This document shows, piece after piece, positions 1-64,000 of a stretch of 64,000 bases of DNA; positions within the stretch are counted from its first letter, which is position 1, and each line of letters opens with the position of its first letter. Made by a program: the position numbers and the translations under genes. Origin of the DNA: Lepidodermella squamata (Eukaryota; Animalia; Gastrotricha); contig JBLDXI010000015.1 in assembly GCA_047495785.1 (NCBI GenBank), forward strand, positions 4,650,001 through 4,714,000, in the 5' to 3' direction. A model generated the notes under the pieces. It saw only the letters and a program-made list of their open reading frames with translations, was not told the origin of the DNA and did no database searches.

Positions 1-525
1 GCGCCTGTAACCTGATGTTTATAAGAAACCAAAATTTACCTCTGACTTATTTTATTTTATCATTCTCTAGGTATTTATATTTCGGCATGACTGGATAATA
101 TGTATATCTAATATCTATAATGGTGTCGTTTACGCGGTCAACAGTATCATACATCGGTTACAATGTTGAACGTGCGTTTAGCTGTAACATTACGAATGAA
201 CTTACATTATGCATGACTAGAAAAGTATGAATAAATCTCTCGTGTGTAACATCAAAAGCCTCCGAAGATCGAACTGACACGAAGGTCCATATATATTAGC
301 ACCGATTTTCACACCATAGCTATGATATAATAATATATATCATGAAAATAGCCTGAAACAAATGGAGTGTTAGTATAGCAATTATTCTGCGCGTGTAACT
401 TTTATTATGAGCAAGCTGTGTCTGGTTTTTATGCGCGTATTTTTTTTTACCTTGGAGGGTGCACTAATATCGCAGACTATATTGTTTGGCAGCTGCAAAC
501 AGACGTTTGATCATTTGCCAGATTC

Positions 526-533
526 TATATAAA
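526..533 (+). promoter_or_regulatory. TATA box of the 612-977 gene
   Basis: TATATAAA about 80 nt upstream of ATG 612. Confidence 0.45.
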
Positions 534-611
534 TGCCGGTTCCAAGCCGCACTAGCATGGTTAGCATTTTGTAACATCTCTGCTGCTGTGTAATAATATC
601 AGCCTGCAAAG

Positions 612-977
612 ATGGACGAAGAGGATTCGTGCCAGAAATCGCAAAACGAAAGCGCATCAATATCGCCATCCAACTCCCCCACGTCGTCGTCCATGTTTTA
701 CGAAGACTTGGACTTGGCTATGGTATCCGCCGCCGAAACCCAGTCAGGCTCGGCTTCCCCGCCGTCGGAACCAGCCGAGAGAACAATTGATGACCACCAG
801 CCTTCAGCAATCAGCCTCGGAACGCAGACGGAAATATCGATCGATAAATCCACGCAAACCGACGAACTAGAATCCTTTTTCGATTTCGAGGATGACATTT
901 TAGAGGAGAATCCCTTGCCCTTGTACAATTTATCTTCGAATAATAACGATGATGATTATCCCAATTTTGATACGTAA
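612..977 (+). CDS. Small acidic, low-complexity protein (121 aa) with TQT-type dynein light chain LC8-binding motifs
   Basis: Single ORF with TATATAAA at 526-533 and AATAAA at 1013-1018. Contains SLGTQTE, DKSTQTD and SAAETQS; D/E/S-rich. Confidence 0.6.
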   Translation: MDEEDSCQKSQNESASISPSNSPTSSSMFYEDLDLAMVSAAETQSGSASPPSEPAERTIDDHQPSAISLGTQTEISIDKSTQTDELESFFDFEDDILEENPLPLYNLSSNNNDDDYPNFDT

Positions 978-1058
978 CCGCATTTTTCAATTTTTATTCA
1001 CAGGATCGAGGAAATAAATTAGAAAAATTATATCAAAAATAAACGATGGTGTCAATAG

Positions 1059-2042
1059 TCAATGGGAGTAAGGGCATTCGACATTGCGGCAGTCTCGCAA
1101 AGTGCACGGTGGGTGAATAAAGAGACATTCTACTCCGAACTTGCAGAATGGGAACAACTGACAATTTTTGGTTGGATGCACGAATTCGCAATCTTCACCT
1201 TTCTTGCAGTTCGGCCAGAACCGGCACCGCTTTTTCTTAGACGTGCCTGCATTAGCATTTTTCGTAGCCATTCCCTCAATTTGCCACTTTTTACGCCTCT
1301 GAATTTCATTGCTATTGCCGTGAAACTCTTCATTTTCAGCACCACTTTCGCCACCACTGACCACGATTGAAACAGAACCGGGCTTGTTTTCGCCTAGAAA
1401 TTTTTTGAACAGACTAGCGATAGTTTTGAAATCATCGAGCACCGGCTTTGAATCTTGATTTTGAAGAGCTTCCGATGACAGCATGCAAAGATTGATAAGT
1501 TGATCGAGACGCTCTTTACAGCTCGCAGAAGTTAGGAAGAAGTCACCCCACATGGAAACAGCTCTGCGAACATTCAATAACTGGGGCGGAATAAGAGCAA
1601 TAGCTGCCTTGCTAATGTTGTACAGATTCGGAGGTGTTAGTACATGACGAAGACAGTTGAACAAATCTTTGGTAGACACGCTGGTGCCAGGCGCAAGGCC
1701 TAGGCCGAACTCTCGTCTAATTCGACCGAGCCCAGCTTCGATATCAACCGCAGAAGATCCGTTACCGGGTGAAACCTTACGCCAAGTTTGAATGATGTCA
1801 TTGATGATGGAGTCGACAAATTCCGCAAAAGCAGCGGAGAAACTCGACTCGGTCAGCGGCACGAATCGACGTTCGATGACATGAGTTCGTTTTCGGCCTG
1901 ATAGTAGAGACGCAGGGGGAGGCGGGATATTTCTGCATCTCAGAATCGCGGACGGAATCGACGTCATCGCCGGTTGCTGCTGATCATTTGATACTACGAT
2001 GCTGTTGCGATGATGCGGCAAAGCTGGCGGGAAGGTAGTCAT
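1059..2042 (-). CDS. Intronless CCCH zinc-finger protein with three C-terminal ZC3H14/Nab2-type fingers (paralogue A)
   Basis: C-terminus RCRFWPNCKKGEDCEFVHPTKNCQLFPFCKFGVECLFIHPPCTLRDCRNVECPYSH matches the ZC3H14 terminal finger cluster (RCKYWPACKNGDEC..HP..CK.FP.CKF..KCLFVHP.C). Basic NLS-like KKKR precedes it. Confidence 0.85.
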   Translation of the reverse strand: MTTFPPALPHHRNSIVVSNDQQQPAMTSIPSAILRCRNIPPPPASLLSGRKRTHVIERRFVPLTESSFSAAFAEFVDSIINDIIQTWRKVSPGNGSSAVDIEAGLGRIRREFGLGLAPGTSVSTKDLFNCLRHVLTPPNLYNISKAAIALIPPQLLNVRRAVSMWGDFFLTSASCKERLDQLINLCMLSSEALQNQDSKPVLDDFKTIASLFKKFLGENKPGSVSIVVSGGESGAENEEFHGNSNEIQRRKKWQIEGMATKNANAGTSKKKRCRFWPNCKKGEDCEFVHPTKNCQLFPFCKFGVECLFIHPPCTLRDCRNVECPYSH

Positions 2043-2417
2043 TTAAGTTGCACTCAGCTAAAAGTTCCTATAACACTTATGTTATCTTATTACGCTACAA
2101 CCAAGCTGTCGTTCAAAAATTCACGTTCCCAATGGACGGTCGATATTGTTGCTATGGCGCTATGGTTGCACTGAGCTTTCCTCCCCGCTCTCATGATTGT
2201 AAAAAAAACTATACGATATGATAACTGTTTTGGGCAGTTGCGAGTGCGAAATTCTACCCAGGCACAACGAGATCGCACTTCCGGGCCCCTGATGGCTTTA
2301 CTCGATTATCTGAGCACGGTAATATTGATTAAAAAAGCGGTTCGCTAATTTACGCCACTTTACTTTTGAGCAAAAAAATCAGCGGGTTGAAAAATAACAA
2401 AAAATGAAGCACACTAA

Positions 2418-3641
2418 TCACTCCGGCCTATTATTGTGCCGAGGCAAGTTGTTAATTCCGTTCAGTTCGTAGTTGAATCTGCGAGGCTTCCGGTGCATGT
2501 ACGGGCAAAATTGATTTTGACATTCTCGGTCCGGGCAATACGGATGAATGTAAAGGCATTCTGTGCCGAAGTTGCAGAACGGAAAATCGAGGCACTTTTT
2601 TGACGGATGAATATAGTTGCATCGTTCGCCACGGTGACAGTTGGGCCAAAGACGGCACCGGAGATTGCGCACTGCCAAATTTTCAGCCACGTCTTCGTTA
2701 ATGGTCGGTTCACGGGTGTAACCTTCGCCAACTTTCAGTCTAACCGGGGCTAATTTGTTGATCTGCCCTTTCCGCTTTTTCATCAGATTCGGAGGTAGTG
2801 GCTGAGACCGGCCATCGCTGGCTTGTGATGCTAAGTTATTAGCTCGAGGTTGGTACCATGCGCCTTCCTCGGCGATAGTGCTCAAATTCGTACGAGAATC
2901 AGTCGAAACTGCTGAGGGTAAATGAACGTTTTTTGTGTTCAAAGTCGGAAGCAGGCCGCTGACGAGTGTCCTCGCGTTGTTTTTAGGTTCGTATTCCAGC
3001 TCTGAAAGTGGAGTGATTGTTTGAAGCCGGCTACCTCGGCGACTTTCCTTGGCGCCATTATTTGGATTTAAAATTCGATTTGTTCGGTCCTTCACCGCTG
3101 CCTTGAAAGCTCGCGCTATCCGGCTGAAGTCACTGATGTAAAGATTCGCGTTAGCCGCGATTTCTGACTCCGAGTAGGCGCGACCGTGAGCAAGTTCATC
3201 TCGAACGGCTATAAGCTCGTTCAACCGGTTTGTATACGTTTTAGTCCAATCTACTAAGGCTGCTCGGAATGTATCTCGGTGCTTGCTAGGCAAGAGTGCG
3301 ATCAGAGCAGTTTTGATGTTAAGTGTTGTGGGTGTTGATAAAACATGGTACAAATAAGCTTCGACGGTTTTAACGGAGTTTCCATTAGGTCGCCATGAAG
3401 TTATGAAGTCTTGCAATAGCCGAGCGATAGCTTCGTCTTCAGTCTGCGCTGCCTTATCGTCAAGTCGACGCCAGGCTCGAAGGATGTCCTTAGCAACTGA
3501 TTCGATAAACTCAGCGAAAGCCATGATAACCATGGCCTGCGAGAAAACTTGCTGTTTTGCTGGGTCGGGTTCTTTCCGCTTGGCTGAAACTAAGACAGCG
3601 CACCGGTTGAATGGTACAGCCATCACCAATTCACCAGGCAT
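2418..3641 (-). CDS. Intronless CCCH zinc-finger protein, ZC3H14/Nab2-type fingers (paralogue B)
   Basis: RCRLWPNCHRGERCNYIHPSKKCLDFPFCNFGTECLYIHPYCPDRECQNQFCPYMH. N-terminal region aligns with paralogue A (AFAEF..S...DI...WR; L.HVL; NI..A.IAL.P). Confidence 0.85.
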   Translation of the reverse strand: MPGELVMAVPFNRCAVLVSAKRKEPDPAKQQVFSQAMVIMAFAEFIESVAKDILRAWRRLDDKAAQTEDEAIARLLQDFITSWRPNGNSVKTVEAYLYHVLSTPTTLNIKTALIALLPSKHRDTFRAALVDWTKTYTNRLNELIAVRDELAHGRAYSESEIAANANLYISDFSRIARAFKAAVKDRTNRILNPNNGAKESRRGSRLQTITPLSELEYEPKNNARTLVSGLLPTLNTKNVHLPSAVSTDSRTNLSTIAEEGAWYQPRANNLASQASDGRSQPLPPNLMKKRKGQINKLAPVRLKVGEGYTREPTINEDVAENLAVRNLRCRLWPNCHRGERCNYIHPSKKCLDFPFCNFGTECLYIHPYCPDRECQNQFCPYMHRKPRRFNYELNGINNLPRHNNRPE

Positions 3642-4119
3642 TCCACAGAATTCAAACGAACAAAATCAAGATGTCTAATAGGTGTAAAGAAAATTGTAAA
3701 TGATGATTAAACGACATTTCCATGTTCCAAGTCAAATGGTGTTAGGATATTGGAAAATATTCGCGGGAATCCACTTCTAAAACATGAATGCAACCGACTT
3801 GGCACCTGTTTCTGACAAAGGTGTGAGTTGGAAATCATTATTAGCTCTATGGCGATTACTACAGCAAAGCAAAGGCCGAAATCGGCGCGAAATTCAACGC
3901 GAGATTAAAACATCACGATTTCGATCGATTACCACCGCCAGTCTTTATTTTTCCGATTTGATGTTGCTAACGGGCACAAAACTGCTGCTCTATTTGCATA
4001 TAAACACCCTGTATATCTAGTCACCTTCCATTTGCATAAATTATTAACTGAATGGCTGAGGGGCTAAATCTATGGTTAAAACAACACCGGAAAAAGTAGC
4101 AGCTCGATAAGATGCATGT

Positions 4120-5441
4120 TCATATGCGACAATTCTCGATTTCTTCCACCAGGCCATTGTAAGCCTCCCAGACAGCTTTGTCTTTAATACAAACAGTGCC
4201 ACCACCGCGATTATATTGGCCGTACTGTCGATTTATATCTCCAATGCAAGTCCAGGGTTTCTTTTCCTCGATAGAAACCGCCCACTTTGAGTGATCACTG
4301 GTTGTCTCGAAACCGACTTCGATATCCAAATCGGCTGGCACGTCGAATTGAATAGACTCAATGTTCATAACAGGGTAACGAGCTAAAAATAGAGGTCCAT
4401 TATAAAGGAGAATCGTTCGCATAACATAGCTTTATACTTGAACAATTGGAGTCAATGTTGCTGGTTCCAACTCGCCATCCCTCAACTAACAAGCCCGTCT
4501 GCAGCTCGACAGCGACTTTGTCCGTGTACAGATCTTTCTTAAATTTTTTATCCTGTTTATCGTCAAATGAAGGTTGAAATACATCGCGTTGTTGGAAAAT
4601 TTGAGGAAAATACCTTCGAAAATGAAGTAACTCTCTCGCCCTTGGTAGTCATCAGCTCCATAGTCGAGGAGTACGGCGATCCTGGTCGGTTAGCATTCGG
4701 ATTGTTAAGTAGGCCCAGGTAAGGTCTGCTTGATGTCAACATCGACTTGGGAATCTGCTTGTCGTAGACGAATGCATCAGAGTAGTACAACTGTTTAGCT
4801 ATTTTAGTATTAGAAATATTATTTAAACTAAATAAGTAATTTCCACTATTTGCCTACATATTTTGTCGAGCTCACTGATCGGAAACGAAAGGCACATGAT
4901 CGACTGGCCATTAAGATGGCCTGAAGATGGATAAGAGTATTTTCCCTCAACTGTTGGTCTTGCTGGAAATCCAGGCACTGAGTGGACCAGCCAAATACCG
5001 CCTTCGCTGTTAAAGAGGATCATGCCCTTCGAATGGCCTGAGTTATAGGGACTTTCACGATCAGGTGGCGGCTGGTCGTTGTATAGAACGAACAGATTCG
5101 AGCTTGCATTAGTGTACATCGGAGCGATAGACCGGGCGACCGGGTTCCGAGTATCGTACATCGGTTTGTCAAGCCGTCGCCATTTTCCTGTCAGCAATTA
5201 CACATTTTAAGGCGATTTAAAGTAAAATGACGGTGTTAAGACCTGGTTTTTTCGAGTCTTGGTAAACCAGGGCAGCGCCAGACTTCAATTCTTTCCAAGA
5301 AGTTTCCTTTATTTTAGGCAATTTGTAAGCAGTAAACCAATCCACAACTTTGCCATCGGGATCTAAGCATGAAAGCTGAGCGCCAAGAGCGCACAGGACC
5401 CCAAGTGACAAAAACAAACCTGTCAATAACAGTGATTGCAT
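4120..5441 (-). CDS. DNASE2: Deoxyribonuclease II (secreted/lysosomal acid DNase), 5 exons
   Basis: Signal peptide; VDWFTAYKLP, YNDQPP, GHSKG, WLVHSVPGFP, GQS..C, DHSKW, CIGDINRQ..Q..RGGGTVC. Both catalytic HxK motifs intact; four GT-AG introns restore the frame. Confidence 0.95.
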
Positions 5442-5477
5442 TTCTCCGAATCATGTTTTTTCCACTCTTAATTGATC

Positions 5478-5485
5478 CTTTTATA
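5478..5485 (-). promoter_or_regulatory. TATA box of DNase II
   Basis: TATAAAAG on the minus strand about 40 nt upstream of ATG 5441. Confidence 0.55.
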
Positions 5486-5665
5486 TGGGTTTTAAGGCAA
5501 TCAAGTCACGCATTCTGGGAAACACCTGGCCGATAAAGGTTGTTCCCACGGTTAATGAGTACAAATAATATTTCTTTATAATCGTTATTCTGGCGCCATT
5601 ATTTATTTATTTGATTTAAATCAGAAAAATAACTATGGAGAATTAATAAGATATTCTCGTGCTGT

Positions 5666-7810
5666 CTAATTAGTTTTCGCGCTGATACTACGCGACGCTA
5701 CCGTGCTCGGTCGACTTGTGTTGTAACTTTGGCTTCGAGGAGAAAACACTTTTTCTCGCCTTGCCGCGGCCGTTGGAATAATCAAACAGCAAGGTGAACA
5801 AGGGAATGTCTCTGTCTTTTGCGAACGTGGACTCCGAGCCATTTTTTGTCTTGGCCGTTCGTGCCTTTTCACCTTTTTCCCTTGGTAGTAAGAATGATAG
5901 GTATACTTGACATTGGGATTCAACTGATGACCGCTTCTAGCGGAAAGCAGAGGCTCACTATTTTCTTGATCGAAATCGCTGTGGACGTAGCGTTCATGCC
6001 GTGCAGAATCAGCCAGTAGACACGACTCCCACGCCATTTTGTAACACCAAACATACTGATGCAGCGTAACAACGACGTGGTACGGGTCGTACATTTTGAA
6101 AAACTGCGCCGTACGATAGACGTCAACCTCGCCAATGAGCCTCATGCGTTGGTCGAGATAAGCTACTAGAGCCATCATTACCCCGCGCCAAATGCCGCCC
6201 TCAACAAGAGAGTATCTTGTTTTCCGACTTTTGCAACATCCGAAGCCGACTATTTCCTGCTGAACAGGGACAGCCGACACGTCAGCCTCGAGGATGGTCA
6301 CTACATTAGAACTACCATCGTCCAATTGCGATTCAGCGTGCTGTAGAACTGAGCGTAGGAAAAGAATAAATTTTCGATTTGACATCGATGGACGGATGCC
6401 ACTTGAGATCGGCCAGCCTGAAAATTGGAAAACTGTCGCTGACCAATTTTTTCGCGAACTTTTCAATGAAATCTCGAAGGTGTTGAAGCTTTCAAACGTC
6501 TGAGCTTTGCCGAACGCGACACCGCCCAGGTGACTATTTCCACCACAGGTCAGCAAATCGTTCGGCTTTGCCGACTCTGAAATCCACAGTAAAGTGCGAC
6601 TGCCCCGCGATCTCATTAGTTCGAGTAAATTTTCAAGCAAAACAGGCCCTCGAATTGCTACAAATTGGTCCCGCTGAACGAATGACGGCAGAGTCGAGTG
6701 CCAAATCGCGTGATTGAACAACTTCGGACCAAACTGATGGCGTTTAGTTGGCTGATGCAAATTTTCTCGGGAGATTTGACCAGCCGTCCGTTTCGGGAAT
6801 AATCGGCGGTGATACAGGTTGGACAGTTTTCTAAGAATAGCGAACTGCAGTTTTATAGGTTGTTGCCTACGGTCAGCTCCCATGTCAAAAAATGTGTTAT
6901 TTTGACCGAACAGATCGCCTTTCGGTCGTGAGATCAAGTGTCGGAACATGGCGTCAAAGTCAGATGGGTAGCTGGTCATTATTGTTGGCGTCGCGGTCAT
7001 AACTTGCAGTAAACAGTCGTAGATGAATTCGTACATGGCGTAGTGGGAGATTACGTTGCTGCCGCATAGTTCCCGCAACTGGGCTGCCTGGGCAAAGACA
7101 TCTGCCCGGGCCTCTTGACACGCTTGATGAATCAGCAATATCACGCAGGCAACAACTGCCGGCAAATCTAATGACCTGTGAGAGGAGAAATCAAGTGGCC
7201 ATGAAAATATAGTATTATAATGATTTTACTTTCCGATCAGCAATATTGGTCTCCCTTGGATTGAATATTCATGATATTTTTGTTGGAGGATTGCGCGAAT
7301 GAAGTCCAAGAAAGTATGGGGAATAATTGGAACTGAACGTTTACTCCCAACTCTCGGCCAGCAGGTAAACGAATAGACATCTGTAGAATTTCCCTTTTTA
7401 GAGGACAAGAGTTCATGTGATAGTCTCTCCAACCATATAACACAACATACGTTCAGATTCTTGCGACCCGATTCAAAATGATGATAAGTTTTGTGCTGGT
7501 CGGTGTGTACGACGGCGACGCCGGGAATTTCTTCGCCACTTAGAGCGTCGATCTCTACGACGGCGCATACATTTCGCTGGCTTACTGCGTTCCAAAACTC
7601 CTCGCCATTTTCGGGCAAGTGACCAATCAACAGCGAAATGACACGTTTTCGAGAGCTTTCATTAGTGCGGTCAATCCTAACCAGCTGACCAGGCTCCGAT
7701 AAAGCGGTAGATTGGAAATTCGGTAGGCTGTGAAACTCTTGCCGAAAGCTAACGCCCCGTCGAGGCGATAAATAATGATTCAGCCAATAATATCGATCAT
7801 GTGAAGGCAT
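5666..7810 (-). CDS. Tandem-domain protein tyrosine phosphatase-like pseudophosphatase (copy 1)
   Basis: Degenerate PTP motifs occur twice: EFWNAV..NV..VVEI (DFWxMV), SFTCWP/FSGWP (WPD loop), DVF..AAQLR / DVYRTAQ, YEFIYDCLL / QYVWCYK (Q loop). No HCx5R. Introns 7394-7450 (in-frame) and 7176-7229; possible intron 6200-6280. Confidence 0.75.
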
Positions 7811-8012
7811 AATTTCAGGTGCGCATATTTAATAGGAAACTGATCTTTCACTAATCAAGTACGCGATGGGCCGGTAAACAATATCTGAATGAGGTTATAA
7901 TCCGCCTTAAGCTGAGTCGCTATGAGCGACGTCGTGCCTCTACGCACCCAGGCACGTTTGTTTGTGTCCCCTGAAAAAAACAGTCACCTCAAAATCTTTT
8001 TTATTCACGTCT

Positions 8013-9856
8013 TCAAACTGGACTCATGCGCTCATCACAGGCGCCGCGGACGCTTTCCCAATGCAGGCACGACGACCAAGCGATTTTGAAACAAAACTTG
8101 TACTGGTCCTGTAAAATATTGAGAGACATAAAAAAGCCAGAGAGCCATTCAGTTAAACTTACTATTGATGAAAGAATTGCATTTTTGTTGTATAATTTAA
8201 AAATTTGGACCGTTCTGAATACATCGACCTCGCAAAGTGCCTCCATATGTTGGTCCATATAAGTGCTAATAGCAGCAAATGCACCGCGCCATACAGTTTT
8301 CCCGACTTCGTAAATCGTGATGCGACCACTTGTTTTAGCCTCCGGGTTGCTTTGGCCAGACTCTGCATGTTCTTCGGCAGCTCGGAGCGTAGCCAGCAAG
8401 TCGTTGATGCATCTCTTGTCCGGCACTTCTTTGTCAGCCGGCCAGCTTGAGAAATGGAAAACTCGAATTTGCCATGTAACGCGCGGCTTAATCGACGCTT
8501 CGAGGTCAAATGTATTGTAACTTTCATGGCTTTGACAGTTGGAAATAAACGCATCGTTGCGGCTGTTGTAGCCGCTTGCGAGTAAGATATCGACAGGTGC
8601 GCTTCTAGCCTCAGAAAACCACAGCAAAGTTCGGCTTTTGTATTTTGACATCAACTCCAGGAGGCTTGCTATGCTGGGTACAGCTTGTCTAACGGCGATA
8701 AACTTGTCGAGATTGTAGTAGGAGAACATTTTCCAATAGGTAACACCGGAATAATGGCGCGGTTCGTATCTTGAGTTCCATTTACGTTTAGAAGGCGGAA
8801 TAGTATCATAAGTTCCTTGAGAAATTTTCCGCGCTTTTGGCTGGTATAGAGCTGTCAGCTGATTGATCAGACGGAACTGGTCGACTAAAGGCTGGGGTAA
8901 GGACACAATTTTCCCAGATCGGTCACAGCGCCTCTCGCGGGTGAATAGGCGATTGTAGGCTTGTTTGAAATCTTCCCGGCGACCTATCATTATCGTCGGA
9001 GAGGCACTGATCACAAATAACAAGCACTCGTAGATGAAGTGATAGAGGGCGAATTTCGAAACGACATTGCATTGAAATAAACGGCGAATATCGGCAACTG
9101 ACCGGAAGACGTCAACATAGCTAGTAGCACAACCTTGGTGAAGAGTCTGTATTAAACAAGCCGTTACAGCTGCAATGTCCGGCGTTTCACTATAGGAAAA
9201 ATACAAATACGTAGCTTGGAATAATTCTGATTTGTATAACTAACTCGAATAAAATGAGGAAAGGTCGATCATTCAATCGAAATGCCATAAAACTTCGCGA
9301 TATAATTGCCCGTATGAATTCCAGGAAGAAATGAGGCACTTTTGGTAGAAATGTGACTGAATCTGGCTGAGGCCAATCTTTGAAAAACCATAAATAGCTA
9401 GCCAAACGTCGCTCTTCACCGGAATCCTATTTAGAAATGACATGAGCTGGATTCAGCTTCGAAAAAGTCGAAACCCACCTCAACGATAACCCTGCCGTAT
9501 CGATAGAAAGCTGTATCTACTAGTTCTGTTGTTGTCAGAAAGAGATTCTCAGCTCCGATTTGACCTTCGACTTCAACTAATGAAGCGTTCGTGCCGCCCT
9601 GAGTAACCGAAATAATGGTACAAACATTTTCCCGCGACACCGCGCGCCAAAAACCAGGATGATCGTTGATTGACGTCGGCGTTTTACCGATCAAAATCTT
9701 CGGACAGTCGACGTAATGCCGCTGAGTTGGCACCGCGACAAAATAGCATGGCCCGCCATCGCTGGGTCTTGGCCATGCGAACTCGCCTGGGTTTGAAGAC
9801 GCGAAAGGTAATGAATTGAATTCGTCGTAGAAACTGCGCCGATCTCTACTGGTCAT
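8013..9856 (-). CDS. Tandem-domain PTP-like pseudophosphatase (copy 2), about 4 exons
   Basis: SFYDEFNSLP, GFWRAVSRENVCTII, FKDWP, PHFFLEFIRAI, DVFRSVADIR, YHFIYECLL, FSSWP, WRG, VDVFRTVQIFK, DQYKFCFKIAW. Colinear with copies 1 and 3; 3' end slightly uncertain. Confidence 0.75.
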
Positions 9857-10239
9857 GTTTCTATTCGGTTACACAGAAGGCAGGTGTAATTATTCAGGGA
9901 TAAATGAATGGTAAAGTATAGGCATGCGTGTGCACTGAAATCGTCGCCGCTGCGGTCACCTTGCGGCTGGCTATATGTGTGATGAAAAATTAATTGGCGC
10001 CGACACTTGGCAACAATCGAATCGCGGCGCGGCCGATTAGTGCGAGATGAAAAAACTGGCAAACACAAGTCGTATTATTATTATTATTGTTCCATTTTAT
10101 TTCCGGGAAAATCGCAACTTCCCATAAATTAATATTATAATACTCAATAGCAAAAATTGATCATATATCAGCGGGCTGAAGAGTAGTTTTATTGTGCTGA
10201 GAATATTAATATTAGCGAGAAATGTAGCACGGTAGTAAA

Positions 10240-13200
10240 TCACATGATGGCCTGATGATGCTGGGGGGTTGATTTTCGCGACAACAACGCCGCGAAATCA
10301 AAGTGTTGCGAGGCTATAGTCAGCCGGTCTTCGTACTCTGTCTCGCCGTCGTCCGACCGCGAGTCGTCGCGCACCGAGCACGACATCAACACGCGAATGA
10401 GCTTAGTCGACGGCGACAGCGTAGGCAGTCGCCACGCCAGCCGCGCCAAAACCGCCGGCAGTCTCGGCTGCTCACGGGCCGACAACAGCGATATAGAAAT
10501 CGACGGAGATGCCGAGTAGTCGAAAATCGGCGCGCCCAGCATCAACGCATCGTCGCCGTCCAGCTCAACGGCTATTACCGGGTCGACCAGTCTAGGCATA
10601 ACAACACTACCGCCATCGGTCGAATCGTCGATCAGCCGGCCCTGGGTGATGTCAATTACAACAAATACAACCAATGTATTAGAGACTAGAGTGGTCTCCA
10701 GCGAGAATTCAGCGCCAAAAGCGGCGGTCTTGTTGGCGATTGACGACGAAGAAAGACTAGCACCGTCGAACACATCGCGCTTTTCACTTGAGTCTGCTAA
10801 AGAGATTTCGCAGAGTTTCTCCTCCAAGGTAGAGATTCTGTTTAGAACGGCTTTACTGTCGCCATCAGGTGGCCGGAAAATGAGTGGTTTTATCGATTTG
10901 AAAGTAGCACCGCAGAGTAGACCGACAGCTGAGTCGAATAAATTTACCGAGGCCCGAACGAAATGAATGTGAGCGCCCGCTTCAAAGTCTGCTGTATGTG
11001 GAATGTCCTGAAATTCATAAAAGAAAAGAAAATATCACCTACAGCGTGTCCCAGAAGTTGCGAAACTATTTTTCAACTATTCTGGCAACTTTTATAGGAA
11101 ATTCAACTAATTTTATTAAATTAGAATATTCCATCTTTTATCCGCGATTTAACCGAAGAAATAAAAAATGTACCGGAGAAAACCCGGAAAATCCCGATGA
11201 TAACTATTTCGGTAATTTTCGATATTATACCCGGTTGGGCCAAAATTATCCGGTCTCTTTCAACCCCATTAACAAAAGACATGCTTGATTACTATTCTTG
11301 TGATTTTTTTTGAAATTTTCAAAAATTTGTCTGGCCATGAGATGGACTTTTCATCTCTCATTTTAGAGTTTCCGTGTATTTTTCCATGTATTTTCTTTGC
11401 TTGCGTTACCTATGGGATAAGCTATATTAATTAATGACAAAATTAGGGCAACTCACAAGTCTGAAAGCGACATCATTCTCAGTATTTGGAAATAGGGTCA
11501 AGTTATTTTCACTCTGTAGCACCACGATTTCTTCGAATTCTCGCGAGCCATTAGCATCGATGGCGGTCGAGACCTCAGGCCGGAAAGGAGGCTGGTTCAC
11601 GTGGTGGTGGCCCCCGTTTTCCATAGGATGGTCGTCATCGCCAAATGAATCGTAAGACCGGCGGCCGTAGTAACCGGACGGCCTCAGCACACTAGCAATT
11701 CGAAGAACGACTTCAACCGAACACTGATCGACCGGCTTAACAAATAGCGATCTGATTTTCAGATTAATTAACGCTGAGAATGAATTTGCCACCGGAGAGA
11801 GACTGATGCTGGAACAGGTGAAAAGGAAACTGCCAGATAGCATCGTACCAAGAGACTTTGTCGCCGCGACTTGTTGACTCAACGCGACCAGTTCTTCGTC
11901 AACATCACACAATTGAGAGTAAGCTTTAAGGTGGAGCAGCGCCCATATTCTTCGTCTCAATAGCTGATGCTCTTGACTAGTAGATGACTCGCTGACAATG
12001 TAGCACTCTCGTAACAAAAGTTTTAAGGCGGCTACCGCTAGATTCGAGCAACGAGAAGACAACCAAGCACCTATGCAGTCGAGCAGCAAAGGCTCGGCGG
12101 CGGTTTGAGCTGAGTAAGGCAACTTACAGCCGTTATTAGCGGCTTCTAGATAGATCTCAGCCAACTCGAATGCAACTTGCCGGGACCATCGCCTCATGGA
12201 AGATGCCTTCAACGTGGCGAGAAGAGATTCTGATAACTCGATCAAGGCACTGACAAAATTATCAGGCGTTGAACTGGTCAATAACCGGGCTAATTTATCG
12301 GAGTGAGATTCTGGCCTCGCTGGTACATCACCGTTTTTCGCAGCACTTCGATACCGCAACAACTGGAGAATAGAAACAGTGGCTTGGAGACACTCGGACT
12401 CATCTTTCACCGCGGTCAAAAACCCTGATTGCCTACCCAGGCGAGACAAGGCCTTTAAAGCGTGATGTCCCAACAAATTCACATCCACCGGGCTTTGAGA
12501 CGACGGCGCTGAGATTGACGACGAGGCTAATACTTGGCACGCGGCGGCTGTTTCGCTGAATAAAACAAAAATAAACGCGTCGGTGACACTTTGCGGCGAC
12601 GGATGAGTGACCTTGGCGCCAATCGACAGTTGGCGAGACTCAACTACGACACTGTGTGCGACTTGAAGCGCGTAACTTGCCAGCCGGTTCGCGGCAGCAG
12701 ATGGCTTCAACCGGGTCGGAATAAACTCGGATGCCGCCGCCATTCGAAATATGACAGCGGCTTGCCTGGCCAGTAGCTCCGCCCGCGTCTCAATCAAAGG
12801 GTGCTTCCCGCTTTCTAACATCATCAACGGGCATGGCGAGGTCGGCCAATCACTCTCAACACCTGGAACTAGTCGCACGCAGTCGATATGAGACGGCGAT
12901 TGAGCGAGACATTCGTCAATCCACACAGCTATCGGCCGACCGGCGTGGCAAAAGCAATTTGCTGCCGATTGGGAGATAACCGCGTCGATCAAGTCAAGCC
13001 GAGCTAACGCATCGTCGAATAGAGAAAGAGCTGCGTAACCTCTCGCAACTGCCTCCTCGAGTAGGAACATGTTGGCGAAGTACAACCGCTCGTCACTAGC
13101 GCCTTTTAAGGGGGCTGCGGCCATAGCGGCTCGGCAGCACCGTTCTCGCTCAACACGAGCGACTTCTTCAATCCTCCTCACTCGTTCTATCGCTTGAATC

Positions 13201-13915
13201 GCGAGCAAGGAATGTAACGAAGCCGATAACCGTTCACAGGCAAACGGGTCCAGCTCAAGCCGGTTATTGTAGGGCTGGAATGAGAAGCAATGCACGTTTC
13301 GATTCGCATTATTCAACCCGCGAATTTTTTCACTCAGCTGCTGCTGCGCTCGATTTGTGGTCGAAATCAAGGACGTGATTTGCGATTGAGGCTCGACGTG
13401 TAAAATTACGAGACCGGTCAGATCGATTCGGTTGACCGGGCATTCGGGGGTCGGGACACTGGCGTCTAACCACGACTCGATGCGCGACTTGACCGTATCC
13501 CACTTTATAGTATCCGCGTCTGAAATCGTGAGCCAGTATAACCGTAACAAAGGCGGGCCGATAACTGACAGCCATGCGGCCTGTTTCTTCGCTGAGGAAC
13601 CAACGAGGAGCCACGTTGGAGACGGTTTGTCCGGCAGCATCTCAATCCGAAACGAGACGTATCGCTGAACTCCATCGGCAAATAAACTGGAATGACAATA
13701 CTAAGTTATGCTAAAAAAATAGCAAAATTGCACCCACGCGTATGGAGCGGCTGTTCCGTTTAAGGTGGCGCAAATTCGCTCTTTCCACGTGATGAACGAC
13801 GCTATATCACCGCTGACTGCACAAAATTAATGAGTTATTTAGTATAATAGGCCCTTCCCATATTCAGCGTATTCAGCTCACCTGAGACAGTAAAAACATC
13901 TCCACCTGCCATCAT
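10240..13915 (-). CDS. TRAPPC10: Trafficking protein particle complex subunit 10 (TRAPPC10/Trs130), divergent, 4 exons
   Basis: PLLRLYWLTISDADTIKWDTVKSRIESW resembles PFLHIYWTECCDTEVYKATVKDDLTKW; FANMFLLEEAVARGYAALSLFDDALARLDLIDAVISQ resembles FCEYFMVQEELAFVFEMLQQFEDALVQYDELDALFSQ. Two small 5' exons from ATG 13915; intron 11008-11456 joins the last exon in frame. Confidence 0.8.
11040..11426. mobile_element. Decayed Tc1/mariner-like MITE inside the last TRAPPC10 intron
   Basis: Left end TACAGCGTGTCCCAGAAGTTGCGAAA; reverse complement of right end TATAGCTTATCCCATAGGTAACGCAA (18/26 identical). TA at both ends; accounts for the unusually long 449-nt intron. Confidence 0.55.
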
Positions 13916-14712
13916 GTGATCATTGAGAATTATAATTTCTAAAACGACAAAAAGAACCGCTATTCGAAAACAGTATCAACGTTTATTTGTTTTGCTCGAT
14001 CTCTTCCTTCGCAATATATATATATTTATATAATATGTATAACAGTTCATTTTATATACAGTCATATAACATTATCATATAATTCCAAGTCAACAAACAA
14101 CAGGCCATGAATATCGGTCACTTATTGCGTTGGCACATGTAAACTTGAAGAAACTGACGAATATTGAGGACGAGGAATGAACGAATACGATAGGTCAATT
14201 TGTCATTTCAAAATTCAGCAATTCATACAGCCGTAAATACTGATACTTGAAAAATCAGAACACAAAGCACCCAGTGTTAAAACAAGCAACATTTCATGAT
14301 ACGAGAAATAAAAAACATTCGAAATTGCATATCAAAAGACTCGCAATTTTTACATCCTCGGTTTTTGGTAGAAATTGAGAACGAAAAGCAGGGTTGCAGC
14401 CAACGCTTCATTTTCAACACGCGCACACGCAAGACACGCAGATCGGAATGCGAAAAATTCCTCATCATACGCAAAATAAATAATATTATTATAAAAAAGA
14501 TGCGACCGCCTAGTCAAAAAATCAAAACGTATCTTGCATCGCATCAATACTGGTATAATATTTACAAAATACTATGCCGAGTTGAATTTTGCTCACTATC
14601 AAATTGGTAAATAATTTCATCAGAGGCGGGCGGACTCGCGGATAACTTCAAATGAAAAGCATTAAAATTTGAAGAGTAACTGAATAATAATTTTGAATCA
14701 AACAAGCGTCTA

Positions 14713-17700
14713 TCATACAGTGCTGTCGCCTATGGTCGGTTTCTGCGTCAACACTATGCTGCCGGCGTTACTTGGTTGCGAGGGAGCAGCATTGTGAGGG
14801 TATCGCATCACCAATTGTTGAAATTGTTGAGTACTTGCTGGATTGGGTCTCTGCAAAAAAATTAACATTATTAATGAGCCTGAACTCAAAATGTCTCCTT
14901 ATTTCATCTAAATTTTGTTTAAATGAAAGCACTTGGTGAGGTCAAAACTGTTTCCCTTTGCTCCGCTGGACATCTGATATCTAAAATAACTCACTTCGGA
15001 CAGTTGAGGCACGATCTCGTCGAAAATTTGCCGCTCATTCAAATCATCAGCGTCAGCAAACGTCCGCTGGATTTGTTTTCTCCGGACAAACAATCGCCAG
15101 CGCTCGACGGCTCTCCGCGCCAGGGCCATTCGGCGTTCGCGACTTGCGCGTCGCCGTTTGTAGGCGAGTTCAGCGCCGAGAAGCAGGCACCCGGCGCCGA
15201 TACCGCCTACGACCAGCATGAACACGCCGGCCATGTTGCCGAGACCGAGCGTAGCCGGCACGGACTCTTTGCCAACGCAGCGGGCGCCCCGTCGGAAAAT
15301 GTACTTGTTGTCGAGCTTCTCCATATCGCCTCGCTCGTGGAACGACAAAATCGCAATATTCACGTCTTGCATCCACGGAGAGTGCTTAGGTAGCCCGACA
15401 GCATAACCACTCCTCCCGAACACCTCGCCTGCAGTCACCAGTTCGCAGTCTAAAAATCGACATTAAACGTTAAAAAGGATTAAAAGAGAATATTATCTAA
15501 TTACTGTGTGCAGCTTCGTAATAAAGGCGACTTGAATCCCAAATAAATGCATGCAACCGGCCGTTGACAACATCACGTATCGCATCGTCCGGGTTATCGT
15601 AATTTCCATTCGCTTCCATCGTCCGGAAAATTGTGGCGAGTTCAGCTTGGCTCCGGAAGTAGTTTGCCACTGCTGAGTTGCGCACAGTAGCAAATCTGAA
15701 CTGCTCGGTCGGATTTCTCAGACGCTAAAATTATACAGATAATAACGCTGTTTAAGGGTGAATTCATGAACCTACCGGATCTGTGATACCAGTTATAGAA
15801 GCTTCTGGTCGGTCCAACACAAGGAAAGCGGCAAGACTAGAGAAAAAATTAGAATTAAAACATATTTAAGGAGGTTTTCGTCTTCTGACTAACTTGGCAG
15901 TGTATGAAGCTACGATGATCATCGCGAAGCCGGCCCATACTATGCCGAGTACACGAGCAGAGAAGGACCGTGGCGTGCCTTCACCAATGCCAGAATTGAG
16001 CAAAACACCCCAAGCGAACCAGACAGCGGTCGATAGGTTGAGGGCGTCTTCTTCCGCGTCGTCTTGAGCTGCGAGCTTGAAGCGTCCGAAAGGCGAGAAT
16101 CGGTCGAACAGGTACAGAAAAGCAGCGACCACGTGGACCGCCACAAAAACTAGCAGCCAGAGCGATTTCTCGAAAGGCTGCAGAAATGATCCGAGACTTG
16201 AGTCCTTGGCAGTTTTTCGAACTAAAATGGTCATCCCTTGGTACTTGAACGGTTTAGAAAAATCTACGGCATCGGCCCGCTCGGGCGTGACGACAAAAGG
16301 CGCGACGATCATGTCGGCTTTGCTGCGCAGCAACTCGCCCACCATGCCGTCCCACTCCTGCTCGCCACTCGTCTGATTCACCACGATATCGCCATGCCGG
16401 CCGTCAGGGCTCAGCGACAGCTCGTAGGAAACATTCAACGCGCCGGCTAACATTTGAACCAACTCAACTACGTAGCCTTTACAGCAGAGTAATTCGTAGC
16501 GATTCGAGTCGTCAGACGTGCGTTTTGCTTCTGCGGACGAAACCGGCCCGGCTGACTGATCCTGCGCGGTTAACCGCCTCCGACACAGCACGATAGGCTC
16601 AGGATCGTCGCCCTCCGCCTGCGGATTGGCTAGGGCGGAACAGTTTGGCTGAGCATCGGGCCCGCTTTGAGTATTGGGCGGTAGCGGCATCGCTGTCATG
16701 AAAGGCTTTTCAGCAATACTGACCACGCGGATGTGCTGCGCTAGTCTACGACCCTTCGGCCGCTGCCGGCTGCCACCCGGCCAGATGATTTCGTCATGAA
16801 ACAAACGCAGCCGTTCGACACCTTTGCCCGTCTCATACGCGCCGACCGAGACGAGCCCGGTGCCGGACGATGACGCGCTGCTGTCGGCTATCGTCACCAC
16901 CTCGGCATTGTTGTCATTCAAATTATCGGGTGCGGTGTTGAGAACATCGTAACGAGCCGATATTCGATCGCCGAACTCGTTCATCTCCAATCGACCCGTT
17001 CTCGCACCGAGCGGTAGGCCAACATTAGGCTCGCGAGAGTCTTCGAGTCGCACGCCTCTTATAGACGCGAGTAGGTGAGGCGCTAGTCGCAGCCACCTGT
17101 CGTCAAGTGGCGTCGATACGCAACCGGCTGGGGGTCGTAATTGGGCTAAGTCATCAGGCGACTCGCGCCTGAATTTCGAATCGAATTCAATAAGGCCTTT
17201 CGTGGCCAAAGCTAATGCATCGAGTAACAGCTCCGTATTGGACCGGCCGAATTGCAGTTGACCCGCGAGAAGACCGGACGGTCTACTGGGGGCGCTTAGA
17301 GCCGGCTCTGAGACCAGCCAAACGGATGTTGCATCAAACAAATCGGCTGTGCTTCCGCTTAGGAACAGCGCAGTGGCTTCTTGCGTACTGTTCAAAAAAC
17401 ACCTTAAATTATCATTTCGTTTTTTTCGCTCGAGGAACTCACGTTAGATAGGCGAGAAAAACTCGAGTATGTAACACCGCTAGGGTGGATACAACTGAAG
17501 ACATATTCGCTTCCGGAACTACGCTTATCACCCGTTCGAGCTATTGGGATAAAATTTCAATTAGTTTTTTCCGTCCTCATTTTCATTGATCGATCACAAC
17601 GAACCTCTGACGGTACATCAAAAGCAACACGAACAACAAATGACATGCAAGACTCTGACAACATTGAAACGGTAACACCATGGTGACAATGAGCATTGAT

Positions 17701-18392
17701 TTTTCGGCGGCGCAACTTACATTAATGCCGAGTTCGGAAGCCCGTGTTTGTAAATAGGCAAGAAAAATGCGCCCGTCCTGTGAAGCCGAGTGAATGAGAT
17801 TAGCGTTTTGGAATCCTAGTTTTGAGAGCAATCGCAGCCACAGGTCAGCCTGCTGTAGCTGCGCGGGAACGACGCGCATGAGGTACTCGTGGGAATTCTG
17901 TATTATGCATCGAAAACAATGATTAATTAATCAACCGGTGAATCGGCAATTAGATCCGCGTCGTACCTTATCACTGAATACGTTCTGCCGCGCTGAAGTA
18001 GAAATGACTGGAATTTTGTAAAAACCGTAAGTGAAAGAAGCAGTAGCAGTGACAATTTCGTCGTCCGGCCGCAGCGCGACAATGGCGGCGTGCGGCGGCT
18101 GGCGCGACATCACGTCGCACATGTGCTCGACGAAGCGGATCGGGTTGTCGCCCGACACGATGGCCGGCACGGCGTTGATCGCGATGCCGGCATTGGTGCG
18201 CTGCAGGTAGGCGTTGAACGTCGGCACTGCCTCTTCGACGACGCGACGATCGTCCGTCGACGAGATCAGCACGCTGATCGTGTAGGCGGTCGGTCCCGAG
18301 GCAGCGCAGAGCTCGATGACAACGAACAGTTCGAACAGATAGTTGATCAAACAATGTTGGAGTTTGCCAATACAGAACGTAAATGGAATCAT
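14713..18392 (-). CDS. GRIN1: NMDA-type ionotropic glutamate receptor subunit 1 (GluN1/Nmdar1), about 8 exons
   Basis: FTYGFYKIPVI, FSDK, CCKGYVVEL, WDGMVGELL, FSKPFKYQG, SFLQPF, DRFSPFGRFKL, WFAWGVLLNSGIGEGTPRSFSARVLG, SYTAN|LAAFLVLDRP (split by an intron), AFIWDS, GEVFGRSGY, NMAGVF. Last exon ends ...IGDSTV-stop at 14713. Start codon approximate. Confidence 0.95.
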
Positions 18393-18791
18393 AAAAACAC
18401 CTAAAAATAAGCAGAAAAAACCACCTTAAAACCAACTGCTATCAAACACTTTAGTTGAGAACTATTAACAGAGGCGGCTGTGATAAGTATTTACAGCACA
18501 GAGTTGATCGTCAAACGTATATTACCAAGTGATCGCAACTCGGAAAAGCGCACGCAGAAATTTGTATTTTGTTGAAACGTAATACCTTCAGTCACGTTCG
18601 AATGCAGCGAGTTGAGAAACCGAAAACACAAACAACAAGATCACTTCGCAATATATTTACACAATGTTGCAAATGATCGCCTCGATAATCGCGCACGAGT
18701 AAAAAGATTATTATTTGTATTTGCAGACTAAATTTTCGTTCGCGAAAGTAAAGACGAGTCAAAATGTCATTCCACACATGCAACTTGGCGA

Positions 18792-20924
18792 TTACTTTTG
18801 CCAGTAGCTTTCCATGTCGGCATCCAGACTCTGCTTCGATGGCTGGCCGCCGCGATTTTGGTTGTTATTAGGGCCACGGCCCGATCGATTACCTCCACGA
18901 CCACGGCTGATTAAGTAAAACTAGCTTAGTTTCGAGGATAATTTTTTCTTGCAATTTTTTACCGTCCACCACGATTGTTCTGGTTCTGTTGCCGCTGGTT
19001 TTGATTTTGCTGTTGACCAGCGCTAAAATATCGAACGTTTTGCTGGGCTATATTTGGTGGGAAATAAATCAATAAGGCACCAAATTGCATGGTTTATTTT
19101 GGCAAACGAACCACTTCCGCCTCGCTTGCCGCCGTTATTATTTTGTCTTCCATTAATCTGCTGTTGCTTCTGTTGTTTAGGCTGTTGTTGCTTTTGAGGC
19201 GAGCCTTGCTTTGGGCCCAAGCGCTGGCTCAGCGACAGTCTTTTAGCTCCCAGACGACCAGCGAGCAAAGACTTGCCTCGCTGGCGATTAGGGCTCTTCA
19301 TCGGGCTTTTATTAAATCCACCTTAAAATGATTAATTCAAGTATTTTTTTCAGATTCAGATCGGTTATGTCCACTTACCAAGACTCCGACGTTGACCAAC
19401 TGGTGCTGATGCAGCACCGAGGGGCCCGCGCCCACGGGCAGGCTGTCCGGGTTTACCACCGAGACGCTGCAAGACACTTCGCTGAAAATTAAGATAACGT
19501 CAACTTAAGACCTTGATGTTATCATCCAAGTTACTTACTTTCTTCAATTTCTGCGCCGCCACGCGGGCAGCAGTAGGACGGGCAAGCATTTGTTGGGCTA
19601 GCCTGCGGTTTTGTGCAGAGGCCTTGCGTAAAATGGCCTGAGCAGCGCGCTGCTCCTGGATCGACTGGGGCGAACGCATCTGCCCCTTCAACGGCGACCT
19701 CTGCATCATTTGCTGTTGACCTCTACGACCACCGCCCGGGCTACTACGAGCACGACCTCCGATGACACCAATAGGGGCGCCGCCGTTCCCACTGCGCTGC
19801 CTGGCCGCCGCCATTTTACTGGCGAAAACAAGTGCACTGCTGTCAATTGAGCCACCGCCTCCGAAATTCATCTGCGGCGGCGACATCCAGCCAGCACTGT
19901 TCACGCGGACTTGTTGTTGCGGCGGCTGCGGTTGCTGGACAGGAAACGTCGCCTGGGCAGACTGGCGAGCCGACGACAACATAGCAAAACTTGACGGTGA
20001 ATGAACACAACGAAATGTAGATGATCATCATGTTGAAACAGGAAACGGTTGAGCAGATAGTTTGAAGATACAGGTATAAACATAAAGGCGGCGCTTTTGT
20101 ATCTTTTTCATCATCATCATCATCATGAATTCTCTAGGCCAAGTTGCGCAGCTTTTGAGGTAGCTGTGTGAGCAGTCGCGGCGGTCAACAATTAAGTAGA
20201 AACGAGTGTCAATTCGTTAAATGCTGGTTGTTTTAGCTCTCATGTGAAATAAAATCACAGCAAAACAAACGCCCATTGTTTCTGGCGCAGTTATTTGCCT
20301 TTCGTTCCATTTAAAATGAAACGTTATTTGCATAATTACAAGGCACTTTTTCGGCTGTTTGAACAAATTTCAGGCGCTTTTCCAGCGAAAAATACCCGCG
20401 AAAACAATTCGCGATATAATGAATGAAACAACCACGGAAATTCGCGATCTTTCAGCCAGGAAGAGCTGACGTCTTCGCCAATCAGGCAGTTCCGGATTTC
20501 GTTTCGTCATTACATATACATGCACGGCGCCGAGATCAGCCGTGATGTTCATTAAAGCAATTTTCACCCACGAGGCCTCAACAACCGGGTTACGACTACC
20601 GCTTATATCACTTTCGAGAGGACGCATTCAGCTGGTTAAAATATTAGACCTTCCCACGTCAGACACAGTTCTCCTGCTCCACTCGCAGCAATGTGCGTGT
20701 GACCGGCGATGTGGGGGCACATGATGAAGTAATTCGCTGAAAAACGACTGATTAATCTAATGCTAGTCCTACATACGGCAGCTCGCTCAGCTTCGCGTAT
20801 TTCTTATCCGGCTCTTGCTATATATACATACGAAAAAAGAAGAAATTAATTCATACCGTTCGTTGAGGGACATGTTCGTCGGTTTTGAATTCAAATTGCG
20901 GACTATTTGCTGCAACGACGCCAT
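18792..20924 (-). CDS. CHTOP: Chromatin target of PRMT1 (CHTOP/FoP), mRNA export co-adaptor
   Basis: Exon 20924-20857 encodes MASLQQIVRNLNSKPTNMSLNER and splices to FAML at 19989 (human KMSLNERFTNML). ASAQNRRLAQQM..RP, SVLQRLG and LSQRLG repeats, RG-rich part, C-terminal PSKQSLDADMESYWQK (FoP/UAP56-binding motif). Not seen as one ORF in the track. Confidence 0.85.
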
Positions 20925-21842
20925 TTGTTGATGATAGCCGACCGACCCGAAAAATGCAATGAGCGTGTGTATAAAAGAGCCTAAAGTGTAAATGAGTCAT
21001 AAACAGCGGGTACAATATCATCATCATCATATCCGTTATCGTCGAGAAGCCACAAGACATTTCATTGAAGCAATCAAAGAGAGAAATCGATTGTGAACGA
21101 AAGATACAAAATCGATGGTACCCACACTAGTTAAACGACACGATGAATCTTGCGGTGGCTATGGCGGGTGCCATTGTAGTATGGAACATAAGTAATAGCG
21201 GTTTTAGATCGCAGTAATAGCAGTAGCGAAGAAGTCAGCTTATTGAGCCGCTGGCAGAAGTTCGAGAATCGATACAAATTTGCATCTAAAAAGCAAATAA
21301 TGGTCCTACGACAAATCATCAGCAAGTGAACGTCAAATGAGCGCCGTTTCTAATAAATTGGCATCGAATAAATTGCATTTTCACGGCATAAACAACATTA
21401 GCTGGTGGGCGCATATCTCCACGTCGAAAGTGTTATTCTATTTCATCCATCTCTAATAACCAATAACCAATAATCAGTATATTAGAATTTCTATTCCGAT
21501 CCGCGGACACTAGTAATAGCAGGAAAGAATAGATTCGATAGCTCCCGCGCCGCAAGTGTCGCTACTGCGGACAAAGCAATGCATCCGAAATTATCAAATA
21601 TATTGTAAATATAACAGATCAGGCACTTTTTAATTTTCAAGCACTTTATGAACTGGAATGACGCACCAAATGATTGTATACCGGAAGCATACTTTTCTAT
21701 AGAAAGATGACTATATAAATTTTTAGGGTATGCTAAGCAAACCCACAGTAAAATATCACTTTGACATAAAGGCTCGATATAAAAGGCAGAGGAGATTTAC
21801 AAGATCTACACAATAATGCAGTAAGTCGTTGTTTCATAGAAA

Positions 21843-22725
21843 TCAGTTGGCCATTGAGATCGGGGTAATGTTGAATGAAAACGTGCGCGTATTTGCGATT
21901 TTGGGATTGAGCTTCGACTTTCGAGATGACTTTGGAGCGTAGTGAGCATAAACGTCTTCGTCGGCTGGACAAGAGCGAGTAAAGATTTCACTGTTGTAAC
22001 CCGCGCTCAAGTAGCGCCACACGTGAACCAGATCGGCAGGAATGTCAAAATCTTTGAAGGCTTTCCCGGCAACTCTTACGTGATGGAGGCGAGGCAGCAA
22101 CAGGCAGTCGACAAATCCCATCGTATCCGATAGGGCGTAAGTGCACGCTTGGTCAGCCAAAAACGCATCAAGTTGCCTCAGCACTTTCACAAGCGCAGAC
22201 GAATCATCGTGAGGGTCCGATAAAAAGATGTTTAGTTTCTACAAAATGATGCCTAATAGCTACGGAGAAAACATAATACCAAACAAGACTTACCGTTTTC
22301 AGACTGAGAAATTTCTCAGCCTCCGCTTGGTCGGCAGTAGTTTTGCAAGCACGCATTTCAGGTAATGCGAACGAATCAATGAATCGGTCAATGTCGTCGC
22401 AGTGAGCAAGAACATCTCCCTGAAAGTATAATAGCCATTAGAAGCACATAATCGAGTTTGAGATTCAGATTACCGCTCGTGGTCCTTGTAAAATATGCAC
22501 AACAGGAAGAGAATTTCCCACATTCAGGGCCACGTAATCTTTCGGTGGAGATTCCGAGCTGATAGTGACTACCTCGTGAAGGATCAATCGGTCAGCCCGA
22601 TCCAACAGCTGAAACGCCATGAAGTATTGCTGATCAACTGGATTGGCGTCGATGCTGCGTTTGTCGAGCGTCGATGCTTTGACGTAAAGGTCGATTACTG
22701 TTTTGTCCTTATCCATGTACTCCAT
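21843..22725 (-). CDS. CLIC: Chloride intracellular channel (CLIC/EXC-4-like, GST fold), 3 coding exons
   Basis: IDLYVKASTLDKRSI, QQYFM, PPKDY, LPVV, LRQLDAFL, DTMGFVDCLLLPRLHHVRVAGKAFKDFDIP..L..VWRYL...Y....F..SCPADEDV..HY. Confidence 0.92.
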
Positions 22726-24501
22726 GGCATATATATTGGTGAGAATTAAGGCGGCCTCTAAACATAAAAACGACACAATTTTATAAATTTAATCATATGA
22801 ATTAAAAATCGAGATCGCCGTTATACATCATCAGAAAAATCAGAAATAATTCCGAGGCTTTAATGAGGCACATTGAGCACCATTCATGAAAAATGGAGAA
22901 TCTAACTGCGGAACCTAGGAATATTCTTAGGATATAGCTATATCAAGTTATTAAAAAGGACTGTAAATTATCAAAAGATATCGAGCGATTCTCTTGTTGT
23001 ACATTACTAATAATTTATAATTCCTAAATATCAGGGTTACATTTAAAATATCCATGACACAGGTGTCAGGTCAGAGGAAAATATGTCGTTACCAAGAGTA
23101 TGTTGCTTATTAACAAGGCTGATCAGCGGAAATTCTAGGGAACGGACGGAATTCGTCATTACATTCTAAAAATGACGGCAAGTATGATTACACGACTTCA
23201 GCCCTTATCTCCCAAGAATGATTATGTATTACTGAATAATTGGCCAGACGCCAGATGAAAGGTTTCCACTCGACTAGCAGTTCGCAGTTTTCAATACTTA
23301 CGCCCGAGATCATCGGTCAGTCTAGAGTCTAGATTTATAAAAACTCATCCATGGCGGTCGCAAAAAATTCTCGGGGAGTATGGCGCTCGGCGATCTCCCT
23401 GACACGAGACACCGACTAAGAAGATAATTTCAAACGCCTCGAAAATAAGTCCGGAATCATTTTTAGAAAGGATATAGAGAGGACTTGGAAGTTAGAAGCC
23501 CGTAATCCAGAATGAGACATTAACATAGACGGAAATGTTTAACGTCCGATGTCAAGGGCAATTGCTGTAGCGGTGATATGACTATTCCGTGGTCATAAAG
23601 AGCGTCTCGTAGGTGGAGGGCGGAGTCTACGCTTTGGAAGTTTATCTGGGCTCTGGATGCCGCATGTCGCGGCTGAATTCACTAAATGTCATGCCAAAAT
23701 CGAAGCGCAATCGCATTAATCCATAGTCGAATTCAACGTTTAAAATAAGGCGCTACTAACGTCCATGTAGGGAGGTCAACGCTGGAGTTTGCGTACATTC
23801 CCTTATTGACTGCCATTGGGCAGGGGACCATCGCCTTGTTCAACGGTGAGAAGCGCAAAAACCCAAGGCGAAACGCTGAAGAGCGAGAAAAAGCTCGGGG
23901 CCAAAAACTCGAAAACCGAAAAACTCAAAAATATATTTATTTTAATAAAATTTGACTTCTGCATGTCTAAAGCAATTAAAAATTTTGCTTTTGATAAGCT
24001 TCAAAAAATGTGAAACAATTAAATGCGACAATTTTTCAGTCGCTTGTCCCTTCAGGTTTCAAAGCTTTCGGGACGGGCCGAGTTTGCAAAACGGAAGGCC
24101 TGAAGTGGTTTGTTTAGTCCCGTTTGAGGGTTTATCGTCATCAGCATTTGCCTGATTTCTTACCTGTGACCAGAGTAAATGCTTTGTTATCTGTGTTTTA
24201 TGTTTTAGACACTGGCCCAAAAATTACGAGCATTTAAAGTTTTTGATGTGAACCTTGGATTTTTCTCGCTCTGCGTATGAATTTATATTTAGGTATGAAC
24301 CCGAATCGATGCATATTATTTTGATGCTAATAGTGCGAATTACGTCATACTTGCATCAGATCGAAGGCTCTCGGCGCTCTTCTTGTGGATTGTAGATTTT
24401 TCTCGTGCTTAATTTGGGATTTGGGAAGCTTACTTCTTATCGAAACCTTTGATTCATTGACATGATCTAACTCACTTTTATTTATTTATTAGAGTTTTAA
24501 G

Positions 24502-27500
24502 ATGTCACAGCAATTTACCCATGAAGACATTGAAGAACAGGTTAGATCCTTACAACAAAAGCGTGGTAAATTGAATACTGCTCCCGCCGCAGACGAAGAT
24601 GCTTCTCGTGTTGGTTTGGGTGAAGTTGGAGCTTTTGATAGGGATATTTACTCGAACAGAAACTACGAAGGCTATGAAACTTCGATTCCCGCGGGTGACG
24701 ACATAGACGATGAGGACGATTATGGCGCTCCCACTGCTCAAAAGAAGCAGCCCACTAATGCTGCTGGATTCACGATTCCGGTGTTTGCTGAGGAAGAAAA
24801 GGTGCGCTCATATCATCATTGCTTGAATTTATCCAAGTAACATTTTTATATTTTCTACTCTTAGAATTTCGATCCATTCGCTGAGCATCGCGGGCAGTCC
24901 AAAATCATTGCCGAAAGAGAAAATGAATATCAGGCAAGACGAAGGAACTTGATCATATCTCCAGAGCGAGCGGATCCTTTTGCCGAAGGTAATTTCTCTT
25001 AAAATTCAATTTTTACTAGGGTATTATCAGAAGGATGAGCTCCTTCTCACAGGTTTGCCTTGATTTATTCAATTCCCTTAAACATTGAACTTCTCTTTGC
25101 GGCTCGAAGCACAACGCAGTACATATGCTATGTTTTAACCCTGAAATCTTCAAGCAACATTTAACGATTTCCGATCCGATTCGTGCCTACTTCCTGTGTA
25201 GGATCGACTACTTTCGTATTCAGTGACAAGCGAATGTAACTTGCGGCGTTCTTCCACTTTGTTACTAAGATTGTATTTTACAGGCCACCTACGACGCAGT
25301 TTTTCGGCTAATTGCCGTTCAGGAATTGATTTTTCATTTCGGACAGTTGCTATTCTACGATTTTTCAAGTAGAATGATTCGCGCCGACCTAACATTAATA
25401 CATTTACAAACAATACACCTATATAGAAACGAAATTAAATTTAATTCCATGTTATTAAATTGATTATTTTTTTTTCACAGGTGGCAAAACGCCAGATGTG
25501 CGCAGCCGCACTTACATTCAAATCGCACAGGAACAAGCCCTAAAGAAGCAGCAGGTAATTGAAATTGTACCAAATCCAACCAAATTATTAAATTTGTCTC
25601 TTTCAAGAATGCTATTCAGAAGCAGCTGTCAGATTTGGCTAAGTCCGGCGATCTTAAGGCTGCCGCTCAAGCAGCTGGAGACAAGCCAGCAGAGCGCAAG
25701 CGACGATGGGATCTTGCATCTGGTGAAACTGTCGTTGCTTCTCAGGCTCCTAAAAAGAAAATTCAGACGGCTCAATGGGAGACGGCCGAAACTCCAGCTG
25801 CAGCGCGTTGGGAAGAAACACCTGGTCGTACCAGAGTAAGGATATCGATGAAATATTACTTCTTGTTTAGTTTCAAGTTACTTATTTATTCAGGGCGGCG
25901 AAACTCCGAGCGGTCGTGAAGTTTGGGATGCCACCCCGGCTGCGGCCACTCCCGGTCGTGATGCTGCGAGCGTTCGTCGAAATCGTTGGGACGAAACACC
26001 ACGAGGCGAAACTCCTGCACATGCTGCCGGTTGGGCTGAAACGCCGCGTGCTGATCGAGGTGGCGATTCGATGTCATCGGCTAATGATATCGGTGCATCA
26101 AAGCGTCGATCTCGATGGGACGAAACGCCGGCTATGGCTACACCGAACAACGCAGGCATGCACACGCCGATGATGGGTGGAATGACCCCATCTGGCACTC
26201 CGGGTATGGGAGGAATGACTCCGGGTGCGACGCCAAGCGGAGCCAAGGCAATGGGTATGGCAACTCCAACACCAGGGCAGTTGCAAATGATGACCCCTGA
26301 GCAGATGCAGGCCTATATGTGGCAACGTGAAATCGACGAGCGAAACCGTCCTTTGAGTGACGAGGAGCTCGACGCGATCTTACCGCCCGGTTACAAGGTA
26401 TTGCAACCCCCAGCTGGCTACCAACCTCTTCGAACTCCTTCTCGCAAAATTTTCGCGACGCCAACACCTATGGCTACATTGGGAACACCGCAAGGGTTCC
26501 GTATTCAGACGCCAAAGTTGGACACTGGACCGAGCGCGGCTATGAACTTGCAGCCGAAGGATGAAACCATGCCGGCATTGAAACCGGACGATTTGCAATA
26601 TTTCGAAAAACTTCTTCAGGAAGTTGACGAAACTCAGTTACCGCCAGAGGAGCAGCGCGATCGCGAAATCATGCGGCTCTTGCTTAAAATCAAAAACGGA
26701 CAGCCGCCGATGCGAAAACAAGCGTTACGTCGCATCACCGATAAGGCGCGCGAATTCGGCGCTGGACCATTGTTCAACCAGATTTTGCCACTGCTTATGT
26801 CGCCAACCCTCGAGGATCAGGAGCGCCATTTACTCGTTAAAACAATTGACAGAATTTTGTATAAACTCGACGATTTAGTTCGTCCTTATGTCCACAAAAT
26901 CCTGGTCGTCATTGAGCCACTGCTTATAGACGAGGATTACTACGCCCGTGTTGAGGGTCGTGAGATAATCTCGAACTTGGCTAAAGCAGCCGGTTTGGCT
27001 ACGATGATTTCAACCATGCGTCCCGATATCGATCACATGGACGAATACGTGCGTAACACGACTGCCCGAGCTTTCGCGGTCGTTGCCTCAGCCTTGGGCA
27101 TTCCGTCCCTGCTGCCTTTTTTGAAAGCCGTTTGCAAGTCGAAAAAGTCGTGGCAAGCGCGTCACACCGGTATTAAGATCGTGCAACAAATTGCTATCCT
27201 CATGGGATGTGCAATTCTCCCGCATTTGAAGAGCCTTGTCGAAATCATTGAAACCGGTCTTGTCGACGAACAGCAAAAAGTGCGAACAATTACTGCTCTT
27301 GCGTTGGCTGCCTTGGCCGAAGCCGCTACCCCGTACGGTATCGAAGCTTTCGACTCTGTCCTGAAACCGCTTTGGAAGGGCATTAGGCAGCATCGCGGTA
27401 AGGGCTTGGCCGCCTTCCTCAAGGCTATCGGTTATTTGATTCCGCTGATGGACGCCGAGTACGCTAATTACTACACACGAGAAGTTATGCTCATTTTGAT

Positions 27501-29157
27501 CCGTGAATTTCAATCTCCCGACGAGGAAATGAAGAAAATTGTATTGAAAGTTGTGAAGCAATGCTGCGCGACTGATGGTGTTGAAGCGAGTTACATTAAG
27601 GAGGAAGTTCTACCGCCGTTTTTCAAACATTTCTGGAATCAACGAATGGCTATGGATAAGCGGAATTACCGCCAGTTGGTCGATACTACTGTTGAAATCG
27701 CGAGCAAAGTCGGCGGCGCTGAGATCGTTTCTCGCATAGTCGACGATTTGAAAGACGAATCTGAACCGTACCGTAAAATGGTCATGGAAACCTGCGACAA
27801 AATTGTTACGACCATGGGCGCTACTGACATCGATTCTCGCCTTGAAGAGTTGCTGATCGACGGCATTTTGTACGCATTCCAGGAGCAAACGTCCGAAGAC
27901 GCTGTTATGCTGAACGGCTTCGGAGCTGTGATTAACTCGCTTGGAAAACGCTGCAAACCTTATCTGCCTCAGATTTGCGGTACAATCTTGTGGCGTTTGA
28001 ACAACAAATCGGCGAAGGTTCGCCAACAAGCCGCTGATTTGATCGCGAAAATCGCTGTTGTGATGAAGGCGTGCCAGGAGGAGAAACTGCTCGGCCATCT
28101 CGGCGTGGTCCTTTACGAGTACCTAGGCGAGGAGTACCCCGAAGTTCTCGGGTCTATTCTCGCGGCGTTGAAGGCTGTTTGCAACGTGATTGGCATGTCG
28201 AAAATGACGCCGCCGATCAAGGATTTGCTGCCTCGTCTGACGCCAATTTTGAAAAATCGTCACGAGAAGGTGCAGGAGAACTGCATTGATTTGATTGGTC
28301 GTATCGCAGATCGTGGCTCTGAGTTTGTTTCTGCGCGAGAGTGGATGCGTATCTGCTTTGAACTTCTCGAGCTGTTGAAGGCCCACAAAAAGGCGATTCG
28401 ACGCGCTGCTGTGAATACTTTCGGCTACATTGCCAAGGCTATTGGCCCTCACGATGTGCTGGCGACACTGCTGAACAATCTTCGAGTTCAGGAGCGTCAG
28501 AACCGTGTCTGCACAACCGTCGCGATTGCCATTGTTGCCGAGACGTGCAGCCCTTTCACGGTCATTCCAGCCCTTATGAACGAATTTCGAGTGCCTGAGC
28601 TGAACGTCCAAAACGGTGTTCTCAAGTCGTTTTCTTTCATGTTTGAGTATATCGGTGAAATGGCCCGTGATTACATCTACGCCGTCACTCCACTTCTCGA
28701 AGATGCCCTCATGGATCGTGACCTGGTCCATCGTCAGACTGCAATGTTCGCAATTCAAGTGAGTTTTTCTATAAAATAATAAAAATTCAACCTTAATAAT
28801 CGTCTATTTAATTTTTTCCAGCATTTATCAGCGGGCGTTTTCGGTTTTGGATGTGAAGACGCATTGACTCATCTGCTCAACTTCGTGTGGCCGAACATTC
28901 TCGAAACATCGCCCCACGTCGTGCAAGCGTTCTTCGGCGTCGTCGAAGGCATGCGGCTGTCAATCGGCCCGCAGCGCATTTTGCAATACACAGTTCAGGG
29001 TCTGTACCACCCGGCGCGGAAGGTGCGTGAAATCTACTGGAAGGTGTATAACACGCTGTACATGGGCGCCTCGCACGCGCTCGTGCCCGCCTTCGTGCGC
29101 ATCCCGAACACTCAAACGAACACTTTCGAGAGATACGAGCTTGACTACGTGGTCTGA
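24502..29157 (+). CDS. SF3B1: Splicing factor 3B subunit 1; exons 24502-24801, 24865-24988, 25481-25554, 25608-25835, 25894-28758, 28822-29157
   Basis: RWDETP repeats, [10 protein letters not shown]-like motif, HEAT repeats nearly identical to animal SF3B1 ([33 protein letters not shown]), C-terminal RYELDYVV. All six exons join in frame with GT-AG. Confidence 0.98.
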
Positions 29158-29590
29158 CCGATATAATTAATAAAAATCTTCGTGTTCGATTATAACAACC
29201 GTTTTTAACCATAATCAAGATCGCACTCCATTAAAACGTTGGAAATGACCGAGGGAAATAATGATTGTGAAGAGGACGAGGTAGTCGAGCGATGTAATAT
29301 AGAATTGGGTGGCATATTAGATACTTTACTTTTTGTTTATAAAACACCTGTCAGCGTTGTCTCGTGTGGCATATGTATATGTACATATTTGATTAAAAAC
29401 AAATAAAAAGCTTTCTGTTGTTAATTTTCTTTGTTGCCGTTTTTATTGGTGGACGATCGGTGGGGTTAATACAAAATTTGAAGTGAAAAAATACCGACAC
29501 CAGAAACGAGTGAAAAATGTCAGATCAACATTTTTGAGGTAGAGTTAAGGAAATGGAGAAGTTGAGGTAGCTTTCCATAGGAAGGACAAT

Positions 29591-30688
29591 TTAGACAATC
29601 GGATAGCTGGCCATGTTGGCAATACCGCACATGTTGACACCACGAGCGATTTTAGCGTAGCCCTGCTCGCCCCAGCTGGCACCCCAGCTGTTCTTGACCA
29701 GCCAATAGGGCCTGCCGCTTTCAGTTCCGTAGCCGACGATGAGCATGCCTGAATTCAGATAAACAAAAATAAAAAATTTGAATATAAATGTGAAGCTTGC
29801 CGTGGTTCAATGACTGCCTGCAAGTGCTATCGGTGTATACGCCCGTCTTGTAGTAGTAAAAGTTCGTTGTTACTTCAAAAGCGAACGACACTGGACCTTT
29901 GTTAACCGCCTGAATAGTAGGTTGCTGATGAGAAAATACTCAATCATTGTTGGAATTTTTACCTGCATAATCGCATTCTCATCGCGAGGAATGGTTACGA
30001 AGTAGGGGCGCGTGGTTGAAGCAACCGAGCTGCCTCTGTTGAAACGGCAAGTTCGGCTATCTTGGCCTACGTAAGGGTACGCAGATTCCGTGTTGATGCC
30101 ATTTTGGCCAACGTAGGTGAACGCAAAGTTCATCAAACCACCAGAGCATCCAGCATTGCCGAGATTCCACGTGCAGTCACACAGGTTCTGCTCGGACATC
30201 GAAATGAGCCGCTTGTTTTTGATGTAGTAATGGCCCTCGAGAGCGCCTGTAGCAGAGAATGACCAGCAAGATCCGCAATTTCCCTGATTTTTAACTGGGG
30301 TAACAGCGCCCTGTTGACGCCAGTCGATGGACGCCGCAGCTTGGATCCCAGTCGAATTGAAAACGCCAACTTCACCTGCTGAATCTGGCAGAGGCAAGTT
30401 GGTGTTCAGGCCGAGTTTCGCTTTTTTCAGCTCATCCATCGTAGATGCAGCGAATGCGTTAAGCTCGATAGCGTAAGGGACCTCGTTCTTCTGATGCAAC
30501 TCGTTGTGATGCTTCACCAATTCGTAGTTCTTGTGAAAAATTCCACGGCGCAAGTCTTCTTCATCTCGAGCAAATTGAGCTTCGGGATTTTGACTCTTCC
30601 ATTGCATCCAGCTGCGCTCTTCATCACTCGGTTGAGCAGATGCGAGTGAAACCAGGGCGATTAAGGCAACGGCGATAATTGACTCCAT
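29591..30688 (-). CDS. CTSL: Cathepsin L-like papain-family cysteine protease, 3 exons
   Basis: Signal peptide, I29 propeptide with ERFNIN-like [48 protein letters not shown]|[34 protein letters not shown]. Confidence 0.96.
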
Positions 30689-30730
30689 TGTGACCGTGAC
30701 GAGCTGTTGAGTATAAGCTCGCAAATCGCC

Positions 30731-30738
30731 CTTTTATA
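30731..30738 (-). promoter_or_regulatory. TATA box of cathepsin L
   Basis: TATAAAAG on the minus strand about 45 nt upstream of ATG 30688. Confidence 0.6.
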
Positions 30739-31202
30739 GCGCTCATGCTTCGGTGCGAGTGTCCGAATCTTTCCAACGTGTTTTCAAAACATGGACATAT
30801 AACTGGTAGATGTTTCAAGTAGCAAATGCGCAACAAGAAATGGGTAACAAAGCGCGATGCGACGCGAAAAGACACATCAGCTCTCGTAAACAACAACACC
30901 GAGGTGTGTTTTTTTATGAGCTAAACGCACTTCTCACGAATTGACCTCGTTCTCACCTGCAGGCATCACTACCCTTATCGCAATACCATTCGGTAATGGA
31001 ATTTATTTTTAAACTTGAGATGATGTGCTGATTTGATTCGTTCGTATCGTGATTCGGTACTTAGTGATGAAAAATGATTGAATGTAATTTATTCAGTCAA
31101 TATATATTATTAGGTACCATTTTATTTTTTGCTTCCGCGCGTAATAAATATTTTTAAAATTTGATGCTGTCAAATTAAGTTCGAGTATATGATAATGATT
31201 TT

Positions 31203-32945
31203 TCAACGGCATACAAGCTTTATCCATATTCCGTTAACTGGGGAAATCGTGAAAGCCGACTGAAGTTGCATTTCATCGCCAGTTCTCTCACATGTTTCAA
31301 TTCTGTATTTCCGAAGAAGGTTCACGAGTGTCAGTTTGATTTCCAGCAAGGCGAATCTCATTCCGATGCATATTCGAGGACCAAAGCCGAATGGTAGGAA
31401 AGCAGCATCGCTCCTGGTCGCATGAGTAGGGTAGTCTTTCAGGAATCGTTCGGGATAGAAGAGACCTGGGTCAACCGGGCCCCATTGCTCGGCATCTCGA
31501 TGAATCGACCAAACATCGGCAAGAACTATCATGCCTTTCGGCACACGAATCCCGTTTATTTCAGCGTCTTCCATGGCTAGCCGATTGATGATAAGCGGCG
31601 AGACTGGATACAAACGTAGCACCTCGTTTATGACAGCATCCAAGTAAGTCAAGTCAACAACATTGTCGTAGTGAGGCGTTTTGGCTGGGTCAGAAAAATC
31701 GCGCTCGATTTCGGCCACAACTCTTTGCTGGACTTTCGGATGATTCGCCAGCAAAAATGTAGCGAATGCCAAAGCGTTGCTCGAAGTCTGTTTTTGAAAT
31801 TGATCAAGTAAGTTTCAAAACTATTAGACCGACGAGCTATAGGTGAATTAGCTAACCTCGTATCCAGCGATCATGAACAGCATGCTTTGCCCAGTAATTT
31901 CTTCGATTGAAAGACCTTTATGCCCATGCGGCAACTCGCCAATCTGATTCTCTTCACATTCCAGCATCATTTGCAGCAAGTCCTGTCTAGCCGGTCCATC
32001 GATGCGATTGCTTTCTCGTCGAGTTTTGATGATCTCACCTATCATTTTCAGCAATGTATTGCGAGCTTGAATCATCGGTTCGCGGGCAAACTTGGCGCGA
32101 AAAAACGACAATTTTCTCATTAACGGGCCGAGTTCGGGTATAACTATTGCGACCTTCATCGGCAGTGGCGATGAGAAGATACTCTGAAACATAGAAGTCA
32201 ACGTTTCAAGCATAGGATTGCGCTCCTTGCCACAGGTTTTCGCGCTGTTCAACTCGATACCGAACGCGGTTTCCGAGATTGTGTCCAGCGTTAATAGCTT
32301 GAAGCATTCAAAGATGTCGAACCCGTCAGCTTCATGCGCTCTCTTATCGATCAGCTCCATGAAATCATTTTGGCATTTCGTCATCAGGGGCATGAGAGCT
32401 CGCAGTTTGCCGGCAGAAAAGGTTGGATTTGCGATTGTTCGAAGCCGTTTCCACCTTTCGCCCCGGGCTACGAACATCGTAATCGGATCACTAATTGGGA
32501 AGATAAGAGATGAAGACTCTATTCTGTTCCTATAAATTACGTCGTTGTGTCGGGGTTTGGCTGAATGGGTAGAAGTTTTCGGCCATGGAAACTTGGAAAT
32601 TGCTTAATGAAAACCTGAGTGACGAAGTTGACGTCGCTCGTCACGAGCGTGGGCCAAGAACCTTCAGATTTCGGCCAGATCGATAACAAGAAAATTTACA
32701 AAAACCAAACTGAAAAAACCTTCGTAGTAGCCGAACAGCTTGCCGTACTTTTCAGTCCATTTCGGGATGACAAGGTGCCGATTTGCAGCTTCAGCGAAGG
32801 ATGCAGCATTGCCCAATAGCCAATGGGGTTCTGGTCCTGAAATGCCTTCCTTTTGAAATTCTTTGAAAGCGAATAAACGCCGATAGAGATAGAAGCATAG
32901 TCCAGCTACGAAAGGCACGAAGCACGCTGCTATAATGAAACTCAT
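31203..32945 (-). CDS. Cytochrome P450, clan 3 (CYP3A/CYP5-like), 4 exons
   Basis: N-terminal anchor, GISGPEPHWLLGN, WKRLR..ANPTFSAGKL, AGYE|TS (I helix), EVLR (ExxR), PERF, FGFGPRICIG heme ligand. Confidence 0.95.
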
Positions 32946-34876
32946 TTTCTTTGTAATGAGAAAGGTTTTTTATAACTTTCCCGGAGCGCACGCGAGTTTT
33001 TTCACCCTAAAACGTAAAAAAAACACCTTATAACGATCGAGCTAATCAAGACAACTTCAACCATCCCCCACCTTAAGCCCTACCATTGGATTTAATGCAA
33101 ACTGTCATATATAAATTTCGCCACCTACGTTTTGTTTTACCTATTTAGCAGTTTTATAATATAACTTGTTTCTCCTAATAATGTGTGCAACCTATAAATA
33201 TGTGTGCCAGATGAGTTGGCTTAATCTCGACATTTTAATAACACGTAGATGAACTCTTTAAATGTGAAATACCAACTAAATTTAAGCACTAATAATGGGG
33301 TGGCTAAAAATAACTCGTTTCTTCCATGACGCCGATGTAAATGCACGTGTAGCACACGTGAGACATTTAATTCGTGTAAAAAAACGGCACACGGCCATCG
33401 CAGAGGCAGTCATTAAGGACCACGCAACAAACTACAGAGGAGATGACTAAGAATTTTTTTAGATACTGCTCGAAAAGAACGCCCGATGAGAAAATGCGTG
33501 CTATTCTTGCTACTTCAAGAAATGATGTCAACGAATTATTTTATAAAATTATAAAAAAAAATCCCAAAGCACCGCCTTAACAATTTTATAAAAAGTGAAA
33601 AAGTTCGAAGCACTTTTTTAATTTTTGCCAAGCTGCATTTTCGCAACTTAATTCTTGCCAAAGGGGCGCCACCGGTTATTAGGTAGCCCCTGATTACTCT
33701 GTCGATGCGCTTCGATGCACTTCTGACGCATTTTTAAGCCGTGTTTTGGGCGGCTTCTGGGTTGTCTTAGCAGGCCAGACAGCGGGATGGCGCCCATCGC
33801 AGAGACGGACATTTGAATTAAGTCACGATGCTCGTGGTGTCATACAATTTTCGAAGCCTCTCTCCGAACGTGTCGGGGTCGAGGGCGACACGGGCAAACA
33901 AATAAATTTTCGGACGAAAAGTCTAATCTCTGCGTCCGAGAGCATCAAAGATCCTGAGAATATGATTATTTTCGTTTCGGGAACGCTCCAAAATTGAATA
34001 AAAATAATTGAATTTCACAATGAAAAAATTTATTTTTAGGTCGGTGAAATAGACCAATGAGGTGCAAGGTGCACTTTTCAGTTCAGACAATCCTCATGAA
34101 GTTTCACGTCCTTCAAGTGAATTTAAATTTAAGATCGATACATCTTGTTGTCGAGTCTGCAACGCTGCACCAGGATACTTGCAAAAATATTAAAAGTCTA
34201 TTTCAGAAGAGCCTGCCTATATACTTATCATTCATTTCGCCCGCATCTGGGTGATGTTTGCGGTGCTCATCGATTCGGACGCGATGAGCAGTCATGAAAG
34301 TTGGAAGGCCGCGGACGCATCGAGATGGCCTTTCGCGTGGTGTGTTGTAGGCGCGTGCGCGTTGTTTACTCTATTTGTCGCTCGTCATCAGCGCATACCA
34401 AACGCTGCGCGACTGAATGGCAGTGGCCGATATATTGCCATTATAATCGGCCGCATTTGTACCTGCTTTCAGTTTTAGCCCTACCTATATATGAGTCTAA
34501 TGCGAAATACGAAATAATAATTCGCATTTAGAGCGGGCGTAGACGCTTCTGTATTTAGCATATATCGCATTTAAAGGCGATACGACGAACGCGCATCACC
34601 TTTATAGCTTGGCGAGTCTTGCTTTTCACTTTGTCGCATTATTATTGCTTACCTAGAAATAGTTGTAAGTACATTGTTTTATTTTCGCCCACTCAAGTAT
34701 TATGTGCCGCAGTAAACACCTCCTTTATATTGGATTCTTCGATCGAATTTTTTCGATTCTTGCAGGCGGGTCGTAAATAACATTGTGAAAAAATTCTCAG
34801 CGTGAAATTTATTCGTCTCATATTTGCATGAATATAATAGGTGTTGTATTTATTTGCGAACACCTACAGCTGTGAT

Positions 34877-37466
34877 ATGATGGCGATGACCGAGCGCTCG
34901 GCTATTAGCTTATCGACAGCCAGTGGCCGGCATGCATTTTCCGGCTCTGAGGCCGGCTCAGTTAATCTAAGCGACGGTCACGTCGAGCAGCCGATCAATA
35001 CTCAGAATGACACCTTATTACCACGACAACATCAGCAGCAGCAACAACAACAGCCGCTTGACCACAGCGAAGACGAGAAAATTTCTATTGATTTCGCTGC
35101 GAAAATTCACGCTGACGAGTATCAACTGGAAAAGCATCAAATCGAGCTGTTAGACGCCGACGACGGTGAGTCGCAAGACGACCAGCGGCCATTCGAAGCC
35201 GCTACTTCGGCTTCAATGCTGTCGCCGCGACACGGCGTGAGCTTCCGCGAAGAATTCGCTCGCCTGCCTGACTTTTCGCCGCCTAAAAATGTCGGTCGAA
35301 CAGCTTCACCGCCCTACCCTGCCGGCTACAGAATCTCACAGGGAGTCCAAACGCCAGTGTTGACGCTACTCGGCGGCCCCGATGAAGAGCGGGAAACAGC
35401 GCCATTCCACAACGTGACATTGAATGAGTTCGTGGGCAGAGATGTGCCCCTGCTCATCGGCGAACTGCCGCCGAAATCAGAACCCTCTGACTACGCCACC
35501 TTTTGGTCAGCTGTCAATCGCCTCAACGTCTGCGGCATTGTTACCGTCAACCTTGTTCGAGGTGAAAACGAGGGCGCTGAGCCGTCGCTTCCTTGGCCAA
35601 ACACTCCGGGTATGTTTTTGATAACTTTTCCAACGCTAATGAGCAATTTAAATTTTTTTTATCAGGAACTGAGGCAATGTTTGCCGGAAAAATAATCGCA
35701 CACAACGCTCATACCGAGACTTTTCGCAGTTTTCAAGCAACGTCTGTGCGTGTTCAAGACCTCGATTTCGGCTATGACCGCGAAATTGCGACCTGGTCTT
35801 TCACCGCCTGGCCTACAAGCCACGTTGTCCCGGCTCTACCGCATTTTTTCCTTGATTTTCTGCGCGTTGTCATTCAAAACACCTATTTCAGCTGCCGAAC
35901 AGGGCAGCCGCTCTTAATAATCGACAGAAACGGCCTTGACGTAGCGGGTCTGACAGCTGGTGTTGTAATGCTGTTATATCAAGCTTGCGAACAGAGGCGA
36001 GCCGATGTGTGGCGGTGTGTTTCCGATCTCCGCGCCGCTTGCCGACGCAACGTCGTGTCAAAATTCGCCATGTACGAATTTTTGTACGACTGCTTGCTTC
36101 AGGTTATGTGCGCCACACCTACTATCATGTCCGGCAACTTTCGTCGCGCCTTCCGCCACTTGCTACGCCGAGGTGCTCCTCTCGTCCGATCACCCCGGCA
36201 GAATGGCGATAACGCGAGACGTGTGGCGCCAATCATGGAACAATTCGATTTGGTATGCAGTCTCAGCGCAATGTATCGTAGTCGTGTTCTGGGTAAGAGC
36301 GCGAAGTCAACAACGCCTGGATCAAGCAAAAGAAGCAACTTCGAACCCCGCCACTACAAAAGCATTCGTTACTACAATTTGCCGTCATTCACCCATGCCA
36401 AGCATTTCATGGCGATTCGCGGCATTATTCATGTCAACGAATTGCTCGAACTGATGGCAAAGAAGTACAGCCGGACTTTGCTGTGGTTCTCCGAAACGCC
36501 ACGGGCCGACGAAATATTGACAGGGAATCAGCACGATGGCGTGTTGATCGGCGAAGTTGCGGCTTATGGTGTATTTTATTCCTACGAATTGGAGGCGCCA
36601 ACATCGCGAGGCCCGTGGCGCGTGACTGTCGTTCAATTCGTCGGCTGGCCTGCGTTTTGCGGAGAAAGACCCGCGAGGCCATGCCGCGAGTTGATCGTCA
36701 CCTTGCGCCGGGTTCTTGAACACGCTGATGCGGTTGCGTCCTCGTTCGCGTCGACGTGGCCCAATGAGGATGCACCGCTGCAGCCTGTGGCGACAGTGTA
36801 CGAGGCCGAGGCTGGCTGCTCGACGTGGCGAGGGGCGATGGCTGCGTTGGCTGCCTCACTTGACCAACGCATGTCTAGATTTCTTGAGGTGGATGTGTTC
36901 AGAACCGCTCAGATGTTCAAAATCTTTGATCCTGATAACATCGTCATTTCACCGGTAATTTCATATTCTTTTTTTTAAGCTGTTTTTCACTCATCGATTT
37001 TTTGTTTTAGAAACAGTACACGTGGTGCTTCAAAATGGCTTGGTCATCCTATTTGCTATCTAACGGCAAAGCTCGCCAGGCAGAACTCGAGGGTGGAGAA
37101 CCGTTGGAGACTACGAAACCTAAAGCTGTTTTAAAAAGCACTACATCCATAAAAAATGATGAAATTGCCGATTTCAACCCATACGGATCCGAGAAGTGCT
37201 TGTACTCCTTCCCGGCTATGCTAAATAATGGCGGCAGTTCAGATGATAACAGCTTGTCACTCGAGGATAGACCGATCGAACCACCTGTTGTGCCGGTTTA
37301 CCGCGAATTGTTGGGCGATCAAGGTGAATTGATGTCCAATGATCGAATTGATCAATATGAACTGCAACTAGATGGCAACATTTATCAACGTCAGTATTTG
37401 AAGAGCAGCCAGAATAGTCGAGTGAAATCAAATCGCAACAGTGTTAAAGCTAAAATATCGCTTTAG
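34877..37466 (+). CDS. Tandem-domain PTP-like pseudophosphatase (copy 3); exons ~34877-35609, 35666-36954, 37011-37466
   Basis: SPRHGVSFREEFARLP, FWSAVNRLNVCGIV, SFTAWP, PHFFLDFLRVV, PLLIIDRNG (in place of PIVVHCSAG), YEFLYDCLLQVM, SRTLLWFSE, FVGWP, WRG, VDVFRTAQMFK, KQYTWCFKMAW. Clear paralogue of 5666-9856. Confidence 0.78.
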
Positions 37467-38492
37467 CTTGCTTTTATTCAAACAATTGTAGAAATATATC
37501 GCTTCGACATTTTATATCGAATGCTTTTTTGAAATAAATTAACCGTACGCAACAATAAGGACCTCAATTTTTATGTGCCTTCAGGTAATATCAGAGGAAG
37601 CGTCTCTACCTGTATGAAATACTCAAAATCATCATTTTGTGCCATGTCGAGTAATTGAACTGCACTATTCCTAAAATTCATATCATGGTGTCTGGCAACG
37701 GTTGCGTTATTTCGACCCAACTGTAGGCATCGCCGAAGCGTGACAGCATGAAACGTTGCATAAAAATAAAAACAAGTTGAATTTTGACTATACGTTAAAG
37801 TTCTGTTGGCCATTGTTAAGCAGGTCGAATAAAACAATCGCCCGAAATTGCGAAAACCGATTACTACCTATTGTTATTTGTCACGTATACGGTCAGCAGC
37901 ATTAATTAAATCTTATCTTTTTGCACGAGTTATGCGATATCAAATGCCGAACTATTCACAATTAGGATTTTTTCCCTGAATTATCTTGACGCGATGGTGA
38001 TAGATATCTAGGAATAATGAATTATTATTTAATCACCTGTGCATATTATTACCAATCTCATTTTTGAAGCATTTTTCCGCGTATACGCCATAAAATTAGC
38101 TGGCTAGCCAAACGCTTGAGAAAAATAGTTTACGCAACTATTTGTAGACAGCCATGCGACGGTGATGAAAAATAGACCAGATATGTGCGGTCTTAAATAC
38201 CTAAAAGTGTAAGGTGTAAGTGTAAGCAACAAATGGAAGGGAGAGTCAACTCTCATGTTTGTTTGCACTGGCTAGTAAATTAGCCCTAAATCAGCCCTAA
38301 TAGCCTTCATAGCTGAATTATCACCAGGATATTCATTAATGATGCTATCCTACATGTAACTCGCCTCTACATACAGCATATAGCATGACCCTACAACCAA
38401 ATCTCTGTCTGAGGAACGACTGCGATTTCATAGCTTAGATCTTGCCATACCTAAAACTGTTCTTAATAAAATCGTAAAAAATTGATTGAGTC

Positions 38493-38580
38493 TGAAAGGG
38501 TCGCCACGTGCTCTAACCTTAACCTTGACCTTTAGACTTTTAGCTGCGCTTGTGCTAGTAGAAGCACGTGTCGCCTTTCA
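38493..38580. repeat. Short imperfect inverted repeat enclosing (TAACCT)n-like units; probable small non-autonomous element
   Basis: TGAAAGGGTCGCCACGTGCT ... AGCACGTGTCGCCTTTCA with internal TAACCTTAACCTTGACCT. Confidence 0.4.
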
Positions 38581-39030
38581 CTGTTTTCTAACTAATTAAT
38601 TGTTTATTTTGCGCCTTAATGGCTATAAAAGCAAAGGAAAAAATAATACTAAATCATCCAGTTGATCTGCTTCACTAACTTGCCTTTTGCATTTGTTATC
38701 AGTCTACTTGCTATTATCAGCTTTTCCCCGAACCAGGTCAGGGTAACCTATCCTATCTCTTCGTCCTCCGACTTCAAAAGTATTTTCGGTCGGCTCCTTT
38801 AAAGCATACGAATAATCCAACTCCTCCCAGGTTCAATTTTCCGCCGTGAGATGCCTTTTACTGCACCCGACTAATCGCCAAAGTTCTTTTGAAAATGCAA
38901 CGAAGGTTTATTCTTGAATTGCAAAGAAATCAGGAATAGGATTCGAAACCTGATTTGGAATCCAATATATTTCTCTTTCAAATAGGCTCCTGTGATTTGC
39001 AGATTATGAATTTGGTCAAGATTAAAAGCA

Positions 39031-40992
39031 ATGATTCCTACTCACGTCCGAGCTTTGAGAGGATATTTCACTGTTGTGATCGCTGCATTTCTTGCTGGAT
39101 ATCTGGTCTTTACGCAATTATGGAAAATTAACTCGAAAAGTCGTTTCCTGAGAAAAAGCGTATTCTCTCGATGGAACGATGGACAAAATTCAAGTAGCAT
39201 TTTACCCACGTGTATAATTCCGTACATCGAGCCAGATCCATCATGGATCCCTAAGGATTACAAGCCTCTTTCTTGCAATCATCATGATGGCAACAACTTT
39301 ATAAGAGTCGAGAGCGGCTGGGTACACGCTCAATTTCCGCCACTAGTCAATTGCACCATCACCAAAGTGAATTTGATCAGCGATTTCAAGGTCGCGCTGG
39401 ATTCGGTCTCAAAAAGCCTTCGACCTGGCAAATGGAAATGCCCGAGTGAGGTCTTTCAAGTTGAATGCGCCAACAGTTCGGACGGCTCAGTTTTGATGAA
39501 ACATGGATTTCGATGTATTACCAAGAAGCCTGAAGTGATAAATAGGATCAAATCGAGCAGAACTCACTCCACTGCGCAGCGAAAATTTGATGAAAAGCTC
39601 AACATTCTAATTCTGGGAATCGACAGCGTAGCTCGAGTGTCTTGGCTGGAGCAAATGAGCCAGTCAACAGACTATTTTATCAACACTCTGGGCGGTGTCG
39701 TATTTGAGGGCTACAACATAGTTGGCGATGGAACCACAGCTGCCATAATAGCCATCACCACAGGATTTGCCGAGGAAGAATTACCCGAGTCAAGACGCGG
39801 ATTCCCAGGCGCAAAACACGTCGATGAATTCCCGTGGATTTGGCGACAACTCGAGGACGAATACGTCACTTTATGGGATGAAGACTCGCCGAGCCTAGGA
39901 ACATTTCACTACCGTCTTTTAGGTTTCAAGAAACCACCTGTTGATTTCTACGGCCGGCATTATCACCTACATCTAGACTGGAAGTATCCTAAAGACTACT
40001 GTCTAGGAAATGTTTCAGTTTATGATCAAATGCTTTCGCAATTTCGAGAGCTTTTTTCAATATATCCTGATCCTATTCGCAAATTCGCCTACGTCTACAC
40101 CACTGAGTTCACTCACACGTCTGACGGTCAGGGCAATCAAAAAGCCTATGAGTTGGACATGCCGACTCTCGTCGAATTCCAGTCTTTGTATCAAGCCGGC
40201 TTCTTGAACAATTCGGTTTTGATATTAATGGCTGATCACGGGTCGCGCTTTTCCAAATCCCGAGCCACCGATCGAGGCAAAATAACAGAACGATTACCCT
40301 TTCTAGGCTTTGCTTTTCCGGAGTGGTTTCGCCGGAAGTATCCTCGATACATGGAGAACTTAAGGGAGGCAGCAACGAATCGCTTGACAACGCCTTACGA
40401 TCTTCATGCAACTCTTGCTGATATTGGTGGTGTCGAAGTTGATAAAGCAACGCCTGAACGAGCTATCAGCTTTTTTGACCCCATCCCTGCGGATCGAAGC
40501 TGTGAGCAGGCTGGTATTTCAGCCCATTGGTGCGTTTGCCTAGGAGATGAGGAAGCCACGGATCTGCCTTTGAATGATCCACTCGTTGCCAAGAGCTTGA
40601 AAGTCTTCGAGGAATTGGTAAATGGTTTGCTATTGGAGCAGATAAAAGCTGATAAGTGTCACAAAATCTCAGCAAATAAGCCATTTTCGGCTACAAGAAT
40701 GGCTTTAAGGAAAGAGGTAGCCCAGTTTGTCAAAACTAACGACGGACACGGCCGGAGGCCGCAATTCGACGAAAGTGCGGCTTCAAGTCAGGAGTACATT
40801 CAAGTGTCTTTCAGAACAACGCCAGGTGATGGCGAGTTCGAAGCTACATTTTTGCACGACTTGAAATCTGGAGAAGTTACGCTGAATGAGAAGCAGATCA
40901 GCCGGACAAACAAGTACGGATCTGCGCCGAAGTGTATACAAGAGCAATATCCATACCTACGCCAATACTGCTATTGCAAGAACCAAAGTTAG
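39031..40992 (+). CDS. DUF229 family protein (alkaline phosphatase/sulfatase-like superfamily), type II membrane anchor, intronless CDS
   Basis: LNILILGIDSVAR, FEGYNIVGDGTTAA, PWIW, DEDSP..GTFHYRL.GF.KPPVD.Y, MADHGSRF, RGKITERLP, LTTPYDLHATL, RSCEQAGI..HWCVC, SRTNKYG...KC...RQYCYC. Confidence 0.9.
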   Translation: MIPTHVRALRGYFTVVIAAFLAGYLVFTQLWKINSKSRFLRKSVFSRWNDGQNSSSILPTCIIPYIEPDPSWIPKDYKPLSCNHHDGNNFIRVESGWVHAQFPPLVNCTITKVNLISDFKVALDSVSKSLRPGKWKCPSEVFQVECANSSDGSVLMKHGFRCITKKPEVINRIKSSRTHSTAQRKFDEKLNILILGIDSVARVSWLEQMSQSTDYFINTLGGVVFEGYNIVGDGTTAAIIAITTGFAEEELPESRRGFPGAKHVDEFPWIWRQLEDEYVTLWDEDSPSLGTFHYRLLGFKKPPVDFYGRHYHLHLDWKYPKDYCLGNVSVYDQMLSQFRELFSIYPDPIRKFAYVYTTEFTHTSDGQGNQKAYELDMPTLVEFQSLYQAGFLNNSVLILMADHGSRFSKSRATDRGKITERLPFLGFAFPEWFRRKYPRYMENLREAATNRLTTPYDLHATLADIGGVEVDKATPERAISFFDPIPADRSCEQAGISAHWCVCLGDEEATDLPLNDPLVAKSLKVFEELVNGLLLEQIKADKCHKISANKPFSATRMALRKEVAQFVKTNDGHGRRPQFDESAASSQEYIQVSFRTTPGDGEFEATFLHDLKSGEVTLNEKQISRTNKYGSAPKCIQEQYPYLRQYCYCKNQS

Positions 40993-41828
40993 ATTTACGT
41001 GCTTCTATGAAATATTTTTAATGAAATGTATTGCCCAATAAAGAAATCAATGTGGATAATTTGCTCTTTTTGCTTGGATTCTTTTGGTTTTCAGGCAGGC
41101 AGACGAAATGGAATTTAGGATATTTTCAAAGTTAGGAATTTAGGAAAACAGAAACCCACAATAATTCGTATTCTTGCGGAAAAAGTTTGATTTTTTAACA
41201 ATAAAAAATATTATCAACGTCCGCTTTGGAATTTTCAACAAATAAAGATGGGAAAAGAGAAAGCCTGACAAGCTTATTGAGCCTGACAACAGCCTGCTTT
41301 CTCCCAAAAGCACCTGTTGGACCCAACGGAGTGCGTTTTTTGCTAACAGAAATGAAAAAGTGAATTGTTTTGACCAAACTTTATGAGTTTGTTTGCGATT
41401 TGGTGTCGTGTTTGTTTGGGCATGTTTGCCGAAGAAATTACTTGTTTGCGTTTGGATTTTATTTGATAGCTACCTATATACTATATATCCTTCGTTTGAA
41501 AGTTTGCAGACAATTCCAAACCCTATCTCTGTAGTTTAGGCATTCCTCTTGGTCACTGTCTGCCAATTCTAGATCAGCAACTTCAATCATTTCGATACTG
41601 CTTCCAACGACAATATGTTTCAACCAAGTTCCTCGCAGGCACACAAAAAAGCAGTCCAGTGTATATTTATAGCTTGCAAAGAGCCCTGTAAATTTGTCTA
41701 AATTGAAATTTAACAGTACTAAAGTTGTCCAACGTGTGTAGTTTTTTAAAGGTACCTATTCCATTATATATATAGGTACCCAATAATTAAGCATCATCAG
41801 TAAATAATTTTCAATAATCACAACTCGG

Positions 41829-42453
41829 TTTAAAATGAGTGAAAATAAATGCGCTACTAAAATGGGTAAAAGTGCTACTAAATTAGGTAAACTGCTTAAA
41901 TCGTGTAAATTGCTACTAATTCGCGCAATTTGCTACTAGTTTGAGAAATGCACTATTATGCTGAAAAACTTGGTGAATGAAAATTGTAATTATTTCAGTT
42001 GGCTTTACGAATTATGGTTCAGCCTGTAGAACTAATATCGATACCAATAATCGATTTTCAAAACGAAAGTTTTTTTCGAAATGGATGGGGGCTATCGGCT
42101 AAAACTTGCAATGATTGGTCAAAACTAGCCTTCTTAGATTCGAGAACAGAAAAGTCAAGGCATTCATGTATGCGGCAGTCATTTCCATGCCAATCACCAC
42201 GATTAAGATATCTCGTTTATATAGCAATTTTTCCAATTTACCATCACATTCCCAAAGTACTAGCGGTTTTGTCAAAATAGTGGCACTTCTCCACATTTAG
42301 TGTCATATTACCTGCTTTATCAACACACTTAACGTTTTATGCGCACTTGGACAGATTTAGTAGCACTTCGCGCGAAATAATAGCAGATTTTGTGTCTGTT
42401 TTAGTAGCAGTTTTACCGTTTATAGAGTGTCATTCGCACGCACCCGTTTAAAA
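41829..42453. mobile_element. Foldback/MITE-like element with about 20-bp subterminal tandem repeats in inverted orientation
   Basis: Left arm has repeated (T/C)GCTACTA units spaced about 20 nt; right arm has repeated TAGTAGCA. The reverse complement of the right arm (GGTAAAACTGCTACTAAA) matches left GGTAAAAGTGCTACTAAA. Confidence 0.55.
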
Positions 42454-45400
42454 TATCCTCAATTTCTGTAGCTTAACAGGCATTTCCCTTATGAATAAAT
42501 GAAATCAGTTGCAAACTGGGTACAATTTTAAGGGCTCACTTTTATGCTACCGAAAATCCAACGACCTGGTTTTACAGTCTCGCACAGGTGTGTAATTATA
42601 AATTCAGTACCGTATTTCGTGCCTGTAAATTTACGCATATTTCATACTGGCCTCCCAGTATTCCACTTGTTTCTCGCAGGAAAAATATCCGTGTACCAGT
42701 AACCCACATGCATGTAACAAGCAGATTATACACCTCAAATTCGTTTATAGATCAACAGAGCATTAGGAAGCTGCGGCTGAAACGTTTTCTCACCCCTTTT
42801 TATCGCTTTCCTCAACGGCAATCTAGAGATATTTTCTTGGCCATTTTCATATCATATTTGCAGCAAACATCCTGATGCGATGCATTAAATACGTTACGTC
42901 AGTTCAGCCTCGAATGCGCGCTTAATCGGCGGAAGTAAAATATGTATTAGCAGCACTCGACAATACCGCACAATCGCTATAAAATGAAGAATATGATATT
43001 ATAGTATCATATAATCGGAAATTGTTTTTTGTATTTATTGATAGATATATAATATATATAAAGATAGCAAAATGGCAAGTATACCCCTTAATAGACACCA
43101 TGTTGCTCGGTCTGTTAGGCGTTTTACGCAACATTGTGAATAACGAGCAAAGCTGACTATATCGTTACAAGAAATCGCAGCAAAAACAAAAGGAAACTGC
43201 GTTCTTCGCATCAGCGCGTAAGCACAGTCATTATAATGAGTAATAAAATCGAGGTGCGCTGCCTTTCTTTAGATCTTCTTAACGATAATGGATCTTCCTT
43301 TGTTGTTACTTTCCTTTAATTTCAGTCGTTTTATTACGAGCTTAAATTGCTGAAGTTGTATAATTTCTCGAACTAGATATTATCAACTCTGGTATTTATC
43401 GAATGCTTCGAAAGCAGATTCTCGCGTGAGGAAATTAGAATTTGAAGCTACTTATCAATTTTGATGCACCGACAAATTAAAATTTGCGGAACATTTCGAC
43501 TTCTCGCTCATTTTTACACGCACACAATCCTTTCGCCTCTGAAATTTCGCTGTATGATTGCGGTGCAGAGAGCGCTGATATTCGATCTCTCGCCCCCGCG
43601 CGCGAAAGGCATTTTATATCGTGAAGGCGAAATAATAACGACATGACGTGTAATAAGCATCAACTGTCATCCCATGCTGTCAAAGGTGCTCTCTGATTCT
43701 CGAGTATATGGAGCGGAATATTCGAGCATGGACCTTTCATCGAATTTACGGGAAAATTTGAACTGAGCGATGATATCGCATTATCGCAGATACTTCTCTT
43801 ATCGCACTCTTCTCTTAATTCAAAACTCTTCACTTAAAGATACAATTATCGAGGATACACAAGGGCCCATACGGGCGTTCTAAATTTTTAAGGCGGCCGC
43901 ATCGCTTCATTGTCTCGCTGTTATATATTATATACGACGCTTAAATAAGTATAGCGATAAAATAATAATTTTTCGTCAGCATTTCCTTCATCATCACTCT
44001 GTAATTTTCGAATATCTCTTTATCTATAAAGTTATATAAGTATTGAAATTGAATTATTCCAATTCTGTTATTATCCGTAATATCAATATTATATGTATTG
44101 AAAATCGTAGCCGCGTCGCGTTGCGCGATTCTGTGAAGCAGCCTTTTGTGGCTCCCGATTCGGCGAAGAGGCGAGAATGAGCCAACGAGTTGTCAAGCCG
44201 CTACTTCTGGGGCCACAAGCGCCACTTCTCGCCCCTGGCTTATTTTATCGTTATTTCGTTTGTACTATTTGCCAAAGAAATTTACGCGCTAAAATATATT
44301 TACCCGCATCGGCCACTCGAGCCCATAGCAAAAGTGATCATTTTCACTTTTTAAAACATATGCAGAGCTGTAATCGATGTAAAATTTCCGGAAATTTAAG
44401 ACGCAACGAAAATATTTGCTCGGTGCTGCATAATTTTTACACCTTTTTTGCAGAAGATTACTCGCGAGGTTTTATGCATTAAATTATTTTTATTTTTATT
44501 TTTTGTCATTGCTGTACTTGGCACAGGAAACAACAGCAAAATAACAATATCACACCTTGGAAGGCAATTACCTCGTTCTAGTATTGTAGCATACATCTTC
44601 TGTTTTTGAAATCTTAATCCATTGAATATCTGTGTTATAATCAATTTTATTGACAAAGCTCTGCGTTACATTATATATTCGGAATTTTTGTATAATCATA
44701 TAAATTTATCAAATCGCCGCCATGTCATGTAGGCTATATGTGGATCTGAAGCTCGCGCAACTCAAAAAGAAAAAATGTGTCGAGCCTCGATTTATCACGC
44801 AAAAAATCGTGCCCTGATGTCGATATTTCACAATGTAATGACATTACTATCATCATCCTCATCATTATCATCATCGATTTTTAAAGCTATCATGACATCT
44901 ACGAGGCTCGCAGCATTATGTACATGTCTCTTGAAAAATGTATATGTATATATATATATAAATTAAGTAGTAGCCCGGTAATCAGAATGGTTTTACAGAA
45001 AAATACATAGCTCTGAATTATTACTAAATATACACCTATCGTAAATGAAGCATAAATCTCGGTTTTAGATTTTTTTCTGTCGGTGCGCCCCACTTTCATT
45101 GTTTGCTCGAATTTATTAGTGCCCTAATAATTCGGCGCCGTCTCAAATAGAATTAGGTATGTTATTCTGTCGATAATTTTTAGTGAAAAGCCTAATAGGA
45201 ACCTATAAATAATTATGATTCAAGTATTCCTGCACGACTTAGTCACGCAAGTCGCCCGCGTGTGGCGACTGAAGTTATTTTTCGAAAGTCTATTGTATGC
45301 GTGATGCGTGAAAATAGGTAGTTAATACTTCCCCCGTAAAATATATCAGAAAATGTATATCTTTGCCTTTTCTTCTAATATTTAACCAAATGGTGGGAGG

Positions 45401-45880
45401 CAGCGCCTTCGAGATATGAGAAAGGCAGTTGAATGTTTACTTCGATTTCGAAAAATCCAACTTCGAATTCAACGTGAATCAGCTTCATAATTTAAGCAAT
45501 CTTGGATGGCACGAAATACAGAGACACTTTTTCTATACTCATGTACTCTCCTTTGTATCTGCAAAAACTCGGAGCTGCTCAGCTGAATCGTGCAAGAAAA
45601 AGTGATCGTTTTTATATAGGAAAATTCGAAAATAAAAAGTCCACCTTAAATTGTCACTTGAAATGTGTATCTATGTATTCTCCAAAGCACACAGAAACGC
45701 TTTTCCTGTATTGTTTTTTAGCCTCCTACTGCGAATGAATGATGGTCTCTTCCAATCTTTCTAATCAGATTTTTCAAATTCGATGCGTAATCTTTTCAAG
45801 CCTAATCTTTGAGAATGTTTGCTATCATTTTAGATGGGAAGATTACATTTCTATTGACTTCCTAATCACTCTCGGCGAAA

Positions 45881-48001
45881 ATGAGGAAAGCCGTCTCAAT
45901 GCGGCATTTCGTTTTGCTGCTAGTCTTGTCCTTCACAGCCGCCCTTGTTTTCATCTTCGGCGCCCCGCCATCAAGTTCGGTTGTAGCAATAAACAGCGCC
46001 ATGCATTTCGCCTTCTTGTCTGCTGGAGGTCAAGATTCTTTGTCCGCTGATCAATCTTTAGAAAATTCCGCCGAAGAAGCTTTCGATTTGGAGACCTCAC
46101 CCTTGGCAAATGGAGCAGTTAAAACGACGACATACGCTAAGCTGGCCTGTGTCATACCGTCCCTCGAGCCGGATCCGTCATGGATTCCGAAGCAATTCGA
46201 ACCCATCTCATGTGATCATAAGTCTGATATTGTGAAAATTGTTGAGGGCGGTTCAGTATTCAACAATTTACCGACTAACTCTTGCTCATACTCAGTTGTT
46301 TCATTCCGAGATGACTTTAGCACCGAGATATCAAAACATAGCATAGAACTGCCCAGCGGTCTTTCGCCATGCCCAGCTGATGTTTTCCGGGTGACTTGCG
46401 TCCGCGATTATCAACAGCTATTCCGATGCATCGCGAAGAAGCCTGCCGTAAACGAGCGACTGTCGAAGCCAGCTCCGAAATTGAAATCCGATCAAACGTT
46501 TCAAGATCGGTTGAATATATTGATGTTTGGTCTCGACAGCATTTCTCGCGTTGCGTGGCTCGAACAGATGTCGAAAACTACCGACTTTATGGTGAATACT
46601 TTAGGTGGTGTGACTTTTGAAGGCTACAATATTGTTGGCGATGGGACAACAGCAGCTATTCTCGGGCTCACGACAGGCTACATGGAGGAGGAACTCCATG
46701 AGTCGAGGCGAGGGTTCAAGGGAGCAGCGCCTGTCGATGATTTTCCTTTCATTTGGCGCCAGCTCGCAGACGAGGCTTCATACACGACGCTATGGGACGA
46801 AGATGGGGCTTCAATAGGAACTTTCCACTATCGATTGCAGGGCTTCGTGAAGCCGCCTGTTGACTACTACGGCAGGTTGTTCCAACTGACCTTGGAGCAG
46901 AGGTATCCAATTGATGCTTGCCTCGGGTCTGTTTCAACATTTGAAGAAATGGCGCGGCAATTTCGACATTTGTTCGCCGTTTACCCGGACCCAGTTCGCA
47001 AGTTTGCGCTTGTTTTCAACTCACACTATTCCCACACGTCAGCTGGCGAGGGCGGCCAGCAGGCGTACCGTGCTGACCCAATTCTCGCCGATCAGCTTAA
47101 ATTGCTGCATGAAAGTGGCCATCTCAATAATTCAGCATTAATTTTATTTGCCGATCACGGCTCACGTTATGACGGATCTCGAGCTACTGCGCGAGGGAAA
47201 ATCTCTGAGCGCTTACCCTACCTCGTTATTGCGTTACCAAAATGGTTCCGCGAGAAGTATCCCAATCAAATTAGGAATTTGAGGACAGCCGCCCGCCGCT
47301 TGACGACACCGTTCGACCTTCACGCAACTTTGCTGGACATCGGGGGTGTCTACGCCCGGCCTGGGCTGCCATCGCGAGCTATAAGCTTCTTCAAGCCCAT
47401 CCCAATCGATCGAACTTGTGAAGATGCAGGAATTTCAGCTCATTGGTGTAAGCACTTGAGAGCACTCGTTTTTCATTTGTCCTAACTCACGTACATTTCA
47501 GGCACATGTTTGGCATCTCAGGGAAATGGAACGGAGCTCAAGCTCAACGACCAACTAGTCACGCGTGGTTTGGAAGAATTCACCAACTACGTCAACACAG
47601 TCCTTCTCGCGGATCATGCGGCCGAGTGCGTACCGCTGCGTGCTTCACGGCCTTTCGCTGCCCGTCGGTTGTCGCTACGCCAAGAAGTTGCTCAATTCGT
47701 TAAAACAATCGACGGGCATGGCCGAACGCCGCAGTTTGACGCATCGGCGAAATCAGCCGAGTCCGGCCAATTTGTTCAACTGTCTTTTTGGACAACGCCA
47801 GGTGACGGTCAATGGGAGGCGACATTTGCGTTGAACACAACCTCGAACGCGATCACCATTTTGCCTAAGCAGATGAGCAGGACGAATAGATATGGCTCGG
47901 CGCCGAAATGCATACAGGATCAATTTCCTCACTTGCGACAATATTGCTTCTGCAAGCAAAGGATCCTAGATGATAACAACATCAGCGTCACCTTGTCCTA
48001 G
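45881..48001 (+). CDS. DUF229 family protein (copy 2); intron 47448-47501
   Basis: GLDSISR, EGYNIVGDGTTAA, FADHGSR, LTTPFDLHATL, HW|CTC, SRTNRYG, RQYCFC; close paralogue of 39031-40992. Confidence 0.9.
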
Positions 48002-48993
48002 CCATTTGTATATTTTGTTATTTTTCATCTGCAATGAGCTTTCCTTGACGTCGGATGGCGGCAAATTTTTTGTTGATAATTCCCAAGTAAATGTACAGTA
48101 TAATCTGAAATCAGCAGCCGTAGCGATTAAACGGCTTTACTATACTAGAGGTTATTCTGAAACTTGACTAAATTATAAATACCGAATATCGACTACTTCA
48201 CAAATGGGTTGTCATCGTTGTTTCATCTCGTCATCATTATTTTGTTTGATGCCGAAAAATCACATATATTGCGTTGAGAAAGGCCGTTATATTAGCAAAC
48301 ATTAATTTTCGAGAAAATAGCGGCTATTTTTATATATTATCATCTGCTTCTTTCTTTTCGTATGCTTTTACAGAATGGTCGTGGTGCTCGATGAACGAAA
48401 GAGATGAAAGCAAAAAAAGACAAAATAAAACTTTACAAGTCATTAACAGCGCTTTTGTTTGGTTTACTGGGAGTTCTCTGCCATTGAAATGCGAGTGAAA
48501 ATACCTTATCATTGCAGAAAAACAAAACCTGGATATTTCACCACTGTTATGTTGCAGTTTATGCTCGCTGTTTTTTTTGTAGTAAGATTTTAACAAATTA
48601 CGCGCTTAAACAGCTTTATACCCAAGCGGAGATGCCGCACACGCGTGTAAACTTGCGCTTTTTACATGCATTTGTATGCCCGCGAGTTATACAGTACAGC
48701 TTAAATGTGCCCTTCGCTGATGACGTAGTAGACGGCGTAGCAGCAGAAGTACACGCAGCAATGTTTTTGGCAACGTGCTGAAGATTGCACTGTTGCTCTA
48801 CACGAGAGCCGGCATCCTCGCACCCTGGCATCCACAAGCCAAGTTCACACCTAGACATTAGCAACATACGCATGGCCATAGGCTACAAGACTTTGTTTGT
48901 TAAATTTCTATTCCGTGTTTGTAGGTATTACGCAGAGATTAATCTTGTGCCAGACACTTTTAGTGTGAAAATGTGAACACCGCAGAAAAGATC

Positions 48994-51306
48994 ATGATTA
49001 TCAAACGGCGCGCTTTCGAGCGCCTTATTCCATTAGGGATCATCTTTATCTTCTTCCCGTGTCTGGGATTCCTATTCATCGCTTTGCCTAGTATGAAAAC
49101 GCCGCAAAATTCAGCCGACGAAAAATTCGTATTTCTGGCTCGAGATCGAGGTGCGGCAAAAAATGAAATCATTCCAGAGCCTTCGAAGTTCAGCTTCGAC
49201 ATGGCTGCTAACGAGTATGAGAACTTGGCTAAAGGACACCAGATTATGAATGAATTCTCGGAAGGCTTGGAGCAAAATATTAACATGGTCACTACGCCTG
49301 AGGAGGACTCTGGGAACGACAAAGATGAAGTATGCAAGCAGCCAATTCTTCAGCCAGACGGCTCGACGCTACCTGACTATCGCTCTGAACAACGCACTTG
49401 CTTGCAAAGATTTGGTCAGAATCCTGTCGAGGTCACTATTCTTGGATCAATTGACCCGAAAAATCCAAAGCGAACAGTGAAATTGCCTTACATCGTCCCT
49501 ACGGCTGACTATCGTAATCAAGCTTCGCACATTGAATGCACTTACGTCCGCGTGACAGCTAAAAACGATTTCCAAATAGAATATGGCTCGGCAGAATCAT
49601 TAGGACGCTTGCCGGCACCATGTCCCCACGAAGTCATTCAAATAAATTGCACTTATCCGACACAAGATCCCAGACCGTCGCTATTTCATAACGGAACGAT
49701 TGACTTGGATATTTTCAAAGGCGTTTTTCGCTGCATGATTCCCAAAGAATCGGAAAAGGCTCGTAAAAACCCATCCACCTCAAAAAAGCGCAGTTCGAGG
49801 TTCAAGGAACAATTAAATATTATTATGATTGCCCTTGACTCAATGTCCCGAGTTACCTGGCTCGATCAGCTGCCGAAAAGCTCCAATTTTTTCACAGAGA
49901 TACTAGAAGGTGTCACTTTGGAAGGCTACAACATAGGTAAGACATGAGCCTATCATTATGAATCGATGAGTCGAGACATTTTATTGATGCCAATCGCAGT
50001 TGGAGACGGAACGACGGTGAATATGCTTGCTCTTCTTAGCGGGCGCTTTTACAACGAGCTTCCTGAATCAAGGAGAGGCTATAAGAATGCCACCACAGTT
50101 GACAATTTTCCATTCATTTGGAAGCAATTAAGTGAGCAGTCAGCTTACGTCACTCTCTACGATGAAGACATGCCGTCAGTCGGGACATTTCAGAACCGGT
50201 AGGATACTCCTTTTCAGCTAGGGCTAGCCAACGCTACATTATTCATGTAATAGAATGATGGGGTTCAAAAGTCGCCCGACCACCTATTACGGCAGACCAT
50301 TTCAGATGGCTTTCAAGGACTTATCGCCACGCATTTACGACTGTCACGGATCTCAGTCAACTTACGATGAAATGCTGAGTCAAATTGATGATTTATTCAA
50401 AATTCACCCTGATGAGCCCAAGTTCGCATTTGTTTTTAACGACGCCCATTCTCGTCCTGCTTTTGATGGAACTCAAGATGTTACCAGTTTGGACGATGTT
50501 TTGCTGTCGCGGCTCAAATCTATGCACGTGCAAGGATATTTTAATAATTCACTAGTCATGCTGCTGGCTGATCATGGTTTGAGAAACGGTAGGCATCGCG
50601 CAACGGCTAGAGGGAAGCTCCAAGAACGAATGCCCTTCATGAGCCTAGCTTTTCCTTCTTGGTTCTCGAATAAATATCATCGGGAATACACAAATTTAAA
50701 GGTCAGTCATTCTGATTAGCTATATATTCTAATAGTTAACCTTGATTAAAATTTCAGAAGGCGTCCACCGCCTTGACGACGGCATTTGATGTTCACAAAC
50801 TGCTTCAACAGGTTGGAGCAATAGCAGAAGATGAACAACCCAAAATGATACCCAAATTGCGAGGACTTGATCTTTTCCAACCATTACCGTCGAGATCATG
50901 CCAAGAAGCCGGTGTTTTGCCACATTGGTGCTCGTGCCAGCTTACATCCTCGCTCGATAAGGTTGATTCAATAGCAGATGAAGTCGATGGGATTCCATTG
51001 GCAGCGTTTTTGGAGGTATTCGGAAAATTCTCGGCTGATGTGCTGCATCCCGTCACCGACCTCTGTGAAGCCCTAACGCCTTGGAAACCTTTTCTCGTGG
51101 AACGAATTCAAGGTGGATATGTTCAAATTTCGTTCTACACTGATCCCGGAAACGGCCAGTGGGAGGTTACGTTTTTCGTGGACCGAAATGGTACCATTTC
51201 TGTTGCCGAAAGATCGGTAAGCCGGACTAATGCCTATGGAGGTGCCCCATTTTGTATTCGAGAAAAGTATCCTCATCTTCGTGAATACTGCTTCTGCAAA
51301 GGTTAG
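48994..51306 (+). CDS. DUF229 family protein (copy 3); introns 49937-49999, 50199-50253, 50702-50757
   Basis: N-terminal TM, ALDSMSR, EGYNI|VGDGT, LADHG, RGKLQERMP, LTTAFDVH, HWCSC, SRTNAYG, REYCFC. Start approximate. Confidence 0.88.
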
Positions 51307-53295
51307 CATTTTTTAAATATTTCTTGTTACCTAGAATGACATTAACATTTCTGTTCCAGCTCTTTCAAGCCGCTGGAAAGCCAAGTGAATAAAACGATGA
51401 CTTTTTGTAATGTATCTCTGTTTATTAATGCTTCAATTTGGGACTATATTTGTGTTTCATGTAATGCAACACAAACAATGGCAAGAATGGATCAGAAGAC
51501 ATTGATGAAGAGCAAGGCACCGGACTTGTGCCATGTTCCGTCAAGCGTCAAGCGCAAAACGTCACACTTTTCTGCAAAGCATGCAGCAAAGAAAATTCAA
51601 TTTTTTATAAATAATAAATGAAGTCAATATTATTTTGCTTATTGTTTGCAATTCTTATTTGCTTTACATTTTTTGTTCATTTAATCGGATGTTAAAGACC
51701 CGCTATAATAGTCGCGGTTTTATCCGATTCTTATGAATGAGCTCAAAACCACCATCCAAATGTATCGAACGGCGAAACAAGGACTCACTTAACGGAAATC
51801 AGGTTCAACAGGCGAAATGCTCGATCCTGGCTACAGTTTAAAGATATTGAAATTTCACGGCTATCAAGTCGACATAAAAGATGGAAGTTTCCCTCTCTTT
51901 CCATTCAATCTTCAAGTGATGGCCCCCGGCCCTTTTGAAGCTCATTGTGCTTATTAGCATGTTCACTCGGCTACGATCGATTGGCAAAACGGGAAGCCGT
52001 CCTTCTTACAATATAAAATCTGAGAAATATATTTGTCTGCTTGTATGGTGAATGGGTGTTAAGCTGGATTTCCTGGCCGAAAACCTTGGCGAAAAGCTGA
52101 TCTCGTCTCTGGGGACTGGTCTAGTATAAGTAATCTCAAGCGCATCTCTTGATGGCTGTCTACGTTTATTTACTGGTTGAAATCGTCATTCAATTATGCG
52201 AATAATAATGTACTGCGTTGTGAGTAATATAGCTGTTAGCTGTTAACCGCAAATTAACTGATTTGCGATTTGCGATTGAGATGTATTGCATTCCGCTAAT
52301 TTCTAATATCCTTACTCCTTAGCCATCTATACTGTCTCGCATCGCGAATAATCAAGCTCTTGATTGGAGAAATAGTGGACAATGCAGTGAATAGCATACA
52401 TGAAATCACAGATTAGAACCTGTCACCAACTATGCAGGACCGCCAACTATGTCGTGTTCTCTGATTGTTTGCCTAATACAATTGGTGCATTGGTACAGTT
52501 GGTGCAAAATTTAATACAATTTCTAAGCGCTGTTCATGGCTTGCCAATCTGATGCTTTCGATAGCGCTGCAATTTTCCATTATTCTCTCGCAGGTCGAAG
52601 GTCGCCCGTCTGAAGTATTAATTCTTCGGTTTTCGCCCCCAATCCCCTAAATTGGCGATGTTGCGGATGAAGCTACTGATTACATTCTCAATTTTCGAAT
52701 TAAGCATCACTATTTCTATGAGGTTACTTTATCCGCGAATTGAAGTGTTCATATATGTCTGTATGTAAGTTGACAGAATACCCTGAAGAAACACATCTCC
52801 ATACATGGAATGCTTCTGCTTTCGTTTGGCGTTCACAGTTTCAATTAAGAGAGAAAATTCTCAATTCAGCGACGCAATAAGCTGCGCAAGATTAATTAAA
52901 TCTGATTTTTACTTATTGCTGTTGCCACTTTGATCTCGCAGCACCAGCATCCAGTTTTACGGTGTAACTAATTTTTTACAGTGTTGGATCGTATATATAT
53001 ATTATTAAACTTTTTTCTTCTAATCGTAGCCATTTTTCAATTGATTGGCGTTTCGGTGTATGTGACGTCAAATATGGGCTTATTTCTTTAGTTTAGACAG
53101 GTTGCAGCTGCTTAATTACTTCAATGTTCTGCAAATTCTGGACGGTTGCAGCCTTACCGGTATGGAATAATTCTGGGTTATTATTGCCTGTTGTGAAATA
53201 GGTCATTGATTCAAGTTGAAAGCACCATGAATTAACTTTCAAGTTTATTTCAATAGACATTTTAACGATGTTGAAGTCTTAAGTGCCCCGCCTAT

Positions 53296-55995
53296 ATGGG
53301 CAACCAAAAAAGCTGTTGTGTTCATACGGACCATCCAACCAGACACAAATATGTCATAGACGGACATCAAATAAACTGTACCAACGGTACATACTCGATA
53401 CCTAGTCACAGCGAAAGCACTGGATTCGGAAGATTACTTCGCCGTGTTCGGCGAGCCGGCTCGCAAGGTGGAGAGGAAGAGGATTTCAATGGTGCAAGTT
53501 CCAACCATGTTGATGTGCTAAAAAGTTGGCTGTTTTCCGTAATATCCCAGTTCTAATGATTTTAATTGTTTAGCAAATGGCAACGTCAATGGATCCGGTA
53601 ACGTTCGGTTTCGTGATCATTCCCAACGTTTGAACGCCGATAATCGCGTTAGTGGCTCGAATCAACAAGCTGCTGGAGGCAGCTTCTCGCTTAGAAGGTC
53701 TCTATCAATACTGCAGCATATCAGCGAGCGTGAGCCCGATGGTAAGTTCTCGCACGATTTGCAATCTAGAATTTGTATAGTCTAGACAAGTTGTTTGACA
53801 TTTATGCAGTTAGATTCTTTCACTTTTTGTTATTCGTGCCTGATGCGCCAAAGAACGCTCATTACTAATATATAGTAGAAGCGCGAGCATATTATTGCTA
53901 TTTAAAAGGCGCGCCGCCTTCCATAAATACTTGGCCTTGTGTAAATGTTTCGCCGCGAAACGCGCGTGATGGGAAGTGAGGGGAGATCCGCGTTACCAGC
54001 ATCTTGATTCTGTCATGTATACACCGCTTTATATAGCGATGTTATTGCCCTGTTATCGTCTGTTTGATATAATTTGCGCTACTGCGCTGAAGATTTAATA
54101 ACAATGCTGCGCATTTCGAGTATTGGCGGACAGGGTAAAGGTACTTGGTATTGCTACTATCGCCTAGTGGTGAGTCTATACAGTTAGCAAGCTGGATATA
54201 CCTTCACGCTGCCTTCAGACAATTACGTAGGATAACAGTTGGTTAGCTTTCGGGAGGCACGTACCCATCATTCCAAGCTGGAGGTACAAACACCCCGGTG
54301 AAGTGGGCCAATTTATTACTGGTCTTTAATGGGCTCAATAAAAACTGATAAACAATTGAGTACTATTTGGGAATAATTGTTATGCAAATTTGTTTATTCT
54401 TTCAGATGTAACGGGAGACCCGTCGAACAGCCCAACGGCTCGCACAATATTTATCTCTTGTTCGCGGCTTGATCTCTGCCGAGGTGAATAATGATGAGCT
54501 TAAATTTGATTGATTGAATAACAAGTGTATTTGTATTTAAAGTGTCGCGAAGTAAAAGCGCGGGTCGAATGAGCGAGGTATGAATGGAGTAGATTTTATG
54601 TAAAAAAACTGTCATCACTAATCAATGTGAAATTTGATAGGCGAGATACAATGGTGCACCATCAAATCGCGGGCAGCATCACAACGACAATTGTGATAAT
54701 TGTAATAATAATAATGGTTTCGCATCGACGTCACACCCGCACGGTGGCCTGCAGTCGCCACGCAGCAACCACAGCTTTCTGCTGTCGGGGCGGAAAAGCA
54801 ACTCGTGCTCGACGATTTTCATCAGCGACTCGACGCCGAGCCAACCGAACCTGAAGTATATGCTCAAAGCCGTAGCGTTGGCGCTGTACTTTCACCTGCG
54901 CAACCCGCAGTTCGGCAGCGGCCAGCGCACGTCGTCGGCGAACAACGGCGGCGCTGGGTCGTACCAGTCCCACGCGAACAACGGCAGTGCGGCGCCGCAC
55001 AGTGATATTTTCGACGAGCGCGTGCACCCGTTGTGGCTGGAGCCGGCCAACGGAGGCGACCCGCAGCCGGCTGGCTCGGCCGCCGCCGACCACCACCACT
55101 CGTCTCTATTCGCCTCGTCGTATGCGCCGACGCCGCGCATGCCCGACTTTCGGACCATTTATCGATTTTTCCGCATGCTGTTCCACTCGGCGCAGCTGAC
55201 AGCCGAGTGTGCTGTCGTCAGCCTCGTCTATCTCGAGCGCATCATCACATGCGCAGAGCTGCAGTTGACGCCATCAACTTGGCGTCGCTTGTCACTCGGC
55301 TCTGTCCTCCTCGCCTCTAAAGTCTGGGACGACCAGGCCGTGTGGAACGTCGATTTTTGCTCCATTATTAAAAACGTATCTGTCGAGGAGATGAATGAGC
55401 TAGAAAGGTTTGTAGCTGCTCTTCTGCCTTAACGAAATATTTTTGTGATTGTTCAAAAATCGATAACACTATCTTTATATTACGCCTCCCGGTCGATTTT
55501 AATTGAATTGTCATTGATGTGATTTTGCAGAATCGTGCTCGAGCTGATTCAGTTCAACATCAATGTGCCGTCGTCCGTGTACACGAAATACTTCTTCGAT
55601 CTGCGAACACTCGCGGCCGAGCACGGCCTGCAGTTGCCGGCGGCGCCACTGAGTCGTGAACGCGCTGCCAAGTTAGAAGCCGTCTCTTGGATACGGCCCG
55701 ACTCGGTGCCGAACGGCGGCGCGCAGAGCGGCAATCAAGCGACACAGCCGCCCCTTGATTCAAGCATGAACCGATCTGATGCGAATGCCGGTCAGTTGAC
55801 AATAAAAAAATCAATTATTTTGTATAGTTCATTATTTTCCTGACAGTGTGGTCAAATCTGGCCTCAGTGCCGGCTATCGCAATGTCACCTGGTGCCAGTC
55901 ACGGAGGCTCTCCGTCGAGTCTTCATCGTAGTCGGTCAACTGACCACCTTCTAGCCGAGCGTTACCGGTCGAGGCAGTCAATCGTAATACCGTGA
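53296..55995 (+). CDS. CCNY: Cyclin Y, about 7 coding exons
   Basis: MGNQKSCC lipidation motif, [103 protein letters not shown]-terminal RSRSTD. Confidence 0.96.
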
Positions 55996-58004
55996 TCACC
56001 GCCATTTATAGTTCAAATAATTTATACTTAGCTACCGTTGTACAGAATAATGTCCATAATTATGATGAGCTAGTTCAAAGATTCTGCGTTGCGCTGTCTT
56101 TTTTATTTTAGTACTACAGATTTCTTATTCAGGAAACTCACTGCAGAGAAAACGTGTGTTAGAAAGTTATTGTTTATACTAGCGTAATTACTAATGGTTA
56201 AATTATTATAATTATTCAGAGGAACGGTAAACTCTACTCGCACTCAGTGCATAAAATAACGCCTCGTATTAATTATATATTTGTTCACAAACCGTAGTGA
56301 TTAATTATGTTCGAAGCGCTTCGTGATGATTCTCTTGCTATGAAGTATACCTAATATTTAATTGACTGAGATCTGAAGCAAATACTAAGTTCATTGTTGC
56401 AAAGGAGATGAACAGTGCCAATCACAGGAAAACTCGGCTCGATTGTGCAAAGCCTGCGATTTGAGGCGTTGTGCATCCGCAATGCCTGACTGACTCCGGG
56501 CCATGTCTTTCTCGCTTGAAAGAACACGAACCCTATTCTCTCCTTTTTCGCCTATACATGTCCTAATTCTTCTCCGACTAAAAAATGTCTTCTTTATAAT
56601 ATCGACCCGACTGAATAATTTCTTTTTATTTTTCCACGGCGCAGGAGCGCTCGGACAACGAAGTTTTCTCATCTCTTGACCTGTTTGTTTTTCGGAAAAA
56701 TCCGTGTAAAAATAACAAAGCAAAACTTGGCGTGCATTGCATTTTCTAGTCGCGAGTGCTAACGTTAAATCGTCAAAACTACCGTATCCTCACGAATACC
56801 TATGTAAAAAAAAATGTCATGGGAACCACTGTCCGCCATTGCAGTAGTGGTAGTATCTCGTAGCAGTAGTACAATCGCAGCGCGTGCCATTTGTGTTTTA
56901 AAAACATGCCATTGTTGTCAAAATCGCTCATTATTTCTTACGGTAAAACAATATTTGTAGTAAATGCACATCGCGATGATTCACTCTTCTAGTGTCGTCC
57001 ACGCATGCAGGAAACCTGGCTCGCTCTTTCGTCGGCGTCGTCTCGCGTTCTACAATTTGCCACGATCAACATCGATATATATATGTATCTATGAGAAACG
57101 GCAACAATTTCCTATAATAATTTATTTACGAAACTTGTACCTCGCGTCTTGAGAGTATTATATCTTTATCATCCGCGTAGCTTAGTGATTCGTCCTGTGC
57201 ACTCTGTTAAATGTCTTTTATATTACGTACAATATATTATGCCTATGATTGCTTAGTGATACATATCAGCAGCAGCCTTCGACGGTAAGGCATTTGCCAT
57301 GATGATCGCCATTGGAAGATCAAAACTCGAACGGAAATAATAATAAACACGTCTCTTTCGCTCACTGTAGTTCACTTCGAAGAAGAAAAGTTGTGTACAC
57401 CATTTTTCGAGAATTCTGATACTATATAACGAAAATATTCATCAGAGTAATAATTGAACGAAATAATTGTCTGTTGTTTTCTACTGTTAAGGCGTTGCTG
57501 CGATATCGCGCACAAAATTATCGTATTTGTATATTTTGAACAAACGAGTTGCCGCCGTCCCTAACTTCGTACTGAGCCTTCAAACCACGATTTTTGTTTT
57601 CTTTTACTGATCTTGAGTTTTAAGAACGATTTTTGTTTCAACATTGGTCATTCGAAAAGGCTCCACTCATTGCTATTATAATCATTATTGTGGCCATCGA
57701 GGCAATGTGCCGCATCCGAAATGGAATTTCCTATCACAAGTAGTGCACAGAGTCGCCGCCGTTTTTGTATGCTCGTCCTTTACTATCACGATAATAATAT
57801 TGTATTGCTCTGTTATTAACATTTTTAATGGCATGATATTGTTATTATCGCGCGCGCACGCGCGAAGTGCTTGTATAATTGGGCGACCCGGTTTTCGGTA
57901 TAACAAATTTTGCGGCCTCGAAAATTGATGGCAAAACGAGAAAATAACATCGTATAAAAAGTCAGAAGAGTGTTCGATGTGAAATAGAGAATTTTGCTTT
58001 ATCA

Positions 58005-58070
58005 TGATTATTATTATTATTATTATTATTATAAAATATTATTGATAATATTATTATTATTATTATTAAT
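58005..58070. repeat. (TTA)n microsatellite, two runs
   Basis: Directly visible ATT/TTA trinucleotide runs. Confidence 0.9.
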
Positions 58071-59004
58071 GAATGAAAATTCTTCTCTTATTCGTTGTTG
58101 TCTCTCTTTACTATTGTTTCTGTTGCTATACTGTTGTTGTTGATATGCGAAACGAAAACGCAGCGAGATGGATAAAAGAATAAAAAGTTTAACCCGTGGG
58201 CTACTACACTTTTTTGTGTGTGCAAATACAAATAATATATTTTTATTCGATATCATTTGTTTGATTACGCATTAATGCTTCCAGACGTGCGCTCTCATTT
58301 GTTGGCGCCAAGGCGAGATGCGGTATATGATCGTATGCCGCATATTGGGGGCGGCGCTGGGCCGTAAAAAATGCGGCGGAAAAGTTGCTGACTGAGCGAT
58401 CGAATGTTTAGCGATCGCGCGTTTTTTGCACATAGCCATGTGGGTAATGTTCGAACAATCATGCGGCTCCAAAGAATGCATTCAAGCCTCAGTTATATCG
58501 GTATGCCCGCCGCGAGTACCGCCCTTGCTCGCTTTTCGGCAGTGCAACCCGTCATTTTTTCTCATAGCGGATGCTACTCGCGCCGCAGTTGCGTTTACAG
58601 CGTGGACGCTCGCACTTGAACGCATCTTTTAATACATGAATCCGTGATACTCTGGGCATAATAAAACCGGCGCCTATTCTCGCAGCCGATGATCTCCTTT
58701 GTTCCGATGAGCACGTAATATTTATGCTATAAAACGCAAATACCCAGCGATTCTTCGTTTACATCTTCGAATTCAGCTTGCTGACCGCATCATTGGCCAG
58801 CCATAAAATTGCCTCGATTTACTCGTTTGGTTTGTCCGTCGGTCGGTAGGTCCGACGGTTTTGCTTTTATAGTTTTGTCAGTTTATTTGACGGGGTTTAT
58901 CTTGAATCTATAATGGGATTATTTTTCTGCGCAAGTGAATGAAAGATTGTCACAAACAACTCTTCCTTCCGATTAGTATCGAAATTGGAAACGCTTAAAA
59001 ATTA

Positions 59005-59751
59005 ATGTTATCAAGCGTCGACAGCAAACGAACGTCTCCGACGGCAAATTCGTCGATATTGCCGCCGGACAGATTTGAAGTGGGCGAAGGAAAATCGATA
59101 ATTCTAGCTGCGGATATACCTCACGGAACAGAACCAGGTAAGCCTAAAAAAGTAGGCCGTTCCTTTTCTTATTTAACACTTCCCTGCGTTCTTTTGTTTT
59201 TTCGTACCTAGCTGGCTGGACGCGGGACGGAAATCCGATTGTTGCCGACGCCAAAGTGCCGACGAGATTCCGGAGTTTCGAGCGCATCTTGAACGGTGAG
59301 TCATCAGCTGACTATGACGTCATCGCTGGACGCAAGAACGGTCATAGCGCGCCGGCAACGGTTCGCGCCTTTCTAGCCATCGATTCCACGCTTCCCGAAG
59401 ACAGCGGTTCCTATGAGCTGCTGTGTCGGTCTCGCGTTAATCCAAGCAACGTCATTGCATGCGCGGTTGCCAGCGTTCGCGTGAAAGCCCAGCCCGATGC
59501 TAAGAAACGAAAGGCAGATGCAACTGGAGCACTGTCCTCGGAACTGCCATCAGTTCACTACCCGCATCCAATGGCACCGGTATTTATTCGCTCGCTTCCT
59601 GACAAGGTAATTAATTCATGGCAAAGAGGTTGAACCTGTGCTGATGGCGTTTTATTTTTTGAAGGTCTATATAGACGCTGGGGACACTGTCCAGTTGGGT
59701 TGTCGGTTGTGGGGATTGCCTAACAACTTTGTCAACTGGACGACTGCCTGA
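59005..59751 (+). CDS. Intracellular I-set immunoglobulin-domain protein (about 204 aa; one full and one truncated Ig), possibly a pseudogene; exons 59005-59137, 59212-59606, 59665-59751
   Basis: EVGEGKSIIL..W.RDG.PI..L.I....PEDSGSYEL, then APVFIRSLPDK|VYIDAGDTVQLGCRLWGLP...VNW and a stop. Canonical splice sites preserve the frame. Confidence 0.6.
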
Positions 59752-60651
59752 CGCCGAGAGTACTAGATACTCTGTCAACAGAAAATCAAGCATGGTTGAT
59801 TGATCCTTCGATGAGTCCAATTTTGTCTTCTTAACATTAATTGTCTTCAATCCATCACAATTCCTCATCCGCCTCTTCTCTCACCGAATAGAATATAATC
59901 ATCTTTTGACTTTGTCGCATTCTTTGAAAAATTGTTTTTCTGCAAATTTTGTAGATATTTGAAACATTGCTGTCGCGTGTAGTAAGTCCTAGTTATATCA
60001 ACTATCAACATAATTTTATCGACCAGTGTCAACAAAAAAGAATGCTCTTTTGCAATAAAATTATTACTGGTTTTTTCAATATCAATCAGATAACGTGATC
60101 TTATGAACGTAACGGATAGATTATCCGAGTTACCATAATTCGGAACGGAATCGTGGTTCTTGTGCCAGTCTATCATTGCTATTCCTAGTATTTGCCTTTC
60201 TCGATGGAATAAGTAATAGGTATGCAAATTGCTTTAAAGGTGGTTTGTTTACCGATCGGTGCACAGCCGCCGAGCAGGTACATTTTATAGAAAAAATTTA
60301 CACCTTCAATCTTTCTCTCTGCAACGGCTGATGAGTAGCAATTAAGGCCGTTTGCCGCGATACACGTTCTTGCTAGTTTTTTTTATATAGCTTGTTTACG
60401 CGGTCAAATCGATCAGCTTGAGTACCCTGGAGCTAAAAAAATTCTAGAAAGCAACAGTAAGATTGGATCTTGATGCAGCAGAAATTTTCGAATGACACCC
60501 CAGCACATCATTTTATTTAACGAGCTGTCTAACAAACGCTCGACGATACTCTCCAAAATTAAAAGAAAGAACACTAGTGGCGGCACAGCAAAATAATAAC
60601 AAAATAAATTATTTTAGGAATCAATTCGATGAAATGTTTTGGCCTGCAAAA

Positions 60652-63600
60652 CTACGCACGACGATGCTTCACCCAGTGGAAGAACCAATCCAGCTTCGTC
60701 GACCACTGACCTCCGTGGGCTTCGCTGAACGCAGCCTAAATAGCACCAAAATTACATTAAAATGTCACGAAAGAGACGATTAAGTTTGCTCACCTGAAAG
60801 TATTGAGCTGCTCGACGATCATCGGCGCTCAGACACAGTGTTTTGCGAACATAGTCAGCGTCTTCAATGCATTTCAACTCAGGAAGACGGGCGGGGACAG
60901 TTAGCGAAAATATTGCTAGGAGGCGAGCGGTTGCGCCTCGGATGAGTAGGTACAACTGACCACAGGCCTCCTCAAATCTCAAAAACTCGGCGCTTTTCGT
61001 CCCGTGCTCAGCGCCGTCGCTGATCACATTGATAAAATCTTCCGTTAAAACAAAAGGAACGCGCTCGCGGCTGATGCCAAACTTCTTCTTGCGGTGGTCC
61101 AAGAAATGTCCGAAATCAATGTGAACCAAACGGCCGCTTTCGCAAATCATTATATTATCAGGGTGCCTGTCACCTACCCCCAAAATGAAGGTAGCCACGC
61201 AGTAGGCTGCGCATGATTGAGTGAAATTAGCCAGGGCAAGACGATAGGCTTCAACTCCTGGGTTTTTCTCGCGAAGCCACCGCAATAGCAAACTTTTGTC
61301 GACCTGAATGGCGCCTAGCACTGACTGACGTTGAATATTCATCACAGTCTTAGCTCGGGTTATGACTTCGATGAAACCGGTTTCTTTACCGACTGGCATC
61401 GTGGAATATGGCCGAATGCGGGTGTCTATGCCGGCCCTCAGCCAACAATCGTCCATGAGCCACAACAGTTGGAGAATCAACAAATCTTGACGCAAATCAT
61501 CGCCCAACTTGAAGATCAGTTCGTATTTCGACGCATCAGGGTCTGCGAATCGGTCATTTACGTCCCACGCGAGCCAAACCGGCAATTTAGCCGATTTCAA
61601 AATTCGGCAACAATCCGGCCTGAGACGACCGAGGCGAACGGATGGGTGAAGAGGTGAGACCAGCCCCGATAGAACTTCCATAGCCTCGCGACTCGCAATT
61701 TTAGTCTCAAACGTTCTCGCCTGGTCTTCTTCGCGCAGTTGCTTGATTTCACTGACAAGCGTTCGCAGGAAAGATATCGCCTCGTGTTGCCGGCAAATAA
61801 TCGGGCGAAGTCCGCTAGACAACCGAAAAATAACCTCGCAAATTAAGAGTAAGACCGATCTAAATTTATCGCCCTCAAGGGTGGAGTACATTTCGGAAAC
61901 GCAAGTCCAGAAGAACGTATTGCCGAAACGTTGATTGGCAAATGAGCGGCGGAGAGCAAACTGAACAATCGGATTGTTAGGGTAGACCTGAAGTCGGAGT
62001 AACTGGACGACCTGAAGCAAGTGTAAAGTTAGCAGCGAATCCGGTTTCAACGCCTGCGCTAATCGGTCGACTAAACACTGTTGTAGCTCAGGGTCAAGTA
62101 CGTAAGCAGCGATTAGAGACATGACAAGTTCTAAGCTAGGCTGTTTCCACTGCCTCAACAACTGGTACAAAACTCCGACGTGCAAACGATTCGACCACCT
62201 GACAGCTGACAGAAGTAGAGGTAGCGAATCTGGGAAATGCTCAACCAAATTGTCTCGGTTAGCCCAAACCAGGTCTCTCTCCTCTTGTGTTAAATCTTCA
62301 GTGCTGAGAGCAGAAATAGCTGTATTCAGCTCATTAGGGTTGTTAATCACTCGATTTCGCTTTTCCTTGTCCTCTCGCTGTAACTGTTGGCGGTAGATAT
62401 CAGTGTTGAGGAGGGAGACGTAGTCGCCAAATGACGGGAAGACGTATCGCCGGCGGTGAACTTCAAAGTCCAAGTGGACACACGGCCCGCTTTTCGCTTC
62501 GTTCTGGCCCTGTACAGCGTTGTTGAACATCATCATGAAGGCGGTCGGGCCGCCGGCGCGAGACCAGTGCGACGAGGAATGCGAATCCGCCTTGCTGATA
62601 GCATGCGTAAAGACCGAAACTTTACCCTGCAGCAAGCAGCTTTCTGAAAACGCACGCATTTTAATTAGAAAAAATTTGAGATAGAATCAAACTTACTGTA
62701 GTCAAAAAGTGGATAGTTTGCATAAGCAAGAGGCTTCGCAGAAGAGTAGGCCGCGGGATTTTTCACAGCCTGTTGAATAGTGGAAGCAGCGCCTGGGGCA
62801 GACCCAGTCTGCAACTGAGCCGCTTGCTTTGTTGGCATTGAGCAAATCGCAAGGGTAACAACTGCTCCGCGTGGAATATCTGAAGAATGCAAATCGAATT
62901 CCAGGGTATCATTCCACCTTAGATTAGTTGGCTCAACCGGTCTAAACAAAATTAATTAGCCATGATTTTGGGTGCAAAAAAAAGATAAAATACCGTGAGA
63001 AGCAAATTGAAGACACCGGATCATGGAAACAAAAAATTTGTGCGGCAATGAAAAATCGGAAATCAGCATCGAGGCTGAATGTAACACACGTAAGCGAATT
63101 GACTTTGAACCGTAGAAAGAAATCTAGTTTCCACAGCGGTACCAAATCCTCCTCAGTAGTATGCTGAGCGTAGTCAGGTATGGTCAAGCTAGTCGGCGAG
63201 ATGCATGACAAAACTCTGGAACGAACAACCAGCTCAAGCCGCAATGGGAAGCCAGCCAACACCAGTTCAGTGACAATGCGATACTGCCACAATGGGCATT
63301 CGTCAATGAGGAATTCGTTATGACCGCAGAGTCGGAGGTAGTACTGAGACACGTACTTGCCGACTATTCGGTCGATTTTATCAGCTGGCATTTGCTGCTT
63401 CGAACACTTGTGCCGAATCGCCAGTTCGACAACGTCACGAGGGTGCGATGAAAGAGGAGTCATCAAATGGTATATAGCCGGTTCTGGCCTATCGTCAACA
63501 CAAATCACAACATGCACAGATTGACTCAGTTCATCCGCCCTAAAATTAGCAACGATTAAATCGTTTTAAAAATAATTCAATCAAAGCCAACTTGTGATAG

Positions 63601-64000
63601 TAAATTCGGTCGGTATCCGACGACATTTCGCAACGAGCGTTTTGCACGACGTCTGGATTCGGGAAGTAATCTGGGCTGTATTGATAGCGAAGCTCGGCGT
63701 CAGATCCTGGAGGCGCATTTCCCACGCGTTGCTGCAAAACTTCATGCGAATACCGAAAAATAGACATGCGGAATGCTTGCAGAGCCGGTGTGAGAAAATT
63801 ACTCGGCTCTTGTAAAGGGAATCCGATAATTCGATCTTTTCAAAGCAAAAGTTGATCAGTTATCCGAAGAAAACTTGGAAGCTATCACTCACTCATATCT
63901 TGCCTGAGTTTCTTTTCCTCACGACTCCCGGCGATTTCCTCGAATCTTAACACAGGCTGCAGGTAATTGAGATCAGATAGCCTGTGATAAATTTTCAATT
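60652..64000 (-). CDS. PIK3CA: Class I phosphoinositide 3-kinase catalytic subunit p110 (5' part outside the window)
   Basis: Ras-binding-like, C2 (RWNDTLEFD..SDIPRGA), helical and kinase domains: SAKLPVWL, IFK.GDDLRQD, GFIEV, FTQSCAAYCVATFILGVGDRHPDNIM, HIDFGHFLDH.KKKFG..RERVPFVLT. Last exon EAHGGQWSTKLDWFFH resembles p110alpha; isoform call is tentative. Confidence 0.93.

Follow-up and report, generated by a model that had tools for sequence, protein, structure and literature searches.

Pseudophosphatases have come to be accepted as regulators, and a docking function is increasingly ascribed to the inactive D2 domain of receptor protein tyrosine phosphatases (PTPs). D2 acts in this way when LAR D1D2 binds liprin-alpha (PMC6994669) and when the D2 domain of PTPRK binds Afadin (PMC9640194). 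The human receptor PTP PTPRU possesses two pseudophosphatase domains and is proposed to compete for substrates (PMC7320164). PTP-like pseudophosphatases also occur in Caenorhabditis elegans as EGG-3, EGG-4 and EGG-5 (cited in PMC8269279, PMC5603424).

Here, we analysed a stretch of 64,000 nucleotides from the gastrotrich Lepidodermella squamata, referred to as the window, for which an original prediction made from the nucleotide sequence had proposed a family of soluble tandem-domain pseudophosphatases derived from a receptor PTP. The corresponding genes constitute a conserved, lineage-restricted family of dead enzymes and a modest new variant on a known theme.

Results

The three intact paralogous genes predicted in the window, located at 5666-7810 (minus strand), 8013-9856 (minus strand) and 34877-37466 (plus strand), were recovered with open frames and GT-AG introns of 52-56 nt. 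All features of copy 1 are on the minus strand. In-frame stops lie upstream of its ATG at 7810, and exon 1 (7230-7810; PF00102, E = 0.0019) encodes D1 as far as the pseudo-P-loop PILLIG(K) and ends in phase 2. The next feature, a GT-AG intron of phase 2 (7176-7229, 54 nt), interrupts the codon that follows 'HC'. Exon 2 (5666-7175) encodes the remainder of D1, the ATPTIM linker (6977-6994), D2 with the pseudo-P-loop TILE...WRG (6182-6298), which harbors an insertion of about 25 residues, and a basic, Ser-rich C-terminal tail.

Copy 2 is likewise encoded on the minus strand throughout. Exon 1 (9479-9856) comprises the N-terminal half of D1 and ends at a phase-0 donor, GAG/GTGGGT; it is followed by intron 1 (9427-9478, 52 nt), which was absent from the original list. 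Exon 2 (9245-9426) continues D1 through WPQ and PHFFLEF to the pseudo-P-loop PFLILF(D), and is separated by intron 2 (9190-9244, 55 nt, phase 2) from exon 3 (8163-9189), which encodes the remainder of D1, the ASPTIM linker (8988-9005) and D2 (PF00102, E = 1.1e-6) with the pseudo-P-loop TIYEVGKTVWRG (8283-8318). Intron 3 (8109-8162, 54 nt, phase 0) precedes exon 4 (8013-8108) with the D2 Q-loop helix (DQYKFCFKIAW...) and the stop codon. In copy 3, on the plus strand, a TACAG acceptor is positioned 8 nt upstream of the first ATG. Exon 1 (34877-35609) encodes a weakly conserved acidic and Gln-rich N-terminal tail, then the N-terminal half of D1, and is followed by an intron of 56 nt. Exon 2 (35666-36954; PF00102, E = 6e-13) harbors the remainder of D1 with its WPT region (35809-35832) and the pseudo-P-loop PLLIIDRNG... 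(35908-35949), the ATPTIM linker (36112-36129), and D2 with a WPA region (36646-36672) and the pseudo-P-loop VYEAEAGCSTWRG (36796-36834). After intron 2 (36955-37010, 56 nt, phase 0), exon 3 (37011-37466) encodes the D2 Q-loop helix (KQYTWCFKMAW...) and a weakly conserved C-terminal tail.

Whole-genome searches using either one copy or a family profile returned exactly these three loci in the 121-Mb genome, with E-values between 1e-59 and 1e-166. The paralogs are 35-45% identical across more than 320 residues, excluding a resemblance by chance. The family had been described as expanding, which was not supported: there are only three copies, and the paralogs are old, as shown by saturation at synonymous sites and by the greater similarity of copy 3 to an ortholog from another species (68% identity) than to copy 1 or 2. 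As this identity is maintained despite saturation of synonymous sites (pN 0.22, pS 0.84), copy 3 and its ortholog are under purifying selection, in agreement with the original suggestion. Selection is strongest on the linker and D2 (67% and 72% identity, compared to 58% in D1 and 23% in the N-terminal tail), while both the N- and C-terminal tails evolve fast. Across five members from three genomes, 51 columns are invariant.

The proposed restriction to one lineage was also upheld, since searches across 5.8 billion clusters and 1.84 billion representatives recovered no more than two relatives. Both are located on metagenome contigs and share the intron positions of the window genes. In the large profile search, the relatives P0001 and P0002 had E-values of 3e-57 and 2e-12 and ordinary receptor PTPs 8e-7 or weaker, with a profile of only 179 columns derived from an alignment rich in exon fragments, which weakens the blank for other phyla. 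In a word-index protein search, the long exon of copy 3 and P0001 each returned P0001 only and the long exon of copy 1 gave no match; a scan of JGI metagenomes with two family peptide patterns yielded no relative. The family is confined to a narrow lineage, probably the chaetonotid gastrotrichs. A nematode origin was rejected, as the genome lacks an SL1 leader. A membrane-anchored PTP-like fragment from other metagenomes, P0008, was rejected as a member, as it scored no better than ordinary receptor PTPs.

The HCx5R signature is absent from both PTP-like repeats in all three copies. In D1, the predicted P-loop replacements PILLIGKSL, PFLILFDET and PLLIIDRNG were exact. According to alignments and junction reads, the catalytic Cys is replaced by Gly, Phe or Asp and the P-loop Arg by Pro, Ile or Val; this Arg is missing from D1 of every family member. 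D1 also lacks the WPD Asp and the Q-loop Gln, the Q-loop being replaced by MYEF. Loss of the WPD acid, as predicted, extends to all six domains of the three copies, which read WPR, WPQ and WPT in D1 and WPI, WPA and WPA in D2. D1 of copies 1 and 2, like that of L006, the relative from a third species, carries a deletion of the KNRY/phosphotyrosine-recognition loop region; in D1 of the copy-3 type this region is unrecognisable and disordered in the structural model (pLDDT <50). The family-specific motifs PH(F/T)FL(D/E)F.R, SRTLLW.SE and A(T/S)PTIM occur in each of the three copies.

In D2, the position of the catalytic Cys is occupied by Glu in all five known members. The domain retains the P-loop Arg (WR[G/S]) and the Q-loop Gln (QY/QF), lacks the WPD Asp, and has a shortened KNRY/phosphotyrosine loop. 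In PTPs, the spacing from Cys to Arg in the P-loop is fixed at 6. The D2 P-loop of the family, in contrast, is expanded and variable in length, with Glu-to-Arg spacings of 7, 9, 9, 10 and 34 residues among the five members, and the phosphate cradle is thus not conserved. The predicted pattern E-x6-8-R holds for copy 2 (x6) and copy 3 (x8) but not for copy 1, in which 33 residues lie between the Glu and the Arg of WRG. This insertion is coding and G+C-rich (GC 0.53, compared to 0.23-0.40 in the introns); an intron within it was rejected based on the composition and the lack of splice signals. Since D2 retains the P-loop Arg and the Q-loop Gln, it may still bind some anion or phospho-ligand.

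That both repeats adopt the PTP fold in a receptor-type D1-D2 arrangement, as predicted, was supported by AlphaFold2 modeling and Foldseek searches on the copy-3 ortholog, for which residues 95-644 of a natural uninterrupted ORF on metagenome contig L005 were used (pLDDT 80.3, pTM 0.81). The top Foldseek matches were the tandem D1D2 structures of LAR, PTPsigma, CD45, RPTPalpha/epsilon and PTPRZ/G (E-values of 1e-25 to 1e-20). In VIA-align, the model reached Z-scores of 24-26 against D1D2, spanning 437-465 residues across both domains at an rmsd of approximately 4 A, and 23 against single PTP domains. An ESM Atlas model gave a TM of 0.67 to tandem receptor PTPs. The model covers the copy-3 ortholog, and copies 1 and 2 were assigned the PTP fold by their 35-45% identity together with weak Pfam matches. 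In searches of the window genes, which were run exon by exon, PF00102 exceeded its gathering score in copy 3 D1 (49.4 bits) and copy 2 D2 (28.9 bits), as it did in P0001 (38.3 bits), and fell below it in the pieces of copy 1 (18.3 and 16.7 bits). A phmmer search of the PDB matched PTPRJ at E = 2.6e-6, and identity to receptor-PTP D1-D2 sequences is only 12-18%. Judged from the model and the PF00102 matches, the proteins belong to the classical PTP superfamily (PF00102 fold). The HCx5R, the WPD Asp and the combination of KNRY loop and Q-loop Gln of an active classical PTP are lacking. Among the features of receptor PTPs, the tandem D1-D2 and the conserved linker, whose motif aligns with that of the D1-D2 linker, are present; signal peptide, ectodomain and transmembrane segment are not. 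BLASTP between D1 and D2 detected no similarity; together with the linker alignment and the HCS/AG intron described below, this marks the tandem as old and not the product of a recent internal duplication. A set of 16 tandem receptor PTPs provided HMMs specific for D1 and D2, which did not discriminate the ancestral domain type of the repeats.

Two intron positions had been predicted as shared among copies, and both were verified: a phase-2 intron (HCS/AG) that interrupts the 'Ser' codon following HC in copies 1 and 2, which is also present in L006, and a phase-0 intron before (K/D)QY in copies 2 and 3, which also occurs in the L005 ortholog. The original prediction had further equated both with conserved exon junctions of receptor PTP genes. 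This applies to the HCS/AG site, as a canonical tandem receptor PTP encoded in the same genome carries an identical phase-2 intron in its D2. It does not apply to the Q-loop site: in this genome, which has roughly 20 PTPs, only one canonical PTP has an intron in this region, and it is two codons off. Together, the fold, the linker alignment and the HCS/AG intron support the proposed derivation from a receptor-PTP D1-D2 module.

Hydropathy analysis (KD19) found no segment resembling a transmembrane helix in the family proteins; the maximum was at most 1.82, located in core helices, compared to 2.50 for a real transmembrane control. All three ATGs have in-frame stops just upstream and AG acceptors 4, 8 and about 30 nt before them, as seen at gene starts in this genome, which uses trans-splicing. 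The start of copy 1 follows the stop of copy 2 after only 203 nt, and the gap between copy 2 and the gene upstream of it is about 400 nt. The L005 ORF begins at the homologous Met, and no sequence upstream of the start is conserved between the window and L005; this includes a hydrophobic ORF (34251-34478, plus strand) about 400 nt upstream of copy 3. These sequence features point to soluble proteins, as predicted, with no room for upstream exons encoding a transmembrane segment.

Discussion

The family proteins probably work by binding partners, as judged by analogy. With a likelihood slightly better than even, we favor soluble, stand-alone receptor-PTP D1-D2 modules in which both domains are pseudoenzymes and act as a non-catalytic docking or decoy unit. 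Such proteins would be unable to dephosphorylate and would probably not hold phosphotyrosine in the classical pocket. As classical phosphotyrosine binding looks unlikely, we infer by analogy a docking or decoy role: the proteins would most likely dock through D2-type surfaces, as receptor-PTP D2 domains do with liprin-alpha or Afadin, and as soluble scaffolds or decoys they might compete with active receptor PTPs for partners or substrates, similar to what has been proposed for PTPRU. A more specific version, which we consider speculative and rather improbable, would have them as diffusible, gastrotrich-specific receptor-PTP 'tails' and pure decoys or regulators. The invariant D2 Glu would pair with the retained P-loop Arg, leaving the pocket permanently self-occupied, and the proteins would titrate D2-binding partners (liprin-like, Afadin-like) or the wedge/D2 surfaces of active receptor PTPs, each of the three old paralogs serving different receptor PTPs.

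The original prediction had instead envisaged phosphoprotein-binding adaptors or anti-phosphatases resembling EGG-4/5, a role that appears doubtful from the residues present. Pseudophosphatases of the EGG-4/5 or STYX type would grip a phosphorylated target residue, for example in a kinase activation loop, in the dead pocket and thereby shield or sequester it. The PTP fold, the invariant Arg at the D2 P-loop position with the Q-loop Gln, and D2 being the best conserved part are consistent with such a function, and EGG-4/5, reported to regulate MBK-2 as pseudophosphatases (PMC8269279), provide a precedent. However, D1 is devoid of the P-loop Arg in every member, the KNRY/phosphotyrosine loop is deleted, disordered or shortened, the Glu-to-Arg spacing in D2 deviates from the fixed 6, and the Glu that invariably replaces Cys would either repel phosphate or pair with the Arg. 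We therefore regard a phospho-ligand-binding function as unlikely.

It is very unlikely that the three genes represent cytoplasmic exons of ordinary receptor PTPs whose ectodomain and transmembrane exons were missed. A tandem D1-D2 is otherwise typical of receptor PTPs and the hydrophobic ORF lies close to copy 3, but this ORF and all upstream sequence lack conservation in L005, whose ORF starts at the homologous Met, and the upstream stops, the acceptors at the ATGs and the short spacers all speak against additional exons. Even less probable, and hardly credible, are decaying relics of receptor-PTP genes without function. Loss of every catalytic motif and the fast-evolving tails would fit pseudogenes; yet the reading frame stays open in every exon, the splice sites are canonical, pN between copy 3 and its ortholog is only 0.22 although synonymous sites are saturated, the invariant columns extend over all five members, and intron positions are conserved across species. 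The docking or decoy module remains the reading that we prefer. A free D1-D2 that has lost both catalytic motifs yet is under strong selection would represent a natural experiment on a non-catalytic tandem PTP scaffold, and the family would offer a handle on the partner surfaces of receptor PTPs in a barely studied phylum. The family is small and narrow in range, and the finding will mainly interest specialists.

The family resembles the D1-D2 region of receptor PTPs (LAR/PTPsigma, PTPRZ/G, RPTPalpha/epsilon, CD45) in fold and domain arrangement (Z-scores of 24-26 over about 450 residues), in the homologous linker, in an inactive D2 without the WPD Asp, and in the phase-2 intron after HC. In contrast to receptor PTPs, it has neither ectodomain nor transmembrane segment, D1 is dead as well (lacking Cys, Arg, Asp and Gln), D2 combines Glu in place of Cys with an expanded P-loop, and sequence identity is low (12-18%). 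Outside this family, soluble D1-D2 proteins are known only in the form of alternative isoforms, cyt-PTPepsilon being one example, and those isoforms are active.

With PTPRU, the family shares the inactivity of both tandem domains, and PTPRU is proposed to bind and compete for the substrates or partners of its active relatives. However, PTPRU is a transmembrane protein that keeps HCx5R and is inactive through structural rearrangement, whereas the family proteins are predicted to be soluble and have lost the motif itself. The R2B receptor type, the MAM-Ig-FN3 ectodomain and the retained HCx5R that characterize PTPRU are all missing here, making the family an analogue and not a member. EGG-3/4/5 are likewise soluble PTP-fold proteins without catalysis in small lineage-specific families; they differ by a single PTP-like domain instead of a tandem, are nematode-specific, and are reported to associate with a phosphorylated kinase. 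The profile search gave no sign of a specific sequence relation to EGG, as the matches ranked below the two family members were all ordinary receptor PTPs. With the docking D2 domains, finally, the family has in common an inactive PTP-fold domain for protein recruitment, D2 being its most conserved part; but while the docking D2 of LAR and PTPRK serves an active D1 in cis, the family proteins contain no active domain.

Gene structure and genomic setting

The three predicted PTP-like genes at 5666-7810 (-; copy 1), 8013-9856 (-; copy 2) and 34877-37466 (+; copy 3) are all complete according to open reading frame listing and junction reading. The original gene models stood except that one intron of copy 2 (9478-9427) had been overlooked, which is needed because exons 1 and 2 are out of frame without it. 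The window is eukaryotic DNA of about 44-45% GC with very short GT-AG introns; those of all three genes measure 52-56 nt and are A+T-rich (GC 0.23-0.40). Copies 1 and 2 follow each other head to tail on the minus strand with 203 nt between them, and copy 3 is on the plus strand at a distance of 25 kb. A TRAPPC10-like gene (11427-13640 plus 10240-10827, -) lies upstream and a DNase II gene (5441-4823, -) downstream of the pair. Together, the TRAPPC10-like gene, copy 2, copy 1 and the DNase II gene form a same-strand run (4823-13640, -) with spacers of about 200-400 nt and a separate AATAAA for every gene, a layout that is operon-like. The nematode SL1 leader was not found in the genome. Downstream of copy 3, three tandem DUF229 (PF02995, sulfatase-like) paralogs occur on the plus strand (39031-40992, 45881-47485 and 48973-49947).

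Predicted fold of the tandem repeats

Pfam PF00102 matched D1 of copy 3 (E 6e-13) and D2 of copy 2 (E 1e-6), and copy 1 weakly. The exons of the window genes were handled singly, and the full-length model was obtained for P0001, the copy-3 ortholog from a metagenome, which was chosen since it is a natural single ORF. Its folding alignment comprised the window exons, the third-species member and seven receptor PTPs. The P0001 model (pLDDT 80.3, pTM 0.81) had as its top Foldseek matches the solved tandem D1D2 structures of LAR, PTPsigma, CD45, RPTPalpha/epsilon and PTPRZ/G (E 1e-25 to 1e-20). VIA-align gave Z values of 24-26 over 437-465 residues spanning both domains at about 4 A, and the ESM Atlas model of P0001 reached a TM of 0.67 against tandem receptor PTPs. 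These profile and model-based matches indicate that both repeats are PTP domains, placed as D1 and D2 in receptor PTPs, as had been proposed from the sequence.

Loss of catalytic residues

The predicted absence of the catalytic HCx5R and the WPD acid from both repeats was confirmed by alignments and junction reads. At the V-H-C-S-A-G-x-G-R positions, D1 reads L-I-G-K-S-L-D-L-P in copy 1, I-L-F-D-E-T-P-D-I in copy 2 and I-I-D-R-N-G-L-D-V in copy 3, and therefore both Cys and Arg are lost. The D1 WPD position is occupied by WPR, WPQ and WPT, and the Q-loop QY is replaced by MY or LY. In D1 of copies 1 and 2, and in that of L006, the metagenome contig of a third species, the region where PTPs carry KNRY and DYINA is shorter by about 30 residues; in D1 of the copy-3 type, it is modelled at pLDDT <50. 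In D2, the Cys position is Glu in 5/5 known members. W-R-(G/S), likewise invariant in all five, corresponds in the alignment to G-R-(T/S)-G at the P-loop end, meaning that the P-loop Arg is kept. From this Glu to the Arg there are 7 residues in copy 2, 9 in copy 3 and its ortholog on contig L005, 10 in L006 and 34 in copy 1, compared to a fixed 6 in PTPs. An intron within the long loop of copy 1 was ruled out, the stretch being coding sequence. D2 also lacks the WPD Asp and has a shortened KNRY region, and the Q-loop Gln is retained. Judged by sequence, catalysis is excluded.

Absence of transmembrane segments

No exon product contains a TM-like segment by 19-residue hydropathy; the highest value, 1.82, fell in the buried helix that follows the P-loop, compared to 2.50 for a real TM control. 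In-frame stops precede all three ATGs, and an AG acceptor is found before the ATG at a distance of 4 nt in copy 2, 8 nt in copy 3 and about 30 nt in copy 1. Copies 1 and 2 leave no space for upstream exons. Some 400 nt ahead of copy 3 is a 75-residue ORF (34251-34478, +) that encodes a TM-like stretch and then RHQR. Comparison of the window with L005 revealed no conservation upstream of the start, this ORF included, and it is probably noise. Taken together, the hydropathy values, the upstream stops and the lack of conserved upstream sequence (copy 3 versus L005) agree with the proposed absence of a TM segment.

Copy number, relatives and age

Exactly three family loci were detected in the whole assembly (121.2 Mb, 151 contigs), both with the copy 3 long exon and with a five-member family profile. 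About 20 ordinary PTP genes occur in the same genome. PTP locus pairs on different contigs (C33/C58, C9/C21, C10/C48) have near-identical HMM scores and layouts, which could reflect uncollapsed haplotigs or recent segmental duplicates. Additional PTP-like matches, all very weak, on C10/C48 and on C24 (1.00 and 1.78 Mb) may be other divergent pseudophosphatases. The genome paper (PMC11660948) does not mention phosphatases.

Among 5.8 billion protein clusters, the sole close relative was P0001, an uninterrupted 662-residue ORF on the ENA metagenome contig L005 with 67-69% identity to copy 3. When 1.84 billion representatives were searched exhaustively with a profile, P0001 (E 3e-57) and P0002, exon 1 of L006 (E 2e-12), came first, and the remaining matches were only ordinary receptor PTPs, none stronger than E 8e-7; the profile covered 179 positions only, which weakens the blank beyond these two. 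L006 stems from a different metagenome than L005. No family relative was found among JGI metagenome contigs. P0008, a G+C-rich metagenome fragment (L007 222-1139 / L008 199-1116), codes for a TM segment and, after it, a PTP-like D1 with PLLVLR at the expected PIVVHC. It may be a membrane-anchored pseudophosphatase from an unrelated organism. Its ORF may run into an intron at the P-loop.

Copy 3 and its L005 ortholog differ by a pN of 0.22 and a saturated pS of 0.84, with 68% protein identity over the long exon. By region, the two proteins are 23% identical in the N-tail, 58% in D1, 67% in the linker and 72% in D2. Paralogs share 35-45% identity, with synonymous sites saturated as well. The tree was (copy 1,(copy 3, L005)), with support of 97/98 for the ortholog pair. 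L006 shares with copy 2 a Phe at the D1 Cys position, an S/D-E-x-P-D P-loop remnant and the linker motif DFKQ.Y..LFTR, and is probably its ortholog, a pairing that the tree does not resolve. The duplications are thus older than these species, and the family is small and old, rather than expanding as originally suggested. A scaffold gap in L006 (2867-2966, a run of N), flanked at either edge by the same ~45-nt sequence, is an assembly artefact within the family gene, just past the D1 P-loop intron. Downstream of the copy-3 ortholog, L005 carries a sestrin (PA26) gene (6830-8227, -); none of the flanking genes on L005 matched the window, so the two species share no synteny around copy 3.

Origin of the family

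D1 and D2 of one protein display no detectable pairwise similarity, which indicates an old tandem instead of one formed by recent duplication within the gene. The ATPTIM motif of the family can be aligned to the linker conserved between D1 and D2 in receptor PTPs. In copies 1 and 2 and in L006, a phase-2 intron interrupts the codon that follows 'HC'. A canonical tandem receptor PTP of the same genome, L010, has a D2 intron at identical position and phase, in line with the receptor-PTP junction predicted here; in another PTP, L009, the corresponding intron lies two codons upstream. The same status had been claimed for the phase-0 intron before KQY, which is common to copy 3 and L005. It has no exact counterpart among the canonical PTPs read, the nearest intron, in L009, being two codons away, and the claim is not supported. 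HMMs specific to D1 or to D2 failed to separate the family repeats. Based on the old tandem, the linker alignment and the intron shared with L010, descent from a receptor-PTP D1-D2 module is well supported.

Possible function

D1 has neither the Arg nor a recognition loop and is unlikely to bind phosphotyrosine in the classical way; such binding is doubtful in D2 because of its variable P-loop, the Glu in the pocket and the short recognition loop. The main rival explanation, a clamp for phospho-ligands similar to EGG-4/5, is considered rather improbable. The linker and D2 are the most strongly constrained part. Given the loss of catalysis, the poor prospects for phosphotyrosine binding, this constraint and the precedents below, we lean slightly towards soluble D1-D2 proteins that would act as docking modules or decoys. 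D2 of receptor PTPs docks liprin-alpha (PDB 6kr4, PMC6994669) and Afadin (PMC9640194), and for PTPRU, the sole receptor PTP known to have both domains dead, competition for substrates with its active relatives has been proposed (PMC7320164).
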